NCBI GenBank assembly: GCA_001443395.1
Contig: LDXK01000001.1
Location: forward strand, 64,001-128,000
Length of the DNA: 64,000 bases
Direction: 5' to 3'
Source: a candidate division WWE3 bacterium CSP1-7
GTDB lineage: Bacteria; Patescibacteriota; WWE3; 9FT-COMBO-53-11
The notes under the pieces are model-generated. The model was not told the DNA's origin. It did not search any database and saw only the letters and a list, made by a program, of their open reading frames with translations. Every line of letters starts with the position of its first letter. Position 1 is the stretch's first letter. Shown here piece after piece: positions 1 through 64,000 of this stretch. A program made the position numbers and the translations under genes.

Positions 1-1614
1 AAGTTTTACATCCCGCGCTTTCAAGGTGATGCTTTCCTTACCTTGCCAGGATTCAATCTGAGGAGTGTAGGCAAAATCAATGGTCTGGCCGCGAGCCAAC
101 GGTTGGGTGGCGTTAAACCACAAAACCTCAAATCCCGGGGCGACCCCCAGCTTGAGGTGGTTCTTCCCGCGCCCCACTTTTTTGACCTGTAAAACAGTTG
201 CGCCCTCGGCCAGAAAAACCGGTTCGGGATTATCAACTCCGTGAGGAGAGAAATCCTGCAGTTCTTTAACCAACCCGGAATCAATCATCTCCAACGGAAG
301 GGGGAAGTCAATCTTGAGAACGGGACGCGGGTCTAGTTTTGACAATTCCGGGTCGGCGTTTTTACGGACGGTTTTTATAAACTCTTCCAGTTTCTCGGTT
401 CTGATCGTAAAACCGGCGGCGGCGGCGTGACCGCCAACATCCTCCAATAATTTGCCCGCTCCGCGCAAAACATCCACAATATTTAAACCGTTAACCGAAC
501 GGGCGGAGCCTTTGGAGAAATCCTTGCCTTGGGAGATCACGATCGCCGGCCGACCGTACTCCTCGACAATTTTGCCGGCTACCAAACCGATGATTCCCTC
601 ATGCCAGGAATCGTGATGGATGACAATCAGTCCTTCCTCGCCCTCTACCAATCCCTTGGCGTGGTCGAAGGTATGCACCGTCAGTTCCTGCCTCTCGGTG
701 TTGACTCGATTGAGAACCTGAGCCAGCTGGTGAGCCCGGGTAGGATCGGTAGTGCACAGGAGGCGCAGCGCCTCAATCCCGTGTTTGAGCCGGCCGACCG
801 CATTGATCCGCGGGCCAAACACCCATCCCGCCGCGTAGCTTCCCAGTGTTCCCGGCTTAAGGCCGGCAATCTCCGCCAGAGCCAGCAGGCCGGGACGCTC
901 CAACCGGTTAAGCACCTCAAATCCGGATCTCACCAGCGAGCGGTTCGCTCCCAGAAGCGGCTGCAGATCCGCCACCGTGGCGATCGCCACGAGATCAAGA
1001 CTAGGGTCTAGGGAATAGGGTTTAGGGGGTAGCTGAGATGCCAGCAACCAGGCGATGCCGGTGCCGCAGAGGGCAGTGGTGTGGACAATGGCGTAGGCCT
1101 TCGGTAATTTTCGGGGTTTGAGGTGGTGGTCGGTGATGATCAGATCAGCTCCCAATTCTTTGATCAGGTCCGCCTCCGCCCCGGCCGTTATTCCGGAGTC
1201 GACTGTGATAATCAAACGGCAACCCTCCCCCACCAGTTTTTTGATTGCGGCGGCGCCCAGGCCGTACCCCTCCTCAAAACGGTCGGGAATGTGGGGAAGG
1301 GCTTTTGCCCCCAGTCCGTACAACGTTTGCCACAGAACCGCGGTGGCGCAGATACCATCCACATCGTAGTCCCCCCAGACAATAATCTTCTCCCCTTTTT
1401 GAATGGCGGTTTTGATTCGAGAAACAGCGCGGTTGAGCTGGTCTTGATCAAGATCGGAAAAATACTTGGCGGATTGGGCAATCAGATCGCTTGGTTTGGG
1501 AGGGGTGAAGAATTCCTCCTGGTTCTTGATTCCCCTATTACCGAGAAGAGTTCTTTTGATTTCTTCCAGATTATCCGGCTTCCGGTCGCTAACCAATTCC
1601 CATCGTTTTTTCAT
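1..1614 (-). CDS. recJ: Single-stranded DNA exonuclease RecJ (runs off the window edge)
   Basis: Hand translation from ATG at 1614: MKKRWELV...GDYDVDG...EGYG...ITVDSG...ITDHH...; DHH motifs; no stop seen in the stretches read, and absence from the ORF track fits a frame open to base 1. Confidence 0.93.
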   Translation of the reverse strand, partial: MKKRWELVSDRKPDNLEEIKRTLLGNRGIKNQEEFFTPPKPSDLIAQSAKYFSDLDQDQLNRAVSRIKTAIQKGEKIIVWGDYDVDGICATAVLWQTLYGLGAKALPHIPDRFEEGYGLGAAAIKKLVGEGCRLIITVDSGITAGAEADLIKELGADLIITDHHLKPRKLPKAYAIVHTTALCGTGIAWLLASQLPPKPYSLDPSLDLVAIATVADLQPLLGANRSLVRSGFEVLNRLERPGLLALAEIAGLKPGTLGSYAAGWVFGPRINAVGRLKHGIEALRLLCTTDPTRAHQLAQVLNRVNTERQELTVHTFDHAKGLVEGEEGLIVIHHDSWHEGIIGLVAGKIVEEYGRPAIVISQGKDFSKGSARSVNGLNIVDVLRGAGKLLEDVGGHAAAAGFTIRTEKLEEFIKTVRKNADPELSKLDPRPVLKIDFPLPLEMIDSGLVKELQDFSPHGVDNPEPVFLAEGATVLQVKKVGRGKNHLKLGVAPGFEVLWFNATQPLARGQTIDFAYTPQIESWQGKESITLKARDVKL

Positions 1615-2514
1615 TTAGGGAAGTCGGAGAACCCCCCGCCAACCATGCTTGACCGAAAGCTTGTGCCAAACCACCAGAAGCGGGGCGGCGGTGAAGGTAG
1701 AAGAATAGGTCCCCGAGACCGTTCCCACCAGGAGAGCAAAAACGAACCATTTCAGAGTCTCGCCGCCCAGAGCAAAGAGGGCCAGAAGCATAAAGATGAT
1801 CGTCAAGGAATTATTGAGGGAGCGAACCATCGTCTCTCCCACCGCCTGATCCACGGCTTCCTCGAGATCGAGGTTGGCATTGCGGCGAATTTCCCTGATC
1901 CTGTCAAAAACGACAATCGTGTCATGGACCGAAAAAGAAAGAGTAGTGAGAACTGCGGTCACAAAAAGAGTTCCGATTTCGACTCCGGCGAAGCGGCCGA
2001 GCAGGGAAAATACTCCGAACAGGACCAAAGTGTCGTGAAACATCGCCAGAATTGCAGTCGCCCCGTATGCCAAATTCTTGAAGCGATAGGCGACGTAGAG
2101 CAGGATGGCCAGGGTCGCCAGGACAACGGCAAAAGCCGCCTTGCGAAGCAGTTCCGTCCCCAGGCGCGGGCCCAGAGTCTCAAAACGAATCTCCGTAAAA
2201 TCGCCGATCCTCTCTTTCAAAGCTGCGGCAATGGTCTGCTTTTGAGAAGAATCCACCACAGCGGTTTTGATCAACAACCGATCCTCCGCCGCGGTCTGGA
2301 TTTCCACCGGCAGCTTTTCGACTTCAAATACGCTCTGAACCACTTCAATTCCGGAAGAAACTCGATCGCTCGCGACCTGAATTTCCCAGAGAGTACCTCC
2401 GGTGAAATCGATGGAAGGTTTGAGACCGAAAGAAATTAAGGAAACTAACCCCGGCAGGATCACCGCCAGGGAGACGAGGAAAAACAGCAATTTATAGCGC
2501 ATAAACTTGAGCAT
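1615..2514 (-). CDS. secF: Protein translocase subunit SecF
   Basis: IDFTGG, SVHDTIVVFDRIRE, GTYSS motifs; next to secD. Confidence 0.96.
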   Translation of the reverse strand: MLKFMRYKLLFFLVSLAVILPGLVSLISFGLKPSIDFTGGTLWEIQVASDRVSSGIEVVQSVFEVEKLPVEIQTAAEDRLLIKTAVVDSSQKQTIAAALKERIGDFTEIRFETLGPRLGTELLRKAAFAVVLATLAILLYVAYRFKNLAYGATAILAMFHDTLVLFGVFSLLGRFAGVEIGTLFVTAVLTTLSFSVHDTIVVFDRIREIRRNANLDLEEAVDQAVGETMVRSLNNSLTIIFMLLALFALGGETLKWFVFALLVGTVSGTYSSTFTAAPLLVVWHKLSVKHGWRGVLRLP

Positions 2515-2515
2515 T

Positions 2516-3823
2516 TTAGCGATAAAAAACCCGCACGAGCGTCCGCGTCACCAAAACACCGGTGAAAAGCGAAAGCAAAACTCCCAAACCCAGAGTCAGC
2601 GCAAATCCCCGCACCATCCCCGAAGTCACCAGGAAAGACCAATCAAAAGGGTTGAAAAGGATTGAGACCGTCGCCAGCGTCGCCAGGTTCGCATCGCGAA
2701 TCGAATCCCAGGCCCGTCCAAATCCCAACTCCATTGCCGTCTTGAGATCCTTCCCCCACCGCCGTTCTTCCTTGATCCGCTCAAAAACCAGGATGTTCGC
2801 GTCGACCGCCATCCCGACGGAAAGAATAAATCCGGCAATCCCCGAGAGAGTTAGCGTAACCGGAATCAACTTGTAGATCGCCAGTGTGAGAGTGCCGTAG
2901 ATCGCCAACGCAATGGCGGCCAGCAAACCCAATCGGCCATAGTTTCCCACCATGAAAAGAAGAACCAACACCAACCCGGCCAATCCCGCTACCACACTTT
3001 TCTGAAGCTCCTGCTCCCCCAGCGTCGGGCCGATCTGGCGCCTCTCTAAAACCGAAATAGGGGTCGGCAGGGCTCCGGCATTCAGCTGGGCCACGAAGCG
3101 GCGGGCCTCCTCCAGGGTGAAAGTGCCGGTGATCACGGCGCTTCCGCCGGAAATCTTTCCCTGCACCGTCGGGGCAGAGAGAACCGCCCCGTCCAAAAAA
3201 ATCGCCAGCGGCTGGCCGATGTTTCGGGCCGTGATCTCCTCAAACTTCTTCGCCCCCGCAGCGGTAAAGGTCAGACCGATCTGGGGATTGCCGTTCGTGC
3301 TGTCAAATTGGAGATCCGCTTTTGCCAAATCTTTGCCGGTCAATCCGGTAGTGACAAAATTATCCCCTTCCCGAAAGGGCTGCCCCTCGGTATCCTCGGG
3401 TTGCAATTTCGCTTCGCGAAAGTCGAGCTGGGCGGTCGACCCGATAAGCGCCAGGGCTTCTTCAGGGTTGGTGACGCCGGGAAGTTCCACAATTATTCGG
3501 AAAGATTCTCCCAGTCGAGAAGTCTGGACCGTCGGTTCCGCCACCCCCAGAAAATCAACTCTCCGCTCGATCACCGCCCGGGCACTCTCCAAGGCCGAGG
3601 GACGATCGGCCGAGGAAACACCGGACATTTCCGCTTCCAAAACCAGCTGCAAACCACCCTGCAAGTCCAACCCGCGGCGGAGGGTAAAATCGTAGGGAAA
3701 ACTCCGGTCAAAAAGGCGAATCTCACCTTTCCCATTCCACAAAAATCCGCCGGCGGCCACGATCGCCGCCAAAATAGTCAATAAAATAATTACCAGAAAA
3801 ATCCGAATCGGGGTTAACTTCAT
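2516..3823 (-). CDS. secD: Protein translocase subunit SecD
   Basis: GLDLQGG, IGPTLG, GMAVDANILVFERIKEE motifs. Confidence 0.97.
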   Translation of the reverse strand: MKLTPIRIFLVIILLTILAAIVAAGGFLWNGKGEIRLFDRSFPYDFTLRRGLDLQGGLQLVLEAEMSGVSSADRPSALESARAVIERRVDFLGVAEPTVQTSRLGESFRIIVELPGVTNPEEALALIGSTAQLDFREAKLQPEDTEGQPFREGDNFVTTGLTGKDLAKADLQFDSTNGNPQIGLTFTAAGAKKFEEITARNIGQPLAIFLDGAVLSAPTVQGKISGGSAVITGTFTLEEARRFVAQLNAGALPTPISVLERRQIGPTLGEQELQKSVVAGLAGLVLVLLFMVGNYGRLGLLAAIALAIYGTLTLAIYKLIPVTLTLSGIAGFILSVGMAVDANILVFERIKEERRWGKDLKTAMELGFGRAWDSIRDANLATLATVSILFNPFDWSFLVTSGMVRGFALTLGLGVLLSLFTGVLVTRTLVRVFYR

Positions 3824-4008
3824 CTTTGTTTTTTCTCAACTGCTAGAGGAAGCTGCCGGACCGACGGGAAACTAAAAGTGATTTCTCCTTTGACATAATT
3901 AATCGATACTTCCACCGGATCACCAATTCTGAGGTTTAAAACTTTGATGAAATCCGCAGGCAAAGTCACCGCCGCGGAGTTTCCGGTTTGGATGATCTTT
4001 TTTGCCAT
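3820..4008 (-). CDS. AbrB/MazE/SpoVT-family DNA-binding protein
   Basis: MAKKIIQTGNSAAVTLP...LNLRIGD pattern; start moved to ATG 4008. Confidence 0.8.
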   Translation of the reverse strand: MAKKIIQTGNSAAVTLPADFIKVLNLRIGDPVEVSINYVKGEITFSFPSVRQLPLAVEKKQR

Positions 4009-4033
4009 CGCTCCAATGATAGCAGACAAAACT

Positions 4034-4696
4034 CTAGATCGAGAGGTAATTATCCGGTCCCGTGGTCAAGACAACTTTGGGCTGGAGGAGAGCGTTGATA
4101 ATCAACGGGTCGCGCCGCTTCTTCAGCTCATCAAACTCTTTTTCCGAAAGAACCGCGTAGTTGATCTCATTGCCCCGGTGCTTCTCTTCTTCTTTGACAA
4201 CAACGGAGATCTTTGACACCGGAATCCGGCCCACTATCAGGATATCGATGTCATTTGGTCCGGCTGTCCTTCCTAGAAGGAAGGGAATCGAAACAAAAGC
4301 GAACTTGATGTCGCGGCTGTTCCGGCCAAGCAGAGCCTTTCCCAGACCCTCCTCTTTCACCACCAACCCCAGGACCTCCCCCAAAAGAGGAAAATCATGG
4401 CGCAGCTGGTAATAAATTCGGTTCTTCTGGGGGTTGGGCTGCAGCATCCCCAGTCCGGTTAAGTTTTCCAGTTCCCGCCGCACCGCATTGATCTCGGTCC
4501 CCACCCGACGAGTGATCTCACGGACGTGATACGAAACCGCCGGGCGCAGCAGAAAAAGCTTTAGAATATCCACCCGCACCTGCGAAACAAAAAGCTTCTT
4601 CAGAGCACCGGCGGCCGAAGCCAGACTCCGCCCTCCTCCAGATCGCGTTCGGCGAGTCGTTCTTGTTGTTTTTCGGCCAGGTTTAATTAAAGCCAT
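4034..4696 (-). CDS. Winged-helix protein with a degenerate nucleotidyltransferase-like C-terminal domain
   Basis: HVREITR...INAVRRELENL helix-turn-helix; DIDILIVG nucleotidyltransferase-like motif. Confidence 0.7.
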   Translation of the reverse strand: MALIKPGRKTTRTTRRTRSGGGRSLASAAGALKKLFVSQVRVDILKLFLLRPAVSYHVREITRRVGTEINAVRRELENLTGLGMLQPNPQKNRIYYQLRHDFPLLGEVLGLVVKEEGLGKALLGRNSRDIKFAFVSIPFLLGRTAGPNDIDILIVGRIPVSKISVVVKEEEKHRGNEINYAVLSEKEFDELKKRRDPLIINALLQPKVVLTTGPDNYLSI

Positions 4697-4727
4697 TCAT
4701 CTTCACCCCCTCCCAATTTTTCTTAAA

Positions 4728-4759
4728 AATTGCTAGCCCGCTTAGGCGGGCGTCCAATT
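4728..4759. repeat. GAC/TAG internal-loop hairpin element, copy 1
   Basis: aattg-CTA-g-cccgc-ttag-gcggg-c-GTC-caatt. Confidence 0.85.
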
Positions 4760-5915
4760 ATTTAGGAATAATCTCGATCCAAGTTAAGCCTCGGTTGAAA
4801 TTAATTTCGGTGCTCTTCCCCCGCTTGTAGAACTTCATTCGGGCGGAAACAGACGACCGTTTCCAAGTCCCCAAAATTTTGACCCCGTCCAGGTAGATCT
4901 CGGCATTCCCCTGCCCCGTTGTGGTGTAGAGGAGATGGCCTGTTCCGTCCCCGGCCGAGCGCTGGGAGACGTGCGCCAGGACGATGTTTTTGGCGGAGAG
5001 TTGTTTCTTGGTGGCCTGGTCGAGGTGCTTGGCTCCCCCTTGAAAACGGAGGTAGGAATTCGTGGTCCGATCGTAGCGCCATTCTCCCTTGTAGGCCACC
5101 GGGTAGCCCCAGAAACTGAAGGAAATTTTTTGGGCCTTTGGCCGCTGGGCGTAGGGCGATTCCGCCTTGAACTTCCATTGGGAGAAGTTGGGTAAAGTGT
5201 TTGTTCCCTGGTAGAGAGATTGGCCGGCGTTCCAGAGCTTCTGGGTGGAGGTGTAATTGATGTGAGATAGCACCATCCCCCCATTGAAAAGGACATTGCC
5301 GCCGAAGGTGAAGGTAGAGGAACCGAGCCGAAACTGATCGAGATCCAGAACCCCGTGACCGGCAATGTAGTCGTAGATGTTGGCCGGCGAACCATGGGTG
5401 GAAGCTCCGCCGACATGGGCATAGTAGGCCGGAAACTGGAGCGCCCATTGAATGAAATAGACCCGGGAGGAGCGGACGGGTCCGATCTTGGGCACACTCT
5501 GACCGTGAAAGACCGCCAGAAATCTCGTGATGCCGCCCTCGGCCACCGCCTCGTAGATCTGGTCGGCCTTCTGCAGCCCAAACTGATAACGCCGGGCTAG
5601 CGAGTGGTTATCGATCATCACCGCCAGGGGGCGCTTCTTCTGCCAGAACTCGGCCTCACTCTCCGAGTAAAAAGTCCCGCTGATCGGCTGGACAGTTTCT
5701 TTTATCGCGGGATCGGCGAGGGCCACCGCGGGTTTGTTATCGGCGCCTCCCAAAGGATTAATGAACGGGAGGGAAAAATACTGGGCGAGGAGAAGGTATC
5801 CCCCGCCGGCCGTAAAAACAAAAAGGAACCATCCCGTCAGAAGAATTCCGCGGCGATGGTTTCTCAGGAATCCCACGAAATTAGACCAATATTTACTCAA
5901 TCGTTCACGCATCAC
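4758..5915 (-). CDS. DUF3048-family (YerB-like) membrane-anchored protein
   Basis: N-terminal transmembrane segment; RPLAVMIDN, EGGITRF, GPVRSSR motifs. Confidence 0.85.
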   Translation of the reverse strand: MMRERLSKYWSNFVGFLRNHRRGILLTGWFLFVFTAGGGYLLLAQYFSLPFINPLGGADNKPAVALADPAIKETVQPISGTFYSESEAEFWQKKRPLAVMIDNHSLARRYQFGLQKADQIYEAVAEGGITRFLAVFHGQSVPKIGPVRSSRVYFIQWALQFPAYYAHVGGASTHGSPANIYDYIAGHGVLDLDQFRLGSSTFTFGGNVLFNGGMVLSHINYTSTQKLWNAGQSLYQGTNTLPNFSQWKFKAESPYAQRPKAQKISFSFWGYPVAYKGEWRYDRTTNSYLRFQGGAKHLDQATKKQLSAKNIVLAHVSQRSAGDGTGHLLYTTTGQGNAEIYLDGVKILGTWKRSSVSARMKFYKRGKSTEINFNRGLTWIEIIPK

Positions 5916-6053
5916 GCTTTACTGGACTAGTAACCTCAAATCGTACCCTTTCATTACTCAATGTAACAAGATTGGAATCGGGGTTGCAAGTGCTGTCCTC
6001 GCTTACGCTCGGTTGCACTAATTACTCGCTAGCGCTGCGTCATTAGTTCCGAG

Positions 6054-6085
6054 AAGGACGGCTTGGCTACGCCAAACCTAGCCTT
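6054..6085. repeat. GAC/TAG hairpin element, copy 2
   Basis: aag-GAC-g-gcttggc-tac-gccaaac-c-TAG-cctt. Confidence 0.7.
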
Positions 6086-6105
6086 AGCTTTGCTAAAGTT
6101 AAACC

Positions 6106-6399
6106 GTGGCTAAGAAAACCCGCCAAGAGAAGGATCTGGCCCGGCTCCGTCGGCAGATAGAAGTGCTAAGGGCCCAAAACAGCGAGCGTTCCCATGACTA
6201 CTCCCCTCCCCCGCGGGAGGTGCAAGAAGAAAGCAAGCCGGGAAAATCTACGGAACCACCGATCAAGAATTTGGAAATCAGAAAAGTCGCCCCTAAATTT
6301 ATTAAAGCCGATCTGCTCAAAACCATCGTCCTCTCTTTGGCGGCGCTGGCAGTTATCGCCGCTTTATATCTGTTGCGCAATCAAATTCCTTTCCTCTAG
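6106..6399 (+). CDS. Hypothetical protein with a C-terminal transmembrane helix
   Basis: GTG-start ORF filling the gap; DLLKT followed by a hydrophobic helix. Confidence 0.65.
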   Translation: MAKKTRQEKDLARLRRQIEVLRAQNSERSHDYSPPPREVQEESKPGKSTEPPIKNLEIRKVAPKFIKADLLKTIVLSLAALAVIAALYLLRNQIPFL

Positions 6400-6443
6400 A
6401 GTTCTTCTCTCGGTCGGTATTGGACAAGAAGTACAATCCCGGC

Positions 6444-7976
6444 CTAGAGTTCTTCCCTAGGCCGGTATTGGAGAGCCTCGGCGACGTGTTCGGGAAGAAT
6501 ATTGGAAACTCCGCCCAGGTCGGCAATTGTTCGAGCAACTTTCAGAACTTTGTGGTAAGCCCGAGCTGACAACGCCATTTGAGAAACGGCCTGCCGGATC
6601 AATGTCTGCGCTTCTTCGGTTGCCTGGCAATAAACTTGGACCTCTTTGGATGAGAGCTCTCCATTGCTGTAAATCCTCTTACCCCGGTACCGCGCCAGTT
6701 GAATATCGCGGGATGCCTGAACCCTCTGCCGAATAATCCGGCTAGACTCTCCTTGCCGGCTTCTATCATCCTGCATCAATTTCTCCGTCTTCACTGCCGG
6801 AACTTCAACGTGAAGATCAATTCGATCCAAAATTGGACCGGATATTTTCTTCTTGTACTGCGATATCTGGTGAGCGGTGCAAGTACAGTTCCGCCGCGGG
6901 TCGCCGAGATACCCGCAGGGGCAGGGATTCTCCGCCGTCACCAAAATAAACTTAGCCGGAAAAGCAATCGTCCCGGCCGCCCTCGAGACCGTCACGATCC
7001 CGTCTTCCAACGGCTGCCGCAACGCCTCCAAAACGTGGCGGGGAAACTCCGGAAATTCATCCAAAAATAGTATCCCCCGATGAGAAAGAGAGATTTCTCC
7101 GGGAGAGGGATGAGTCCCTCCCCCGATCAGACCAATCCTAGAGGTGGTGTGATGGGGAGAACGAAAAGGCCGCCGCTTTATCAGTGCTTCTCCGACGGGG
7201 AGATTTCCCGAGATGGAATAGATCTTGGTAACTTCCAACGCCTCGTCCGGAGTGAGCTGCGGCAAGATCGAGGGCAACGATCGCGCCAGGAGAGTCTTTC
7301 CGGCTCCGGGAGGACCGGATAACCGAAGGTTATGACCGCCGGCGGCTGCAATTTCGAAAGCCCGTTTTGCCTGTTCCTGGCCAAGAATATCGGAAAAATC
7401 AAAATCCGCTTCTTCTTCCCCAATCAAATCAGCGATTTCGGCGGTCTCGGCGTGGCTAATCAATTTCAATCCTAGGAAGTGCTGGATCAAATCATAGAGA
7501 GTTGGAACCGGGTAAACCTGAACCCCATGCACCAGCGAAGCTTCCGCCGCATTGGCAGCCGGCAAAAATATCTTTCGGATCCCCTCTTCTTTGGCAAGAA
7601 GGGCCGCCGGCAGCACTCCCGGGGTGTGGCGAAGAGAACCATCCAGAGAGAGTTCCCCTAAGACCATAATTTCTTCCGATTTTAGATCAATCTGGCCGGA
7701 AGCAATCAGAATTCCCATCGCAATCGGCAGGTCATAATAGGAGCCTTCTTTCTTTAAATCGGCGGGAGCAAGATTAACGGTGATTCGGTAGTCGGGAAAA
7801 TCGGCCTTGGTATTAACGATCGCCGAACGAACTCTTTCGCGGCTTTCTTCCACCGCTTTATCAGGCAGGCCGACAATCGTAAAAGCGGGGAAACCGCGTT
7901 TCTCAATATCCACCTCAACTTTTACCGGAATGGCGTTCAGACCGACCGTGGCCGCGGAAATAACTTTCGCCAGCAT
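6444..7976 (-). CDS. comM: YifB/ComM-family Mg-chelatase-like AAA+ ATPase
   Basis: VGLPDKAVEES, NLAPAD, GPPGAGKT, LFLDEFPEF, NPCPCG motifs. Confidence 0.93.
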   Translation of the reverse strand: MLAKVISAATVGLNAIPVKVEVDIEKRGFPAFTIVGLPDKAVEESRERVRSAIVNTKADFPDYRITVNLAPADLKKEGSYYDLPIAMGILIASGQIDLKSEEIMVLGELSLDGSLRHTPGVLPAALLAKEEGIRKIFLPAANAAEASLVHGVQVYPVPTLYDLIQHFLGLKLISHAETAEIADLIGEEEADFDFSDILGQEQAKRAFEIAAAGGHNLRLSGPPGAGKTLLARSLPSILPQLTPDEALEVTKIYSISGNLPVGEALIKRRPFRSPHHTTSRIGLIGGGTHPSPGEISLSHRGILFLDEFPEFPRHVLEALRQPLEDGIVTVSRAAGTIAFPAKFILVTAENPCPCGYLGDPRRNCTCTAHQISQYKKKISGPILDRIDLHVEVPAVKTEKLMQDDRSRQGESSRIIRQRVQASRDIQLARYRGKRIYSNGELSSKEVQVYCQATEEAQTLIRQAVSQMALSARAYHKVLKVARTIADLGGVSNILPEHVAEALQYRPREEL

Positions 7977-8035
7977 TTTGCCACCAGCATAACACCGATC
8001 TAGGGAATTTCAAGACCCCGTGATAAAATGTAGAT

Positions 8036-8392
8036 GCGTAGGAAATCGGACGATCGCTCGCCTTAAAAGCGAGAGGAAAGTCCTGACTCCTTAGAGCAAG
8101 GGTTGGGCCGCAAGGTCCGACGGGTGACTGCTGGTGGTCCGAATCGAAAGAATTCGGACACGGGTCTCGAATTAACGAGACCCGAGAGCAACAGAGACGA
8201 GCTTGGATCTAAACCGCAAGGCATGATTCAAGAGTGAAACGGGCAATCCCACCTGGAGCAATCCACGAACGCACCTTAGGCTGCTCGCCGATGCTTTTGA
8301 TGACAAATTTTGGCCAACAAAGGCAGGGTGCAAAGATGGAGCTTAGAGAGATGATCGTCTAAAACAGAATCAGGCTTACTGGTTTCCTGCGC
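8036..8392 (+). ncRNA. rnpB: RNase P RNA
   Basis: GAGGAAAGTCC, GTGAAACGGGCAATCC and ACAGAATCAGGCTTA conserved blocks; P1 pairing gcgtaggaaatc/ggtttcctgcgc; extended -10 TGaTAAAAT at 8021-8029. Confidence 0.93.
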
Positions 8393-8430
8393 AAGAAAAC
8401 GTCCCGCTGAAAGCGGGGCTTTTTCGTTTT
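8393..8430. terminator. Intrinsic terminator between convergent rnpB and the AI-2E gene
   Basis: cccgc-tgaaa-gcggg stem with A-rich and T-rich flanks. Confidence 0.7.
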
Positions 8431-9424
8431 ACCTTCGGGAGTGGTTCCAATCGAGGATGTCGCGAGCAATAATGCTCAAAAGAATGGCCGACGGAATGGA
8501 GAGCACCGCTCCGCCGATGCCGAAAAGCTGGGCGCCGGCAAAGATAATGACCAGGGTAATCAGCGGAGAAAATCCGATCGCCCGCCCCATCACGTTCGGC
8601 ACGATCAGGGAATTTTCAAGCTGCTGCACGATCAGATAGAGACCGAGAATCCAAACTCCCAGCCAAAAAGAGGTCCCAAAACCGACCAGAAGGGCCGGGA
8701 TCGAGGAAAGAACCGGTCCGATGGTCGGCACCACCTCCAAAAGCCCGGCGATCACCGCCAGCGGAAGAGCATATTCCACTCCCAGCGCGAGAAGGCCCAA
8801 GTAAACCATTACCCCCACCACGACCATCAACAGCAACTGGCCCCTCAACCAACCTCCCAACTGCTTTTCCATCGATTCCACAATCCGCTGGAACCTAATC
8901 CGAGAGTGCGAATTGAGCATCGCGGCAAATCTTCCCTTTAGGTTCTCCCAATCCAAGAGAACATAAAACGTGAGGAAGAGAACGGTAATCACGAAGAGGG
9001 CGTTGGAAACGATTGCTCCGGCGATCGACAGGATGTTAGCTGAGAGCAGGGTGGCCTGCGAAACCAGCTGCTGTTGAAGTTCGCTCGCAAACGGGATCGG
9101 CCCGATCTTCTCGAGAAAGGGCCCGAGGAAATTGGGAAGATTGACGATAAACCTTCCCGTCTGATTTATCAACGGAGTAAAGCCGTAGGCCGTTAATCCC
9201 AGCAATAGTGCCAGAAAAAAGAAAAATACAAAAAAGACTCCGATCGGGCGAGGGAGGCGCAGTTTCTTCAATTTCACCACCAGAGGATCGAGAGCCAGAC
9301 TCAGAGCAAGGGCGATAAAAACCGCCACCACCACCAGCTTGATCTGGATCAGTACCCAAGTTATCGCCAGCAGAGCGATACCGATGACAATTGTTCTCGG
9401 AGTGACTTCGTAGCGTTTGTCCAC
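8429..9424 (-). CDS. AI-2E family transporter
   Basis: Multiple transmembrane segments; GWLRGQL, VPTIGP, QQLENSLIVP motifs. Confidence 0.9.
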   Translation of the reverse strand: MDKRYEVTPRTIVIGIALLAITWVLIQIKLVVVAVFIALALSLALDPLVVKLKKLRLPRPIGVFFVFFFFLALLLGLTAYGFTPLINQTGRFIVNLPNFLGPFLEKIGPIPFASELQQQLVSQATLLSANILSIAGAIVSNALFVITVLFLTFYVLLDWENLKGRFAAMLNSHSRIRFQRIVESMEKQLGGWLRGQLLLMVVVGVMVYLGLLALGVEYALPLAVIAGLLEVVPTIGPVLSSIPALLVGFGTSFWLGVWILGLYLIVQQLENSLIVPNVMGRAIGFSPLITLVIIFAGAQLFGIGGAVLSIPSAILLSIIARDILDWNHSRR

Positions 9425-9454
9425 GTCAGATCAGTTTAGCAAAAGAAACCATAA

Positions 9455-9733
9455 TCACTTGCCCTCAATCGTCTTTTTCAGGCCAACCCCCGCGATGAAA
9501 GCCGGGGTGAGGTGTTCAGGAATCTGCACCCGTTGGCCGGTGCGGGGAACTTTTCCCAGCCGCGCCTTTCTCTTTCGAACCTCGAAAGTCCCAAAACCGG
9601 TGATCGTGACCCGCTCCCCATTCGCCAAACCTCGCCCAATCACTTCCAAGAAAGAATTCACAATCCGTTCGGTCCGAGCAAAGGGTAGGCCGATTTCCTT
9701 AGCGACATCGTAAACAACGGCGGTTTTGTTCAA
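9455..9733 (-). CDS. hup: HU family DNA-binding protein
   Basis: MNKT...GFGTFEVRKRKAR...PRTG...PAF; TTG start. Confidence 0.9.
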   Translation of the reverse strand: MNKTAVVYDVAKEIGLPFARTERIVNSFLEVIGRGLANGERVTITGFGTFEVRKRKARLGKVPRTGQRVQIPEHLTPAFIAGVGLKKTIEGK

Positions 9734-9734
9734 A

Positions 9735-10550
9735 TTAGTTCACCTCCAAATCAACTCTCTCTATCCTTTTTAGCTCATTGTTGAGGGAAAATTCAAGAAG
9801 AACCGCCCGAAAAACCGCCGGACCTTTTTCCACCCATTCGAACGGTTCGGCCGTTCCATCCTTAAGGCGATCAATAATTACCCGAGGCTCAACTCCCAAA
9901 ACGGAATCCCGGGCCCCGGTCATCCCAATATCGGAAACGTATCCCGTCCCCTCAGGCAGGATCGTCGGATCGGCGGTGGGGACGTGGGTGTGCGTTCCCA
10001 AAACGGCGGCCACCCGGCCGTCCAGAAAGAAACCCATGGCCCGCTTCTCACTGGTCAGTTCGGCGTGGAAATCAACGAAGACCATCTCTGCGGAAATTTT
10101 CTTCAACAACTCATCCACGGCATGGAAGGGATTCGCGACATCACCGGCGAGCCAGGTATTTCTTTTATCACTGGCGAGTTTTTCCCCCAGAAATTCCCAA
10201 CCCAAGAGGCTCACAATGGCGACCTTTTTCCCGCCTATCTCAACAATCTTGGAACCCACACCGGGCGTTGCTTCCGGCAAATTTGCCGGCCGGATGACCG
10301 GGACGGCGGGATCAGAGAAGGGCTCATTCGGATCAAGGTAAAAAATATGGTCGCCGGAAGTGAAGAGATCAACTCCTGCTTTCTGAAGTTCGCGGAGATG
10401 TTCGATTTTGGCCCCCCGGCCGTGGGTTACGTTCTCGGCGTTTGCCACCGCAAAATCGATCTTTTCTTTTTTCTTGAGATTAGGGAGAAGCTGCTCAACC
10501 GCGGCTCGGCCAATTTTTCCGACAACATCGCCGATGAAAAGAATGCGCAT
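9735..10550 (-). CDS. ymdB: YmdB-family metallophosphoesterase
   Basis: LFIGDVVG, NAEN, DFHAELTSEK, GTHTHV motifs; next to rny. Confidence 0.92.
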   Translation of the reverse strand: MRILFIGDVVGKIGRAAVEQLLPNLKKKEKIDFAVANAENVTHGRGAKIEHLRELQKAGVDLFTSGDHIFYLDPNEPFSDPAVPVIRPANLPEATPGVGSKIVEIGGKKVAIVSLLGWEFLGEKLASDKRNTWLAGDVANPFHAVDELLKKISAEMVFVDFHAELTSEKRAMGFFLDGRVAAVLGTHTHVPTADPTILPEGTGYVSDIGMTGARDSVLGVEPRVIIDRLKDGTAEPFEWVEKGPAVFRAVLLEFSLNNELKRIERVDLEVN

Positions 10551-11773
10551 TAGACTTGGGATTCAAACCGAGCTTCGCGGATCACGACCACCCTTACTCC
10601 TCCCGGTGTGACAACTTGATCCTTAATCCGCTTGCCGATCTCCTGGACCAACTGCGCCGAACGTTCATCGGAAACCTCCCCGGCCTTCACGATCACTCGA
10701 AGTTCCCGGCCGGCGGTAATCGCATAGGCATCATCAACTCCGGAAAAAGACTTGGCGATGTTTTCCAGGTCGGTCACTCGTTTGACGTACCCCTCAATAT
10801 CCTCGTAACGAGCTCCGGGACGGGAGCCGGAAATGGCATCGGCGATGTAAACCAATTCGGCTTCGATCGATTTCTTTTCCTCCCGGCCGTGGTGGGAAGC
10901 CGCCGCGTTGACCAGTTTTTCCGGAAATCCAAAACGTTCCAGAATCTTTCTGGTCAAGATGTCATGGGGCTCACCGGATTCGGAGGTTGCCACCTTGCCG
11001 ATGTCGTGAAAAAGAGCCGCGGCCTTAGCGAGCTCCACATCCGCCCCCACCTCCGCCGCCAGATAACTCACCAGCTTAACCATTTCCAGAGAGTGCTTCG
11101 CCAGATTTTGACCGTAGGAGGTCCGAAACTTGAACCGGCCTAAGAGCTCAACAATCCCGCCGGGCAGCCCTCCCAAGCCTGTTTCCAACGCCAGCTGTTC
11201 TCCTTCGCGGCGGATCTCGTGATCGATGTCACCTTTAACCGAGGAAACGACGGTTTCGATGTTCTCGGGCTGGAAGCGATCCTCCTTGATGAGCCGTTCC
11301 AGGGAGAGACGAGCGATGTGCCGGCGGACCGGGTCAAACGAGGAAATCCGCACCGCTTTCGGAGATTCCTCCAAGTCCAACTCCACTCCCGTCGCCCGTT
11401 CGAAAGCCCGGACGTTGCGGCCCTCCTTGCCGATGATTTTGCCCTTCCAATCTTCGGATGGAAGCTCCACCACCGAAACGGTAAATTCCGCCACGTAGGA
11501 AGTGGCAGCGTGCTCCATCGCAGAAACGAGAATGTCGCGGCTGCGATCCTCCGATTCCGCTTTGATCTGCTCCTCCACCTCAGCCATCCGCTGCGCTTTC
11601 TCATTCACCAACTCCTGGTCCAACTCCTTGAGAATCATCTTGCGCGCATCTTCCCGCGATAACGCGGCCGACTTCTCGAGCTCTTTCAGGTATTTTTCTT
11701 TCAGTTGTTCGACGGAGAGATTATCCGGAGACTCCGGACTTTCCGAAGGGTCTTTGATTTTTTTGTCTTTCAT
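10550..11773 (-). CDS. rny: Ribonuclease Y (no clear N-terminal membrane anchor)
   Basis: KGKIIGKEGRN KH motif, HDIG HD motif, ADAISGSRPGAR. Confidence 0.93.
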   Translation of the reverse strand: MKDKKIKDPSESPESPDNLSVEQLKEKYLKELEKSAALSREDARKMILKELDQELVNEKAQRMAEVEEQIKAESEDRSRDILVSAMEHAATSYVAEFTVSVVELPSEDWKGKIIGKEGRNVRAFERATGVELDLEESPKAVRISSFDPVRRHIARLSLERLIKEDRFQPENIETVVSSVKGDIDHEIRREGEQLALETGLGGLPGGIVELLGRFKFRTSYGQNLAKHSLEMVKLVSYLAAEVGADVELAKAAALFHDIGKVATSESGEPHDILTRKILERFGFPEKLVNAAASHHGREEKKSIEAELVYIADAISGSRPGARYEDIEGYVKRVTDLENIAKSFSGVDDAYAITAGRELRVIVKAGEVSDERSAQLVQEIGKRIKDQVVTPGGVRVVVIREARFESQV

Positions 11774-11784
11774 TTTGGTTTACC

Positions 11785-11818
11785 AAAATGCTAGGGCGTT
11801 TCTGCGCCCGTCCATTTT
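11785..11818. repeat. GAC/TAG hairpin element, copy 3
   Basis: aaaatg-CTA-g-ggcg-tttctg-cgcc-c-GTC-catttt. Confidence 0.88.
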
Positions 11819-11838
11819 TTTGCATCCTTCTTTGTAAA

Positions 11839-12861
11839 TTATACCTTTTCCCGGATCGCTTCCTCGACTTGAGAGCTCAGCTTGGAATCCTTCACGAACA
11901 TTTCCCGAGTGGCGTCGCGGCCCTGCCCCAGTTTTTTACCCTTGAATTCGTACCAGGTCCCGGTTTTGGAAAGAACCTCCAACTTCTCGCCCCAATCAAC
12001 GATTTCCCCCACCCGATCAATTCCCTCGTTGAAAATCAGATCAAATTCGGCCTGGCGGAAGGGAGGGGCAACCTTGTTCTTAACCACCTTCACTCGGACG
12101 CGCGAACCGACCGCTTCCTCCCCCTTCTTGAGGGTTGCGATCCGGCGGATATCCAACCTCACCGAAGAATAAAACTTCAGCGCCAATCCCCCCGGAGTCG
12201 TTTCCGGGTTGCCGAAGAGCACCCCGATTTTTTGCCGGATCTGGTTGGTGAAAACCATCGTGCAGTTTGTTTTGGAGAGAATGCCGGCCAGCTTTCGCAA
12301 CGCTTGGGACATCAACCGAGCCTGTCGACCCAAGTGCAGATCCCCCATCTCTCCCTCAATCTCGGCTTGCGGAGTAAGGGCCGCCACGGAATCGATCGCG
12401 ACCAGGTCCACCGCCCCGGAACGAACCAAGGTTTCGGCAATCTGCAGAGCCTGTTCCCCGGTGTCGGGTTGGGAGAGCAGCAGGTCATCCACGTTAACCC
12501 CCAACTTCTTCGAATAATCCGGGTCCAGGGCGTGTTCGGCATCAATAAACGCAGCGGTTCCGCCCGCCTTTTGAACCTGGGCGATGATGTTCAAGACGAG
12601 GGTCGTCTTTCCGGATGCTTCAGGACCAAAGATCTCTGTGACTCTCCCTTTGGGAACCCCCCCGATCCCTAGGGCAATATCCAAACCCAAGGAACCGGTG
12701 GAAATCGCCGCCACCCGGCCGGCATGAGAGGCAATGGATTCACCCAACTTCATAATCGAACCGCGACCGAAAGATTTTTCGATCTGCTCGATCGCGCTTT
12801 CCAGCGCGCGGGTTTTTCCGGAGGAAGGAGATTCGGTGGTTTTTTCTGAAGCTTTCGGCAT
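11839..12861 (-). CDS. recA: Recombinase RecA
   Basis: [27 protein letters not shown] motifs; start likely ATG 12861. Confidence 0.98.
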
Positions 12862-12925
12862 CCTCTTGATGGTAATGCCTTTAGGGATAGATTGCAAATG
12901 AAAAAGGAGCTAGATTTGATGTCAT

Positions 12926-13357
12926 CTAGCCCCTCACAAACATCTCCACTGCCAGCTGCACCAGTTGAGACTTGATTTCGGCCGTCATTTGGCGTGAGAG
13001 CAGTCGATAGGCGGGATGTTTCATCGCCACCACCGGCACACTGATCGCCATCGACGCCACCGCTCTCTGCGCCACGCTCCCGCATGTCAGAACCACACTG
13101 GGCTGGATGCGGTGAATGACTCGCCTCAGGTGCACCAAATCGGCCGGAAAAACTCCATCGGGAGAATCGGCCAAGGTAGGATTGGCGTTGCAGACCTTCA
13201 CTTCGAAGATATCGGTCGGCAGCGCTTCCTGGAGACGAATCCCGGTGCGCGACAGCCACAGTTCCCGGCGCCACACCCGAGGATTCCAACCGTTCGAGAG
13301 TCCTCCCTTGCGCCAAGGGCACTGGAGGACGACCAGGAGGACGGGCTTCGACTTCAT
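12926..13357 (-). CDS. Uracil-DNA glycosylase-like small protein
   Basis: VVLTCGSVA...MKHPAYR resembles the C-terminal motif of the UDG superfamily; ATGA overlap with the upstream gene. Confidence 0.5.
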   Translation of the reverse strand: MKSKPVLLVVLQCPWRKGGLSNGWNPRVWRRELWLSRTGIRLQEALPTDIFEVKVCNANPTLADSPDGVFPADLVHLRRVIHRIQPSVVLTCGSVAQRAVASMAISVPVVAMKHPAYRLLSRQMTAEIKSQLVQLAVEMFVRG

Positions 13358-13704
13358 TCCGAGTACCCTTCGTAGACGAAGAAACGGAGCACCGTGACTC
13401 TGTCGTGCCACGTCAAATCCGGATAGCGATGCCGGAGAGACTCCGCCAGGAGATAGAGATCCGAGAACCCCAGCTCCTTGACGTCCTCTTCGGGAACCTC
13501 GGCGAGGGAACAGGAATTCCGATTCCTCAAAACCGAATGGAAACCGTCTTCATCCCGATCGACCAGCACCACCGAATCGAACAGTTTCAGATCAGACTCG
13601 CCGGCAACGAGCACCGTGACCTCAATCCCAGGCTCCAGCCGCTCCTTCGAACGGATGACGGAACCATCCCCGAGACGGATCCTGGAAGTCTTGTCCGCAG
13701 GCAT
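13354..13704 (-). CDS. ASCH/PUA-like domain protein
   Basis: LAEVPEEDVKELGF...LRHRYPDL...DRVTVLRF resembles the ASCH C-terminus; AGGGGCG SD-like sequence upstream. Confidence 0.55.
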   Translation of the reverse strand: MPADKTSRIRLGDGSVIRSKERLEPGIEVTVLVAGESDLKLFDSVVLVDRDEDGFHSVLRNRNSCSLAEVPEEDVKELGFSDLYLLAESLRHRYPDLTWHDRVTVLRFFVYEGYSE

Positions 13705-13848
13705 CGCCCCTCCCTTTCCCCTTGTTTTTAGGACTTAAGTATATCCGGGAAAGTGGAAAATTCAAGGGAGAGAGGATAGAATTGGAGAAGCTTCGGGGCG
13801 TAAGGCCTTGCTTCGCAAGGACCATGCCCCCCGATTCGCCGTGCTCAT

Positions 13849-13923
13849 CGGGGCGTAGGTCATCGGTAGACCGCTCGCATGGGGTGCGAGAGGTAGTGGG
13901 TTCAATTCCCGCCGCCCCGACCA
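13849..13923 (+). tRNA. tRNA-Pro(GGG)
   Basis: CGGGGCG/CGCCCCG acceptor stem, anticodon arm CTCGC-ATGGGGT-GCGAG, GGTTCAATTCC T-arm, encoded CCA. Confidence 0.96.
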
Positions 13924-13944
13924 GATTAATCCCAGTTTGAAAGG

Positions 13945-14550
13945 TTAAGCCTTAAAGTTCTCTTCAACCTGATCCCAATTCACGACGTTCCACCAGGCCT
14001 CGATGTATTCCGGCCGGCGGTTTTGATACTGGAGATAGTAGGCGTGCTCCCAGATGTCCAAACCCAAGAGGGGGGTTAGACCCTGGGAAAGAGGCGAATC
14101 CTGGTTGGGGGTTGGCACGACCGAAAGTTTTCCGTCCCCGCTTTTGACCAACCAAGCCCAACCGCTCCCAAAAATCGCCGCGGCAGCATCGCTGAATTTC
14201 TTTTTGAAATCTTCAAAACTGCCAAATTCACTCTTGATGATACCCCCCAGATCACCGCTTGGCTCCCCTCCCCCACTTTTTTTCATCATCTTCCAGAAAA
14301 GCGAGTGGTTAAAGTGTCCCCCACCGTGATTGCGCACCGCGGTGCGAATATCTTCGGGAATCGAATTTAGGTCCTTGAGCAAGTCCTCTAGGGATTTGGG
14401 TTGCAGATCGGGGTATTTTTCCAGAGCCTTGTTCAGCTTCTCCACGTAAGTGGCGTGATGCTTGTCGTGGTGAATCTGCATCGTCTGGGCGTCAATGTAC
14501 GGTTCCAACGCGTCGTAGCTGTAGGAAAGGGGTTGGAGTTCGAAGGCCAT
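13945..14550 (-). CDS. sodA: Fe/Mn superoxide dismutase
   Basis: [23 protein letters not shown] motifs. Confidence 0.96.
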
Positions 14551-14588
14551 TGTTCTACTACTTAACACACTTTTGGCTTAAAATACAA

Positions 14589-15128
14589 ATGATGAAGCGA
14601 ATTTTTCTCGCCGTACCGGTCACTCAAAAGATTATCAGAGAATTGGCAAAAGAAATTGAGAGGCTCAAGAAATCATTACCTGATTGGGAAATAAAATGGG
14701 TCACACCGGAAAATCTTCACATCACTCTCGTTTTCTTTGGCTGGGTTAAAGAAGATCAGATAAAAAATCTCAAGACCGAGATCGAGGCATTGGTTCCAAA
14801 ATCCACACCGTTCCAAATCACGACCGGCAAATTATTCCTAAAAGTAAGACCACTATGGCTCGAAATTGAACAAGGTCGAGAGGAACTTAATCGACTCGCT
14901 GAGGAAATAGGACATCAACTGACCATTAAAGGTTCGCTCAAGGAAGAACGCGGATTCTACCCCCACCTCACTTTAGGGCGGGTTAAGAAGCGAGGCAAGA
15001 TCAAACTACCGTTGGTTCATGAAGAATTTTCTTGGAAAGCAAATCGATTAGTCCTCTACGAAAGCAGATTTGTCCGCAAACAGCGCGTTTATGAGGAGTT
15101 ATTCCCATTCCCTTTGAAAGGGAATTAA
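14589..15128 (+). CDS. thpR: RNA 2',3'-cyclic phosphodiesterase (2H family)
   Basis: Two HxT motifs (HITL, HLTL); RIFLAV start. Confidence 0.9.
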   Translation: MMKRIFLAVPVTQKIIRELAKEIERLKKSLPDWEIKWVTPENLHITLVFFGWVKEDQIKNLKTEIEALVPKSTPFQITTGKLFLKVRPLWLEIEQGREELNRLAEEIGHQLTIKGSLKEERGFYPHLTLGRVKKRGKIKLPLVHEEFSWKANRLVLYESRFVRKQRVYEELFPFPLKGN

Positions 15129-15220
15129 AACAGGCCTGTTTTATTATATATAGTATACTATTAGATAACGGGGCTTGACTAGAGCAGTTTTGGCAGTTCT
15201 ATCCTTTAGCGCTTGGAATA

Positions 15221-15290
15221 TTGGACGCGACCTTGTCGCTAGAAATTTTGCGAAGCAAAATTTAACGGCCGCGGACGCATCCTAGCAGTA
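15221..15290. repeat. GAC/TAG hairpin element, copy 4, plus an AT-rich palindrome and a collapsed copy
   Basis: ttg-GAC-g-cgac-ctt-gtcg-c-TAG-aa; aattttgcgaagcaaaatt; GGACGcatcCTAGCA. Confidence 0.7.
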
Positions 15291-15297
15291 TTCTTCG

Positions 15298-15702
15298 CTA
15301 ACGCTTCGAATACTGTGGCCGCTTGCGGGCTTTCTTGAGGAAATATTTCTTTCTCTCTTTTTCGCGGGGGTTGCGAGTCATCAAGCCGGCATCGCGCAAT
15401 GGCTTGCGCAGGTCTCCATTGAAAAGGACGAGAGCTCGGGAAATTCCCAAGACGATAGCGTCCAATTGACCAACCTTACCTCCCCCCTCCGCCCGGGCAA
15501 CAAAGTAAAATTTATCTTCCGTTCCGGTCGCTCTGTAAGGCAAAACCAACTTGGCTTGGAAAGAATCAATCGGAAAATATTTAGAAACGGGGGTGCCGTT
15601 CACAGTTGATTCCCCTTTTCCGGCGAACAACCGGACCGTGGTGGTCGCTTCCTTCCTTCGGCCGATCGCTTGATAAAATTTTCCTTGCTTTTTTTCTGAC
15701 AT
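15298..15702 (-). CDS. rpsI: 30S ribosomal protein S9
   Basis: GRRKEA, GGGKVGQ, KARKRPQYSKR motifs. Confidence 0.97.
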   Translation of the reverse strand: MSEKKQGKFYQAIGRRKEATTTVRLFAGKGESTVNGTPVSKYFPIDSFQAKLVLPYRATGTEDKFYFVARAEGGGKVGQLDAIVLGISRALVLFNGDLRKPLRDAGLMTRNPREKERKKYFLKKARKRPQYSKR

Positions 15703-15703
15703 T

Positions 15704-16162
15704 TTATTTCTTTAAAATGCTAGGTTCGGCGTTAGCCGAGCCGTCCATTTTTACCTTACCGATCATCTCCCCTTCTTCCCCGGGGTACACGAATAGCCGG
15801 GTGATCATTCTACTGCCAAGTTTGTTCTTGGGCAGCATTCCCAACACCGCATGGCGGATAATCTCCTGCGGCCGCCGCTTCCTTAACTCTCCTAGATTCT
15901 CCGATTTTAATCCGCTCGGGTACCCGGAGTAGCGGAAGTAGCGCTTTTGGGTTTCTTTCTTGCCGGTTACCTCAATTCTGGCCGCATTTTTAACGACAAC
16001 GTAATCTCCCTGGTCGAGATAAGGAACCCAATCCGTTTTCTCCTTTCCAATTAGGAGTCGGGCAATTTTGGTCGCCAGGCGACCCAGGACCTGATCTTTG
16101 GCATCGAAGAGGTACCAACTTCGTTCGACTTTATCTTCACTTCGCTTTTGCGGTTTTGGCAT
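15704..16162 (-). CDS. rplM: 50S ribosomal protein L13
   Basis: LGRLAT, GDYVVVKNA, GMLPKN motifs. Confidence 0.96.
   Translation of the reverse strand: MPKPQKRSEDKVERSWYLFDAKDQVLGRLATKIARLLIGKEKTDWVPYLDQGDYVVVKNAARIEVTGKKETQKRYFRYSGYPSGLKSENLGELRKRRPQEIIRHAVLGMLPKNKLGSRMITRLFVYPGEEGEMIGKVKMDGSANAEPSILKK
15714..15751. repeat. GAC/TAG hairpin element, copy 5, inside the rplM 3' end
   Basis: aaaatg-CTA-g-gttcggc-gtta-gccgagc-c-GTC-catttt. Confidence 0.88.
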
Positions 16163-16553
16163 TTTTTGTTCCTTTCTTGGTAGGCTTTTTCACGCTCCCA
16201 GTTTTAGCTACCACCTTCGGCTTTGCTTTCGCCGGTTTGATCTCTTCGACAAATTCCACCCGCGCCTGCGGTGCCCGGTCGCCGCGCCGATAGGAGAGTT
16301 TAACAACTCGGACGTAGCCCCCGATCCGTTGGCTGAATTGGGGAACAATCTGGTCGATGAATTTCTGCGCCGCTCCCTTCTTGGTAAAAAGCGCCAGGGC
16401 CTTCCGCCTGGTAACAAGATTCAAATTTTTGGAACGCGAAATTAGTCGGTCAATTTCCCGTTTGAGAGCTTTTGCCTTGGCTTCGGTTGTGACAACTTTT
16501 TCGGAAGAGACCAGAGAGGTGAGGAGTTGGCGCATCGGTGACGATCCTTTCAT
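16137..16553 (-). CDS. rplQ: 50S ribosomal protein L17
   Basis: TTEAKAK, GGYVRVVK, RRGD motifs; position after rpoA. Confidence 0.92.
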   Translation of the reverse strand: MKGSSPMRQLLTSLVSSEKVVTTEAKAKALKREIDRLISRSKNLNLVTRRKALALFTKKGAAQKFIDQIVPQFSQRIGGYVRVVKLSYRRGDRAPQARVEFVEEIKPAKAKPKVVAKTGSVKKPTKKGTKNAKTAKAK

Positions 16554-16556
16554 AAC

Positions 16557-17321
16557 CTATTTCTTCTTTGAGGAGGCGCGCTTTTTGGTTGCTTTCTTGG
16601 GCTTTCCCGCCACCGCTTTCGCTTTCGGTTGAGAAGGAGATTTTTCAGGGAAAGAAGTGGCAATTTTCTCGAAGTAGCTCCTGATAAATTCCGCGGCTTG
16701 GCCGAGAGCCCGCGCCGGTTTAATGGTCCCATCGGTGGTCACTTCCAGAATCAATCGTTCAAAATTTGTTTTTCTTCCAACCCGCGCTCCTTCTGTCGAA
16801 AAAGCAACTTTTAACACCGGGGTGAAAATGGAATCCAGTGGGATTACGCCAACTTTACCGCGCTCGCGCTCTTCGGCCGGCTTGTACCCTACCCCCTTCT
16901 CGATCAGCAGGGAGAGTGAAAGCTTGGAATCTTTATCGGTCAAAGTAGCAATCTTGAGATCGGGATTAACCACCACCAGTTCCGAACTGGCTTTGATATC
17001 ACCAGCGGTGATTGTTTTCTTCCCCTTCACCTCAATGATTCCTTCGACCGGCCCGTCACCCCGGAGATTGAAGCGGATTTTTTTGAGATTCAAGATAAGT
17101 TCCACCACATCTTCCCTGATTCCCTTGATGGTGGTGAAGGGATGAGTCACTCCTTGAATGCGGACTTCGGCCACGGCTGCTCCCGGGAGAGAGGAGAGCA
17201 AAACTCTCCGCAAAGCGGTTCCCATAGTAACTCCGTAACCCTCCGGAAGAGGTTCGATCACAAATCGACCCAGATCTCCGGTTTCCTTTTCAACTTTTAT
17301 CCCAAATTCCAGTGGTTCCAT
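16557..17321 (-). CDS. rpoA: RNA polymerase alpha subunit lacking the C-terminal domain
   Basis: EPLPEGYGVTMGTALRRVLLSSLPG, EDVVELILNLK, DSIFTPV motifs; only 254 aa. Confidence 0.95.
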   Translation of the reverse strand: MEPLEFGIKVEKETGDLGRFVIEPLPEGYGVTMGTALRRVLLSSLPGAAVAEVRIQGVTHPFTTIKGIREDVVELILNLKKIRFNLRGDGPVEGIIEVKGKKTITAGDIKASSELVVVNPDLKIATLTDKDSKLSLSLLIEKGVGYKPAEERERGKVGVIPLDSIFTPVLKVAFSTEGARVGRKTNFERLILEVTTDGTIKPARALGQAAEFIRSYFEKIATSFPEKSPSQPKAKAVAGKPKKATKKRASSKKK

Positions 17322-17329
17322 TATCTTGA

Positions 17330-17360
17330 ATAGGACGCCCGCCTCAGGCGGACTAGCTAT
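17330..17360. repeat. GAC/TAG hairpin element, copy 6
   Basis: atag-GAC-g-cccgcc-tca-ggcgga-c-TAG-ctat. Confidence 0.85.
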
Positions 17361-17363
17361 CCG

Positions 17364-17945
17364 CTAACGCGAATAGTATTCGATCACCATCTTCTCGTTG
17401 ACCTCGGGACCAATTTCTTCCCGAGCCGGAAAGGCGGCGATCCTGGCAATCATTTCCTTCTTGTCCACTTTTATCCAGGAAGGACGGATCACTTCATCGT
17501 AAATGATTGCACCTTTTTTAGCAAAGGTAATTTTATCACCAACCGCAACCAAAAGCGACGGGATCGTCACTCGCCTTCCATTCACCTTCACCAAACCGTG
17601 GGCCGCCATCTGTCGAGCGTGCGGACGAGTGCTGGCAAAACCGGCACGGTAGAGCACGTTGTCCAACCGCCGTTCCAAAAGCTGGAGCAAGACTTCCCCG
17701 GTTTTTTCTTTACTGCCAAGGGCATTCTTGAAATAGCGTTGGAACTGTCCTTCCCGAACCCCATAGATCCGTTTGGCCTTCTGTTTTTCGCGAAGCTGAA
17801 GACCATACTCGGAAAGGCGACGACGGAAAGCACCGTGCTGACCGGGAGCGGACATCCTCGTTTTGACCGGACAATTGTCGCGGCCGCAGAGCGGAACGCC
17901 TTCGCGCCGGCAGAGTTTGTGGGTGGGACCGGTGTATCTACCCAT
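17364..17945 (-). CDS. rpsD: 30S ribosomal protein S4
   Basis: MGRYTGP, QLREKQK, LERRLDN, EYYSR motifs. Confidence 0.97.
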   Translation of the reverse strand: MGRYTGPTHKLCRREGVPLCGRDNCPVKTRMSAPGQHGAFRRRLSEYGLQLREKQKAKRIYGVREGQFQRYFKNALGSKEKTGEVLLQLLERRLDNVLYRAGFASTRPHARQMAAHGLVKVNGRRVTIPSLLVAVGDKITFAKKGAIIYDEVIRPSWIKVDKKEMIARIAAFPAREEIGPEVNEKMVIEYYSR

Positions 17946-17977
17946 TTAAACGCGTCTCCTGTTCTTGGGACGGGGGC

Positions 17978-18012
17978 CATTGGACGGCTCGCCTGCGGCG
18001 AACCTAGCAATG
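17978..18012. repeat. GAC/TAG hairpin element, copy 7
   Basis: cattg-GAC-g-gctcgcc-tgc-ggcgaac-c-TAG-caatg. Confidence 0.88.
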
Positions 18013-18064
18013 TCCCGCTTACTGTCTCCGAACTGAAATTTTGTCATAGTATTTTCTTTATCCA

Positions 18065-18436
18065 TTACACTCTTCGGCGGTTCTTTGGCCGCGGGCCATT
18101 GTGGGGGATCGGGGTCACATCGGTGATCGCTGTGACTTCCAGCCCACCAACTTTTAAGGCTTTGATCGCGGAATCGCGGCCGGGTCCCGGCCCCTTTACC
18201 AAAACAGAAACTTCTTTAACACCCAATTGACGGGCGGATTTCGCGATGGCCTCGGCGGCTTGAGAAGCGGCAAAGGGAGTCGCCTTTTTGGTTCCTTTAA
18301 AACCGGCCGTCCCCGCCGAGCCCCGCACGATCACTCCCCCGACCTCCTCCCCGATTGTAATCAACGTGTTGTTGAAAGTGCAGGTGATGTGGGCTACTGC
18401 TCTTTCCGGTATTTTGCGTTCTTTCTTTTTTGACAT
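18065..18436 (-). CDS. rpsK: 30S ribosomal protein S11
   Basis: [19 protein letters not shown] motifs; start ATG 18436. Confidence 0.96.
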
Positions 18437-18449
18437 TTTTTGTTTATTC

Positions 18450-18481
18450 AAAATGCTAGGTCGTTTCTTCGGCCGTCCATT
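18450..18481. repeat. GAC/TAG hairpin element, copy 8 (34 bp identical to copy 10)
   Basis: aaaatg-CTA-g-gtcg-tttctt-cggc-c-GTC-cat. Confidence 0.88.
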
Positions 18482-18884
18482 AGGTCTTTTCGGACTTCTT
18501 CGCCGCGATCGCGGACTTGCTCGTTCCGGCAATCGCCATCTTCCGACCTCTTCGGGTGCGGGCATTGGTCTTGGTTCTCTGCCCCCGCACCGGCAAACCC
18601 CGGGCGTGTCTCATTCCTCGATAGGACCCGATCTCTTGGAGACGCTTAATATTATTAGCCGTTTCGGCTGCCAGTTCTCCCTCCACCCGGTAACCGCTCT
18701 TCTGAATTACCTCCCTAATCTTACCAACCTGTTCCTCCGAGAGATCTTTGACACGGATCTCGGGTGACACTCCGGCTTCCGCGATAATTTTTTTGGCCAA
18801 AGTGGTACCGATCCCCCGGACGTAGGTGAGGGCCACCTCCACTCGCTTTTCAACCGGTAAATCAACTCCTTCAATTCTTGACAT
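18480..18884 (-). CDS. rpsM: 30S ribosomal protein S13
   Basis: [24 protein letters not shown] motifs. Confidence 0.97.
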
Positions 18885-18926
18885 TTTTATCTTTTAATCA
18901 TCCTTGGACTGTCCTCGCTAAAGCTC

Positions 18927-18959
18927 GGTTGGACGGTCGCCTTAGGTGACCTAGCAATC
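18927..18959. repeat. GAC/TAG hairpin element, copy 9
   Basis: ggttg-GAC-g-gtcgcc-tta-ggtgac-c-TAG-caatc. Confidence 0.88.
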
Positions 18960-18995
18960 TCTCTACACTCGATTGTACAAACATAGTTCTTATAG

Positions 18996-19109
18996 TCATC
19001 CTTGTCTCTGTTTGTGCTTGGGATTCTTGCAAACGACGTAGAGACGCCCCTGGCGCTTAATAATCTTGCAATCTCTGCAAATTTTTTTAACTGATGCTCT
19101 AACTTTCAT
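18996..19109 (-). CDS. rpmJ: 50S ribosomal protein L36
   Basis: Hand translation [37 protein letters not shown]. Confidence 0.97.
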
Positions 19110-19155
19110 TTTCTTTTGAAAGATAGCGATTTCTCATCGCGTCCTTTCATCGTTT

Positions 19156-19398
19156 CTATTTGCTTCGGTAAACAATTCTTCCCCGATTGGGATCGTAGGG
19201 GGATAACTCCACCCGAACCGAATCACCAAGAAGAACTTTGATGCGGTGGATGCGCATCTTCCCGGAAATATGAGCGAGAACCTCCCGGCCCTCCTCCAGC
19301 TCAACCCGAAAAAGAGCATCAGGCAGGGTTTCTTTGACAATCCCGCTCAGTTCCGCTCTTTCTTTCTTTCCAGAAGAGAAACCCTTTGTTTTTACCAT
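19156..19398 (-). CDS. infA: Translation initiation factor IF-1
   Basis: [21 protein letters not shown] motifs. Confidence 0.97.
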
Positions 19399-19408
19399 AT
19401 CAATCCTG

Positions 19409-20194
19409 TTAGGTCAACCCGCTCGACTCACTTCGTTCGCTCAGGGTTAAGATTTCCGGTCCTTTTTCAGTTATTGCCACCGTGTGTTCAAAAAGACCGC
19501 TCAAGCTCTTATCGACGGTTTCCACCGTCCAGCCGTCGGCGGCGATCTGGAGATCTCGACCCCCCTCAGTATAAATCACCTCGACCGCCAACGCCATTCC
19601 TGCGGAAATTTGGGGATTTGGTCCCGCCATCACCAAGCAAGGAATCTGGGGATCCTCGTGCAGGTCTTTCCCTACTCCGTGTCCCACCAGCGTGTCCACC
19701 GGGGTGTAACCGGCGCCCTCGATACCTTTCTGAATGGCAGCGGAGATATCGAGAATGCGGTTGCCCTCCCGAGCTTCGGCAATTGCCTTCTTCAGCGCCT
19801 CTTCTCCGGCCCGAAGGAATTTGGTCTTGGCGCGCGGCGCTTTCTGTTCGTCGCCAATGTAGACCGTCCAGGAGGCGTCGGTGTTGAATCCTTGGTAGAA
19901 AGTCCCCAGGTCGACACTCAAAATATCTCCTTCCTTGAGTTTTTGAGAGGTGGGAATCCCATGGACAATTCCCTCGTTGACGTTCAGGCAGGTCGCAAAA
20001 TGGTAGCCCTTAACCCGCTCAAACGCCGGTGTCCCCCCGCCTTGAATGATCCCCTCCCGGGCAATCTTTTCCAAATCCAAAAGAGAGGTTCCCGGCCGGG
20101 CCTGCCGCAGCACATCCTGAAGAGCGGCGGCGGTGATGCGGCCACCCTCCCGCATAGCTTGGAAATCTTCCTTACTCTTTATCGTAATCATCAA
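19409..20194 (-). CDS. map: Methionine aminopeptidase type I
   Basis: [25 protein letters not shown] motifs. Confidence 0.96.
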
Positions 20195-20226
20195 AAATTC
20201 AACGGGGTGGTTGGGTATCCAAGAGA

Positions 20227-20493
20227 TTAAAGACCGGGGACTTTCATGTTCATCAACATCCCAGATAGTTTCTTGGAAACTTCCTTTTGCGATTCCTTTA
20301 TCGCTTTGTTGAAAGCCTTCTTGAGATCATCACGCTTCTCTCCGTCGACGGTAATCTCTTGGATCTCCTGGTCGCCTCGAATCCTAATTTGGATATCCCC
20401 TTCAGAAACGTCGACCACAATCTGCTCCATCTCGGACTTCATTTTCTGGCCCTGCTTCCGAAGCTCATTCAATTGTTTCATCTGTTCAAACAT
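20227..20493 (-). CDS. YbaB/EbfC-family nucleoid-associated protein
   Basis: MFEQMKQL...IRIRGDQEI...AFNKAI pattern. Confidence 0.75.
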   Translation of the reverse strand: MFEQMKQLNELRKQGQKMKSEMEQIVVDVSEGDIQIRIRGDQEIQEITVDGEKRDDLKKAFNKAIKESQKEVSKKLSGMLMNMKVPGL

Positions 20494-20530
20494 GCTGTTT
20501 AACTATACCCTATCCCCTATACCCTGGTCT

Positions 20531-21793
20531 CTAGAGATACCCCTCATATTCCCGCACCGACAACTCCCCCTCCAGCTGGCGGAGAGTCTCCAGAACCACC
20601 GAAACCACAATTAGAATTCCGGTTCCCCCTAGCGCAAAAGCCGTTACCCCGGTGACCGCCGCCCCCACCGAAGGAAGAACGGCAACCAGTCCCAAAAAGA
20701 TGGCGCCGAAGAAAGTCGTCCGGGAGATGATTCGATCAATAAAATCCTTCGTTGCCATTCCCGGCCGGATACCAGGAATAAAACCGCCCCTCTTTTGCAA
20801 GTTTTCGGCCAAATCTTTTGTATTAAAAACCACTGCGGTATAGAAGAAAGTGAAAAGAAAGACCGAAACAAAATAGACCAGGTTATAGAATAAACCGTTC
20901 GGCGAGAAAAGCTTGATAATTTCGGCAGAAATAAGCTGAATCTGGGGGTTGGCCACCCCGCTCAAGTAACGCGCGATGGTCGGAGGAATCAAAACCAAAG
21001 AAACCGCAAAAATGATCGGGATCACTCCGGCTTGATTAATACGAAGCGGAAGAAAACTCTGGGCGCCGGCATTCGGTCCGCGGACCGCATACTGGATAGG
21101 AATCCGGCGAACGGCCTCATTGATCAGCACCACCGCGGCAAATAGACCCAGGAGGAGTGCCAGGAAGAGAAACAAGTTGGCTACCTGGCCCGCCGTCAAC
21201 GCCGTCAGAGACTGCGCCAGGGAGAGAGGGTAGCCGGCGGCAATTCCGACAAAAATCAGGAGGGAAATCCCATTTCCGATCCCCCGCTCGGTCAGGAGCT
21301 CACCCAACCACATCATAAAGAGTGATCCGGCGGAGAGCGCAAAAATCAGGGCCACAAGGGAGAGCGGTGATAGCGCCGTGACCACTCCCTGCTGGCGAAG
21401 CAGAAAAAAGAATCCGTAACCCTGCAGAATCGAAAGCGGCAGGGTAAGCAGCCGGGTGTATTGATTGATCTTCGCCTGACCCCATTCCCCCTCTTGAGAG
21501 AGCTCTTTAAGTTTGGGAAACCCAAAAGTCAGAAGCTGAAAAATAATGGAGGCGTTGATATAGGGAGCCAGTCCCAGAGAAACCACGGAAAAATTCTCCA
21601 TTGTTCCTCCCGAAAATGCGGAAAGAAGTCCGAGAAGAGCATTTCCAGCGAAGAGCTGACGAAGCTGAACGCGATCAACTCCCGGAAGAGGAACGTGGGC
21701 CAGGAACCGAAAGACGACAATTGCCAGAACCGTAAAAATTATCCGGTTCCGTAGTTCCTTTTGGTACCAAATTCGCTTTAAAGCTTCAATCAT
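20531..21793 (-). CDS. secY: Preprotein translocase SecY
   Basis: [31 protein letters not shown] motifs. Confidence 0.98.
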
Positions 21794-21996
21794 TTCCGCG
21801 AACGGACAGTTCCCCGCCGCGGCAAGCGGCGCGCCAACGGAATCTGACCCCCCTCGAAAGAGGAGCGAACCCGATTGCGAACCTTCTGGCCCTTTGCTCC
21901 TCGGCCGGTCGTATGTCCCCCCTTACCGGACCCGTAACCGCGACCGACTCTTTTTTTCTTTCCTTTTACAATCCTCGTGAGTTCATGCAGTTCCAT
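21790..21996 (-). CDS. rplO: 50S ribosomal protein L15, N-terminal part only
   Basis: [11 protein letters not shown]...GRGAKGQK...FEGGQIPL...RLP; 68 aa, stop overlaps the secY ATG. Confidence 0.9.
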
Positions 21997-22468
21997 GATT
22001 TTTGCTTAAAATCTTCAAAGCCTCAATCGTCGCTTGGGCGTTCGCCATCGGGTTGTTCGTTCCCAGAATCTTAGCCGAGACATCCACCACTCCCGCCAGA
22101 CCCAGAATATTCCGAACTACACCCCCCGCGATCAAACCGGCCCCTCGCGGCGCCGGCATCAACAGAAGGCGGGCGGCCCCTTGTTTGAGCGTAATCCGGC
22201 GCGGCAGTGTTGATTCTCGCATTACAATCTGGAAAACATTCTTCTTGGCTTTGGAATTGGCCTTGACAATCGCCGACCGCAGGTCCCCCGCCTTTCCGTA
22301 ACCCAAACCAATCTTGCCATTTCTATTTCCCACCGCCACCAGGGCGGTAAATCCGATTTTGTCGCCACCCTTAATCTTTTTCGCAACCCGGTTCACTACC
22401 AGAACTTTGTCGACAAACTCGCCCGGTTGAGTGATCTCGGATTGACTTCTAAATCTCGTTCTTTCCAT
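21983..22468 (-). CDS. rpsE: 30S ribosomal protein S5
   Basis: [18 protein letters not shown] motifs. Confidence 0.95.
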
Positions 22469-22469
22469 T

Positions 22470-22820
22470 TTAAAAATCCAAACCTCCTGCGCGCGCACCC
22501 TCCGCTACCATCCTAACGCGACCGTGGTAGGCGTATCCCCGGCGATCAAAAACTACTTTCTTAATCTTAGCTTTCAGTGCCTTCTCGGCCAACTCTTTGC
22601 CCACAGCGGAAGCCCGTTCGCTCTTCTGGCCGCTTTGGAGCGTGAGATCGGCAGCCGAAACCAGTGTTGCCCCTTTTTCGTCGTCAATCAACTGGGCGTA
22701 GATGTGCTTACCGGACCGAAAAACACTAAGACGAGGCCTCTGGGCCGTCCCAAAAATACGGCTTCTCCCCCGCCGAATTCTTTTTTCCCGTTGAGAATCG
22801 TTTTTGTTTATCATGATCAA
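22470..22820 (-). CDS. rplR: 50S ribosomal protein L18
   Basis: [21 protein letters not shown] motifs. Confidence 0.96.
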
Positions 22821-23362
22821 GCTCCCCCTCCCGCGGCCGCCTTAACCACCTTCCCCTGCTTGCGGCGGACAACCTCTCCGGCGTAGCGAATCCCTTTGCC
22901 CTTGTATGGTTCGGGCGGGCGAAGCTTGTGAAGCTGGGCCGCCGTTTGGGTCACCACCGCCTTGTTTATCCCCGTCAACTTGATTTTGGTACTGTCGGTC
23001 ACTTCTACCGCCACCCCTTCCGGTATTTTAAATTCCACCGGATGCGAGAAACCCAGAGAGAGTTTTAGCCCCAGGGCGACCTTTTCGGCCCGATAACCCA
23101 CTCCCACCAGCTCCAGCTCTTTGCTGAATCCCTGGCTAACTCCCTCAACGGCATTGCGAACCAGCGCAAAACCCAAGCCATAAACCCGCGCCGGAACGGC
23201 CGCCGCCGCCGAAAAACGCAGCTCTTGATCCATCACTACCGCCTGCACTCCCCTGGGAAGATCAACCGAGAGCTGACCCAACGGACCGGAGACCCCGACG
23301 ATTTGACCTTCGACGAGGACACTTACACCTTCCGGCAATTTAATCGGTTTCTTTCCAATCAT
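22817..23362 (-). CDS. rplF: 50S ribosomal protein L6
   Basis: [17 protein letters not shown] motifs. Confidence 0.96.
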
Positions 23363-23368
23363 AGCGTC

Positions 23369-23743
23369 TTACCAAATCTCCCCGACCAACTCCCCACCCA
23401 ACTTCTTCTTCCGGGCTTGCTTGTGAGTCAGAATTCCCTCGGGAGTGGAGATGATAGCAATTCCCAACGGCGGTTTTTGAATTTCTCGCCAGGAAACATA
23501 CCAGCGGGCTCCGGGCTTGGAGAGCCGGCGAACGTTTTCCAGTTTGGGGCTCTGCATGGACAGGAAAAAGTTTTTCCCTTTCTGTTCTTTGAATTTTCGC
23601 ACCTCTCCCAGGTATCCCTCCGCCACAAAAAGCTTGGCGATCTCTTCTTTGAGCCGCGAATACGGGACAACAATCTCACTGCGACCAGCGAGGACCGCGT
23701 TTCGGAGTCGGGTGAACATGTCGGCGATTGGATCGGTTACCAT
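23369..23743 (-). CDS. rpsH: 30S ribosomal protein S8
   Basis: [22 protein letters not shown] motifs; start ATG 23743. Confidence 0.95.
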
Positions 23744-23922
23744 GATGCCTTCCTTACTCCCGGCAACTCGCCCCGGGAAGCCAACTCTCGAAAACAAATT
23801 CGGCACATCCCGAATTTACGGATATAGGCACCCGACCGACCACAGATGCTGCACCGATTGTAGCCGCGGGTTTTGAACTTCGGCTCTCTTTTGTGTCTTT
23901 CAATCCAACTCTTTTTAGGCAT
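23737..23922 (-). CDS. rpsN: 30S ribosomal protein S14, Zn-binding type
   Basis: NRCSICGR...CRICFRE...PGVRKASW. Confidence 0.96.
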
Positions 23923-23924
23923 TT

Positions 23925-24458
23925 TTAGTCGCGAAACGGCATCCCCAACTCCTTGAGAACTCGGTGAGCTTCATCATCCTTATTGGCGCTGGTGGCAATG
24001 GTAACTTCCAAACCACGAATCTTGCCAACTCTGTGAGGGTCGATTTCCGGAAAAGCAGTGTGCTCCACAATCCCGATGGTCAGGTTGCCATGGCCGTCAA
24101 AGCTCTTTCGGGAGATCCCCTTAAAGTCCCTGGTCCGGGGCAGAACCACTCTGATTAGCTTCTCGAGGAAGTCCCACATCCGGCGTCCCCGCAAGGTAAC
24201 CGCCAAACCCACAATATCGCCCCGGCGAATCGCAAAGGAAGCGATTGCTTTTTTGGCGGCCCGGAAAGAGGGTGTCTGGCCGGCAATCATAGCGACCTCC
24301 TCTTTGACCTTCGCCAAAACCTCCTTTTCCTCTCTCTCTTTACCAACGCCGACATTGACGACAATCTTGGTTACTCGGGGAACAGCGTACACATTCCCCT
24401 TGCCAAGCTCTCCCTTAAGCTTTGAAGCAACTTCTTTTTGATAGATTTCTTTCAGCAT
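23925..24458 (-). CDS. rplE: 50S ribosomal protein L5
   Basis: [23 protein letters not shown] motifs. Confidence 0.96.
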
Positions 24459-24459
24459 T

Positions 24460-24780
24460 TTATTTTTTGGCCTTCTTATCCACACTCGCTCCGCATTGCC
24501 GACAGTTTCTGGAACCGGTCAGACGAGAAACTTTTTTGCACTTTGGGCAGACCACCCCCACTTTGGACGCCCAGAAAGGAGCCTCCGCCGCCACAATCCC
24601 CCCGGCCGAATCCTTGGTCTTTTTTGTGAAGCGCTTGAGCATGTTTATGCCCGCCACCACGATCTTTCTCTCTCCGAGAATCACTCGGAGGACATCTCCC
24701 TCCCGGCCCCGATCCTTGCCCGAGAGAACCCTGACCGTATCGCCTTTCTTAATTTTCATGCCAATCTTCGTATTCTGCAT
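24460..24780 (-). CDS. rplX: 50S ribosomal protein L24
   Basis: KKGDTVRVLSGKDRG KOW motif; start 24780 or 24759; C-terminal CxxC...CxxC. Confidence 0.93.
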   Translation of the reverse strand: MQNTKIGMKIKKGDTVRVLSGKDRGREGDVLRVILGERKIVVAGINMLKRFTKKTKDSAGGIVAAEAPFWASKVGVVCPKCKKVSRLTGSRNCRQCGASVDKKAKK

Positions 24781-24787
24781 CTGGCTC

Positions 24788-25156
24788 TCAAAAAACCTCG
24801 GTCGCCAAAGAGGCGATCTTCTTAAACCCCCGCTCCCGCACCTCTCGGGCAATCGGTCCGAAGACTCGGCTCCCTTTAGGATTGCCCTGATTGTCAATCA
24901 CCACTCCGGCATTATCGTCAAAGCGAATGTAGGAACCGTCCGGCCGGCGGACCTCTTTTCTCGTCCGAACAACGACGGCCCTCTCAATCCCGTGGTCCTT
25001 GACGGCACCGTTGGGATCGGCTCCCCGAATCGCAACCGATACCGTATCACCCAGATAGGCGATGCGGCTCGAGCCCCGACGAGGAATTCCGATCACCCGC
25101 AACTTTTTTGCTCCGGAATTATCGGCGGCGACCAGCATTGTTTCGCGTTGAATCAT
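24788..25156 (-). CDS. rplN: 50S ribosomal protein L14
   Basis: ADNSGAK, FDDNA, RVFGPIARE motifs. Confidence 0.97.
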   Translation of the reverse strand: MIQRETMLVAADNSGAKKLRVIGIPRRGSSRIAYLGDTVSVAIRGADPNGAVKDHGIERAVVVRTRKEVRRPDGSYIRFDDNAGVVIDNQGNPKGSRVFGPIAREVRERGFKKIASLATEVF

Positions 25157-25488
25157 TTCTTCGACCCCTTTCTCCGCCGACTTACGGTTTTCTTGGCACC
25201 TTCTGTCTTGATTTTCTCCTTGGCTACTGGCTCCTGGCTCCTAGCGACTGATTTCCCATCCAATTCCACCACCACCCACCGCTTTGTTTTTGAGATGGGC
25301 CGGCTCTCCTCGATCGTCACCGATTTCCCAACCGGAGCGTCTCCGTCTGCCACGTGAACCAAGTAAACCTTAGAAGTCAGGATGCGCTTCCGGTAGCGGG
25401 GGTGATGAAAAACCCGCACCACCTCCACCGCCACGGTGTTCTTGCCACTGATTCTTTTGATTATCCCTTTAAGCTTTTTTCTTGCCAT
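25153..25488 (-). CDS. rpsQ: 30S ribosomal protein S17
   Basis: HPRYRK, ESRPISKTKRW motifs. Confidence 0.95.
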   Translation of the reverse strand: MARKKLKGIIKRISGKNTVAVEVVRVFHHPRYRKRILTSKVYLVHVADGDAPVGKSVTIEESRPISKTKRWVVVELDGKSVARSQEPVAKEKIKTEGAKKTVSRRRKGSKK

Positions 25489-25705
25489 TTTGTTTCTCTA
25501 CCAAAACTTCCTTCAGAATTTCTTTCTCACCCATAGCCGTCATCACCCGCGCCGCCTCCCGCCGTTTTTTGCTAATCGTGGAGGTGTCGGCCAAGGAACC
25601 GATCGCCCGCTTGCCGCGGAGCTGGGAAATCTCCGCCTGCGTCTCCGCCAAAACCTTGCGGAGCTCCTTCTCCTCTTTTTCGCGAAACTCTTTCATTTTG
25701 CTCAT
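25469..25705 (-). CDS. rpmC: 50S ribosomal protein L29
   Basis: Position between rplP and rpsQ; RREAARVMT. Confidence 0.88.
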   Translation of the reverse strand: MSKMKEFREKEEKELRKVLAETQAEISQLRGKRAIGSLADTSTISKKRREAARVMTAMGEKEILKEVLVEKQNGKKKA

Positions 25706-25711
25706 TTTTTC

Positions 25712-25742
25712 AAAATGCTAGGTCGTTTCTTCGGCCGTCCAT
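25712..25742. repeat. GAC/TAG hairpin element, copy 10
   Basis: aaaatg-CTA-g-gtcg-tttctt-cggc-c-GTC-cat. Confidence 0.88.
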
Positions 25743-25747
25743 ACGGC

Positions 25748-26152
25748 TCATTTCTTGACAATCTTCGTGGCGAGAGGCAACTTGGCCGCCGCCAATTTTA
25801 GGGCCTTCTCGGAAAGCTCCGCGGGAACACCGGAAATCTCAAGCAGGATCCGTCCCGGTTTGATTTCGGCCGCGTAGTGGTCTACTGCCGATTTTCCTCC
25901 CCCCATCCGAATTTCCGCCGGCTTTTTGGAAACCGGTTTGTCGGGGAAGATCCTGATCCACAACTTTCCCCCTCTTTCCGTGTATCCCCGAATAACCTTT
26001 CGAGCCGCCTCAATGTGCCGGGAGGAAAGATTCCCTTTTGTCAGGGCTTGCAGACCGTATTCCCCAAAGGAGACCTCGCTGCCACGCCAGGCCTTGCCCT
26101 TGATCCGGCCGCGAAAACGTTTTCTGAATTTTGTCTTTTTTGGTAACAGCAT
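25748..26152 (-). CDS. rplP: 50S ribosomal protein L16
   Basis: [20 protein letters not shown] motifs. Confidence 0.97.
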
Positions 26153-26155
26153 TTT

Positions 26156-26803
26156 TTAATCCTTGTTCAGCTCACCTCGGAAAACCCAAACCTTAACTCC
26201 AATTTTTCCGTAGCGCGTGGAGGCAAAACGGCCGGCAAAATCGATATCGGCTCTCAGAGTGGAGAGCGGGATCGATCCGCGCGAAATCTTTTCTCTTCGC
26301 GCAATCTCGGATCCCCCCAATCTCCCGGCCGCCTCGATCTTTACCCCCTTTGCTCCCCGACTCATCGACTCCTCGACGATCTCATTCAAAACTCTTCGAT
26401 ACTGACGCCCCCGCCGCTCCAGAATATTCACCACCCGGTCCGCCAGAAGAGCCGCGGAGGTGGCCGGCGATTTGGATTCGACGATATCCAGCTCCACCGG
26501 GACTTCCAGAATTCTTGTCAGTTCTACCTTGAGGAGCTCGGCGCCGCCGCCGCCCCGGCCGATGACCAAACCGGGCTTGGCCACAATCACGACCACTTTA
26601 ACCTTTGATCCGGAACGTTCGATCTCGATGTCCTCCAAACCCGCTTCTATAAGCCTCGCGGCGAGGAAACGGCGGATCCGCGAGTCCTCTCCGGCGTTCT
26701 TGGCGTAATCCCGATCGCTAAACCAGCGCGAGCGCCACGGCAGAAAAGTGCCCGTTCTCAGAGATTTGGGACTCAGCTTATGACCCACTGTTACTCCTTT
26801 CAT
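26156..26803 (-). CDS. rpsC: 30S ribosomal protein S3
   Basis: PGLVIGRGG, GRLGGSEIAR, TLRADID motifs. Confidence 0.96.
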   Translation of the reverse strand: MKGVTVGHKLSPKSLRTGTFLPWRSRWFSDRDYAKNAGEDSRIRRFLAARLIEAGLEDIEIERSGSKVKVVVIVAKPGLVIGRGGGGAELLKVELTRILEVPVELDIVESKSPATSAALLADRVVNILERRGRQYRRVLNEIVEESMSRGAKGVKIEAAGRLGGSEIARREKISRGSIPLSTLRADIDFAGRFASTRYGKIGVKVWVFRGELNKD

Positions 26804-27209
26804 CTCTATCAGCGATCTTCTTTAGAACGACCATTAGATGGGTGGAGGGGCTGATAATCATTCCGCGCGATCCCCGGGATTTCGGGTCCACTCGCCGCCG
26901 AAAGGTAGGTCCCTTGTCCGCCCGAACTTCCGCCACCAACCAGGTTTCTTTATCGAAACCGGCTCCGGCGTTGGCAGAAGCGGAGTGGAGAACATCGGCC
27001 ACCGTTTCGCCGCCGCGGGTACCGCTGAACTTCAGGATAGTTTCGGCTACAACCACCCTCTTGCCGCGGATCAAGCGCGCGAAATCCCGGACTTTGGTCG
27101 GGGTAATCTTCAGGTAGCGACCAATAGCCCGCGCTTCCGTCTTTGCGGGAGCGACCGGAACCGCCGGTACCGATTTTTCTTTTTTGTCTTTAATCTTTGT
27201 TTTTTCCAT
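26778..27209 (-). CDS. rplV: 50S ribosomal protein L22
   Basis: PTKVR...LIRG, SASANA, DKGP motifs. Confidence 0.93.
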   Translation of the reverse strand: MEKTKIKDKKEKSVPAVPVAPAKTEARAIGRYLKITPTKVRDFARLIRGKRVVVAETILKFSGTRGGETVADVLHSASANAGAGFDKETWLVAEVRADKGPTFRRRVDPKSRGSRGMIISPSTHLMVVLKKIADRDERSNSGS

Positions 27210-27502
27210 TAGACTCTTCCCTCCGAGAGGGTCGCCTTGACCCCTTTTGCCCCATGCTTCCGGAAGGTCCGCGTCGGGGAAAACTCTCCCAAATGATGTC
27301 CCACCATCGCCTCGACAATTTTTACCGGGATGTGCTCTTTTCCGTTGTAAACCGCAATCGTTAACCCCACCATTTCCGGGGAAACTTGGGAAGAGCGCGA
27401 CCAGGTTCGAATCGGCTCGTTGCTACCGGCTTCTTTGGCCCGCAAAACCTTTTTCATCAATTTTGGCTCGATAAACGGCCCTTTTTTGTTACTTCGGCTC
27501 AT
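27209..27502 (-). CDS. rpsS: 30S ribosomal protein S19
   Basis: [22 protein letters not shown] motifs. Confidence 0.97.
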
Positions 27503-28248
27503 CTTTTCTTTTTCCTCAATACAATGTAACGATCGGTATGAAAGCGCTTCCGCGTCTTCTTGCCCAGAGTGGGTTTACCCCAAGGAGTTTTGGGACCGGG
27601 CATTCCGATTCCGGAACGGCCTTCTCCCCCTCCGTGCGGATGGGAGGACGGATTCTGCGCCACTCCCCGCACCGTGGGCCGAATCCCCATGTGCCGTTTG
27701 ATCCCAGCCTTCCCGTATTTTCTCAGCTTGCGCTCCACTCCCGCCAAACGGCCGACCGTCGCCCAACAATCTTTAAATATGCGGCGAACTTCTCCGGAGG
27801 GCATCTTTAGGTGGACGAACTCATCCTCCCGCGCCACCACCACCGCGGCCGAACCGGCCGTCCGGACAAACTGCGCTCCCCTTCCGGGGATGAGCTCGAC
27901 GTTGTGAACCTCGGTTCCCACCGGAATCTTGCCGATCGGCAGGGCATTCCCGGTTCGGATCGGGGCGGAATCATCACTGACCACCTGGTCCCCGACCTGG
28001 AGCTTCTCCGGCTGGAGAATAAACCGCCGCTCTCCGTCTTTGTAGACCAGCCGAGCGAGATTGGCAGAGCGGTTGGGGTCGTACTCGAACAGCTCCACCC
28101 GCCCCGGCAGTCCGCGCTTATCGCGTTTAAAGTCTATCACCCGATAGAGCCGTTTGGCGCCTCCGCCGTGGTGGCGAGTCGTTACTTTTCCGAGGCTCCG
28201 CCCCACCGCCCGCTTTCGGCCAAATTTTAGAGTCTTTGGTTTGGTCAC
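27499..28248 (-). CDS. rplB: 50S ribosomal protein L2
   Basis: [22 protein letters not shown] motifs; N-terminus shorter than typical. Confidence 0.97.
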
Positions 28249-28544
28249 TTTTCTTCAAAAAACTCAATCTTCCCCTCCGACAAAGTCACCAAGGCCTTTT
28301 TAACCGCACTCTGTTCCGCCCGCACCGGTCGCTTTTTGGGTGTCCGCCAGCGAGTCTCTTTTCCGGGAGTGCGAATAATGGCGACCTTCGCCACTTTGGT
28401 TCCTTTGTGAAGAAGCTCGACCGCCGCGGCCACATCTTTCTTCGTGGCCTGAGGCGCAATCTCAAAAAGATATTTTCCCTGACGGGCCTGGGCGTAGCCC
28501 TTTTCCGAAACCACCGGCTTTTTTAAAACTTGATAGATGTTCAT
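28245..28544 (-). CDS. rplW: 50S ribosomal protein L23
   Basis: PVVSEK, KKALVTL motifs. Confidence 0.94.
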   Translation of the reverse strand: MNIYQVLKKPVVSEKGYAQARQGKYLFEIAPQATKKDVAAAVELLHKGTKVAKVAIIRTPGKETRWRTPKKRPVRAEQSAVKKALVTLSEGKIEFFEEK

Positions 28545-29260
28545 CGCTTCTTGCTCTTTGTCTTTCGCTTAGGGCCAACCGTCTTTTTTACTACTTTCAC
28601 TGGCTTTATCGCCTTTACCACTTTTACCGTCTTTCTTTTCTCCGTCAATCTCTCCTTGAGCTTCCCAATGCTTTCCTGGAAAAAAACCAGATCGCCGGAG
28701 TTGAGAACCTCATAGGGATTCAGGTTCCCCACCAACTCCACCGTCGCGTCCGCCAGATTCCGGAAGGAACGGAAGACATTGGTATTCATTTCAGGAACGA
28801 CCACCAAAGCTTTCCGAGTTTTGAGTTTCGCCAAAAGCTGTTGGGCAACGGCGGTTTTCGGCTCTTTGAAAACTGGGTCCACGACCACCCAAACCCTTTC
28901 CGCCGCCGCTTTGGCAGAGAGTGCCGACCGTAACGCCAAGTCCTTAACCTTTTTGGTCAGAAGCGCCTCAAAGGTGCGAGGCCGGGGACCAAAGGTTATC
29001 CCCCCGCCAACCCAAATCGGAGAACGAACCGAACCGTGCCGCGCCCGCCCCGTGCCCTTCTGGGCCCAGGGTTTGCGTCCCCCACCGGAGACCTCACCCC
29101 GAGTCTTGGTGGCCACCGTTCCGGCCCGCTGGATGTTCCGATAGACGTGGATGTACTGACGCAGGACCGTGAGGTTTGGCTTCACTCCAAAGATATCCTC
29201 CGGCAGTTCAATCTTCTTTTCGGTTTTTACTCCCTTCGCGCTATAGATACTAACTTTCAT
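28541..29260 (-). CDS. rplD: 50S ribosomal protein L4
   Basis: [27 protein letters not shown]. Confidence 0.97.
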
Positions 29261-29305
29261 GGTCTTTTCATGAAATTGCAACCCCCTTTAGCGGGGACAG
29301 CACTC

Positions 29306-29836
29306 TCATTGTTTTTTCTCCTCTTCCTTAACTTCTTCCTTCGAACTCTCGGTTCCCGGCGCGGCTTTTTCCGCCGGCGGAATCTCGCTCTCCGTTACGG
29401 TCTCGCCGGGTTCGTAAAATATCGTTAGATTACTCAGCCGCGGGCCGGGAAGAGCTCCCGAGATCCTGGCGATTTTCTTCTCGGTATCCACCTCCACCAC
29501 CGATAATCCCGGCACCGTCACCTGCTCCCCACCCATGCGGCCGGCCATCCGCTTGCCGCGATAGACTCGGCCGGGAGTGGTTGTGCCGCCGATCGAACCT
29601 GGAGCGCGCCCCTTGGTCGAGCGGCCGTGGGTTGCCGGCATTCCTGCAAAACCGTGGCGCTTCATCACTCCGGCAAAGCCCTTTCCCTTGGACGTTCCCA
29701 CCACTCTAACGGGCGTCCCGGGGGTAAAATCGGCCGGAATCTCCGTCAGCGAAACCGCGGTCACAGGAACAACTCTCCCGTCGGGCGAGAAAACCTGACC
29801 CATATCCAATTTTCGAGCTTCGATTTTGTTAGTCAC
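29306..29836 (-). CDS. rplC: 50S ribosomal protein L3 (shortened)
   Basis: [33 protein letters not shown] motifs; 176 aa. Confidence 0.95.
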
Positions 29837-30054
29837 AAAAAAAGCCGCTGCTCAAGCGGCCAAAAAGTCAGCGAGTTATTAGCACTAGCCAGCCGTATCC
29901 CGAGAACCCGCCTGCCGACTGCTGTCTGCTGTCTTTGTGAAACGCTTGGGCATTAACGAAGAGATAATAACAGAAGAAATCAAGCTTAGCAACAGTGAGG
30001 ATCATTTTCGAGTAAAACGAGAAAAGAGGGTTGGTGAGCCCTTAGCGAACCGCC

Positions 30055-30363
30055 CTACATCTTCACCTCTACCCCGACGCCGGCGGGGAGATCGAGGTTG
30101 GAGAGTTCATCAATGGTTTTGGGGGTGGGTTCTTCGATATCGACCAGCCTTTTGTGCGTTAGGATTTCAAACGATTCGCGGGAACGCTTGTCGATGTGAG
30201 GGGAACGGATCACAGTAAAAATCTCCCGTTCTGTCGGGAGTGGGATGGGGCCTACGACCTTGGCGCCGGTGCGAATCGCCGCATCGACAATCTTCTCCGC
30301 GCTGCGGTCAATCACCCGGGCGTCGTAAGCTTTTAAACGAACTCTAATCCTTCCTTTTGGCAT
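30055..30363 (-). CDS. rpsJ: 30S ribosomal protein S10
   Basis: [21 protein letters not shown] motifs. Confidence 0.97.
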
Positions 30364-30400
30364 GAAACGTGCTACTTACCCTAGTCGGCGGGAGATCAGG

Positions 30401-31591
30401 TTACTTGATAACCTTGGAAACGACTCCCGCTCCCACTGTGTGCCCTCCTTCGCGAATTGCGAAGCGCACACCCTCTTCGAGAGCAATCGGCTGAATCAGT
30501 TTTGCCGTAACTTTGACGTTGTCACCCGGCATCACCATCTCCACCTCTTTGGGAAGAGTAACCTCGCCCGTTACATCGGTGGTCCGCAGGTAGAACTGCG
30601 GCCGATAGCCGGTGAAGAAAGGAGTGTGGCGCCCGCCTTCCTCTTTGGAGAGAACGTAGACCTCGGCCTCAAACTCGGTGTGGGGAGTAATCGAACCGGG
30701 AATCGCCACTACCTGACCGCGCTCGATATCGTCCCGCTCAATTCCGCGGAGAAGAAGACCGACGTTGTCACCGGCCTGAGCTTCATCCAACGATTTGCGA
30801 AACATCTCTACTCCGGTCACGACCGTCTTTTTTGTATCCTTTAGACCGACCAACTCAACTTCATCGTTTACCTTGATCTTGCCACGATCGACGCGACCGG
30901 TCGCAACTGTTCCTCGGCCCTTGATGGAGAAAACATCTTCCACCGGCATCAGGAAAGGTTTGTCCAGATCGCGTACCGGAGTGGGAATGTAGTCATCGAC
31001 TGCTTTCATTAACTCTTCGATGCTCTTGAGAGCCTCGGCGTCACCGTCGAGGGCTTTCAAGGCGGAACCACGAATCACCGGAACTTTGTCACCCGGGTAT
31101 TCGTACTTGCTCAGGAGCTCCCGAACCTCAACCTCCACCAGGTCGATTAGCTCCTTGTCGTCAACCATGTCCACTTTGTTGATGAAAACGACAATCGCCG
31201 GCACGTTCACCTGGTGCGCCAAAAGAATGTGCTCCCGGGTTTGCGGCATCGGGCCGTCCGGAGCAGAAACAACCAAAATCGCCCCATCCATCTGAGCGGC
31301 GCCGGTGATCATATTCTTAATGTAGTCGGCGTGTCCCGGAGCGTCGATGTGAGCGTAGTGGCGCTTCTCGGTTTCGTATTCGACGTGAGAAATGTTAATG
31401 GTAATCCCACGTTCCTTTTCCTCGGGAGATTTGTCGATATCTTCAAACTTATAAAACTCCGACATCCCCTTGGTGGAAAGGTATTTGGTGATGGCCGCGG
31501 TAAGGGTGGTCTTCCCGTGGTCAACGTGGCCGATTGTGCCCACGTTTACGTGGGGTTTGGTTCTTTCAAATTTCTTTGCTGCTTCTGCCAT
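30401..31591 (-). CDS. tuf: Elongation factor Tu
   Basis: [18 protein letters not shown] motifs. Confidence 0.99.
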
Positions 31592-31602
31592 TGGACTAGT
31601 AG

Positions 31603-31631
31603 ATGTTAGAGCTTAATGCTAAGTATGTCAA
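31603..31631 (-). promoter_or_regulatory. Sigma70-type promoter for tuf
   Basis: TTGACA (31631-31626), 17 nt spacer, TAACAT (31608-31603). Confidence 0.65.
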
Positions 31632-31693
31632 GCCCCTTGTTTCCCCCCAGAGATGATTTTCTGCGCCACGTTCTCCGGAACCTTCTCGTAATA
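31628..31693 (-). pseudogene. Orphan second copy of the fusA 3' end
   Basis: Reads YYEKVPENVAQKIISGGKQGA* versus fus[21 protein letters not shown]. Confidence 0.85.
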
Positions 31694-31758
31694 AGGCTTC
31701 TCGCTAACGCTCAGGAACCTTGTCCGCCTCTGGCGGATAAGGCTTCTCGCTAACGCTC
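31691..31758. repeat. 22-bp direct repeat (two copies) around a GC palindrome
   Basis: ATAAGGCTTCTCGCTAACGCTC at 31691-31712 and 31737-31758; tccgcc-tct-ggcgga between them. Confidence 0.85.
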
Positions 31759-31768
31759 GAAGACCATC

Positions 31769-33871
31769 TTACTCACGCTTCCCACCGGAAATGATTTTTG
31801 AGGCAACACTTTCCGGGACGCGTTCGTAATGAGATGGTTCAATGTTAAAAGTTCCTCTTCCCGATGTCAAGGAACGAATGGTAGTGGCGTAGCCAAAAAT
31901 TTCGGCCAGCGGCACAATTGCTTTGATGACCTGGGCATTGCCGCGCGAATCCGTTCCCTGGATCTGTGCCCGCCGGGAAGAGAGGTCCCCCATCGTTTCC
32001 CCCAGATATTGCTCGGGAATAATAACTTCAATTTTCATAATCGGCTCGAGCAGGACCGGCTTCCCCCGCCGGCATCCCTCCCGGGTAGCTTCGGAGGCGG
32101 CAATCTGGAAGGCAATATCGGAGGAATCCACCTCGTGAAAAGAACCATCGAACAGCGTCGCCCGCAGATCAATCATCGGATATCCGGCCAAAACTCCTTT
32201 GCCGAGAGCCTCTTTCACGCCTTTTTCGGAGGGCGGAATAAATTCGACCGGAATTGATCCACCCCGAATCGCATTCACAAATTCGAAACCGGATCCCGGG
32301 GGCAGCGGTTCGTACTTGAGGAAGACATGCCCGTATTGCCCTCTCCCCCCCGACTGGCGAATGTACTTACCCTCCTGCTCAACCATGGCGGTGATCGTTT
32401 CCTTGTAGGCCACCTGGGGAGCGCCGACGTTTGCCTCGACCCCGAATTCCCGTTTCATTCGGTCAACCAGAATCTCCAGGTGAAACTCCCCCATTCCCGA
32501 GATGAGAGTTTCCCCGGTTTCGTGGTTGGACGAAATCTTGAAAGTCGGGTCTTCTTCCGCCAGTTTCTTCATCGCCTCTCCTAACTTCTCCTGGTCGGCC
32601 TTGGTCTTGGGTTCGATCATCACCGAAATCACCGGTTCGGGGAAGGAAATGTTTTCCAAAATTATCGGGGATTTTTCGTCCGAAAGACTGTCGCCGGTGG
32701 TGGTCTGCGCCAAACCAACCGCTGCGCCAATCTCTCCCGCCCCAATCTCGGGAATCTCTTCGCGAGAGTTGGCGTGCATCAGGAGAATGCGGCTGATTCT
32801 CTCCTTGACACCCTTGGTGGCATTAAGAACGTAGGAACCGGAAGAAATTTTGCCAGAATAAACTCGAAAGAAAGTTAATCGACCGACAAACGGATCGGTT
32901 TGAACTTTGAAGGCCAGCGCTGCGAATGGTTCACTGGTGTCGGCTTTGTGGGTCGTTTTGTTTCCGGAAAAATCCAGCCCCTCCACCGCCGGCCGATCCA
33001 AAGGCGAGGGCAGGTAATCCACCACCGCATCCAAAACTTTTTGCACTCCTTTGTTGTGCAGGGAGGATCCGCAGAGAACCGGAAAAACCTGACCGGTAAG
33101 GGTCGCCCGACGCAGGGCTTCTTTCAGCTCTTCATCCGAAATCTCCTGCCCCGCCAGATATTTTTCCAAGAGCTGCTCGTCCTCTTCGGCAATCGCTTCA
33201 ATCGTTTTCGCCCGGTACTGGGCCATCTTTTCTTTGAATTCCTCCGGCACCTCCTCCTCAATGACATCCTCCCCCAACTTCCCCTCGAAGCGGTAGGCTT
33301 TCTGCGCCAGGACGTCGATCATCCCGGAAAAATCACCTTCCCGGCCAATAGGAAAATTCAGGACAACCGTCTTGGCGTTTAGTTTCTCTTTGATGGAGGC
33401 AAGATCCTCATCAAAATCGGCCCCGATCTTGTCCATCTTGTTGATAAAACAGATCCGCGGAATGTTGTACTTGTCGGCCTGCCGCCAAACTTTTTCGGAT
33501 TGGGGCTCAACTCCTTCCTTTCCATCAAAAACCACCACCGCCCCATCCAAGACTCGGAGGGAACGCTCCACCTCCGCCGTAAAATCGACATGGCCGGGAG
33601 TGTCGATAATGTTAATCCGGCAGTCCCGCCAAAAAGTGGTTGTGGCCGCGGCGGTAATCGTTACCCCCCGCTCCCGTTCCTGGACCATCCAGTCCATCAC
33701 TGCCGCCCCCTCGTGGACCTCGCCGATCTTATAGGTCCGACCGGTGTAATAGAGGAACCGCTCGGTTGTGGTCGTTTTACCCGCATCGATATGGGCGATG
33801 ATCCCGATGTTTCGAACCTTATCGAGCGCCGCTTTGAATCCTATCTTATGTGAAAGTTTTTCTTCAACCAT
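31769..33871 (-). CDS. fusA: Elongation factor G
   Basis: [22 protein letters not shown] motifs; start likely ATG 33871. Confidence 0.98.
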
Positions 33872-33906
33872 GATTTGGACGCGATTCTTTCGAATCGCTA
33901 ACAATC
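33872..33906. repeat. GAC/TAG hairpin element, copy 11 (TAA variant)
   Basis: gatttg-GAC-g-cgattc-tttc-gaatcg-c-TAA-caatc. Confidence 0.8.
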
Positions 33907-34004
33907 TCATTCCATTCGATTGAACGAATCATCTTACCAGAGCCAGGATAACGGAGCAACCGGCAAAATAGCAAACGACTAGACGCAGGATTTAAACTAA
34001 GAAG

Positions 34005-34913
34005 ATGATCTACACTCCCAAACGGCTCCAAAATCTCTATCTCTGGCAGGAGAAAAATCTGCGAATTGGTCGGGTCCTAAATCTTCCGAGCTATTCCGTT
34101 CGGAAAAAGAAATTTATTTCTTCAAAGGAGGGAAGAAAATTCTTAAGCTATCGCACCAAAAAAATCACCGACCTTAACGGCGTCGCCGTTTGGTTGGTAG
34201 ACGGAATTGCGATCCGCAGCGGACTAAAAGCCGGTGATATTGATTTCACTATGGGCGGGCACGGCTATCGCTACCTTTACATCCCCGAAAAGGAAATCTG
34301 GATTGACAACGCCAACGCCCACCGCGGCGATCTTGAACCGGTCATCTGGCACGAGTACCTCGAACGCAAGCTAATGAAAGGGGGAATGGGTTATGACGGT
34401 GCCCACACCATCGCTTCGGACCTGGAAATTACTCTCCGCGAGGGAACTTATTTTGTTCTCCCGGTCGGCACCTTCCGCCAAACCGCCGGGTTCTGCGGCC
34501 CGGCCGCTCTAAAAATCGTCCTCAATTACCACCAAATTCCTGCTACCGAAAAAAAGCTTTCCCAACTTTGCCGAACCACAAAAGCCGGCACCGATCCGCA
34601 AAATATTGTCGCCGCCGCCCAGAAATTCGGACTCTCAGCTTATCAAAAAGAAAATATGACGGTCGAGGAAGTCAAGAAAATCATCAGAGGAGGAAATCCC
34701 GTCATCGCCAACTTTCAGCTCAAGCCGGAAAAGGGTGAAGGGCACTACGCCGTCATCGTGGGTTACAGTCGAAACACTTTTATCCTCTCCGATCCGCAGG
34801 AGGATCAGGGCTACCGCGAAGTTGGGATCAAAAATTTTATGAGTCTCTGGTACGAACTCGAAGACAAAACCGTTCGGCAAGGGATTGTGTTAAAACCACA
34901 AAAGGGATTGTAA
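34005..34913 (+). CDS. Fusion of an HExxE/H domain and a C39-like cysteine peptidase
   Basis: WHEYLER...AH in the N-domain; QTAGFCGPAAL...GHY...SDP (C/H/D triad) in the C-domain. Confidence 0.75.
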   Translation: MIYTPKRLQNLYLWQEKNLRIGRVLNLPSYSVRKKKFISSKEGRKFLSYRTKKITDLNGVAVWLVDGIAIRSGLKAGDIDFTMGGHGYRYLYIPEKEIWIDNANAHRGDLEPVIWHEYLERKLMKGGMGYDGAHTIASDLEITLREGTYFVLPVGTFRQTAGFCGPAALKIVLNYHQIPATEKKLSQLCRTTKAGTDPQNIVAAAQKFGLSAYQKENMTVEEVKKIIRGGNPVIANFQLKPEKGEGHYAVIVGYSRNTFILSDPQEDQGYREVGIKNFMSLWYELEDKTVRQGIVLKPQKGL

Positions 34914-34964
34914 TTGGTGAAAAGTGAATTAAAATAAAGACAAAACCAAGATAAGGAGGGAGAG

Positions 34965-35987
34965 ATGGCGAAAAACGCTAGGGTCTTTCAGCCGCCGAGC
35001 CTTGCTGACCTTTATAGGAAGCATGAAAGCCTGCGAGTTTGGCGCGTCAAAAGCCTGAAGCGGCACCACGAGAAGAGCCGCCGCCTCCGTCAGCGCCGCA
35101 ACTTCAAGCGCTATCGCATCCGGATAATCGCCCGCCTACCGGGGGTAACCGTCTGGAGCATAGACGCGGATGCCCTTCGCGAAGGACTGGAAAAAGGCGA
35201 TGTGGATTTCACGATGGGCGGGCACGGATACACCCACCTCTATATCCCCCCAAATGAAATCTGGATCGCCAACGACCTACGGCGGCGTTCTGTCGTGCCG
35301 ACAATCTGGCACGAATACTTTGAACGGTTGCTGATGCGCGGGGGGATGCACTACAACACCGCCCACTCCCTCGCCTCTCGGCTGGAAATCACTCATCGGG
35401 AGGGAACCTACTTTGTTCTGCCGGTCGGAACTCATCACCAGAGAGAAGATGGCTTCTGCTTGCCGGCGACGCTCAAGATCTACCTAAGCTATCTGGGCCG
35501 GAACTTCTCCGAAGGACACCTTGCTCGGCTCTGCAAAACCACGGTCGAAAATGGCACCGATCCGATCAACGTCGTCACCGCGGTGCGCCGCCTTGGTTTC
35601 AGGGTCCAACATCGGGGCCGACCGCTGATGCTTCGGGAAATTCAGCGTTACTGCTCGGCCGCCGGAGCCAAGGGCAAGGAAAGGAAAGAGCTGACCAATC
35701 AAGTTCGCCGGCAAGCGGGCACCGTTCGGGTCCATCAAGCCTGGACCGCCGCGGAAGTCAAGAAGTCCCTCAAAAAGGGGCGGCCGGTCCTCGCCAACAT
35801 CCAACTTAGCCGGGAGTACAAAAGCGGGCACTATCTAGTGGTCATCGGCTACACCAGCAACACCTTCGTCGTCAGTGACCCGAACGACGATAACGGTTAC
35901 CGGGAAATCCCGATCCCCGAGTTCATGAAGCTCTGGTATGAACTTGAGGACGGCACCGTTCGCGAAGGTTTTACAATCTCGTCTTAG
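34965..35987 (+). CDS. Paralogous HExxE/H domain plus C39-like peptidase fusion
   Basis: DFTMGGHGY, WHEYFER, QREDGFCLPATL, GHY, SDP, LWYELED motifs shared with the upstream gene. Confidence 0.75.
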   Translation: MAKNARVFQPPSLADLYRKHESLRVWRVKSLKRHHEKSRRLRQRRNFKRYRIRIIARLPGVTVWSIDADALREGLEKGDVDFTMGGHGYTHLYIPPNEIWIANDLRRRSVVPTIWHEYFERLLMRGGMHYNTAHSLASRLEITHREGTYFVLPVGTHHQREDGFCLPATLKIYLSYLGRNFSEGHLARLCKTTVENGTDPINVVTAVRRLGFRVQHRGRPLMLREIQRYCSAAGAKGKERKELTNQVRRQAGTVRVHQAWTAAEVKKSLKKGRPVLANIQLSREYKSGHYLVVIGYTSNTFVVSDPNDDNGYREIPIPEFMKLWYELEDGTVREGFTISS

Positions 35988-35990
35988 CGA

Positions 35991-36023
35991 GATTGCTAGG
36001 TTCGCGAAGCGATCCGTCCGATC
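35991..36023. repeat. GAC/TAG hairpin element, copy 12
   Basis: gattg-CTA-g-gttcgc-gaa-gcgatc-c-GTC-cgatc. Confidence 0.82.
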
Positions 36024-36031
36024 TTCAACTG

Positions 36032-36067
36032 AACCCCCAACTTGGGATGCCAAGCTGGGGGTTTTTA
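36032..36067 (+). terminator. Intrinsic terminator
   Basis: aacccccaacttgg...ccaagctgggggtt followed by a T run. Confidence 0.75.
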
Positions 36068-36110
36068 TTGACCAATTCTGCTACATTTATTCCAGGGAGG
36101 TGATTAATCA

Positions 36111-36311
36111 ATGATGTTTTTTGGCAGTCTACTAATTCTGTTGGGAGGTTTTTGGCTCTTGAGCAACCTGGGAATAATCTCGGCCGAGTTCTGGCAGGTC
36201 TTTTGGCCCACGATTGTCATTCTCTTGGGAGTCAAACTCTTGTTCGGGCCCTCCAAGTGGAAGAAGTTTTGGACCCAATTCGAAGACGGGAAAAAAATTA
36301 AGATCGAATAG
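36111..36311 (+). CDS. LiaI/LiaF-like (DUF5668) small membrane protein
   Basis: GSLLILLG...LSNLG...WP...LG pattern; GGGAGGTG SD. Confidence 0.75.
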   Translation: MMFFGSLLILLGGFWLLSNLGIISAEFWQVFWPTIVILLGVKLLFGPSKWKKFWTQFEDGKKIKIE

Positions 36312-36317
36312 CCTCGC

Positions 36318-36812
36318 TCAAGCCGCCGGGACTTTAAAGATCAGCCCCACCACATAGCCAATTAGGGCGGCGGCTATGCCGATCAACGTAATCTTTAATC
36401 CCTCGAGTCCGAGATTCAAACCGATTACCCGGGCTTTGTAAATTCCGAGAAGAAAAAGAAAGATGGCCGAAATGAGAACGGCAACTTTTATCCCTAGAGA
36501 AATCGGAAAAAAAGCAAAAGGGAGAATGGGAATTATCGAGCCAAAGATCGCGGAAACACCCACAATCAGCGCGTCGGTTAGCGCGTGAGATCCTGTCATC
36601 GAAGAGGTGTAGGCCACCGCGGCCATCGAAAAAGATTCCGCAAAGGTCGCGGCTAATCCCGCCGCCAAGACGATTCGAGTATCTCCCGAAGCCGCCGCCA
36701 CACCCAGGGTCACCCCCAAAACATTCACCAGTCCGTCCTGACCGCCGAGAATGATGTCCCGAAGATCGAGCTGGCGGTGTTTGAGTTCTCCCAAGCGGGA
36801 AATTTTAGTCAT
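36318..36812 (-). CDS. VIT1/CCC1-family transporter
   Basis: DIILGGQDGLV...SMA motif. Confidence 0.88.
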   Translation of the reverse strand: MTKISRLGELKHRQLDLRDIILGGQDGLVNVLGVTLGVAAASGDTRIVLAAGLAATFAESFSMAAVAYTSSMTGSHALTDALIVGVSAIFGSIIPILPFAFFPISLGIKVAVLISAIFLFLLGIYKARVIGLNLGLEGLKITLIGIAAALIGYVVGLIFKVPAA

Positions 36813-37309
36813 TTCAAGTTCCTCTCCCCCGCGGCGATCGGCACCTTCAGCCAGTTCTCCACCGGAGGCAGAGGACAGGAGTAGCCCGAGCTGTAGGCGC
36901 AGTAGGGGTTGTAGGCATAATTGAAATCGAGCTCAAACTTCCCATCTTTCTCCTCTACCTCCAGGTAACGACCGGCGCCGTAGGTTTCTTTGCCTGAGGT
37001 CGCGTCGCGAAAGGGCAGGAAAAAAGAACCACTGGCAGCTTGGTAGAGGGTGATTTGAACCGGCTGGCCCTCGACCGAAAAACCAAGTTTCCCAATCCGC
37101 TTGAAGATCTTTTTCTCCCCGGAGGAAGTTTCAAATTCGAGCTCCTCTTCCGGAACTCGGGCCAGCGGAACGAGAAAACGCAGTTTCGGATCATCCGGAA
37201 AATATTTCAAACCCGCAAAGGAAGTCCGTTCCTCGACCGGAATTGGCGATTCGGTCCCGGTTTTTAAAAATTCGTCTTTGCGTTTGCGAAATTCCAACAG
37301 ACTTTCCAT
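36809..37309 (-). CDS. DUF1684-family protein
   Basis: FRDATSGKETYGAGRY, LDFNYAYNPYCAY...CPLPP motifs. Confidence 0.9.
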   Translation of the reverse strand: MESLLEFRKRKDEFLKTGTESPIPVEERTSFAGLKYFPDDPKLRFLVPLARVPEEELEFETSSGEKKIFKRIGKLGFSVEGQPVQITLYQAASGSFFLPFRDATSGKETYGAGRYLEVEEKDGKFELDFNYAYNPYCAYSSGYSCPLPPVENWLKVPIAAGERNLK

Positions 37310-37350
37310 ATCCTAACTCTAGCAAAGCCAAAGATAGGTTGGGTGATAGA

Positions 37351-37716
37351 ATGACCCTTGTGATTAGCTTTATTCGCCTCGCAAAATCCTTCCGCCACGC
37401 CTGGCGCGGACTCGTTCACACGCTATTTTTCCATCAGAATCTGAGAATTCACTTGGTGGCGGCGGTTATCACCGCCGCACTCGGACTCTATTTTCAGATA
37501 TCTTCCCGAGAGTGGTTTGGCATTCTGGTTGCCATCTTCTTGGTCCTGGTGGCGGAGATGATCAACACCTCTTTGGAGGAGATAATCAACCTAGTGAGAG
37601 AGGATCACCACGAAAAAGCCCGCATTGCCAAGGACGTCTCGGCGGGAATGGTGCTTTTGGCGACGATCTTTGCCGTCCTAGTGGGATTGGCTGTCTTTCT
37701 ACCCCGAGTATTCTAA
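37351..37716 (+). CDS. dgkA: Diacylglycerol/undecaprenol kinase, DgkA family
   Basis: EMINTSLEE, AKDVSAG motifs. Confidence 0.88.
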   Translation: MTLVISFIRLAKSFRHAWRGLVHTLFFHQNLRIHLVAAVITAALGLYFQISSREWFGILVAIFLVLVAEMINTSLEEIINLVREDHHEKARIAKDVSAGMVLLATIFAVLVGLAVFLPRVF

Positions 37717-37782
37717 AGAGTTACCAACGGAAATAAGACTATTCGCGAAAGCTCATAGATCATCTTTCCTCGATGACTAGCG

Positions 37783-38253
37783 TCACCAGCGGAAATGGGC
37801 AAAGGCGCGGTTGGCGTCGGCGATCCGGTGAACTTCCTCCTTCTTCTTGACGGCCGCTCCTTCGTTGTTGTAGGCCGCCGTTAACTCCTGAGCCAGCCGC
37901 TCCGCCAACGGGCTGCCCTTTTTGCTCCGGGCGGAGTTTACGAGCCAACGAATGGCGAGCGCCTGCGCCCGTTCCGTCCGAACCTGAGTGGGAACCTGGT
38001 AGGTTGCTCCCCCCACCCGGCGGGAACGAACCTCCAACTGCGGAGTAACGTTGGTCACCGCCTGGGTCAGAACCAGAAGCGGCTCGGCCCCCAGAGCCTG
38101 CGCCGCCTTGTCCATCGCTTGGTAGACCGCGGCCTGGGCCGTGGCCTTTCGGCCGCTCAACATAATTTGGTTGGTGAATTTTGCCACAACCGTGGAACCA
38201 AAGCGGTAATCCGATTCCAGCTGTCTTTTTCGGACCGGGCCTCCTCTAGGCAT
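37783..38253 (-). CDS. rpsG: 30S ribosomal protein S7
   Basis: [21 protein letters not shown] motifs. Confidence 0.97.
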
Positions 38254-38731
38254 TTGCTTCTCCTTCCGCACTCGCTGCTACCGGCTCGGGTGCCGCAGTC
38301 GCCGGCTGCGGTCGACTTCCTTCTGCGACCCTCTTGGCCCCATAGATGGAGCGGCTGGTCCGACGGCCTTCCACCCCCGCCGTGTCAAAAACACCCCGGA
38401 CAATCGTGTACTTGATTCCCGGCAAATCCTTGACCTTCCCGCCCCGCACCATCACGATCGAGTGTTCCGCCAGATTGTGGCCCTCACCGGGGATATAGGA
38501 CGTGACTTCCCGCCCATTCGAGAGGCGAACCCGCGCCACCTTGCGAAGCGCAGAATTAGGTTTCTTGGGAGTCATCGTCCTCACCTGCAAAACCACCGCT
38601 CTCTTAAAAGGAGAGTTCGCGACCTTCTTGCGCCGGCGGAGCGAGGAATAGATCTCCGCCAGAGCCGGGGCTTTGGTTTTGTGGGCAATCTTTTTTCTCC
38701 CCTTTTTGATGAGCTGTTGAACCGTTGGCAT
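38246..38731 (-). CDS. rpsL: 30S ribosomal protein S12
   Basis: [16 protein letters not shown] motifs. Confidence 0.98.
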
Positions 38732-41700
38732 CTATTTTGCCTCCTTCTTCACCTTCTCCTCCTTCTTCTTCTCTTTGAGTTGCGATCTCTCTCCGGTTGG
38801 GATCAACCGACCCACAATGACGCTCTCCTTTAATCCTAAGAGATTATCAACCTTTCCCGCGGCCGCTGCTTCCGTCAGGATTCGCGTTGTCTCCATGAAA
38901 GAGGCCGCCGAAAGCCAGGAATCGGTCTTGAGAGAAGAACGGGTAATTCCCAACAGGACCGGTTCTCCGACCGCCCGCTTTGATCCCTTGGAAAGCTCAT
39001 CATTCGCCTTCTCCAGTTGGATCTTGGTGATGATTTCTTCAGGAATAAATTCGGTATCTCCGGGGTCGGTGATCCGCAACTTGTTGAACATCTGCCGGAC
39101 AATCACTTCCAAATGAATATCATCCAATGAAATCCCCTGGCCGGAGTAAACCTTGAGAATCTCATTCACCAAATATTTCTGGGTGGAGAGGATCCCACGG
39201 ACGCCCAAAATTTTCTTCGGATCGAGGTACCCCTCGGTGAGCTGGACGCCGGCTTCCACCTTCTCACCATCCTTCACCAGAATGTTGCGGCCCACCGGAA
39301 CGTCAAACTGCATTGCCCCCTCCTTGCCGGTAAGGAAGACCTTCCGGGAATCTCCTTCTTCCGAAACCGAGATCTTTCCGGCGTAGGGAGCCACGTTCGC
39401 TTCGAATTTTGGTGTCCGGGCCTCGAAAACCTCCTCGATCCTCGGCAAACCTTGGGTGATGTCTTTACTGGCGGCGATTCCACCCATGTGTTTTGTCCGC
39501 AGAGTTAACTGCGTTCCCGGCTCCCCAATTGACTGAGCGGCCACTATCCCGACGGGAGTCCCTATCGCTGCCGGCCGGTTACGCCCCAGATCCAAACCGT
39601 AACAGGACGCGCAAACTCCGTGAAGACTTTCACAGGTAAGCGGGGAACGAATCTTGACTTCCGTAATTCCAGACTTTTCAATCGCCTCCGCCGCGAGGGC
39701 ATCAATGAGTTCATTTTTCTTCACCAAAACCTTGCTGCGAATCTTGATATCTTCCGCCGCAACTCGCCCATTCAAGCGACGTGAGAAAGTAATCAAGAAC
39801 GTTTCTTCCTCTTTGGCGAGGGAGATGGAGTTCTTTGTTTTGCAATCAGCTTCTCGAATCAAAACGTCCTGGGCAACATCCACCAACCTCCGCGTGAGGT
39901 AACCGGCGTCGGCGGTCCGCAGCGCCGTGTCCACCAGTCCCTTGCGGGCCCCGCGAGCCCCCACGAAATATTCGAAGCTGGTTAAACCCTCCCGATAGTT
40001 GGAGCGGATCGGTAGTTCGACCACTTTTCCGGTCGGATCCACGACATGGCCCCGCATTCCCGAAATCTGCTTCACTTGGTCCCGAGTGGCCCGCGCCGCT
40101 CCCGAACCGATAATTAGTTTGATCGGGTTGTCTTCCCCAAGAGCATTCCAAGCCAAATCATCTAAAACATTGGTGGCCTCACTCCAAACCACCCGGGAAA
40201 GCTCTTTTCTCTCAGAATCGGTGATCAATCCCCGCCGGAAGTTTTGGTCGATTTCGGATACCTTCTTTTCGGCATCGGCCAAAACCTTGGGCTTTTCAGA
40301 TGGGATAATTCCGTCAAAAGCCGAGATGGAAGCGCCCGAATAAGTAGCGTAATGGAAACCAAGATGCTTGATCGCATCCACCAGATCGGCGACCACCTGA
40401 TCCTCCGATTTTACCAATGCCTGAGAGATAAAATCTTTGGCTTCCTTTGCGCCCACTTTGCCATTATAAAAACGAAGGAAATCCGGCAAAACCGAGTTGA
40501 GGATTACCCGCCCCACGGTAGTCACTAGGATCTGCTCCCCCACCATAACCTTGATTTTCTCGCGGAGAACAATCTTTTCAAGATCGTAGGCAATGATTGC
40601 CTCCTGTTCACTGCTAAAGACCTTGAAATCCTCTTCCTTTCGCGTCTCCTCTTCGACCGGGATGCTGGTCAGATAGTAAGTGCCCAAAACCTGTTCCTTG
40701 TTGGGAAAAGCAATCGGTTCACCGGTCGCGGGACGGAGAAGATTGTTCGTCGAAATCATCAGCGCCTTTACTTCCGCAATCGCTCTCTTTGAAATCGGAA
40801 GGTGGACCGCCATCGCGTCACCATCAAAATCGGCGTTGAATCCGGCACAAACCGCCGGGTGCAGTTGGATCGCGGAGCCATCCACTAAAATCGGATAAAA
40901 ACCAAGGATAGAGAGACGGTGCAGGGAAGGGGCTCGATTCAGCAAAACCGGATGATCCACCACCAGTTGTTCAAGGATTTCCCAAACTTCGTCGGAACGC
41001 TCTTCCAAATAGGCCTTGGCACTTCTGAGATTGGAAGCGGATCCCCGCAGGAGAATTTCCCGGAGCACATGGGGCTTCCAAAGCTCCAGAGCCATTTCCC
41101 GAGGAATTCCCACTTGATTGAGTTTCAAATAGGGACCGACAACAATCACGGAACGCCCGGAGTAGTCCACTCGCTTTCCGAGCAAATTTTGACGGAAGCG
41201 ACCCTGTTTTCCGGATAGAAGATCGGCAAACGACCGCAGGGTCTTTTTGCCCCGCCGCACCTTGCCGCGGCGCGCCTTGGAAGAATCGATTAGGGCATCA
41301 ACGGCCTCCTGTAGCATCCGTTTTTCGTTACGGACAATAATTTCGGGAGCGCCTAGCTCTAGCAACTGGCGCAAGCGGTTATTGCGATTGATCACGGTCC
41401 GATAAAGATCGTTTAGATCGGAGGTTGCGAACCTTCCTCCCTCCAACTGGACCATCGGTCGCAGATCCGGCGGGATCACCGGCAAGACCGTCAGGATGAA
41501 CCAAGCCGGCTCCACTCCGGCATTCTTGAGTCCTTCCACAATTCGCAAACGCCGGCGGGCCCAGACCCCTCGCTCCCCCTTGCTCTCGTGGACAACCTTG
41601 CGCAGCTGGAGCGAAATCTTGCCCAGATCAACTAGGGCCAGGGCCCGGCGAATCGCTTCCGCCCCCATCATCACTTCGGAAAATTCCTTTAGATAAGGCA

Positions 41701-42310
41701 ACGCCAGTTCGACCTCCCGCTCCGAGAGAACCGAAAAGAGCTTAACGCTTTTGAGAACTTCCAGTCCCTCCCGTTTGGTATCGGAAAGTTTTATCTTGTT
41801 GGCCGGATCCTGCTCTTGTTTGATCTGCTGATTGAGATCGTGTTCAAATTTTTCCAGGACCGGACCGCGCTTCTCGCGATCAAACTCGGTGATCAGGTAG
41901 CGGGAGAAGTAGATTACCCCTTCCACATCACGCGAAGAAATCCCCAGAAGAATACTGACCATGGAAGGAACTCCGCGGAAGAACCAGATGTGCGCCACCG
42001 GAGAAGCCAGGGAAATGTGCCCCATCCGCTCCCGCCGGACCCGCTTGCTAGTGACCTCCACTCCGCACTTATCGCAGATGATTCCTTTAAAGCGGGCCTT
42101 CTTGTATTTTCCGCAGTAGCACTCGTAATCTTTGGTCGGGCCAAAAATCCGCTCATCAAAGAGACCATCTTTTTCCGCCTTGAAAGTTCGATAGTTGATT
42201 GTCTCCGGCTTGGTGACTTCACCATAGGACCAACCCTTGATAATCTCCGGAGAAGCAAATTTAATTCTCAGAGAATCAAATTCTCGAAAAGCTTCCAAAC
42301 CACTAGGCAT
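38732..42310 (-). CDS. rpoC: RNA polymerase beta' subunit
   Basis: NADFDGD, Zn finger, AQSIGEPGTQLTLRT motifs. Confidence 0.99.
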   Translation of the reverse strand: MPSGLEAFREFDSLRIKFASPEIIKGWSYGEVTKPETINYRTFKAEKDGLFDERIFGPTKDYECYCGKYKKARFKGIICDKCGVEVTSKRVRRERMGHISLASPVAHIWFFRGVPSMVSILLGISSRDVEGVIYFSRYLITEFDREKRGPVLEKFEHDLNQQIKQEQDPANKIKLSDTKREGLEVLKSVKLFSVLSEREVELALPYLKEFSEVMMGAEAIRRALALVDLGKISLQLRKVVHESKGERGVWARRRLRIVEGLKNAGVEPAWFILTVLPVIPPDLRPMVQLEGGRFATSDLNDLYRTVINRNNRLRQLLELGAPEIIVRNEKRMLQEAVDALIDSSKARRGKVRRGKKTLRSFADLLSGKQGRFRQNLLGKRVDYSGRSVIVVGPYLKLNQVGIPREMALELWKPHVLREILLRGSASNLRSAKAYLEERSDEVWEILEQLVVDHPVLLNRAPSLHRLSILGFYPILVDGSAIQLHPAVCAGFNADFDGDAMAVHLPISKRAIAEVKALMISTNNLLRPATGEPIAFPNKEQVLGTYYLTSIPVEEETRKEEDFKVFSSEQEAIIAYDLEKIVLREKIKVMVGEQILVTTVGRVILNSVLPDFLRFYNGKVGAKEAKDFISQALVKSEDQVVADLVDAIKHLGFHYATYSGASISAFDGIIPSEKPKVLADAEKKVSEIDQNFRRGLITDSERKELSRVVWSEATNVLDDLAWNALGEDNPIKLIIGSGAARATRDQVKQISGMRGHVVDPTGKVVELPIRSNYREGLTSFEYFVGARGARKGLVDTALRTADAGYLTRRLVDVAQDVLIREADCKTKNSISLAKEEETFLITFSRRLNGRVAAEDIKIRSKVLVKKNELIDALAAEAIEKSGITEVKIRSPLTCESLHGVCASCYGLDLGRNRPAAIGTPVGIVAAQSIGEPGTQLTLRTKHMGGIAASKDITQGLPRIEEVFEARTPKFEANVAPYAGKISVSEEGDSRKVFLTGKEGAMQFDVPVGRNILVKDGEKVEAGVQLTEGYLDPKKILGVRGILSTQKYLVNEILKVYSGQGISLDDIHLEVIVRQMFNKLRITDPGDTEFIPEEIITKIQLEKANDELSKGSKRAVGEPVLLGITRSSLKTDSWLSAASFMETTRILTEAAAAGKVDNLLGLKESVIVGRLIPTGERSQLKEKKKEEKVKKEAK

Positions 42311-45300
42311 TTTCTTCCTCCTTTTGTTCTGCTCTCTCGGCCGGTTGGCCCTCCGCTACTTCACCCATCGCCGCCTCCTCCGCCGGACCCTCCTCGCTGG
42401 GTTCGGGAGCGAAAACAGCCGCGGCCAGCTCGGCTTCCTCGGACACCGGGGGCTCGGGAAGAGACGGTACCTCGGCCACTCGGGCGGAAACAATCTTTTC
42501 GCCCTTTTTCAGCGGTTCAATATTCAGCCCCACTCCGTTGAGTTCTCGAATCAAGAGCTTGAATGATTCGGGAAGAGTAGGTTCGGGAATTTCCTCACCC
42601 TGGACGATCGCACGGTACGCCGCCGAACGCCCGACCAGATCGTCCGATTTGGTCGTCAACATCTCTTGCAAGGCATAGGCTGCACCGTAAGCCTCGATTG
42701 CCCAGACCTCCATTTCCCCAAAACGCTGGCCGCCAAATTGAGCTTTTCCTCCCAGGGGCTGCTGGGTAATTAGCGCGTAGGGTCCGGTCGAACGGGCGTG
42801 CATCTTGTCCTCCGCCAGGTGCTCCAGCTTGAGAATGTAGGCATTGCCGACGACCACTTCCTGCTCAAAAGGCTTGCCGGTCCGGCCGTCGAAGAGCTTT
42901 GCCTTGCCGGAAACCGGTAGATTGGCCGCCTGAAGTTCCGCCTCCAGCGTTGCTTCGCCAAACTTTTCGAAAACCGGCACCGCATAATGCTTTCCCGATT
43001 TGGCTCCCGCCCACCCCAGATGGGTTTCCAACAGCTGGCCCAGATTCATCCGGTTAATGACAGAGTGCGGCGCCAGAATGATATCGACCGGCGTCCCGTC
43101 CTCGAGGTAGGGAAGATCCGCTGCCGGCACAATTCGAGAAATAACTCCCTTGTTACCGTGCCGCCCCGCCAACTTGTCCCCCACTGTGATCTTGCGGATC
43201 TGCGCCACGCGGACATAGATCTCCTGCAGAACTCCCTCGGGAAGTTCCGATTCTCCCCGATTCAAAATCTTTACCTCGACCACGGTCCCCCACTCCCCGT
43301 GAGGAACTCGCAGGGAAACATCTCGCACCTCGCGAGCTTTCTCCCCAAAAATGGCGCGGAGAAGCCGTTCTTCCGCCGAGAGCTCGGTCTCGCCCTTGGG
43401 AGCGATTTTCCCAACCAAGATATCGCCGCCCTTTACCTCTGAACCGATGGCGGCGATACCGCTTTCGTCCAGATTGCGCAGGGCCTCTTCGGAAACATTG
43501 GGAATGTCCTGTGTTACCTCTTCCGGACCGAGTTTCGTTTCCAGGACCTGAATGCTGTGTTCTGAAATGTGAATCGAAGAGAGCAAGTCCTCCCGGCGCA
43601 GACGATCAGAAAGCACAATACCGTCTTCATAACCGAACCCGTCCCAGTACATGTAAGCGATGGTGAGATTACGGCCGATGGCCAGCTCACCGTTTTCGGT
43701 CGCCGGCCCATCGATCAGCACATCACCCTTCTTAAAAACCTGGCTGGACTCCACTCGCACGTGCTGGTTGTAGCAGGTTTCATCGTTGCTTTTGACGAAC
43801 TTCTGCAGATCATAGTGCTTCTTTTTGCCCCCCTGGTAAACCACTTCCAACCTCCCCGCATCCACATAAGAGACCTTTCCAGCATCCTCGGCGATAATCG
43901 TCAGACCGGAATTGATCGCCAAATCCCTCTCAATTCCCGTCCCCACAATCGGCGCTTCCGGGACAACCAGCGGCACGGCTTGGCCGACCATGTTGGATGC
44001 CATCAACGCTCGATTCACATCATCATGCGCCAAAAAAGGAATAAGGGCCGCCGAGGCGGAGACAATTTGGCGAGGAGTCACGTCCACTAGCTCGGCCTGG
44101 TCGGCGGAGCCGAAGAAGAACTCGATCTTGTGGCGGAGTGGAATCCGTTCATCCAGGATCCGCCCGCTCTTGTCCAGCCGGACGGAAGCATCCGCGACCA
44201 CGTATTGATCCTCTTGAGAAGCGGTGAGATAGATAATCTCCTTTGTCACCATCGGTTTGCCATTGATTTTCTTAACTTTTCGGTAAGGGGTCTCCAAAAA
44301 TCCAAGCGGGTTGATCCGCGCGTAGAGCGCTAGGTGGGTTGTTAGTCCAATTGAAGTTCCTTCCGGGGTTTTGACCGGGCAAATCCGCCCGTAGTGGGTG
44401 TAGTGGGCATCTCGCACCGAAAAACTAGCCCGCTCCGCGGTTAATCCGCCCGGGCCCTTAACCGAAAGGCGCCGAAGGTGCTCCAGTCCCGCCAAAGGAT
44501 TAACCTGCTCGTGATACTGCGAGAGTTGCGAAGAAGCAAAGAAAGAGTGCAGCCGCGCCTCTACCGGGCGGGTTGAGATGATTGCCAACGGTTTGGGAAG
44601 CTGATTCCGCGCCTGCAGGCTCATTCTCTCCTTGACGACCCTTTCCAATTGGATGAAGCCGATCCGGAGCTGACCCTGGATCAACTCCCCCACCGTCCGC
44701 ACCCGCCGGTTCCCCAGATGGTCAATATCACTTGGTTCACCGATGCCGTGGTTGAGTTCGATCAACCGCTTCAAGGCCGAGATCAAGTCGCCGCGGGTGA
44801 GCAGGCGGTTGTGCCGCTCATCCAAGGAAAGATCCAACCCCAGGATTTCATTGAGTTTGAAGCGCCCCGCTTTCCCAAGATCGTAGCGGCGGGGATCGAG
44901 GAAGATCCGCTCAAAAGTGAGCTTGGCGGTATCGAGCAGAGCCGGCTCCCCGGGCCGGACCTTAGTGAAAATTTCAACGACGGCCTCCTCGTAGGATTTG
45001 GTGGAATCTTTCTTGAGAGTTTCTTCGATGAAATTTCGATTGGGGTCGGTGTCAACATCGTTGAAAGCCGCGCGAATGTCGTCATCCCGGGTTAAGCCGA
45101 AAGCTCGCAAGAGAGTGGTGACCGGCATCTTGTGGTAGTTGCTGATTTTAACCGTGATGTAGTTGCGACGGGCGGTACTGAATTCCAGCCAGGCTCCGTT
45201 CTTGGGAAGAATCCTTGCCGAGGACAACAGAACCCCGGTCGTGGGATCGGTTTCTTGAGAAAAATAGATTCCTTCAGAACGAAGGAGCTGATTAACGACG

Positions 45301-45668
45301 GCGCGTTCGATCCCGGCCACGATGAAGGTTCCTCCCTCCGTCATCTGGGGAATTTCCCCCATGTAAATCTCCTGGGAAACGGTCTTGCCGCTTTTTACTT
45401 CCTTCAGTTCGGCGGTGAGGTACCAAGAGAAAGAAAAGGTCAGACCTTTCTTGATGGCTTCTTCTTTGCTGACGCGGGGCTTGCCGTAGCGGGGCTTGTT
45501 GAAACTCAGTTCCCAACCACGGCCGGTGTAGTCTTGGATCGGATTGATTTCTTCCAGAACTTCCAAAATCCCCTCTTTGAGGAGCTGATCGAAAGATTCT
45601 TTCTGGACCGCTGAGAGATCCGAAAGGGGCAAGGCCTCTGCGGTTTTCCCTAGCCACACTCTAGTCAT
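42303..45668 (-). CDS. rpoB: RNA polymerase beta subunit
   Basis: GDKLAGRHGNKG, GGQRFGEMEVW motifs; start likely ATG 45668. Confidence 0.99.
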   Translation of the reverse strand: MTRVWLGKTAEALPLSDLSAVQKESFDQLLKEGILEVLEEINPIQDYTGRGWELSFNKPRYGKPRVSKEEAIKKGLTFSFSWYLTAELKEVKSGKTVSQEIYMGEIPQMTEGGTFIVAGIERAVVNQLLRSEGIYFSQETDPTTGVLLSSARILPKNGAWLEFSTARRNYITVKISNYHKMPVTTLLRAFGLTRDDDIRAAFNDVDTDPNRNFIEETLKKDSTKSYEEAVVEIFTKVRPGEPALLDTAKLTFERIFLDPRRYDLGKAGRFKLNEILGLDLSLDERHNRLLTRGDLISALKRLIELNHGIGEPSDIDHLGNRRVRTVGELIQGQLRIGFIQLERVVKERMSLQARNQLPKPLAIISTRPVEARLHSFFASSQLSQYHEQVNPLAGLEHLRRLSVKGPGGLTAERASFSVRDAHYTHYGRICPVKTPEGTSIGLTTHLALYARINPLGFLETPYRKVKKINGKPMVTKEIIYLTASQEDQYVVADASVRLDKSGRILDERIPLRHKIEFFFGSADQAELVDVTPRQIVSASAALIPFLAHDDVNRALMASNMVGQAVPLVVPEAPIVGTGIERDLAINSGLTIIAEDAGKVSYVDAGRLEVVYQGGKKKHYDLQKFVKSNDETCYNQHVRVESSQVFKKGDVLIDGPATENGELAIGRNLTIAYMYWDGFGYEDGIVLSDRLRREDLLSSIHISEHSIQVLETKLGPEEVTQDIPNVSEEALRNLDESGIAAIGSEVKGGDILVGKIAPKGETELSAEERLLRAIFGEKAREVRDVSLRVPHGEWGTVVEVKILNRGESELPEGVLQEIYVRVAQIRKITVGDKLAGRHGNKGVISRIVPAADLPYLEDGTPVDIILAPHSVINRMNLGQLLETHLGWAGAKSGKHYAVPVFEKFGEATLEAELQAANLPVSGKAKLFDGRTGKPFEQEVVVGNAYILKLEHLAEDKMHARSTGPYALITQQPLGGKAQFGGQRFGEMEVWAIEAYGAAYALQEMLTTKSDDLVGRSAAYRAIVQGEEIPEPTLPESFKLLIRELNGVGLNIEPLKKGEKIVSARVAEVPSLPEPPVSEEAELAAAVFAPEPSEEGPAEEAAMGEVAEGQPAERAEQKEEENA

Positions 45669-45790
45669 CAATCTAAAAAGAAAAGCAAAGCGCACAAACA
45701 CAAAACGCCCACGCGCTTATCGGGAAAAAATATTCACTTAACGAGGCTAATTTAACAACAAAAGCGCTAAAAGTCAATACCCTGAGAACA

Positions 45791-47008
45791 CTATTTAGAA
45801 GAACGCCCCGAGGCCAGAAGGAACAGGTAATTACCCTTAACAGTTTCTAACTTTTCAAATTGGAGTTTCCATTCTGGGAAATTTCTCGAGGTAACATCTC
45901 TAAACTCGCTTTCTGTCATAAATAGCCCACCTCGATCACCTAAGAAATTCCTGTAGTACGCATTCCAAAACCTTGCTCTTTTCGTAGACCGAGATGGATC
46001 CTCTACATCAACAATCAAAACCCTCTTACCGACCTTTTTTAACGAGTCAAGCAAGACAACGAGTTCCTCGTAATTGTGCATATGATGAAGAGTGTTCTTA
46101 CAAATAACTAAATCGAATTTTTTGGAAAACGGTAGATCGGTTGCATCGTGATTCGTAAAGATGATGTTGTCGGGAAGATTTCTTTCCCTCCTCAAGGCCG
46201 CTGTGACGGATCTGGAGACATCGTTTGCCACACAAAGCTCAACGCTCTTACAAACTTCAAAGATAAATTTATCGTCTCCGCAAGAAACATCCAACACCGT
46301 CTTAGCCGAACCGATGTAGTTTTTCATAATTTTTTTAATCCTATCTGAACTGAATACCTTTGATAATGGGGCGACTGTTAACTCATGGATTAGATAATTC
46401 AATCTACGATTTCGATTTACGTCTATTTCATCATGCGCAAGCAATATCTGTTTTTGAGAGAGTTTTTGTTGCGCCAATTCTAAAATTCTTTCGTTGGCGT
46501 ACATTAAATTTTTGGACACAGATCTGAAGTTATCAACAAAGGCGAGAGAAATCTCGGAGTCCCTAATTTTTCCCCTAGCTCTGACTAACCAAGCCAAACC
46601 GCGGTGCACAACTTCCCGATGCCCGTCGACAAAGTGGTTTTCTATAACCGCAATTGGTTCAGTCTCATCTGTTTCCAAACCAGTTTCTCTCTCTACGATC
46701 CTAAAGAGAGCGTCCTCCAGATTTTCTCCCGGTGAGACAGATCCTCCCGGAAGTTCCCAGCCACCATGTTTGCCGGGATCACGCAGAACTAAAAACTGGT
46801 AATTCTCATTAAAAATAGCGGCGACTATAAAGTTGCCGGCCTTAAGAGAGTAGTGATGCAATAAACTCGAGGGGACAGTTTGTTTGTCTTTGATAACATC
46901 AATACCGTAATAATCAACGTAAAAGTCCAGAATCCGGTCAAAATTACCACCACGCGAGTAAATCTTCCTGAAATTCAATTTTTGGTGGCTACCGTTTCCT
47001 TCGTTCAT
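45791..47008 (-). CDS. NUDIX hydrolase fused to a class I SAM methyltransferase
   Basis: WELPGG...RETGL NUDIX box; VLDVSCGD, DATDLPF, FDLVIC...LHH methyltransferase motifs. Confidence 0.82.
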   Translation of the reverse strand: MNEGNGSHQKLNFRKIYSRGGNFDRILDFYVDYYGIDVIKDKQTVPSSLLHHYSLKAGNFIVAAIFNENYQFLVLRDPGKHGGWELPGGSVSPGENLEDALFRIVERETGLETDETEPIAVIENHFVDGHREVVHRGLAWLVRARGKIRDSEISLAFVDNFRSVSKNLMYANERILELAQQKLSQKQILLAHDEIDVNRNRRLNYLIHELTVAPLSKVFSSDRIKKIMKNYIGSAKTVLDVSCGDDKFIFEVCKSVELCVANDVSRSVTAALRRERNLPDNIIFTNHDATDLPFSKKFDLVICKNTLHHMHNYEELVVLLDSLKKVGKRVLIVDVEDPSRSTKRARFWNAYYRNFLGDRGGLFMTESEFRDVTSRNFPEWKLQFEKLETVKGNYLFLLASGRSSK

Positions 47009-47032
47009 GTTGTAAAAAGGGCTAAGCGTGGC

Positions 47033-47602
47033 TTATTTGCTCAGCCCCTCGATTATATTACGAATCTCCCCAACAACCTGAGGGACAGTTTTGAACGTAT
47101 TATCCACTAGAACATATTCGCTATCGTATCGTCGGTAAGCTTCGAGTATCTTCTGCCGGATACGCTCATTATCTGTGACCTCATCGCCAACGGAACGGCC
47201 CCGGGAACCCAAGCGCCGCTGTCGTACACCCTCATCGCTTATGGCAAGAAAAATTGTCAGGTCTGGACGACGAATGCCCTTGGTGTAATTAAGGCGCACT
47301 GGCAGACCTAAACCGCGGTGGTAACAGACTGTATCAAGAAGGTATCGAACACAGTAAACGTTGCTGCTGTTCCTCAAAAGTTCGGAGATGATACTGGACG
47401 CATGGTAGATCGAAGCCAAATAGAAGTGGTAATGCGTCCAGGGGTGTTGCATAGCAAGAGCGTCCATCTCAGAGCGCGCGGGAATAAACGGGTCCGTAGG
47501 TGTCTTCACCAAGTACGACCCCGGATCCAATTCCTGCAAGGCCGCAGCAACTGTATCTTTACCGGAGGCATCAAGGCCTGTTATAACAATGAACTTGCCC
47601 AT
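47033..47602 (-). CDS. Thymidylate-kinase-like P-loop nucleotide kinase
   Basis: FIVITGLDASGKDT, RY, PDLTIFL motifs. Confidence 0.8.
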   Translation of the reverse strand: MGKFIVITGLDASGKDTVAAALQELDPGSYLVKTPTDPFIPARSEMDALAMQHPWTHYHFYLASIYHASSIISELLRNSSNVYCVRYLLDTVCYHRGLGLPVRLNYTKGIRRPDLTIFLAISDEGVRQRRLGSRGRSVGDEVTDNERIRQKILEAYRRYDSEYVLVDNTFKTVPQVVGEIRNIIEGLSK

Positions 47603-47676
47603 GCTTTTCTCCCCTTTATTCAATGGTTTGTCTTATTATAAGATACTTATATCTGGGAATCAAGAGAGGAACGACG

Positions 47677-48141
47677 TCAGGTGATCTCGAGAACCTTCAT
47701 TTGCACCGACCCACCTGGGGTAACCGCTTTAACCTGCTCGCCTGCCTTGGCTCCCAACAATGCTTTGCCTATCGGAGAAGTACAGGAGATCTTTCCACTA
47801 AGAAGATCGGATTCACTCTCGCCAAGGACCGTAAAAACTTTCTCAATTCCGTCAATTCTTACTTTCACAGTACTACCAATCATAACGTGGTCACGAGATG
47901 TGGGCGTTTCAACTATCTGTGCAGTTAAAATCTGGTCTTCTACATCACCAATGAGCCGAATCAACATAGACACATCGCTCTCGGCTTGTTCAAAAGCCGC
48001 ATTCTCGTGCCAGAGCCCCTCATCTCCGGCCGCTTCGCCTATTCTCTTCTTTGCCTTTCCCAACTCTTCTTCCAATTGCTTCTTCCTCTGCAGGAGCTTC
48101 TCGCGTCCTTCTTTTGTGAGATAAATCTTCTTGTATTCCAT
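47677..48141 (-). CDS. GreA/GreB-family factor with a non-canonical tip
   Basis: YLTKEG, IGSTV, ISCTSPIGKALLG motifs; tip GDEGLWHEN. Confidence 0.85.
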   Translation of the reverse strand: MEYKKIYLTKEGREKLLQRKKQLEEELGKAKKRIGEAAGDEGLWHENAAFEQAESDVSMLIRLIGDVEDQILTAQIVETPTSRDHVMIGSTVKVRIDGIEKVFTVLGESESDLLSGKISCTSPIGKALLGAKAGEQVKAVTPGGSVQMKVLEIT

Positions 48142-48240
48142 ACGTACGGATTATTATAACCGACAACCGATATAAAGTCGAAAAATTTTGACGGGCGTTA
48201 TATATTATTAAATAGTCAGAAGAAGAGGAAGGGAGGGGAG

Positions 48241-48699
48241 ATGTTTTACTTTCTAGAAGAGGATCTCAAAGATCTCGAAAGTCGGATCACAAAACTCCGA
48301 AGCGAGTTAGAGATTACCGCCAAATCGATTGGCCAAAACGGAGGTGGGGAGGGTGCTTGGCACGACAACTTTGCTTTCGAGGAAGCGCATCGACAATATG
48401 CGCTCAATGCCAAGCGGGTAAGCAATCTCCAGGAGATCAGAGAACACGCTCAGCTCTTTGATCCGGATACCGATATTGGGATAGTTCAGCTAGGAAAGTC
48501 TGTGACAATCGTTGAAGAAGGGTCGGGCGAAACACAGACTTTCCAAATCGGGAGCTACATGATTGTTAGCAATTCGAGAGACGCAGTATCGTACGCCGCT
48601 CCACTTGCCCAGCTGATCAGCGGAGCAACTATCGGCGAGGTGCGCGAAGGTGTAATCGGAGGATCGCTAAAGCGGTATAAGGTCGTTAAGATCGAATAA
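48241..48699 (+). CDS. Divergent GreA/GreB-like factor
   Basis: Coiled coil with WHDNFAFE tip; VSYAAPLAQLISG C-domain; GGGAGG SD. Confidence 0.75.
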   Translation: MFYFLEEDLKDLESRITKLRSELEITAKSIGQNGGGEGAWHDNFAFEEAHRQYALNAKRVSNLQEIREHAQLFDPDTDIGIVQLGKSVTIVEEGSGETQTFQIGSYMIVSNSRDAVSYAAPLAQLISGATIGEVREGVIGGSLKRYKVVKIE

Positions 48700-48779
48700 G
48701 AGATAAGCGCGGGTGATTCAATTTTCCGCGCTTTTTAAGTTTTTAAATTAAATAACCGACTTCTAATTCAGGGTTCTAC

Positions 48780-49757
48780 TTAAAGGCAGGATTTGTTAGC
48801 GTTGTGCTCCGTCGGAGTTTTCGCGTAGCGGATTTGACCATTCTCACAATGGAGATAAAACCAGTAAGGAGATTTTCGGTAGTTTACGACCGCCAAGAGA
48901 GTGTCGATTCCGGGATTGGCGATCGGCATCGGTGGAATCCCGAGATGGGTGTAGGTGTTGTAAAGTGAGTCGATTTTTTTACCAGCAACGATCTTGGATT
49001 CTTTAGTTGTCCACCATGACCCAGTGTCTTCTTGGTATCCCAGCAGATACTGGATCGTGGCGTCAATCCCTAAATACCATCCGGACTTCCAGCGCTTGAT
49101 CATAATCCCGGCAATCGTTTCCAGCTCCTCCTGGTTCCCGACGCTTTCCCTTTCCAGAAGAGAGGCCAGGATGGTAATCTGCTTCTTTGTGAGGCCGCTT
49201 TTTGATTGGAGCGGCAGAACCGTTCCTTGATATTTCTTTTCAAAGTTTTGGTTGAGAAGTACGACCAGCTCTTGGGCACCGATGTTGATCGGCACGATAT
49301 AGGTATCGGGGAAAAGATATCCTTCCAAATCCTCGGTCGCAACTAAGAATTGGGTCGAAAAATCTTCATCGTCCACGGCCAGATTTGCCAGCGCGTAGCG
49401 CAGATATTCTTCCCGCCGCCAACCTTCTAAGAAAGTGAGACGGACATCAAAAGTCCCGTGCTGCAGCAGCTCCACCACTTGAACCGGCGTGAGCGCCAGA
49501 GGAATATCGTACCGTCCGGCTTGAATTTTAGAAGTAAGATTTTTGAAGCGGACATAGGAGACGAAAAGAAAAGAATTCATCACCCCCGCCGCCTGAAGTT
49601 TGCCGCCGATCTCCTGGACCGATTCTCCGGAAGAAATCAGGACCTCGACTTTGCCGGAGGCCGCGATCGGCTGATTCAATTTCCAAAGGAGAAATGCTCC
49701 CCCCGCCAAAACCAAGGCCGCCAAAACCAGAATAACCAAAATAATTTTAAGCCGCAT
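48780..49757 (-). CDS. mltG: Endolytic transglycosylase MltG
   Basis: EGYLFPDTY, ASLLERE, YNTY...GIPPMPIANPG motifs. Confidence 0.93.
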   Translation of the reverse strand: MRLKIILVILVLAALVLAGGAFLLWKLNQPIAASGKVEVLISSGESVQEIGGKLQAAGVMNSFLFVSYVRFKNLTSKIQAGRYDIPLALTPVQVVELLQHGTFDVRLTFLEGWRREEYLRYALANLAVDDEDFSTQFLVATEDLEGYLFPDTYIVPINIGAQELVVLLNQNFEKKYQGTVLPLQSKSGLTKKQITILASLLERESVGNQEELETIAGIMIKRWKSGWYLGIDATIQYLLGYQEDTGSWWTTKESKIVAGKKIDSLYNTYTHLGIPPMPIANPGIDTLLAVVNYRKSPYWFYLHCENGQIRYAKTPTEHNANKSCL

Positions 49758-50163
49758 ATCCTCTAAGTTTAAGATAATCTTCGGCCGCACGCAAAATTTC
49801 CTTCGCGTTCTTAAAAGTTACCCTCTCGATGGCTTCCGCAAAACCAAGCCAAGCGAACCCTTGGTGTTCGAAGGAAATTTTTACTTCAGCTTGCCGAGTT
49901 TCCGCGAGGAGATAGGCCACCCATTTATTGACCAAATCTCCTTGGTGCTGGTAAACAAAATGAATTGTTTTCTTGAACCCGGGGATAAATTCCAGATCGG
50001 CGATGCCGGTCTCCTCCCGCACCTCCCGCCGCACCGTTTCCTCGGTTTTCTCGCCTTTTTCAATCCCCCCTTTTGGAAAATCCCAATGCCCGGACTGGTA
50101 ATGAAGTAAAAGGTAGAATGGTCCCCGAAAAACAATTGCTCCGGCGGAGCGTCCGACAGGCAC
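49747..50163 (-). CDS. NUDIX hydrolase (Ap4A-hydrolase-like)
   Basis: SAGAIVF, HWDFPKG...REVREETG motifs. Confidence 0.88.
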   Translation of the reverse strand: MPVGRSAGAIVFRGPFYLLLHYQSGHWDFPKGGIEKGEKTEETVRREVREETGIADLEFIPGFKKTIHFVYQHQGDLVNKWVAYLLAETRQAEVKISFEHQGFAWLGFAEAIERVTFKNAKEILRAAEDYLKLRGYAA

Positions 50164-50166
50164 GCG

Positions 50167-50592
50167 TTAATCTCGCCGCTCCAGTGACCTTTCCCAAACC
50201 CCGATAACTAAAAGGGTAACCAGGGTAAACCCCGCTGCTACCGCCGCTAAAAGGTATTCCCCCAGACCCATGGCCATTCCCATCGCCGCAGTGATCCAGA
50301 GCGAAGCCGCTGTGGTCACCCCCTTGATCTGCCCGCCGGAAGAGATGATTACCCCCGCCCCGACAAAACCTATTCCGACCACGATTTGGGAAGCGATTCG
50401 AGTGGGGTCGGCGGCCCCATCGCCAAAAGCCGAACTCAAAGAAAGGATCGTAAAAAGAGACGAGGCCAGGGAGACTAGCATGTGGGTGCGCAGCCCGGCC
50501 GGTTTCCTGCTGATTTCTCTCTCCAACCCGATCAAAAAACCGATCAGAAGCGCGCCGCCCAACCTCAAGATTTCTTCCCAAGGAGAAAGCAT
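50167..50592 (-). CDS. MgtC/SapB-family membrane protein
   Basis: IGLERE, AGLRTH, GIGFVGAG, TTAASLW motifs. Confidence 0.92.
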   Translation of the reverse strand: MLSPWEEILRLGGALLIGFLIGLEREISRKPAGLRTHMLVSLASSLFTILSLSSAFGDGAADPTRIASQIVVGIGFVGAGVIISSGGQIKGVTTAASLWITAAMGMAMGLGEYLLAAVAAGFTLVTLLVIGVWERSLERRD

Positions 50593-50613
50593 TACAAAAA
50601 TAGAATAACAAAC

Positions 50614-50988
50614 TTAAGATTGGTTCTGGTTTTCGTCTAAAAACTCCTGCAGAAGCAGAGCAGCAGCCTGAGCATCCAAATCACGGCGGGACTTTTTGGG
50701 CTTCCCGGATTCGATTGATTTTTGGAGGGCCTGGCGGCTGGTCAAAACCTCCGAGCGCAGCACCACCGGTACACCCAGTTCACCCTCAATCCGCCTGCTC
50801 CAACCTCTCACCCTTTCCTCAAATTTGCCCTCCGGTAATCCCAACACTATCCTCTCCACCCTTTCGTCCCGGGCAATTCCCACCAATTCCTCGAACGAAC
50901 CGACCGTTCCCAAAGGTTCGGCGAGATTTCCCCGAGCAATCGCCATCCCGATTCTCTTTTCACCCCAGTCCACTCCTAGAATATTCAT
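50614..50988 (-). CDS. ruvX: RuvX/YqgF-family nuclease
   Basis: ILGVDWGEKRIGMA, IVLGLP, DAQAAALLLQ motifs. Confidence 0.9.
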   Translation of the reverse strand: MNILGVDWGEKRIGMAIARGNLAEPLGTVGSFEELVGIARDERVERIVLGLPEGKFEERVRGWSRRIEGELGVPVVLRSEVLTSRQALQKSIESGKPKKSRRDLDAQAAALLLQEFLDENQNQS

Positions 50989-51028
50989 CCAACATATGAT
51001 AGCGGATATAAAAAAAGCCTCCGTTTGG

Positions 51029-51571
51029 TTAGAACGGAGGTTTAGTGACTTCCATCGCAAATTCCACCGCTTGTGAGGGGCTACCATCCTTGCGGCGAGC
51101 GGAAGCTAGAATCCGGCTCAGTTGAGAACCGAACTTGAACAACCTACGAGCAAATTCGCAATCATTGCCGTGGATCGGACAGGCCTCCGTAAACGCCAGT
51201 GGCCTCCCATCCTGAACGCGAAGATACGAAGCGGTGAAACATTTCTCGCGGGCCGTTCCGATTCCGGCTACGTCGAAAGCGGCGGTTTGCCAATCGCCTC
51301 TCAGGATATAGACCCAGGGGCGTTTCTTCACCTTAGCGAACTTTACGGTTCGGGCAATCTTCTGGCCCTTGAATCGTCGACTGGCGGTACCATCTACCCG
51401 AAGCCAGTGATTGTTTCGTCTAATGAAGAAATCAAAACCGCGATGGAGATCACTATCCAACGTGGCCGGCTCGACGGAAAAAGAATCGCCCTCCCGGCCG
51501 GCCAATCCTGCTCGAAATGCCAACGCGAGAATTATCGCCTTCTCGGTAATGTTTCTCTCGTGAGCAGGCAC
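51029..51571 (-). CDS. Hypothetical protein, possible PD-(D/E)XK-like fold
   Basis: AGAAAGGAGA SD; DLHRGFDFF...RVDGT resembles a restriction-like nuclease core; CPIHGNDC. Confidence 0.55.
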   Translation of the reverse strand: MPAHERNITEKAIILALAFRAGLAGREGDSFSVEPATLDSDLHRGFDFFIRRNNHWLRVDGTASRRFKGQKIARTVKFAKVKKRPWVYILRGDWQTAAFDVAGIGTAREKCFTASYLRVQDGRPLAFTEACPIHGNDCEFARRLFKFGSQLSRILASARRKDGSPSQAVEFAMEVTKPPF

Positions 51572-51599
51572 ATCATCTCTCCTTTCTTAACCAGCGTCC

Positions 51600-51628
51600 A
51601 TTGGACGCTCGCTAGCGAGCTAGCAATT
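51600..51628. repeat. GAC/TAG hairpin element, copy 13
   Basis: attg-GAC-g-ctcgc-ta-gcgag-c-TAG-caat; an inverted half-site GCGTCCA lies just upstream. Confidence 0.85.
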
Positions 51629-51731
51629 CTCGCTAACTCTCCAATTGTAAACGCCGGTGCAAGTATCTTGTTATATCCTATCATTATATTGACTATAGGT
51701 CAAGGGCAGGGGTTATGCTAGGATAGGGATT

Positions 51732-52715
51732 GTGGATTCTCCCCGAAATATTCTGCGTACTATCAAAGCGGCCAAATACATCCTGGTCCCGCTCCACCTT
51801 AGACCGGACGGTGATTCCGTTGGCTCGGTCCTGGGCTGTTACCACTTTCTCCGAGGGCTTGGGAAAAAAGTGGTGCTGGTGAGCGCCGATCCAATTCCGG
51901 AGTCTTTTGAATTTCTCACCGGCGTGAAGCGCGTTCGCATCGGCGACCCGGCCAAACTCGACCTTTCGCGCTTTGACCTTCTTCTTTTCCTCGACCACGC
52001 CGAGACGGGAAGACTAAGCCGCAGCGAGACTTTTTCGCTGCCGTCCCGAATGGTCGTGGTCAATATTGACCATCACGTTACCAACGCCAATTTCGGAGAT
52101 CTCAATTATGTCGATCCCGCTTCGCCCTCCACCGCCGAGATCCTCTTTGATCTTCTTCGCCGTTGGAAAGCCCGGATCACCCCCACAATCGCCGATTGCC
52201 TGCTCACCGGAATCTATACCGATACCGGCGGCTTCCTCTACTCTTCCACGATCCCCTCCACCTTCACCAAGACCTCCCAACTCCTTCGTCTCGGGGCCGA
52301 TCGGGAAAAGGTGGTCGAAAATTCTTTCCGAAGTTGGCCACCCAAAACACTGGCAATTTGGTCTCTGATCCTGGCCAACTCCCGCCGGAGCGGTAGGCTG
52401 CTCTATTCCTATCTCCCCCTTAAGGAAATCCAAAGATTGAAAATCAAGCTTGATGAGCTCTCCCCTGCTCGAAGCTTCGCCACCAACAATCTTCTCTTGG
52501 CCATGAAAGGGATAAAGGCTGCGGCAATGTTCACCGAGGAAGGCCACCGTCTGATCAGGGTATCACTTCGCTCAAAGGCCGGATTTAATGTCGCCAATAT
52601 TGCTAAAGACATGGGTGGGGGCGGGCACGTAAATGCCGCGGCCTTCGACCATCAAGGGTCACTCAAAGAAACAATCTCCAAAACGGTTAAACTATTGCAG
52701 AGAGTATTGGCATAG
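51732..52715 (+). CDS. nrnA: DHH-family phosphoesterase (NrnA-like)
   Basis: HLRPDGDSVGS, IDHH, TDTGGF, GGGH motifs. Confidence 0.9.
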   Translation: MDSPRNILRTIKAAKYILVPLHLRPDGDSVGSVLGCYHFLRGLGKKVVLVSADPIPESFEFLTGVKRVRIGDPAKLDLSRFDLLLFLDHAETGRLSRSETFSLPSRMVVVNIDHHVTNANFGDLNYVDPASPSTAEILFDLLRRWKARITPTIADCLLTGIYTDTGGFLYSSTIPSTFTKTSQLLRLGADREKVVENSFRSWPPKTLAIWSLILANSRRSGRLLYSYLPLKEIQRLKIKLDELSPARSFATNNLLLAMKGIKAAAMFTEEGHRLIRVSLRSKAGFNVANIAKDMGGGGHVNAAAFDHQGSLKETISKTVKLLQRVLA

Positions 52716-52718
52716 ATC

Positions 52719-53591
52719 ATGAAAACTCGCGAAAAATTCTCGCCGTATTCCCTTCATCTCTATGACGCCGAGTGCGCCAAACAGTACTACTTTGAGTATC
52801 TCGACGCCTACACCAGTGATTTCCGCAACAAGCCCAAACTAAAGCAGATTCTCGTCGCAGACGGAAGAAGCAAGGACCTCGTTTTTGGAGATGTGATCCA
52901 CCGGACACTTAATGATTTCTTCCATCTCAATCCGGGAGAAAGAACCGAACCGCGCTTGCTCGAAATCCTCAAAGAAACTTGGGCTGGTCCGCGCGGAAAA
53001 GAACGCGGTTTTCCGGGCATCGAGGACGAGAGAAAACACTACGAACGAGCGCTTAAACTGCTCAAAATCTTCGTCAAGACCCAGAATCTTAATCCCGAAA
53101 TTGCCTATCTCCCCCAAACCGAAGCGGAGGGAGAATTTGTTAAAGAAAATCTGCTGATGTTCCCTTTTGAGCCCGGAATGATTCTGCAAGGAAAGGTTGA
53201 CCGAATTGACCGGGAAGAAGAGGGCTATCATCTGATTGACTACAAGACGAGCCGCAGTGAGACCCACGATAATCTCCAATTGTTTGCCTATGCGATTCTT
53301 TCTCGGCAAGCATTGGGAAAACCGATCCAGAAAGCCAGTTATTTCTATCTTGAGACCGGAAACTTCCGGACTTTTCCCGTGACGGAAAAAACCGAAGAGG
53401 AGACCCGGCAACGGATCCTCGAGATGATTACCCGCATCAAGGCCGATGAGGAGTTCTCCCCCCGGCCTGGCAAACGCTGCTATTGGTGCCCTTACGTGGA
53501 GTTCTGTCCCGCTAAGAACAAAGCCGGCGAATACATCGCGGAACTTCGCCAGAGCAAAGGCGAAACCGAAACCGTCGATCTGCCGTTCTAA
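52719..53591 (+). CDS. PD-(D/E)XK RecB/AddB/Cas4-like nuclease
   Basis: GKVDRID, IDYKT, QLFAY motifs; Cys near the N-terminus plus C-terminal CxxCxxxxxC. Confidence 0.85.
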   Translation: MKTREKFSPYSLHLYDAECAKQYYFEYLDAYTSDFRNKPKLKQILVADGRSKDLVFGDVIHRTLNDFFHLNPGERTEPRLLEILKETWAGPRGKERGFPGIEDERKHYERALKLLKIFVKTQNLNPEIAYLPQTEAEGEFVKENLLMFPFEPGMILQGKVDRIDREEEGYHLIDYKTSRSETHDNLQLFAYAILSRQALGKPIQKASYFYLETGNFRTFPVTEKTEEETRQRILEMITRIKADEEFSPRPGKRCYWCPYVEFCPAKNKAGEYIAELRQSKGETETVDLPF

Positions 53592-53626
53592 TTTGCTATT
53601 CTTCTAATCAGAGGGGGTGAGTTAAT

Positions 53627-53875
53627 TTGGAAGAAAAAATCGGTGAAATAACCCACTATTTTGGACACATCCCAGCCGGGATTATCAAACTGACCGGCAC
53701 CCTCAAGAAAGGCGCCAAGATCCATCTCAAAGGGGCAACCACGGACTTCACCCAAGAAGTTACCTCGATGCAGATCGATCACAAAGACATAGAGGAAGCC
53801 AAGAAGGGTAAAGAGATCGGGATCGAGATTAACCAGAAAGTCCGCGATGGGGACGAAGTGTTCCTCGTAACCTAA
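53627..53875 (+). CDS. Small EF-Tu-domain-II-like beta-barrel protein
   Basis: IGEITHYF...IHLKG...SMQIDH...VRDGDEV; GGGGGTGA SD with TTG start. Confidence 0.78.
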   Translation: MEEKIGEITHYFGHIPAGIIKLTGTLKKGAKIHLKGATTDFTQEVTSMQIDHKDIEEAKKGKEIGIEINQKVRDGDEVFLVT

Positions 53876-53891
53876 GCAAAACCCGCTAGTT

Positions 53892-55289
53892 CTACTCTTC
53901 AGTTATCAAAGTAATCGTAATTCTATTTGTGGTTTTCGGAACCCGTTGCAAACTTTCCGGCAGGTTCGGCCAAAGGACCAGCTCATAGGCGTTGACATCA
54001 CTCAGGGAATTCAGATATTCCTGGGCCGAGCGCCCATTCCTCCCCGCCAAATCATTTTTGATCTTCTCTTCATCAATCTCCGGAATCACCTTGGCAGAAA
54101 CCTTCGCTTTGAAAGTTAGCTTGCCGCCTTTCAAGACCGGGTTCAACGGTACGATCTCGGTCTCCCCCGGAAACAGGGTGAAGCCGGCCGGGACCAAACT
54201 GGAAAGAGTCTGGGAAATCAGCTCTTGGATGTCCGCTCCCTTGTAGGTAACCGTGGTGAGTTTTATTTTCAGGGTCAAGGAAATGTTTTCCGCCTGTTCC
54301 CCGACCGTGTGGGAATAGGTCTTTTCGACTACTTCGATCTTGATCGCCTTATCCACCACCACTTCGTCCACTCCGCTTTGGCCTTGGATCGTCTCTTTGG
54401 CATTAGCGACTAATTCTTTCTGAAGATCCGTCAGTAGTTTGGATTGATCGGCGGCGGTGGCGATGGTGACCTCCTCGGAAGTTCCGCCGGTGAAAGCGGC
54501 GGTGTTTGTCCCTGAAATTGATACACCGCCAACACTACAGCCAGACACTACTGTGAAGTCTTTTCCAGCCGAAAGATTATAACTTGAGCCAATTTTCTCT
54601 GCGGTAACGCTAGCATCCTTACTTCCCGGCGAGTCAAAACTTAAAGCAGCATCAGTGAAGAAAAATAGGCCGCTTGAAACTTCCTTAATTTTAGTTCCCT
54701 GTGAACAGTTCTGAATTTGAGCACTCGTAAAAGTCACAGTTCCTTTCGCTTTATCCCCCACGATCGCCGTTCCGGTCGCCGGGGTGGATTTGTTCCCACT
54801 CTCCTCCACCACCTGGGAAGTTCCCGGGACCGTCCCGGTGGCTGCATCCACCTTTTCCGCATCGGCATCCACCACCACGGGAATTTCCTTAACCAAAGGG
54901 ATCGGGGAAAGGGTCAGAATCACCTCCGCCTTGGGAATGTAGTAGAGGGCGCCAAAGACAGCCGCTCCCAAAACCGCCAAAATCCCCAGCGCCAGCGCGA
55001 AAATCATTATGATTTTCCGGACCCGGCCAGCCGGTGGCTGTTTTTTCGCGGCCGCTTTTTCCTCCCTTTCAACTTTCGGCAAATCCACCCCATTCTCTAA
55101 AGAACCGATCAGCCTCTTACTCCGAGGGCCAGTCGCCACGAAATGGATCGTTTTGTTCTCCCGCCGGCCTTTATCGCGCAGGATTCTGAGCATCAAAAGA
55201 TTAAAATTGTCCTCTGGAATATCAATCGTCACCTCTCCGTTCTCCGCCCCCAGAATTTTTTCCATCAAGCCAAAAAGATGGACGTCCAT
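53892..55289 (-). CDS. Membrane-anchored protein with a baseplate-J-like extracellular region
   Basis: Single transmembrane helix; KAKGTVTF, VTAEKIGSSYN, FTGG motifs; coupled to the ftsA-like gene. Confidence 0.65.
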   Translation of the reverse strand: MDVHLFGLMEKILGAENGEVTIDIPEDNFNLLMLRILRDKGRRENKTIHFVATGPRSKRLIGSLENGVDLPKVEREEKAAAKKQPPAGRVRKIIMIFALALGILAVLGAAVFGALYYIPKAEVILTLSPIPLVKEIPVVVDADAEKVDAATGTVPGTSQVVEESGNKSTPATGTAIVGDKAKGTVTFTSAQIQNCSQGTKIKEVSSGLFFFTDAALSFDSPGSKDASVTAEKIGSSYNLSAGKDFTVVSGCSVGGVSISGTNTAAFTGGTSEEVTIATAADQSKLLTDLQKELVANAKETIQGQSGVDEVVVDKAIKIEVVEKTYSHTVGEQAENISLTLKIKLTTVTYKGADIQELISQTLSSLVPAGFTLFPGETEIVPLNPVLKGGKLTFKAKVSAKVIPEIDEEKIKNDLAGRNGRSAQEYLNSLSDVNAYELVLWPNLPESLQRVPKTTNRITITLITEE

Positions 55290-56335
55290 TATTGTCCCTC
55301 TTCCTCCTCAAAATCGCTCCCTGTCTCGGAATCCTTCGCCCCCGGCTCCGGCCCGTCGGCCTCTTTGCGCAAGCGCAGGGCCACCTGTCCGAGAGAGGTG
55401 GAGAGGCGTTCCTCTTCAAAGGGAACCAGTTCCGGAGCGATTTCGAAGTGGTGGTCGCGCGACCAAGGATAGGAAGCGACCACTTCCGAGAGACCGGGGA
55501 AAACCGCCGCTCCTCCCGTCAGGTAAATTTTGGGAGGAAAGGTCTCAACTCCCTCAAAGGCGGAGAGAGTCGAGGAGAGGGCTTCCAACCAGAGGTCCAG
55601 AAAAGCCACCGGATTGCCGTTCTCTTTAAAATCCCACCAAAAACTCCTGGTTTCCATCAGCTCTCCGCCAAAGGCAAGGCTGATCTCGGTTTTGGATCCG
55701 CCCACATCAAAAACCAGAGCATTCAATTCCTCTTTTTCATCCGAAGATGAGAGGGTATGGGAGAGTTCAGTCACCAGATTGAAGGAAAGAGAGCTAAACC
55801 CCCAGAGCTTCAACCCTGATGGTTTCACCAGCTGGGATAGTTCCATCAAGTAGGGTTCGGATGCAAATGAGGTGAACAGAAAAACTTCCATTTTGTCGGC
55901 TTCTTTAACTTCCAGAATTTCGGCCTCGACCTCGGAAATTTTCAACCGCGGTTCTCCCAAACCGATGCGAATATCAACCTCGGCGGAACGCTGCGCTTCT
56001 TGCCGGGCGTGAGAAACCAAATCAGGTACATCTCGACTGGTGCTGCTCCGAACCACTGTGGTGAAAGCCAGGGTGTGAGGACCGGAGATTCCCACCACCG
56101 CCAGGGGCTCGGCCTCGGGAAAATCGTGACGAAGCTGGCCAACCGCTTCCTTGAGATTAAAAACATCATCCCCCAAAACGCCGACCCGGGAGATTTTGCG
56201 GGAGCCGAGAGCGACCACATTCCCATCCGTTCGATCGAGCACAAATGCCTTCAAATTTTTTCCGCCCAAATCCAAGGCAAAGAACTGATCGGGAAATTCC
56301 TCTTTTTTTCCGAAAGGTAAACTAATTTTTAGCAT
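55289..56335 (-). CDS. FtsA/PilM-like actin-fold protein
   Basis: ALDLGG, DVGGSKT, LTGGAA motifs. Confidence 0.7.
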   Translation of the reverse strand: MLKISLPFGKKEEFPDQFFALDLGGKNLKAFVLDRTDGNVVALGSRKISRVGVLGDDVFNLKEAVGQLRHDFPEAEPLAVVGISGPHTLAFTTVVRSSTSRDVPDLVSHARQEAQRSAEVDIRIGLGEPRLKISEVEAEILEVKEADKMEVFLFTSFASEPYLMELSQLVKPSGLKLWGFSSLSFNLVTELSHTLSSSDEKEELNALVFDVGGSKTEISLAFGGELMETRSFWWDFKENGNPVAFLDLWLEALSSTLSAFEGVETFPPKIYLTGGAAVFPGLSEVVASYPWSRDHHFEIAPELVPFEEERLSTSLGQVALRLRKEADGPEPGAKDSETGSDFEEEEGQ

Positions 56336-58076
56336 TTTGGATAGGAAACACCCGCCCGTAGATCCGGCGGATCCCACTACCGGCCGATTCCTCCTTGATT
56401 ATCTCAAAACGGCCGAGTTGACTGGTCTTTGTTACGTGCGGCCCCCCGCAGAGTTCCTTGGAAAAAGAACTCTTGGGATCGTCACCGACGTGATAAAGAG
56501 AAATTTCTTTGACTCGGGCGTATTTCTCGGAAAATTCCGCCTCGGCGCCGAGCTTTTTGGCCTCCTCAAAAGTGGTAATTACTCTTTTCACCGGGAGATT
56601 TTCTTTTATCTTCTCATTCACCAAATCACCCACCTTCTCGATTTCGGCAGCGGTGAGTTTGCGATCGAAGGTGAAATCGTGCCGAAACTTGTCAACCTCC
56701 AAGTGCTGACCGGCTTGGTGCACCTGTGGTCCCAAAACGGTTCGCAGAGCGGCGTTGAGAAGATGGGCCGCGGTGTGTTGGGGAGCAATCAACTCGTCCT
56801 CTCCTTCCCGCTTTTTCGCAGCCGCCCGGGCTCGCTTCCGCTGCTCTTCAAGATTTTTTTCAAACTCTCTCACGTCCACCTCCCAGCCCTTGGGTTTCGC
56901 CAACTCCTGGGTTAGCTCCAACGGAAAACCATAGGTGTCATAGAGAACGAAGGCGTTGACGTTCTTGCCCATTTTTTCCATCACGCGAAGCCCCTGAGCC
57001 AACGAACGTGAGAACTTCTGTTCCTCTTCTTCAACTACCACCTGAATCTCCTTCTCGCGCGCCGCCAGTTCGGGATAGGTATCGCCGTACATTTCAATCA
57101 CCTTGCGGGTTGGTTCCAGCAAAAAGTATCCCTCGATTCCCAGAAGCCGGCCGTGCAATATTGCGCGACGCAATATTCGCCGCAGGACATAGCCTCGGCC
57201 CACGTTCAGCGGCGTCACCCCGTCCCCTACCATAAATACGGCGCCGCGGAGGTGGTCGGCGATGATCCGCAGCGATCGCAGCTGAGCGGGCTTCAGATCG
57301 TTTTTGCGCTCCACGAGATGCGCCAGCTGGTGGAGCAGATCCAGCAACGGCGCAAAAAGATCGGTTTCAAAAACGTTGTCTTTCTTCTGCAGAATCGAAA
57401 CGAGGCGATCCAACCCCATTCCGGTATCGATGTTCTGGGATTTTAGTTTGGAAAATTTTCCAGCATCATCTTTGAGATACTCCATAAAGACCAGATTCCA
57501 GAGCTCAATTTCCTTTCCATCGTCTAAGACGTAATAGATCTCCGAACAGGGACCGCAAGGTCCAACCTTTCCTCCGGGAGGACCCCAAAAATTGTCCTCT
57601 TTCCCCTGTTCGCGAATTTCGATTCCCGGAACCTCCTTTTGCCATATTTTGATCGCCTCCTCGTCGCGAGGAATCCCCGGCTCTCCAGCAAAAACAGAAA
57701 CAAACATCCGCTTCGGGTCCAGCTTCAATTCTTGAATCATAAAATTCCAAGCCAAAGGAATTGCTCCGTCCTTAAAGTAGTCCCCTATGGAAAAATTACC
57801 CAACATTTCAAAAAAAGTGAGGTGGCTTTCGTCCCCCACCTCCTCAACATCGGAGGTTCGAAAGCACTTCTGGACCGAGGCGAGACGGACATTGCCGAAT
57901 CTTTCTTGAGCGTCGGCTTCACCTATCATGTAGGGCTTGAACTGCTGCATCCCGGCGGTGGTCAAGAGAACAGAATCGTCAGTGGGCGGCGGAACTAGTG
58001 GAGAAGAAGGCACGACAGTATGGTCGTGGGAAACAAAATAATCGAGGAATTTTTGACGGATTTCTTGATGAGTCAT
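56322..58076 (-). CDS. alaS: Alanine-tRNA ligase (short, lacks the C-Ala domain)
   Basis: AGMQQFK, FFEMLGNFS, DTGMG, HTAAH, ELCGGPH motifs; ends just after the editing domain. Confidence 0.96.
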   Translation of the reverse strand: MTHQEIRQKFLDYFVSHDHTVVPSSPLVPPPTDDSVLLTTAGMQQFKPYMIGEADAQERFGNVRLASVQKCFRTSDVEEVGDESHLTFFEMLGNFSIGDYFKDGAIPLAWNFMIQELKLDPKRMFVSVFAGEPGIPRDEEAIKIWQKEVPGIEIREQGKEDNFWGPPGGKVGPCGPCSEIYYVLDDGKEIELWNLVFMEYLKDDAGKFSKLKSQNIDTGMGLDRLVSILQKKDNVFETDLFAPLLDLLHQLAHLVERKNDLKPAQLRSLRIIADHLRGAVFMVGDGVTPLNVGRGYVLRRILRRAILHGRLLGIEGYFLLEPTRKVIEMYGDTYPELAAREKEIQVVVEEEEQKFSRSLAQGLRVMEKMGKNVNAFVLYDTYGFPLELTQELAKPKGWEVDVREFEKNLEEQRKRARAAAKKREGEDELIAPQHTAAHLLNAALRTVLGPQVHQAGQHLEVDKFRHDFTFDRKLTAAEIEKVGDLVNEKIKENLPVKRVITTFEEAKKLGAEAEFSEKYARVKEISLYHVGDDPKSSFSKELCGGPHVTKTSQLGRFEIIKEESAGSGIRRIYGRVFPIQNAKN

Positions 58077-58120
58077 CACTAGAAGAGTATAGGATACCAA
58101 GCCGACAATTTGCTAACTGA

Positions 58121-58283
58121 AAATAAAAAGGGGCACCGATCTGCCTTGGTCCCTACCGACCAAGGCAGGTCGCTGCCTCCAAAATCCTAGACCTCGGAGG
58201 TCTAGGACGACCTCTCCCAAACTCGCTTCTGCCGAAACGAGTTTAGGAGAGAGGTCAACTCAACCGGAGTTGGGTTGACCTCG
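58121..58283 (-). other. Four stacked hairpins ending in a terminator-like stem and U tract
   Basis: gaggtcaac/gttgacctc, ctcctaaactcg/cgagtttgggag, cctagacct/aggtctagg and ctgccttggtc/gaccaaggcag stems, then TTTTATTTT on the minus strand. Confidence 0.7.
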
Positions 58284-58287
58284 ATGA

Positions 58288-58902
58288 TCAGGCACGGTAG
58301 AGAAGAACAAGACCCTCCGCCACTGACATAGCGAAATCAGGTTGAAGCGATTGAGGTTCCCCGATCTTCTTACCGTTTTCCTTCCGCCGGGCCATGATCA
58401 GTCGGCCGTCCGGAAAGAAGAGAGGTACGCGCGCCTCGAGATTGATGCTCAAGGACTTCTGCCCAGGAACCTCAACTCCATCCAGGTAGAACGGGTTGAG
58501 GAACGCCCGGACGCGCCAGAAGGCGGTGCGGAGCATTTCCTGAAGCTCGGCGCGAATTGCATCCTTCACCTGCATGAACTCCGCCGAAGGCATCGCGAAC
58601 TCCCGCCGGGCGAAGAGGAACCGGACCATGTAGTAGGTCTGATTGAGCCGATCCCCGTCCACCCGCTCTTGGTAGAACGCATCCACCAGCTCGAACCCGT
58701 TCCCTTCGAAATCACCGACAAGGTGCCCGAGGAAAACGTTCTCGGTCGGTTCGATCACTCGTTCCCCGGTCGCCTGCAGCTTGCGGGCGACGTACTCGAA
58801 GGCGGTTTCTCGCTTCCGCCGCTTGATTCCCGAGGGAATAACTTCGGGATTGGAGAAGCTGAACTGAACCACAATCATTCGAACGTTTTGCAGCGGGACC
58901 AT
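58288..58902 (-). CDS. Hypothetical protein
   Basis: 204-aa ORF with GGGAGG SD before ATG 58902; no family recognised. Confidence 0.75.
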   Translation of the reverse strand: MVPLQNVRMIVVQFSFSNPEVIPSGIKRRKRETAFEYVARKLQATGERVIEPTENVFLGHLVGDFEGNGFELVDAFYQERVDGDRLNQTYYMVRFLFARREFAMPSAEFMQVKDAIRAELQEMLRTAFWRVRAFLNPFYLDGVEVPGQKSLSINLEARVPLFFPDGRLIMARRKENGKKIGEPQSLQPDFAMSVAEGLVLLYRA

Positions 58903-58929
58903 CGGAACCTCCCGAAGCATTCAAGGGCT

Positions 58930-59520
58930 TGGAAATTTAACCGGTTATCCGGACCCTTTCCTAAGCGCGCCAATCTCTTGGCGGGCTTGGGAAAACTGCG
59001 CTTTTAGATAACCCGGAAGCGCATAACCGGGAGAAGTGGATCACCTCCCTTCAGAACTTTCTTTCCGGTCTCCGATTGCCGTAGGCGAAGATCGAACCGA
59101 TCCACCAGAAAAGAAATTGAAGCAACACGTCTCTGCTCCTTTCCGAAGGTTTCGAACCCACTCGTGGTGAGCGGAGTCGAATCCAGCAGTCCGCCTAAGG
59201 TGGACTCTTGGATTCGGCCGATGAGAAGAGTGATGCTCCTCATCGGCCGCGGGCTGTTTCACGGTTGGCGGGAAGCGCAACTTAGTGAAACTCGCCCGGT
59301 GGGAAACTAACGTGATTCCCGTGACGGTAATCTCTCCTGATTCCTGAGAACCGCCCACGAAAATGGCAGGATGGTCCAACTCTCCTTTCTTAAAAAGAGG
59401 AAAGCAGGTGTCCCTCACCTTCTCGTGAACGAATCTCAAGAAACAAAAACCGGGCCTAAAGCCCGGGATATGTTCATCCGCAACTTTAGGTAGGTAAAGT
59501 CAGCTAATCGGATAGGTTTT
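58930..59520 (-). ncRNA. Candidate large structured RNA or leader
   Basis: More than 10 consecutive or nested hairpins directly downstream of a near-consensus promoter; overlapping ORFs look spurious. Confidence 0.55.
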
Positions 59521-59532
59521 TAACTTAACTTA

Positions 59533-59561
59533 ATAGTAACAGCCGGATGTCCTCTTGTCAA
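59533..59561 (-). promoter_or_regulatory. Near-consensus sigma70 promoter
   Basis: TTGACA, 17 nt spacer, TACTAT with extended TG. Confidence 0.75.
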
Positions 59562-59623
59562 GAACTATGGGTTTTACAACCCGGGAAGTTAACTCTGTAT
59601 TCAAAATAGCTATAATCATCTTG

Positions 59624-59658
59624 AAATGGACGCTCTGATGAAACAGAGCTAGCATTTT
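59624..59658. repeat. GAC/TAG hairpin element, copy 14
   Basis: aaatg-GAC-g-ctctg-atgaaa-cagag-c-TAG-cattt. Confidence 0.88.
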
Positions 59659-59670
59659 AAAAGAAATAAA

Positions 59671-61782
59671 ATGTCTACCAGATATCGCCGGCGCGCAATG
59701 AGAATCAATCTCAAGGATGAGAGCTTCCAATCCACTATCGGGATAATCCTAGTGGTCTTTTCAATCCTGGCAGTCCTCTCATTCTTTGGCCAAGCCGCCG
59801 GATTTGGTTCTTTTCTCCAGGACTACCTCAACCGGATATTCGGCTGGGGCGCTTTCATGTTCCCCATCGTGACAGGACTCCTAGGTTTGGTCCTGCTTCG
59901 CCTCAGAGTCAAAATCCCCTTTGTCGAAATTCGGATCTTCTACGGATTGGTGATCCTCTATATCTCTCTATTGGGATTGTTCCACTTCTTCTTCTCAACG
60001 GAGGTATCGCAATACCAAGCCAGTATTGGACAGGGAGGAGGCCTAACCGGTTACTATGTCCAGCTGATCCTCCGCCGCATCTTCTCGACGATCGGCGCCT
60101 TCCTTGTTCTCTCGGCCGGGGGCACCGTCGGAATCCTGGTAACGCTGAACATCTCCTTCGACGAAGCCCTATTCTATCTCGCCAAAGTCGCCCAGAAGAT
60201 TGGTCGATTGATCCAGGAAAATATCTGGCGCGGGAAAGATTTCAAGGAGCCGTTGCGGCCTTCGGTGAATAGGGAAGCATCCGAGACCAAACCCGAGGCC
60301 TCCTCGGAGGGGGAAGAAATTGAGATCGCCACCCCCTACTCCGCCCCAACCACCCAGATCACGACTCCGCGCCGCAAACTGACCTGGGAATACCCGTCGC
60401 TGGACCTGCTCAATGATCCTTCCGAAACTGCGGCCGAACGGGGTGATATCGAAAAGAACGCCCAACTGATTGAACAGACTCTGGAATCATTTGGAGTAAA
60501 AGCCCGGGTCGCTGATATCAATCTCGGCCCGACCGTTACCCAGTATGCTTTGGAGGCCGAGCGCGGCACTAAACTCTCCGCTATCACCAACCTCTCCTCC
60601 GATCTGGCTCTCGCGCTTGCTTCCAAAACCGGAACGGTCCGAATTGAGGCCCCAATTCCCGGAAAATCTCAAGTGGGGGTGGAGGTTCCCAACCTCAAAC
60701 CGCAGCTGGTCACGTTGAAAGAAATTATCACCTCGGACCAATTAGGAGAGGGGGCCCACAAACTAGCGGTTGGGTTGGGACGGGACGTTTCGGGAGCATC
60801 AATCGTTGATGATCTTGATCGAATGCCACACATTCTGATTGCGGGAGCGACCGGATCCGGTAAATCCATCATGCTTCGCACGATCCTGGCGACGATTCTT
60901 TTCCGAGCTTCCCCGGAAGAAGTTCGCCTGATCCTGGTCGACCCCAAGCGGGTAGAATTTTCCCATTACAACGGAATTCCCCACCTTCTCATGCCGGTGA
61001 TTGTCGAACCCGAAAAAACTCTCCCGGCCCTGAAGTGGGCGATGGCGGAGATGAACAAACGCTACAAACTTTTCCAAGAATCGGGAGTTCGCGACATCGG
61101 TGATTACAACGAAAAGGCCGAGGAAAAAATGCCCTACGTTCTGATCGTGGTCGACGAACTCGCCGATATCATGGTCGTCGCTCCGGCCGAAGTGGAGAAA
61201 GCTATCACCCGCCTGGCCCAGATGGCCCGGGCCACAGGATTGCACTTGATTCTGGCAACCCAGCGTCCCTCCACCGACGTTCTCACCGGATTGATTAAAG
61301 CAAACATCCCCTGCCGCATCGCCTTCAATGTCACTTCCCAAATTGACTCGCGAGTAGTTCTCGACATGCCGGGAGCGGAAAAACTGCTTGGCAAAGGAGA
61401 CATGCTCTACCTTCCCCCCGATCGCTCCAAACCGATTCGAATCCAGAGTCCTTTTGTCTCAAACGAGGAGATGAACCGGCTCCTCGAGTTCCTCAAAAAT
61501 TCAGGATGGGCCCCCGACTATGTCGTGGAAGAGCAGGTGGAAGAGATGGAGCGACAGGTCGAAAGGATGGGAGAGCCGACCGATCCCCTCTTCGCTGAAG
61601 CGGTTGAAATTGTGATCCAATACGAGCGGGCCTCGGCTTCCCTCCTGCAGCGCCGCCTCTCGATCGGCTACGCCCGCGCGGCTCGGATTCTGGATGAGTT
61701 GGAAACGCGGGGAATCGTGGGGCCGGCGGAGGGCAGCAAACCCCGAGAGGTATTGCGGCGCAATACCGAGGAGATACTCTGA
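59671..61782 (+). CDS. ftsK: DNA translocase FtsK/SpoIIIE
   Basis: N-terminal transmembrane domain, GATGSGKS, DELAD, ATQRP, gamma domain SLLQRRLSIGYARAAR. Confidence 0.97.
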   Translation: MSTRYRRRAMRINLKDESFQSTIGIILVVFSILAVLSFFGQAAGFGSFLQDYLNRIFGWGAFMFPIVTGLLGLVLLRLRVKIPFVEIRIFYGLVILYISLLGLFHFFFSTEVSQYQASIGQGGGLTGYYVQLILRRIFSTIGAFLVLSAGGTVGILVTLNISFDEALFYLAKVAQKIGRLIQENIWRGKDFKEPLRPSVNREASETKPEASSEGEEIEIATPYSAPTTQITTPRRKLTWEYPSLDLLNDPSETAAERGDIEKNAQLIEQTLESFGVKARVADINLGPTVTQYALEAERGTKLSAITNLSSDLALALASKTGTVRIEAPIPGKSQVGVEVPNLKPQLVTLKEIITSDQLGEGAHKLAVGLGRDVSGASIVDDLDRMPHILIAGATGSGKSIMLRTILATILFRASPEEVRLILVDPKRVEFSHYNGIPHLLMPVIVEPEKTLPALKWAMAEMNKRYKLFQESGVRDIGDYNEKAEEKMPYVLIVVDELADIMVVAPAEVEKAITRLAQMARATGLHLILATQRPSTDVLTGLIKANIPCRIAFNVTSQIDSRVVLDMPGAEKLLGKGDMLYLPPDRSKPIRIQSPFVSNEEMNRLLEFLKNSGWAPDYVVEEQVEEMERQVERMGEPTDPLFAEAVEIVIQYERASASLLQRRLSIGYARAARILDELETRGIVGPAEGSKPREVLRRNTEEIL

Positions 61783-61946
61783 GGCAAAGACGTTACTGAA
61801 TTTATTGCCGTTGCTCTTTCGCTTTTGTTATTCTGAATCTAGACCACGTCTGCCCCGCGATCAAGGAGCGTAAAGCCGCATCCAATGTTTCGTCCGAGCT
61901 TCACTCGAGCGGAGCATAGTGCGCCTCGCCACGCTCGTGTTGCACT

Positions 61947-62225
61947 ATGACAGAAACACTTCTTTTGGTAGTTATCGCTCTACTCACGGTCAACATCCTC
62001 TTTGTGGGAGTTTATATTGTTCTAGTCCTCAAGGAAGTCCGCCAAGCGGTCTCAAAAATGAACCAAATTCTGGACAGCTTTTCGACGATCTCGACCGCCA
62101 TCGCCAACCCCGTTTCCAGCGCTTCCGGATTCTTCTCGGCGGTGGTAGAAGGCGTCAAGGCGTTCCACAAAATCCAAGATGTGGTTGGCAGCCACAAGGG
62201 GGAGGAAATTGATGGAACAGAATAA
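61947..62225 (+). CDS. Small membrane protein (DUF948-like)
   Basis: N-terminal transmembrane helix plus amphipathic helix; precedes the YtxH gene. Confidence 0.65.
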   Translation: MTETLLLVVIALLTVNILFVGVYIVLVLKEVRQAVSKMNQILDSFSTISTAIANPVSSASGFFSAVVEGVKAFHKIQDVVGSHKGEEIDGTE

Positions 62226-62649
62226 TAACGGGGGGTTCAACCAGTTTGCGGTCGGATTGGTGGTCGGGGCGATCTTGGGAGTTCTCTACGCTCCCAAGGA
62301 GGGTAAAGAATCTCGGCAGGCCCTCAAGGAACTTCTTAAAGTTTGGGAAGAAAAAGCCGGAGAGATAACCGGAGAGGTTAAGGAAAAGGTGGTCGAGGTC
62401 CGGGAGGCTGCCCAACCAATCATCAACGAGATCAGGCCAATCGTGCAGGAAAAAGTGAGCCAAGCCGCGGAGCTAATTGAACCGATCGCTCAGGATGTCG
62501 CCAAAGAAACCGAAGAAAAAATGGCCGAGGTTGTCGACCCGGTAATTGAAAGGGCTAAGGCCGAACTTAATCAAACAGTGGAACAGGTTCGTCAAGAAAT
62601 CCGAGAAAACATCCAGAAGCCCCATCCCAAATTCTTCCGAGGAGTTTAA
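62212..62649 (+). CDS. YtxH-domain protein
   Basis: FAVGLVVGAILGVLYAPKEGKESR. Confidence 0.85.
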   Translation: MEQNNNGGFNQFAVGLVVGAILGVLYAPKEGKESRQALKELLKVWEEKAGEITGEVKEKVVEVREAAQPIINEIRPIVQEKVSQAAELIEPIAQDVAKETEEKMAEVVDPVIERAKAELNQTVEQVRQEIRENIQKPHPKFFRGV

Positions 62650-62653
62650 AGCA

Positions 62654-62688
62654 AAAATGGACGGCCGCCCGAGGCGACCTAGCATTTT
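62654..62688. repeat. GAC/TAG hairpin element, copy 15
   Basis: aaaatg-GAC-g-gccgcc-cga-ggcgac-c-TAG-catttt. Confidence 0.88.
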
Positions 62689-62705
62689 CTGTTGAAAACA
62701 AAAAT

Positions 62706-62823
62706 GTTCCGGCGATGACCTGCTCTCCCAGACCCGAAGGCCAAGTACCATCAGCGCTAGAGGCTTTTACGACCGAGTTCGGAATGGGATCGGGTAGTTC
62801 ACCTCCGCTCAAATCACCAGAAC
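62706..62823 (-). rRNA. rrf: 5S rRNA
   Basis: Reverse complement contains ACCCGATCCCATTCCGAACTCGG...GATGGTACT...GGGAGAGCAGG. Confidence 0.96.
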
Positions 62824-62840
62824 ATTTCTACCTTCAAGGT

Positions 62841-62875
62841 AAAATGCTAGCTCTGTTTCTTCAGAGCGTCCAATT
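62841..62875. repeat. GAC/TAG hairpin element, copy 16
   Basis: aaaatg-CTA-g-ctctg-tttctt-cagag-c-GTC-caatt. Confidence 0.88.
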
Positions 62876-62933
62876 CTGCCTCCAAGCAAAACACTAGCTC
62901 TGCTTGGTCAAAGCGGAACTGATAGCGGAAAAG

Positions 62934-64000
<1,067 letters not shown>

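Follow-up and report, generated by a model that had tools for sequence, protein, structure and literature searches.

A two-hairpin module of about 45 nucleotides, gained and lost between related genomes and read as mobile DNA, in candidate division WWE3

The 572-kb genome of candidate division WWE3 bacterium CSP1-7 carries many copies of a small structured DNA module, units of which have been acquired and lost among genomes sharing 85-90% identity. We read this module as non-autonomous mobile DNA of the kind represented by REPs, Rickettsia palindromic elements (RPEs) and double-hairpin elements, lying outside any described family, and we consider it probable that it is lineage-specific selfish DNA rather than a dedicated signal. 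An earlier note on the same DNA had proposed a structure-defined, REP-like element that belongs to no described family, and this proposal is sustained by a module that is abundant, lineage-restricted, polymorphic for insertion and unmatched in Rfam. The note's other suggestion, a protein-binding site alone, leaves the insertion polymorphism unexplained.

Unit anatomy and covariation

Within the window (the whole 64-kb stretch of DNA analysed here), the motif is present at all 16 positions originally listed as copies (Table 1). The layout first described for them, an outer stem enclosing GAC, an inner hairpin and TAG, was right in part. The GAC-hairpin-TAG core stands, whereas the outer stem and its 3x3 loop do not: pairing between the left flank (a) and the segment after TAG (b) reaches five of six pairs in only 28 of 73 copies, while b is complementary over at least 5 nt to a downstream segment (c) in 57 of 73, compared with 8.9% of shuffles. 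The b:c pairing forms a second hairpin (hp2) that is part of the unit, and the module order is GAC-hp1-TAG-b-loop-c, typically 42-45 nt long, where hp1 is a GC-rich hairpin with a closing G-C pair. The flank usually ends in TG and lies directly 5' of the GAC unit. Since a usually resembles c (29 of 57 copies share at least five of six bases between the two segments) and b pairs with c, an apparent outer stem arises, and the same resemblance accounts for the direct repeat between a and c. At the cleanest insertion, in the ribosomal protein L10 gene, the left flank is unpaired with b, and the partner c is carried downstream within the inserted DNA. The outer stem is therefore not intrinsic to the unit, and linkers flanking hp1 are a better description of GAC and TAG than a fixed 3x3 internal loop.

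The claim that both stems covary holds. In the alignment of copies, 88.3% of stem cells are paired, compared with 63.2% in shuffles (none of 500 reaches the observed value), and 8 of 11 stem pairs show two-sided change. An alignment of 97 distinct copies from several genomes, which was fitted to the covariance model and is thus biased towards structure, gave 90.3% paired versus 63.4%, with two-sided change in 10 of 11 pairs. GGACG and C-TA are invariant among the aligned copies, in keeping with the near-fixed GAC and TAG reported earlier, and the copy at 33872 has TAA instead of TAG. The reported identity over 34 bp of two distant copies was likewise recovered, at 18450 and 25712. Furthermore, a C.A mismatch occurs specifically at the third pair of hp1 in 38 of 73 copies. 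The conservation of GAC, TAG and this mismatch across genera suggests recognition by a protein.

Table 1. The module in the window, with gene context and the state of orthologous sites in related genomes (G002, G003)
Feature	Position	Strand	Details
Module	4714..4760	-	a = TAATTG; core GAC-hp1-TAG 4733-4754; hp2 CAATTTTT..AAAAATTG; between two minus-strand genes, sense orientation, no start-codon fusion; G002 has other hp1, a/b/c unchanged
Module	6051..6098	+	Core 6057-6081; imperfect hp2 CCTTAGC TTT GCTAAAG; orthologous G002 interval without copy
Start-fused module	11771..11818	-	c's ATG (11771-11773) is RNase Y-like gene start; downstream of recA
Module	15218..15263	+	Antisense to operon; core 15224-15242; hp2 AAATTTTGC..GCAAAATTT
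Start-fused module	15700..15751	-	Ribosomal protein S9 starts at c's ATG; L13 frame from upstream crosses into module, ends at TAA inside; G002 keeps module
Module	17328..17376	+	Antisense, in the rpoA-S4 gap; G002 lacks unit 17334-17376, a clean 43-nt insertion with GAATAG direct repeats on either side; four tandem units in G003
Copy	17977..18015	+	Long a:b stem GGCCATTG/CAATGTCC; c not detectable; antisense between S4 and S11
Start-fused module	18434..18483	-	Ribosomal protein S11 starts at c's ATG; other hp1 in G002
Module	18926..18975	+	Antisense, upstream of S13; different repeat here in G002; strain variants in runs X19 and X20
Possible 17th copy, degenerate	19119..19147	-	GACG..CTAT; kept in G002 (19.9 bits in G002)
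Start-fused module	25694..25745	-	Between L16 and L29; empty in G002 with stop and start 5 nt apart; two units in G003
Module, TAA variant	33872..33922	+	Antisense, 6 nt from EF-G start codon; 45-nt insertion relative to G002
Module	35974..36024	-	8-bp hp2 CAATCTCG..CGAGATTG
Module	51598..51647	+	Within divergent intergenic gap
Start-fused module	59623..59673	+	FtsK-like gene starts at c's ATG
Module	62654..62706	+	Adjoins and points into 3' end of 5S rRNA gene (62707-62821, minus strand)
Module	62823..62876	-	23S-5S spacer; c ends 1-2 nt before 5S 5' end; G002 without copy (48-nt indel)

Range and turnover

Structured sites with the exact motif GACG...CTAG number 45 genome-wide; in 50 dinucleotide shuffles their number averaged 1.66 and never exceeded 6. 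With the covariance model, 88 matches were recovered in this genome, and all nine other scanned genomes of the same family also had matches (32, 72 and 101 in the three of the same genus, with 72 in the relative G002), but 31 genomes from 16 sister families had none. In a species-representative collection the specific motif pattern was restricted to MAG records of the Patescibacteria group, and it was absent from the viral contigs searched. Rfam models at their gathering scores recognized only 23S rRNA, 5S rRNA and one tRNA in the window, leaving the element unmatched, and positions 15000-19300, which hold seven copies, gave zero matches at E<=1.

By our own crude ORF model, only 4 of the 73 copies lie inside called genes, the remainder being intergenic or at gene starts, and 18 are antisense within co-directional operons. 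Both orientations occur inside the same minus-strand ribosomal-protein operons, as had been observed before, at five gene pairs (L13/S9, rpoA/S4, S4/S11, S13/S11 and L16/L29). Relative to the leading strand inferred from GC skew on contigs C1-C3, 33 copies point one way and 27 the other, a count that is confounded by selection at gene starts and shows no replication-strand bias.

Comparison of orthologous intervals with G002, which covered about 300 kb of its roughly 500-kb genome, found 21 of 37 mapped sites filled only in CSP1-7 and 16 of 36 filled only in G002. The 25 clean indels of 36-58 nt mostly lack outgroup polarisation, so that deletion between a and c may account for some 'empty' sites. 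The copy in the L10 gene lies in frame and is absent from G002, G001 and G007; the empty allele reads GGAGAATTA directly joined to GAGGGTCC, and the filled allele carries a 45-nt GAC..GGTTG unit. A gene for an AAT-family protein is the second protein gene with an in-frame copy. Indel boundaries vary, with exact direct repeats of 0-14 nt, and at several indels the filled and empty alleles disagree in the few bases that precede GAC. This variability fits microhomology-driven copying as well as it does an enzyme.

Units are also rearranged where the module already resides. Tandem head-to-tail arrays, present in CSP1-7 (G000), G001, G003 and G009, gain new units after the c of a resident unit and both expand and contract. 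At orthologous sites hp1 is swapped between fixed GAC/TAG flanks, with conserved flanks of roughly 10 nt and a, b and c unchanged. In G002 (locus L041:6689), one insertion at a gene start reading ATGGACG is shifted in phase and shows an [A/G]ACG repeat. As a side observation, the repeats break short-read assemblies.

Gene-start fusion and the route of spread

In 29 of 73 copies, an ORF of 50 aa or more begins with the NTG of c, and in 25 of these the codon is ATG. Empty alleles of start-fused sites have stop and start adjacent. Copies also abut 5S rRNA ends and at least one tRNA gene end, and genes, a tRNA and 5S rRNA start about 20 nt downstream of TAG. As a copy of the target forms the end of the unit, the start codon, the tRNA 5' acceptor strand and the 5S boundary are rebuilt, which would explain why surviving copies pile up at gene starts and why the in-frame L10 copy persists. 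Separately, the repeats mislead gene callers at start codons.

Units insert directly 3' of a short flank a that resembles c, and we suppose that the unit might move as a folded single strand. A trans-acting enzyme would take hp1 and its GAC/TAG feet as its handle, and b would serve as a guide, pairing with the target a as well as with c at the end of the unit itself, as at IS200/IS605 ends. An HUH/guide mechanism of this sort is put forward tentatively, as the less probable side of the matter. More doubtful is its fullest form, a 'programmable' single-strand transposon of about 45 nt with hp1 as handle, b as built-in guide and scarless insertion at whatever starts there. In this form the C.A mismatch would also belong to the handle, the enzyme would be an orphan Y1 HUH protein or some other, and insertion would be scarless for start codons, tRNA ends and rRNA ends that begin at the target. 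Co-change of b and c would create new specificities, and hp1 would behave as an exchangeable cassette.

A RAYT-like Y1 HUH gene does exist at G000:C1:146028-146675, 18 kb past the end of the window, which itself encodes no transposase, as the earlier note had said. The protein matches Pfam PF01797 (33.8 bits, cut-off 23) and NCBIfam REP_Tyr_transpos (56.9 bits, below the cut-off of 80), and this orphan is the only HUH candidate in the genome. The RAYT association suggested earlier was not supported: around 16 Y1 genes, eight of which come from the element-carrying family, no element (model match at E<=1) turned up to a distance of about 1.5 kb. Within the class, 25 of 41 genomes carry a Y1 homologue, families without the element included, yet none was detected in G002 (completeness 83%) despite its 72 elements. 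The genome has no TnpB-type match, neither TnpA nor TnpB adjoins any copy, and the one tyrosine recombinase encoded has no matches beyond the generic Phage_integrase and N-terminal SAM-like domains.

The same mobile module might instead have spread without a dedicated enzyme, through hairpin-stalled replication and microhomology-mediated template switching or through short-tract gene conversion between copies, such that one period of a donor array is copied into sites sharing a few bases with c, and hp1 is swapped likewise. The variable boundaries and direct repeats, the phase-shifted insertion, the replacement of hp1 between short conserved flanks, the growth and shrinkage of arrays, the failure to find a linked transposase and the presence of RecA in the window all point in this direction. 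We nevertheless judge this route improbable, because the dozens of first insertions per genome since a split at 85-90% identity are many for untargeted illegitimate recombination in 0.57 Mb, and because GAC, TAG and the C.A mismatch are conserved across genera.

It is very unlikely that the module is primarily an RNA signal of 5' leaders and intergenic spacers whose mobility is secondary, acting either as a switch, in which b:a pairing leaves AUG free and b:c pairing buries it in hp2, or as a processing or stability hairpin. Such a role would suit the 25 copies whose ATG is a start codon at a fixed distance, the proximity to 5S and tRNA ends, and leaders in which no GGAGG-type Shine-Dalgarno is apparent by eye (uncounted). 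RNA folds of three start-fused copies, with similar energies, gave the a:b form once and hp1 plus hp2 with a buried AUG twice. However, the same genes lack the module in the 85-90% identical relative, antisense copies sit within co-directional operons, the L10 copy is translated in frame, the C.A mismatch falls on the would-be RNA strand in 17 of 29 start-fused copies, and the Rfam searches found no match. Finally, we give almost no credence to start-fused copies as portable promoters of near-leaderless mRNAs: TGGACG and TAGCAT, separated by hp1 as a 15-17-nt spacer, match the -35-like TTGACA and -10-like TATAAT at four of six positions each by eye, and TAG stands about 20 nt ahead of gene, tRNA and 5S beginnings, but none of nine promoter-like sites in a sigma-70-type consensus scan of positions 11000-27000 is a copy, other subfamilies carry TAGCAA, TAGCTT or TAGTTT, antisense and intragenic copies exist, and presence is polymorphic at essential genes. 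We know of no role for a covarying hairpin in a promoter spacer.

Relation to known elements and significance

The closest comparison for the mobile module is with REPs. As set out in the text of Di Nocera et al. (2013, PMC3733652), which also mentions RPEs, REPs form GTAG- and CGTC-tagged superfamilies, the former with RAYT transposases and the latter without linked transposase, and head-to-tail arrays are called rare. REPs so described share with our module a short GC-rich hairpin, covarying stem subfamilies, short conserved unpaired tags at the foot, and tens to hundreds of mostly extragenic copies with some intragenic ones and clusters. A RAYT-like Y1 HUH gene is likewise in the genome and, as for CGTC REPs, no transposase is linked. 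However, a REP has its tag at one end of the hairpin, whereas the module is tagged on both sides, by 5' GAC and 3' TAG (CTA...GTC on the other strand), which fits neither the GTAG nor the CGTC scheme as these are defined in that text. It also has an obligatory second hairpin whose 3' arm mimics the target, head-to-tail arrays and fusion to start codons, and copies flank none of the 16 Y1 loci. A REPIN, in which two inverted REPs form one long hairpin, was rejected since units are single or head-to-tail and only three inverted pairs were seen (G000 C5:18194/18223, G000 C3:51655/51678 and G002 L037:6050).

At IS200/IS605 ends, a hairpin is the enzyme's handle and adjoining short guide bases pair with the cleavage sites; the element inserts 3' of a short target, leaving no true duplication, and its right end is similar to that target. 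The resemblance of a to c and the complementarity of b to both may correspond to this, although in our module the boundaries vary. Here a single hairpin would do duty for both ends, the putative guide b follows it on the 3' side with 4-8 nt of pairing, and adjoining tnp genes and strand bias are both lacking. RPEs, of about 100-150 bp, are likewise small palindromic repeats that tolerate in-frame insertion in protein genes, but our module lies mostly between genes or at start codons. Double-hairpin elements and GC clusters of fungal mitochondria are tiny mobile repeats with short flanking repeats in compact genomes. They share the two-hairpin or GC-hairpin form but are organellar and unrelated in sequence, and to our knowledge regeneration of start codons has not been described for them.

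Two further candidates were discarded. Integron attC sites resemble the module in their folded-strand layout, with a terminal hairpin that varies, two paired boxes separated by unpaired bases, and a mismatch at a specific position by which one strand could be marked, but RYYYAAC/GTTRRRY (R''/R') cores, cassette ORFs and attI are missing, units lack an ORF, and the sole tyrosine recombinase has only the generic matches given above. A MITE is not indicated, as the ends (GAC... and ...c) are not inverted repeats and direct-repeat length is not fixed.

Ultra-small Patescibacteria genomes are thought to be streamlined. Even so, this 0.57-Mb genome carries about 80 copies of a probably selfish 45-nt module whose turnover outpaces that of the genes around it, which separates ribosomal-protein genes that are translationally coupled and adds tails or inserts to L13 and L10. 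A 3' end that mimics its target offers a simple rule by which a mobile element can occupy a gene start and leave the gene functional. Were the guide idea true, DNA-guided target choice of the IS200/IS605 type would extend to a single-hairpin element, and the orphan Y1 genes that are widespread in this bacterial group would have a possible substrate. Should the programmable form also prove correct, the module would be smaller than any other mobile element known to bear a guide, in a host whose genome measures 0.6 Mb.

Copies and anatomy of the repeat

The repeat is present at all 16 positions in the window where the earlier note had placed it, and the bases described there as nearly fixed around GAC and TAG are in part wholly so, with GGACG and C-TA invariant in the 16-copy alignment. 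Read on the GAC...TAG strand, each copy comprises a short left flank (a), GAC, a GC-rich hairpin closed by a G-C pair (hp1), TAG and a segment b. The covariation claimed for the outer a:b stem and the inner hairpin is borne out, since the two helices are 88.3% paired compared with 63.2% in column shuffles, a value reached in 0 of 500 shuffles, and 8 of 11 base pairs are altered on both sides. Among 97 distinct copies drawn from at least six genomes, in an alignment fitted to the model, pairing is 90.3% versus 63.4%. The repeats also stand well clear of chance in the source genome, candidate division WWE3 bacterium CSP1-7 (572 kb in seven contigs, 53% G+C; the window spans G000:C1:64001-128000), which holds 45 structured exact-motif sites where 50 dinucleotide shuffles average 1.66. 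Trained on the 16 window copies, a covariance model returns 88 matches in this genome at E<=1, and our detailed counts use the 73 matches that score at least 21 bits.

The earlier layout stands for the core of GAC, hp1 and TAG and is incomplete beyond b, where a loop and a further segment, c, follow. Segment c is complementary to b and, when the flanks are set out in one orientation, repeats a. An exact b:c complement of at least 5 nt that begins right after TAG (the second hairpin, hp2) is found in 57 of the 73 copies, compared with 8.9% for shuffled downstream sequence. At least five of six Watson-Crick pairs form between a and b in 28 copies, and in one when a is shifted by 10 nt. By these strict tests, 24 copies have both pairings, 33 have b:c alone, four have a:b alone and 12 have neither, and an imperfect hp2 is present in several of these 12. 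The last six bases of a and of c agree at five or more positions in 29 of the 57 copies, and a stretch that begins at GAC and closes with c usually spans 42-45 nt. Where units form head-to-tail arrays, the c of one doubles as the a of the next, and the b of the following unit may fail to pair with it. C.A occupies the third pair of hp1 in 38 of the 73 copies while the remaining positions are Watson-Crick in at least 85%; overall, there are 44 C.A versus five G.T. We also observed a nested form, in which the hp2 loop of one unit encloses a second core in the opposite orientation (CAATAG GAC..TAT CTATTG [TTA..GTC] CAATAG), and one nested pair makes up a single insertion of 58 nt compared with the source genome.

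At E<=0.01, matches occur in all nine other genomes of the same family: the three congeneric genomes have 32, 72 and 101, and six from other genera have 1-19. The 31 genomes surveyed across 16 other families of the class have none. Arrays are also seen in the other genera of the family, as are GAC, TAG, hp2 and the C.A mismatch. A motif search of a species-representative collection matched only records titled 'Patescibacteria group bacterium' or 'uncultured bacterium', and the pattern is absent from viral contigs. Our literature searches turned up no account of a repeat of this kind from Patescibacteria/CPR.

Gain and loss at orthologous sites

Filled and empty orthologous sites, proposed earlier as a check, are found between the source genome (G000) and a relative (G002) that is 85-90% identical across the syntenic ribosomal region. 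The comparison covers about 300 kb of roughly 500 kb of G002; element flanks were mapped in both directions, and neighbouring copies were merged into intervals before filled and empty sites were counted. Both flanks map for 38 of the 73 copies, one flank alone for seven, and 28 have no match in the portion of G002 compared. Among 37 merged intervals, 21 are occupied in G000 and empty in G002, and reverse mapping gives 16 of 36 occupied in G002 only; unit numbers are equal in seven intervals in the first direction and 11 in the second. From these genomes we extracted 25 indels of 36-58 nt. For example, a 43-nt insertion (window 17334-17376) lies between GAATAG repeats where G002 has a single GAGTAG, and the unit at G000:C2:62858 sits after AAAATG, a hexamer of which G002 keeps a single copy at that site. 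At the L16/L29 junction (window 25712), G002 has a 5-nt gap between stop and start, G000 has one unit and a third genome, G003, has two; the rpoA/S4 site in G003 carries four in tandem. At sites filled in both G000 and G002, segments a, b and c are conserved and hp1 is sometimes wholly different. Two G002 sites (locus L011, ~2620-2700 and 3540-3640), orthologous to the antisense units at window 17978 and 18927, both hold a different, AT-rich repeat (GCAAATTAACAATT ... TTGTTAATTGATAATTGAT).

Coordinates of nested pairs, exchanged hairpins and the candidate transposase gene
Feature	Location	Detail
Nested pair	G000:C5:18194-18259	
Nested pair	G000:C3:51655-51718	
Nested pair	G002 L037:6050-6157	
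hp1 exchanged, a/b/c the same	C2:62966	G000 versus G002
hp1 exchanged, a/b/c the same	C1:68725	G000 versus G002
hp1 exchanged, a/b/c the same	C1:82448	G000 versus G002
RAYT-like Y1 HUH gene, including preceding hairpins	G000:C1:145860-146675 (locus L020)	215 aa; coding part 146028-146675

Units also enter coding sequence. Outside the window, the L10 gene contains an in-frame 45-nt unit (G000:C5:15808-15846, locus L095) that adds 15 residues (GLDGSLDEPSNLAGV) and is missing in G002 and in two further relatives, G001 and G007. In G003 this position holds a 12-residue insert that differs from it, and a second insert, GC-rich and 10 residues long, lies further along. The empty site reads GGAGAATTA joined directly to GAGGGTCC and the filled site GAC-hp1-TAG-CAACCTCG..CGGTTG, and therefore c arrives with the unit and pairing between b and the left flank is dispensable. 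The L13 frame (window 15704-16162, minus strand) has no stop ahead of the unit at 15712-15753, reads into it and ends at a TAA within hp2, 1 nt before the S9 start codon, an arrangement shared with G002. Among contigs assembled from four DNA runs, many end or join at units and none shows a clean empty allele. In two public runs (X19 and X20), the 18927 copy appears as a variant allele that differs by several small indels and substitutions (window 18891-18970).

Given the high copy number, the restriction to one family and the rapid gain and loss at orthologous sites, together with the arrays, the use of both orientations and the in-frame intragenic copy, we consider it probable that these repeats are a selfish, non-autonomous mobile DNA module and not a dedicated signal.

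Candidate enzymes and modes of copying

The earlier reading was of an undescribed, REP-like element. No Rfam family matches at the gathering score in the window or at E<=1 in window 15000-19300, and the REP superfamily is the nearest described kind. According to Di Nocera et al. 2013 (PMC3733652), REPs carry a single terminal GTAG or CGTC tag, exist chiefly as inverted dimers and, in the GTAG group, lie beside RAYT genes; none of these three features is found in the units. Likenesses exist to Rickettsia RPEs, in the in-frame copies within genes, and to mitochondrial double-hairpin elements, in the two-hairpin build.

The source genome, which is 80% complete, encodes one RAYT-like Y1 protein and one tyrosine recombinase, and searches of it for reverse transcriptase and TnpB families found none. 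Two GGGGTTGAACCCC hairpins, absent from the rest of the genome, precede the Y1 gene; the closest homologue of the protein (70% identity) comes from another genus of the family, and same-genus homologues are 37-38% identical. The proposed search for a RAYT gene flanked by the element came out negative, with all 16 Y1 loci examined lacking a nearby copy. Further evidence against a simple RAYT link is that Y1 homologues also occur in families that lack the element, that G002 has 72 units and no detected Y1 gene, and that replication-strand bias of the units is absent. One unit (G000:C3:55365-55406) lies within ~80 nt of the sole tyrosine recombinase gene (G000:C3:55484-56392; Phage_integrase and SAM-like N-terminal domains), a proximity that may be due to chance given 73 copies.

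Our preferred model, offered tentatively and on balance doubtful, is that the unit might move as a folded single strand. In such a scheme, a protein would hold the unit by hp1 and its feet, and b would serve as a guide by pairing with the target and with the unit end. IS200/IS605 and REP/RAYT systems are the analogues on which it rests. The variable boundaries of the indels and one phase-shifted insertion agree about equally well with copying at microhomologies by an enzyme-free route.

Start codons and RNA gene ends

By crude in-house ORF calls, on which all of our gene-position counts rest, the NTG of c starts an ORF of 50 aa or longer in 29 of the 73 copies, 25 of them ending in ATG. Genes whose start codon is the ATG of c include, in the window, S9, S11, L29, an RNase Y-like gene and an FtsK-like gene. 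Another 18 copies lie antisense between co-directional genes and 12 are sense and unfused, several of these being upstream array members; the others fall in divergent gaps (six), convergent gaps (four) or called genes (four). Two units flank the 5S rRNA gene (window 62707-62821), each pointing into it; G002 has no unit in the 23S-5S spacer and two downstream of 5S. At G000:C2:54830-55160, units separate tRNA genes, and the tRNA gene that follows has c as its 5' acceptor strand (GCAGGTG); relative to G002, there is one additional unit and an extra segment between two tRNA genes. By eye, start-fused genes across the genome (for instance at window 11771, 15700, 18434 and 59673) have A-rich leaders (AAGAAAYAAAATG) with no GGAGG-type Shine-Dalgarno, which is present in other genes such as that downstream of window 4714.

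We also considered that the old ATG might open a short ORF that ends just before the new ATG. A stop falls within the unit in 20 of 25 copies, and because control frames give similar counts (21/25 and 16/25), the effect is not specific. A translational switch between the a:b form and an AUG-burying form of hp1 plus hp2 is conceivable because RNA folding predicts the two to be near-equal in energy, with a:b the minimum-energy fold in one of three start-fused copies and hp1 plus hp2 in the other two. However, units at essential genes are polymorphic, some copies are antisense and one lies inside L10, and we argue on these grounds that any switch role is secondary. A role as promoters with -35/-10-like boxes is not supported, as a consensus promoter scan of window 11000-27000 flags no copies. 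A search for RNA data over window 15000-24999 returned none.

The end of the unit copies the sequence preceding its insertion point, and therefore a feature that starts there is rebuilt. We infer that this rebuilding of targets explains the concentration of surviving copies at start codons and RNA gene ends.

Follow-up and report, generated by a model that had tools for sequence, protein, structure and literature searches.

Between ftsK and alaS in candidate division WWE3 bacterium CSP1-7, a stretch of the minus strand (58121-59561) is rich in predicted RNA structure and raises the question of whether a tiny Patescibacteria genome carries one new RNA-protein machine or an unusual regulatory region. 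These organisms have minimal genomes and have not been cultured, and how they regulate their genes is poorly understood. The window analysed comprises 64,000 nt of contig LDXK01000001.1, to which all coordinates refer, and Pfam confirmed both neighbouring genes. A preliminary description had read the interval as a self-contained unit inserted between alaS and ftsK, consisting of a strong promoter, about 600 nt of structured RNA, an orphan ORF and a four-hairpin tail, and had proposed a large non-coding RNA, an RNA with a dedicated partner protein, or an elaborate leader. The elaborate leader fits best among these options, and an unusual regulatory region is the best-supported reading of the interval. 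We lean towards a composite locus, an ancestral transcription unit joined by an accessory gene (here called X), in which a skeleton of hairpins would serve as leader and intercistronic spacers with probable attenuation.

The structure itself stands out clearly. The 610 nt at 58921-59530 (minus strand) fold at -257.7 kcal/mol, compared with a mean of -200.2 kcal/mol for 20 dinucleotide shuffles (z = -7.97), while the 170-nt tail at 58121-58290 (minus strand), which contains the four hairpins and U tract originally described, gives z = -12.26 over 200 shuffles. A GC-corrected 200-nt sliding fold of both strands placed the strongest structure outliers of the whole window in this interval. Every stem of the preliminary description could be located, but its list had omitted LH, the largest and most conserved stem (Table 1). 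The RNA was correctly regarded as undescribed, as Rfam scans of the window at the gathering score and of the region at E ≤ 10 returned chance-level matches only, and the hairpins are single-copy in the genome and form no dispersed repeat family. The ORFs at 59041-59439 and 59004-59243 show no coding-type conservation and were rejected as genes, since stops or changes of frame interrupt them in five relatives (L041, L037, G001, G008 and L042). A decayed paralogue of X was likewise rejected for the upstream 600 nt, which gave no match to the X profile in six frames.

Table 1. Features of the interval between ftsK and alaS, in order of the minus strand
Feature	Coordinates	Strand	Basis or remark
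Promoter TTGACA-17-TACTAT, sigma-70-type, with TG extension	59533-59561	-	Consensus scan and 7 related loci
Leader motif CCUACCUAAAG	59484-59494	-	Nearly invariant in relatives
T1: GC-rich hairpin (59450-59466), then U tract	59440-59466	-	Consensus scan and related loci
LH: long hairpin (about 100 nt), internal loops conserved	59340-59445	-	Covariation, family search
Short hairpins, among them the conserved ACCGUCACGG element	59301-59332	-	Fold and relatives
Three-hairpin cluster HPa, HPb, HPc	59178-59299	-	Covariation
Conserved Shine-Dalgarno GGAAAGGAG and 25-codon hydrophobic ORF	59051-59144	-	Comparison with relatives
Module containing GGAGGUGAUCC	58956-59054	-	Comparison with relatives
5' UTR of X	58903-58960	-	Accompanies X in L043, L044 and L042
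X, 204 aa (ATG 58902, stop 58288-58290)	58288-58902	-	Full-length match to homologue profile
H1 (58251-58282), H2 (58213-58250) and H3 (58184-58208), 3' of X	58184-58282	-	Fold and relatives
H4 (58130-58180) and U tract (58121-58129)	58121-58180	-	Family-wide, upstream of alaS

The promoter lies where it had been placed (59561-59533) and additionally carries a TG extension; across seven related loci its hexamers and spacing are conserved and its spacer sequence is variable. It would drive a leader of about 85 nt ending in T1, which at 59466-59450, with TTTTTGTTTC, has the make-up of an intrinsic terminator, a GC-rich stem-loop and then a U run. This U run follows T1 in seven of seven related leaders, and T1 is probably an intrinsic-terminator-like hairpin that functions as an attenuator. 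The leader motif CCUACCUAAAG is complementary to the loop side of T1 (GCUUUAGG), with which it would pair in an alternative fold and so act as an antiterminator; since it is able to pair with T1 instead, read-through is probably regulated by attenuation. When the best fold of six leaders was compared with a fold forced to the antiterminator pairing, the forced fold was the best fold in L037 and G001, lay 2.7 and 3.1 kcal/mol above it in the window and G008, respectively, and 6.6 and 7.0 kcal/mol above it in L041 and L042. The CCUACC of CCUACCUAAAG could also base-pair with GGUAGG, the loop of H4, suggesting a second, loop-loop interaction with the far end of the interval. The antiterminator partners are nearly invariant, with only wobble-compatible changes (in L041 and L042), and neither this pairing nor the loop-loop one has covariation support.

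RNA that reads through T1 would carry LH and the three covarying hairpins. LH has 39 predicted pairs, six with compensatory double changes, and a mean column identity of 88% across genera; the apical loop varies, whereas the internal loops do not. The LH model scores 102-119 bits on the forward strand versus 25-35 bits on the reverse. It was found in six of ten genomes of the family (not in the remaining four) and in no genome among 124 from the rest of the class, or 6/134 in all. Such sequence conservation exceeds what a spacer or stabiliser needs and may point to a specific ligand or to a function of its own. LH was rejected as an SRP or 6S RNA, as the region has no match to RF00169, RF01854 or RF00013 and the distribution is too narrow, with the limit on the SRP comparison that neither SRP model (RF00169, RF01854) matches any searched genome of the class. 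In the HPa-HPb-HPc cluster, 21 of 45 predicted pairs show compensatory double changes among six sequences, and 4 of 19 pairs of H4 show compensatory changes; covariation thus extends over LH, the cluster and H4, on comparisons of 6-9 related sequences that are not mutually independent.

The order of promoter, leader motif, T1, LH, hairpins, small ORFs where present, a tRNA-like mini-tmRNA, H4 and alaS recurs in G001, G008, G003/L042 and G005. The mini-tmRNA of these relatives is 133-137 nt long and lies at the end of the same transcription unit. The hairpins of relatives are separated by recurrent small ORFs (S1, S2 and S3); these and two others belong to no Pfam family. S2 comes after the ACCGUCACGG hairpins, and the same Shine-Dalgarno sequence that precedes the 25-codon ORF of the window (GTG 59128, stop 59051-59053) is found in relatives upstream of the 75-83-aa ORF S1. 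The GGAGGUGAUCC module lies 45-330 nt upstream of the mini-tmRNA in relatives, but abuts the 5' UTR of X here because some 175 nt, including the entire mini-tmRNA, are absent from the window in an alignment with L043. The hairpins of relatives would thus be the leader and intercistronic spacers of a small-protein operon (S2, S1) that would end in the mini-tmRNA and H4, just before the alaS promoter. With S2, S1 and the mini-tmRNA missing here, the hairpins stand back to back and resemble one 600-nt RNA; on parsimony, S1, S2 and the mini-tmRNA were probably lost here rather than gained elsewhere. The single large RNA first proposed is structured and covarying, but small ORFs interrupt the same stretch in relatives, so the apparent 600-nt non-coding RNA is a concatenation of leader and intercistronic hairpins. 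For genome scans in general, a "large ncRNA" can be a collapsed operon skeleton left after small-ORF loss.

The picture of a self-contained inserted unit did not survive this comparison, since the promoter, leader, LH, three-hairpin cluster and H4 are ancestral and occur in G001, G008 and G005, which do not have X. Only X, its short 5' UTR and H1-H3 look inserted, and these would occupy the place where the mini-tmRNA ended. No promoter for X was found in a simple consensus-match scan, and its expression would require either transcripts that start at the upstream promoter and read through, or a promoter missed by the scan. H4 with its U tract would terminate transcription; among the sequencing runs listed as carrying the stretch, none was of RNA. 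Conservation with compensatory changes is seen in H1 and in the basal part of H2, and the H4 loop GGUAGG is invariant in nine of nine sequences. The hairpins may serve as stabilising elements, processing sites or binding sites.

X, the 204-aa ORF of the preliminary description, is genuine and belongs to a large, uncharacterised family of Patescibacteria with at least 695 clusters at 50% identity. The protein is basic (pI 8.9), and the family alignment contains four invariant arginines, one invariant tyrosine and no invariant histidine. Searches at E ≤ 1 against Pfam gave just two chance-level matches, PHROGs, PADLOC and NCBIfam gave nothing, and the best PDB sequence profile had an E-value of 1. 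Structure prediction returned a confident fold, but without a Foldseek match in the PDB (best E 0.24); VIA-align against 48,161 chains reached Z 3.1 at best, BFVD gave a best E of 0.014 with weak matches to CRESS-virus proteins (TM ≤ 0.28), and the best ESM Atlas score, 0.79, was under the lead threshold. The fold, as modelled, matches no solved structure. No longer fused forms of X turned up, which is weak evidence. An HUH Y1 transposase (IS200/IS605 TnpA or RAYT) was rejected on the missing Y1_Tnp match and invariant histidine, and a retron because X has no RT domain and the unit contains no further ORF.

A search of 21 relatives found X in three, all of one genus, and its sequence is discordant with its surroundings. 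Compared with L041, the window is 96% identical upstream but only 70% identical in X, whereas with L037 it is 77-81% identical upstream and 94% identical in X. The flanks of L039 and L040 are 100% identical to the window, and X diverges from about codon 45 to the stop. In four DNA runs, read depth over this divergent part is about half that of the flanks, and contigs that carry a second allele span it. At least five X allele types, with 53-72% mutual identity, occupy the one locus in discord with the flanks; alleles have been swapped here between strains that are otherwise almost identical, and recombination between strains would account for the exchange. L044 carries tandem copies, each followed by an H1-H2 unit (X-H1-H2-X-H1-H2), L042 has H2 on both sides of X, and in L043 and L045 X lies directly 3' of the mini-tmRNA. 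X also occurs without LH in many distant lineages, there with a different leader hairpin, conserved ahead of the gene in 17 of 75 loci; 10 of 60 distant loci have a tRNA gene on the same strand no more than 400 nt upstream of X. Structured flanks (z ≤ -4) were seen upstream of 22/65 and downstream of 25/63 distant X genes versus 7/69 ORF-internal controls, although these z-scores are noisy, with 10 shuffles per stretch. The family is thus a target for structural and functional work, with strain-level allele swapping as at loci under diversifying selection.

A dedicated ribonucleoprotein, in which X would bind the upstream 600-nt RNA, the tail hairpins or both, could draw on the basic character and invariant residues of the protein and on the frequent, if noisily measured, structure around distant X genes, and the leader hairpin of those genes would suit autoregulation of X through its own leader. 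The distribution speaks against it: LH and the hairpin cluster persist in X-less G001, G008 and G005, X is widespread without either, and its fold matches no RNA-binding protein. A dedicated RNA-protein pair, as the preliminary description had proposed, is therefore not supported, and we give it little credence. It is also unlikely that LH, alone or together with the hairpin cluster, works as an independent functional RNA of this family that is released from the transcript (in relatives by RNase P at the mini-tmRNA) and acts in trans or binds a specific protein, with the small ORFs as passengers. LH outconserves its surroundings in sequence, keeps its internal loops invariant, has a strong conserved promoter of its own and matches no known Rfam family, and compensatory pairing is kept in genomes that lack S1 and S2 (the window and G001); yet a conserved terminator-like hairpin separates that promoter from LH, the apical loop varies, and LH is confined to six of the ten family genomes and to none of the 124 others.

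Quite unlikely, in our judgement, is a gene cassette of X, H1 and H2 in which the bounding hairpins would be DNA recombination sites of the integron attC or Xer type, although this would account at once for allele swapping, tandem copies and the adjacency of tRNA-like genes. The tandem arrangement in L044, the paired H2 copies in L042, the flank-discordant allele types, the coexistence of two alleles in the same populations, the patchy distribution of X, the tRNA genes upstream of distant X genes and the mini-tmRNA directly before X in L043 and L045 all fit such a cassette. Against it, no integrase or transposase adjoins X, the genome's only tyrosine recombinase gene (PF00589) lies away from the locus on contig C3, nothing convincing was found in the way of flanking direct repeats or att-like duplications, and the hairpins are equally explicable as RNA 3' structures; moreover, the 5' break point in L040 falls inside the ORF, which fits ordinary homologous recombination. 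That the upstream region is a functionless, decaying relic of the small-ORF and mini-tmRNA operon seems highly improbable: S1, S2 and the mini-tmRNA are indeed gone, and the retained Shine-Dalgarno sequence precedes only the 25-codon ORF, but the promoter and T1 are intact, the stems are whole and carry compensatory changes relative to G001, L037 and G005, and the folding z-score is far under the shuffles.

Among known systems, the composite locus that we favour resembles attenuation leaders (trp, pyr and riboswitch platforms), sharing with them a promoter-proximal GC hairpin and U tract, a conserved segment ahead of the hairpin that can pair with one of its halves, and two alternative folds of similar predicted energy. 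It differs from them in that no known aptamer, leader peptide or T-box was detected here, and in that the bulk of the structured RNA follows the terminator instead of preceding it. A T-box leader of alaS was rejected, as RF00230 has no match at E ≤ 10 and H4 with its U tract closes the unit before alaS. The leader and attenuator together with the 100-nt LH constitute a candidate cis-regulatory RNA, supported by covariation and absent from Rfam. Like REP/BIME-type intercistronic and 3' stabiliser hairpins, those found here are stable, lie between or after cistrons and are kept across relatives; unlike them, they are single-copy, and the conserved loops and internal loops of LH and H4 suggest specific recognition.

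With integron cassettes and Xer-dependent dif modules, X shares a promoterless-looking ORF followed by an imperfect palindrome, tandem arrays and allele exchange at a fixed locus, but it has no adjacent integrase and one break point within the ORF, and its hairpins, judged without a formal model, do not have the defining attC or 28-bp dif architecture. An integron cassette proper was rejected, there being no adjacent IntI and no PF00589 gene in the genome other than that on contig C3. The sequence of promoter, structured RNA, terminator-like hairpin and ORF of about 200 aa also recalls type III toxin-antitoxin systems such as ToxIN, from which the locus differs in having no tandem direct repeats and in that the RNA occurs without X; that identity was rejected, as Tandem Repeats Finder detected no arrays in 58000-59700 and X has no PADLOC or Pfam match.

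The relatives invite comparison with tmRNA (ssrA) loci, the genes of which are classic sites beside which accessory DNA accumulates. The mini-tmRNA matches the tRNA-like domain of tmRNA, with both acceptor strands including G3-U70 and the T arm, and contains 63 nt where tmRNA has an mRNA-like domain with pseudoknots spanning about 300 nt. The likeness is that the transcription unit of relatives ends in an RNA with this domain; the differences are that the RNA is short, that the family has no detected SmpB and that the window contains no such RNA. The tmRNA-SmpB system is regarded as near-universal in bacteria. SmpB (PF01668) was found in none of ten genomes of the family, including G000 (80% complete), versus 10 of 11 genomes from other families of the class. 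The whole family thus apparently has no SmpB yet retains a tRNA-like tmRNA remnant of 133-137 nt under purifying selection, pointing to a possible loss of trans-translation, and the CSP1-7 genome is without even the remnant. One could imagine that, in this SmpB-less order-level lineage of Patescibacteria, LH and the three-hairpin cluster, with the mini-tmRNA in most members and beside alaS, form a new lineage-specific functional RNA system, perhaps an RNA-based substitute or regulator tied to alanyl-tRNA synthetase or ribosome rescue, with X as a hairpin-recognising protein of new fold in an exchangeable cassette; we regard this as a long shot.

A covariance model of the family's mini-tmRNAs (R1) reached at most 6 bits on the window with filters off, no tmRNA-clan model matched within 57900-59800 at E ≤ 10, and ARAGORN called none in the window. 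A divergent or permuted tmRNA (RF00023 or RF04321) at this position was rejected on the R1 result and an nhmmer E-value of 0.11. What had prompted the idea was a T-loop-like string together with 11 nt that agree with the tmRNA 5' consensus. These 11 nt, at about 59176-59186, form the 3' arm of the conserved HPc hairpin, which in G001 lies just 5' of the real mini-tmRNA.

Comparison across relatives best supports reading the region as a composite, in which an ancestral, attenuated, hairpin-rich leader or intercistronic RNA would be joined to a recombining accessory gene. The hairpin-rich RNA would be the remainder of a partly decayed operon of small ORFs and a tRNA-like RNA (the mini-tmRNA), the ORF X would be the accessory gene, lying downstream with its own 3' hairpins, and the unit would be terminated by a further hairpin, H4, and its U tract ahead of alaS.

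A consensus scan, folding and gene calls bore out the anatomy in the preliminary description, namely a promoter, about 600 nt of stems, an ORF and a four-hairpin tail, all on the minus strand, between ftsK and alaS (584 aa; tRNA-synt_2c plus tRNA_SAD). The fold of 610 nt upstream of X (59530-58921, minus strand) reached -257.7 kcal/mol against a mean of -200.2 for 20 dinucleotide shuffles (z -7.97), and the four hairpins in 170 nt 3' of X gave z -12.26 (200 shuffles), so the suggested shuffle comparison was significant for both parts. In a GC-corrected sliding fold, the strongest outliers of the whole window, on both strands, lay around X and were stronger than those over rRNA and RNase P RNA; next in rank among 200-nt stretches, again on both strands, came 35901-36100 (residual z -3.4 and -4.2). 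As the description had anticipated, Rfam 15 gave no match to the region, either at gathering score or at E<=10, and the single tRNA found by ARAGORN in the window is far from it. The RNase P RNA of the window (RF00010) was missed at the default threshold because its 87.8 bits fall below the gathering score of 100, and the window end carries an ordinary 5S rRNA and 3' part of 23S rRNA. The unit is single-copy in the source genome (572 kb, 7 contigs, 80% complete).

Two upstream ORFs of the preliminary description (59041-59439 and 59004-59243) showed no coding-type conservation, their frames being interrupted in five relatives (L041, L037, G001, G008 and L042) by stop codons or changes of frame. 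A profile of the X family run against six frames of 57900-59800 matched X alone, which rules out a dead copy of X upstream. Judged by its reading frames, the upstream RNA is non-coding.

In the organism's family (also the whole order; 10 genomes), a divergent ftsK is followed by a variable interval of 1.1-4.1 kb and alaS, and the same module order recurs in G001, G008, G003/L042 and G005. The window keeps every non-coding module except the mini-tmRNA, in unchanged order; aligned with the related contig L043, it is about 175 nt short, and the entire mini-tmRNA falls within the missing part. Between the hairpins of relatives recur three small-protein families, S2 (~68 aa), S1 (75-83 aa) and S3 (89 aa), none with a Pfam family. 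The window has no S2, and its S1 Shine-Dalgarno sequence precedes merely a 25-codon ORF. This ORF takes the position of S1 in relatives and occurs only in the window and in L041, which is 96% identical to it. A strong Shine-Dalgarno sequence stands in front, and the hydrophobic product, which has a basic tail, resembles type I toxins and other small membrane peptides.

Features of the ftsK-alaS interval, with related loci and other window features (modules numbered in family order)
Feature	Position or loci	Strand	Remark
Module 1, promoter TTGACA-17-TACTAT	59561-59533	minus	consensus scan; TG extension, consensus-like
Module 2, motif CCUACCUAAAG			
Module 3, terminator-like hairpin T1	59466-59450, then TTTTTGTTTC	minus	consensus scan; ~75 nt 3' of promoter
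Module 4, long hairpin LH	59340-59445		
Module 5, short hairpin with ACCGUCACGG			
Module 6, small ORF S2			some relatives
Module 7, hairpins HPa, HPb, HPc	59178-59299		
Module 8, Shine-Dalgarno GGAAAGGAG and small ORF S1			S1 in some relatives
Module 9, module with GGAGGUGAUCC			
Module 10, mini-tmRNA	G001, G003, G005, G007, G008, G009 (loci L117-L122); L042:1703-1843; L043:302-442		relatives; alignment A2
Module 11, hairpin H4			
Module 12, small ORF S3			some relatives
Module 13, alaS			
X ORF, 204 aa	ATG 58902, stop 58288-58290	minus	
25-codon ORF	59051-59128	minus	
Small ORFs S1/S2/S3	L037:2259-2462, L037:2654-2902, L086:450-716, L042:899-1129		homologues in G005, G009
Leader hairpin of X subgroup	L013-L017, L021, L029, L046-L050, L058, L060, L063, L077, L095, L098		
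RNase P RNA	8038-8394	plus	
5S and 3' part of 23S rRNA	62707-64000	minus	

The mini-tmRNA, found in 6/10 family genomes and not in the other four, is an RNA of 133-137 nt that aligns from one end to the other with the tRNA-like domain of tmRNA, including G3-U70 and the T arm, but has 63 nt where the middle of ~300 nt (the mRNA-like and pseudoknot part) normally stands. Its covariance model (R1) detected L042, L043 and L045 and found no mini-tmRNA in the window, L041, L037/L012 or G002. Full-length tmRNAs of 370-421 nt occur in 10 genomes of the class outside this family, and both full tmRNA and SmpB in 10/11 sister-family genomes; SmpB was found in 0/10 family genomes, where, at 80-92% completeness, such calls mean 'not found' rather than 'absent'. 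This suggests that trans-translation was lost in the family and that a conserved tRNA-like relic was kept beside alaS. We found no publication describing loss of tmRNA or SmpB in these organisms (CPR/Patescibacteria), and passages of PMC6514570 have no bearing on it. Separately, bacterial SRP RNA gave no match across the genomes searched, a 100%-complete one included, either with the small model (RF00169; 21 class genomes) or with the large model (RF01854; five genomes), and is either missing from the class or not recognised by Rfam.

Several hairpins carry compensatory double changes, whose counts overstate independence because the compared sequences are kin: 6 of 39 predicted pairs in LH, with few broken (7 sequences), 21 of 45 in HPa-HPb-HPc (6 sequences) and 4 of 19 in H4, whose GGUAGG loop is invariant (9 sequences). 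In L042 and L043, H1, a hairpin 3' of X, also has compensatory changes as judged by eye, and in G005 the HPb stem is wholly replaced with the hairpin retained. These patterns indicate that the hairpins are under structural selection.

T1 and its upstream motif form a probable attenuator. A U run follows T1 in 7/7 related leaders, and the nearly invariant CCUAAAG(C/U) on its 5' side is complementary to GCUUUAGG, a stretch running across the T1 loop. When six leaders were forced into this antiterminator pairing, the forced fold was itself optimal in L037 and G001 and lay above the optimum by 2.7 kcal/mol in the window, 3.1 in G008, 6.6 in L041 and 7.0 in L042. Next to this motif, CCUACC complements the H4 loop, which could permit a loop contact between the 5' and 3' ends. 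We infer both pairings, and all sequence changes observed in them are wobble-compatible. Since the scan gave no second minus-strand promoter upstream of X, its expression may depend on read-through from the upstream promoter.

X was found in 3/21 relatives, all of the organism's own genus, where at least five allele types (53-72% mutually identical) occupy one site. Allele relationships are at odds with the flanks: against the window, L041 is 70% identical in X and 96% upstream, and L037 94% in X and 77-81% upstream. In contigs L039 and L040 both flanks are 100% identical to the window and X differs from about codon 45 to the stop. In four DNA runs, this divergent part of X has about half the depth of its flanks and second-allele contigs join across it; both alleles therefore coexist.

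The dedicated module of RNA and partner protein proposed earlier was not borne out, the distribution being against it. A serious rival to the composite reading is that LH acts in trans, because LH is conserved in sequence: mean column identity is 88% (six-sequence alignment, two genera). Its forward strand scores 102-119 bits and its reverse strand 25-35, so that the strand is settled. LH occurs in 6/10 family genomes and in 0/124 other genomes of the class. It is also possible that H1 and H2 act at the DNA level as cassette elements; L044 has a tandem pair of divergent X copies with H1-H2 after each, L042 has H2 on both sides of X, and in L043 and L045 X directly follows the mini-tmRNA.

Judged from its homologues, X is a genuine gene and belongs to a large uncharacterised family. 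Of 298 candidates from a word-indexed search, 97 were homologues, nearly all of 199-220 aa, the few named ones from Parcubacteria and other Patescibacteria, and exhaustive profile searching yielded 695 clusters at E<=1e-3 (328 at E<=1e-30); no longer fused forms appeared, which is weak evidence. In keeping with the earlier call of an ORF of unknown family, X matched no family in Pfam, PHROGs, PADLOC or NCBIfam. Among the residues invariant in the family are four arginines, a tyrosine and Q19/S21 in the first strand, and the pI is 8.9. The suggested structure prediction (AlphaFold2, 22-sequence alignment) was confident (mean pLDDT 92.1, pTM 0.88), with a predicted alpha/beta core, two long beta-hairpins and, at the C-terminus, a small beta domain, and had no convincing counterpart in PDB (Foldseek, best E 0.24), among 48,161 chains (VIA-align, best Z 3.1) or in BFVD (best E 0.014, TM <= 0.28).

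Flanks of distant X genes were structured (z <= -4, 10 shuffles per stretch) in 22/65 cases upstream and 25/63 downstream, against 7/69 for an inside-ORF control. In 10/60 distant loci, the 400 nt upstream of X contain a tRNA gene on the same strand. Partial duplicates of tRNA 3' halves near X homologues (L053:2747-2834, L034:4973-5065 and L065:2354-2508) could be remnants of insertion events. One X subgroup, outside the window and its family, has a conserved leader hairpin of ~20 bp lying 30-45 nt upstream of the homologue (23 pairs, 11 compensatory), with an invariant UUUUGC and AGUUCUUUU in front; its model (R3) matches upstream of X in 17/75 loci, and we regard the hairpin as a candidate cis-regulatory RNA of the X family.
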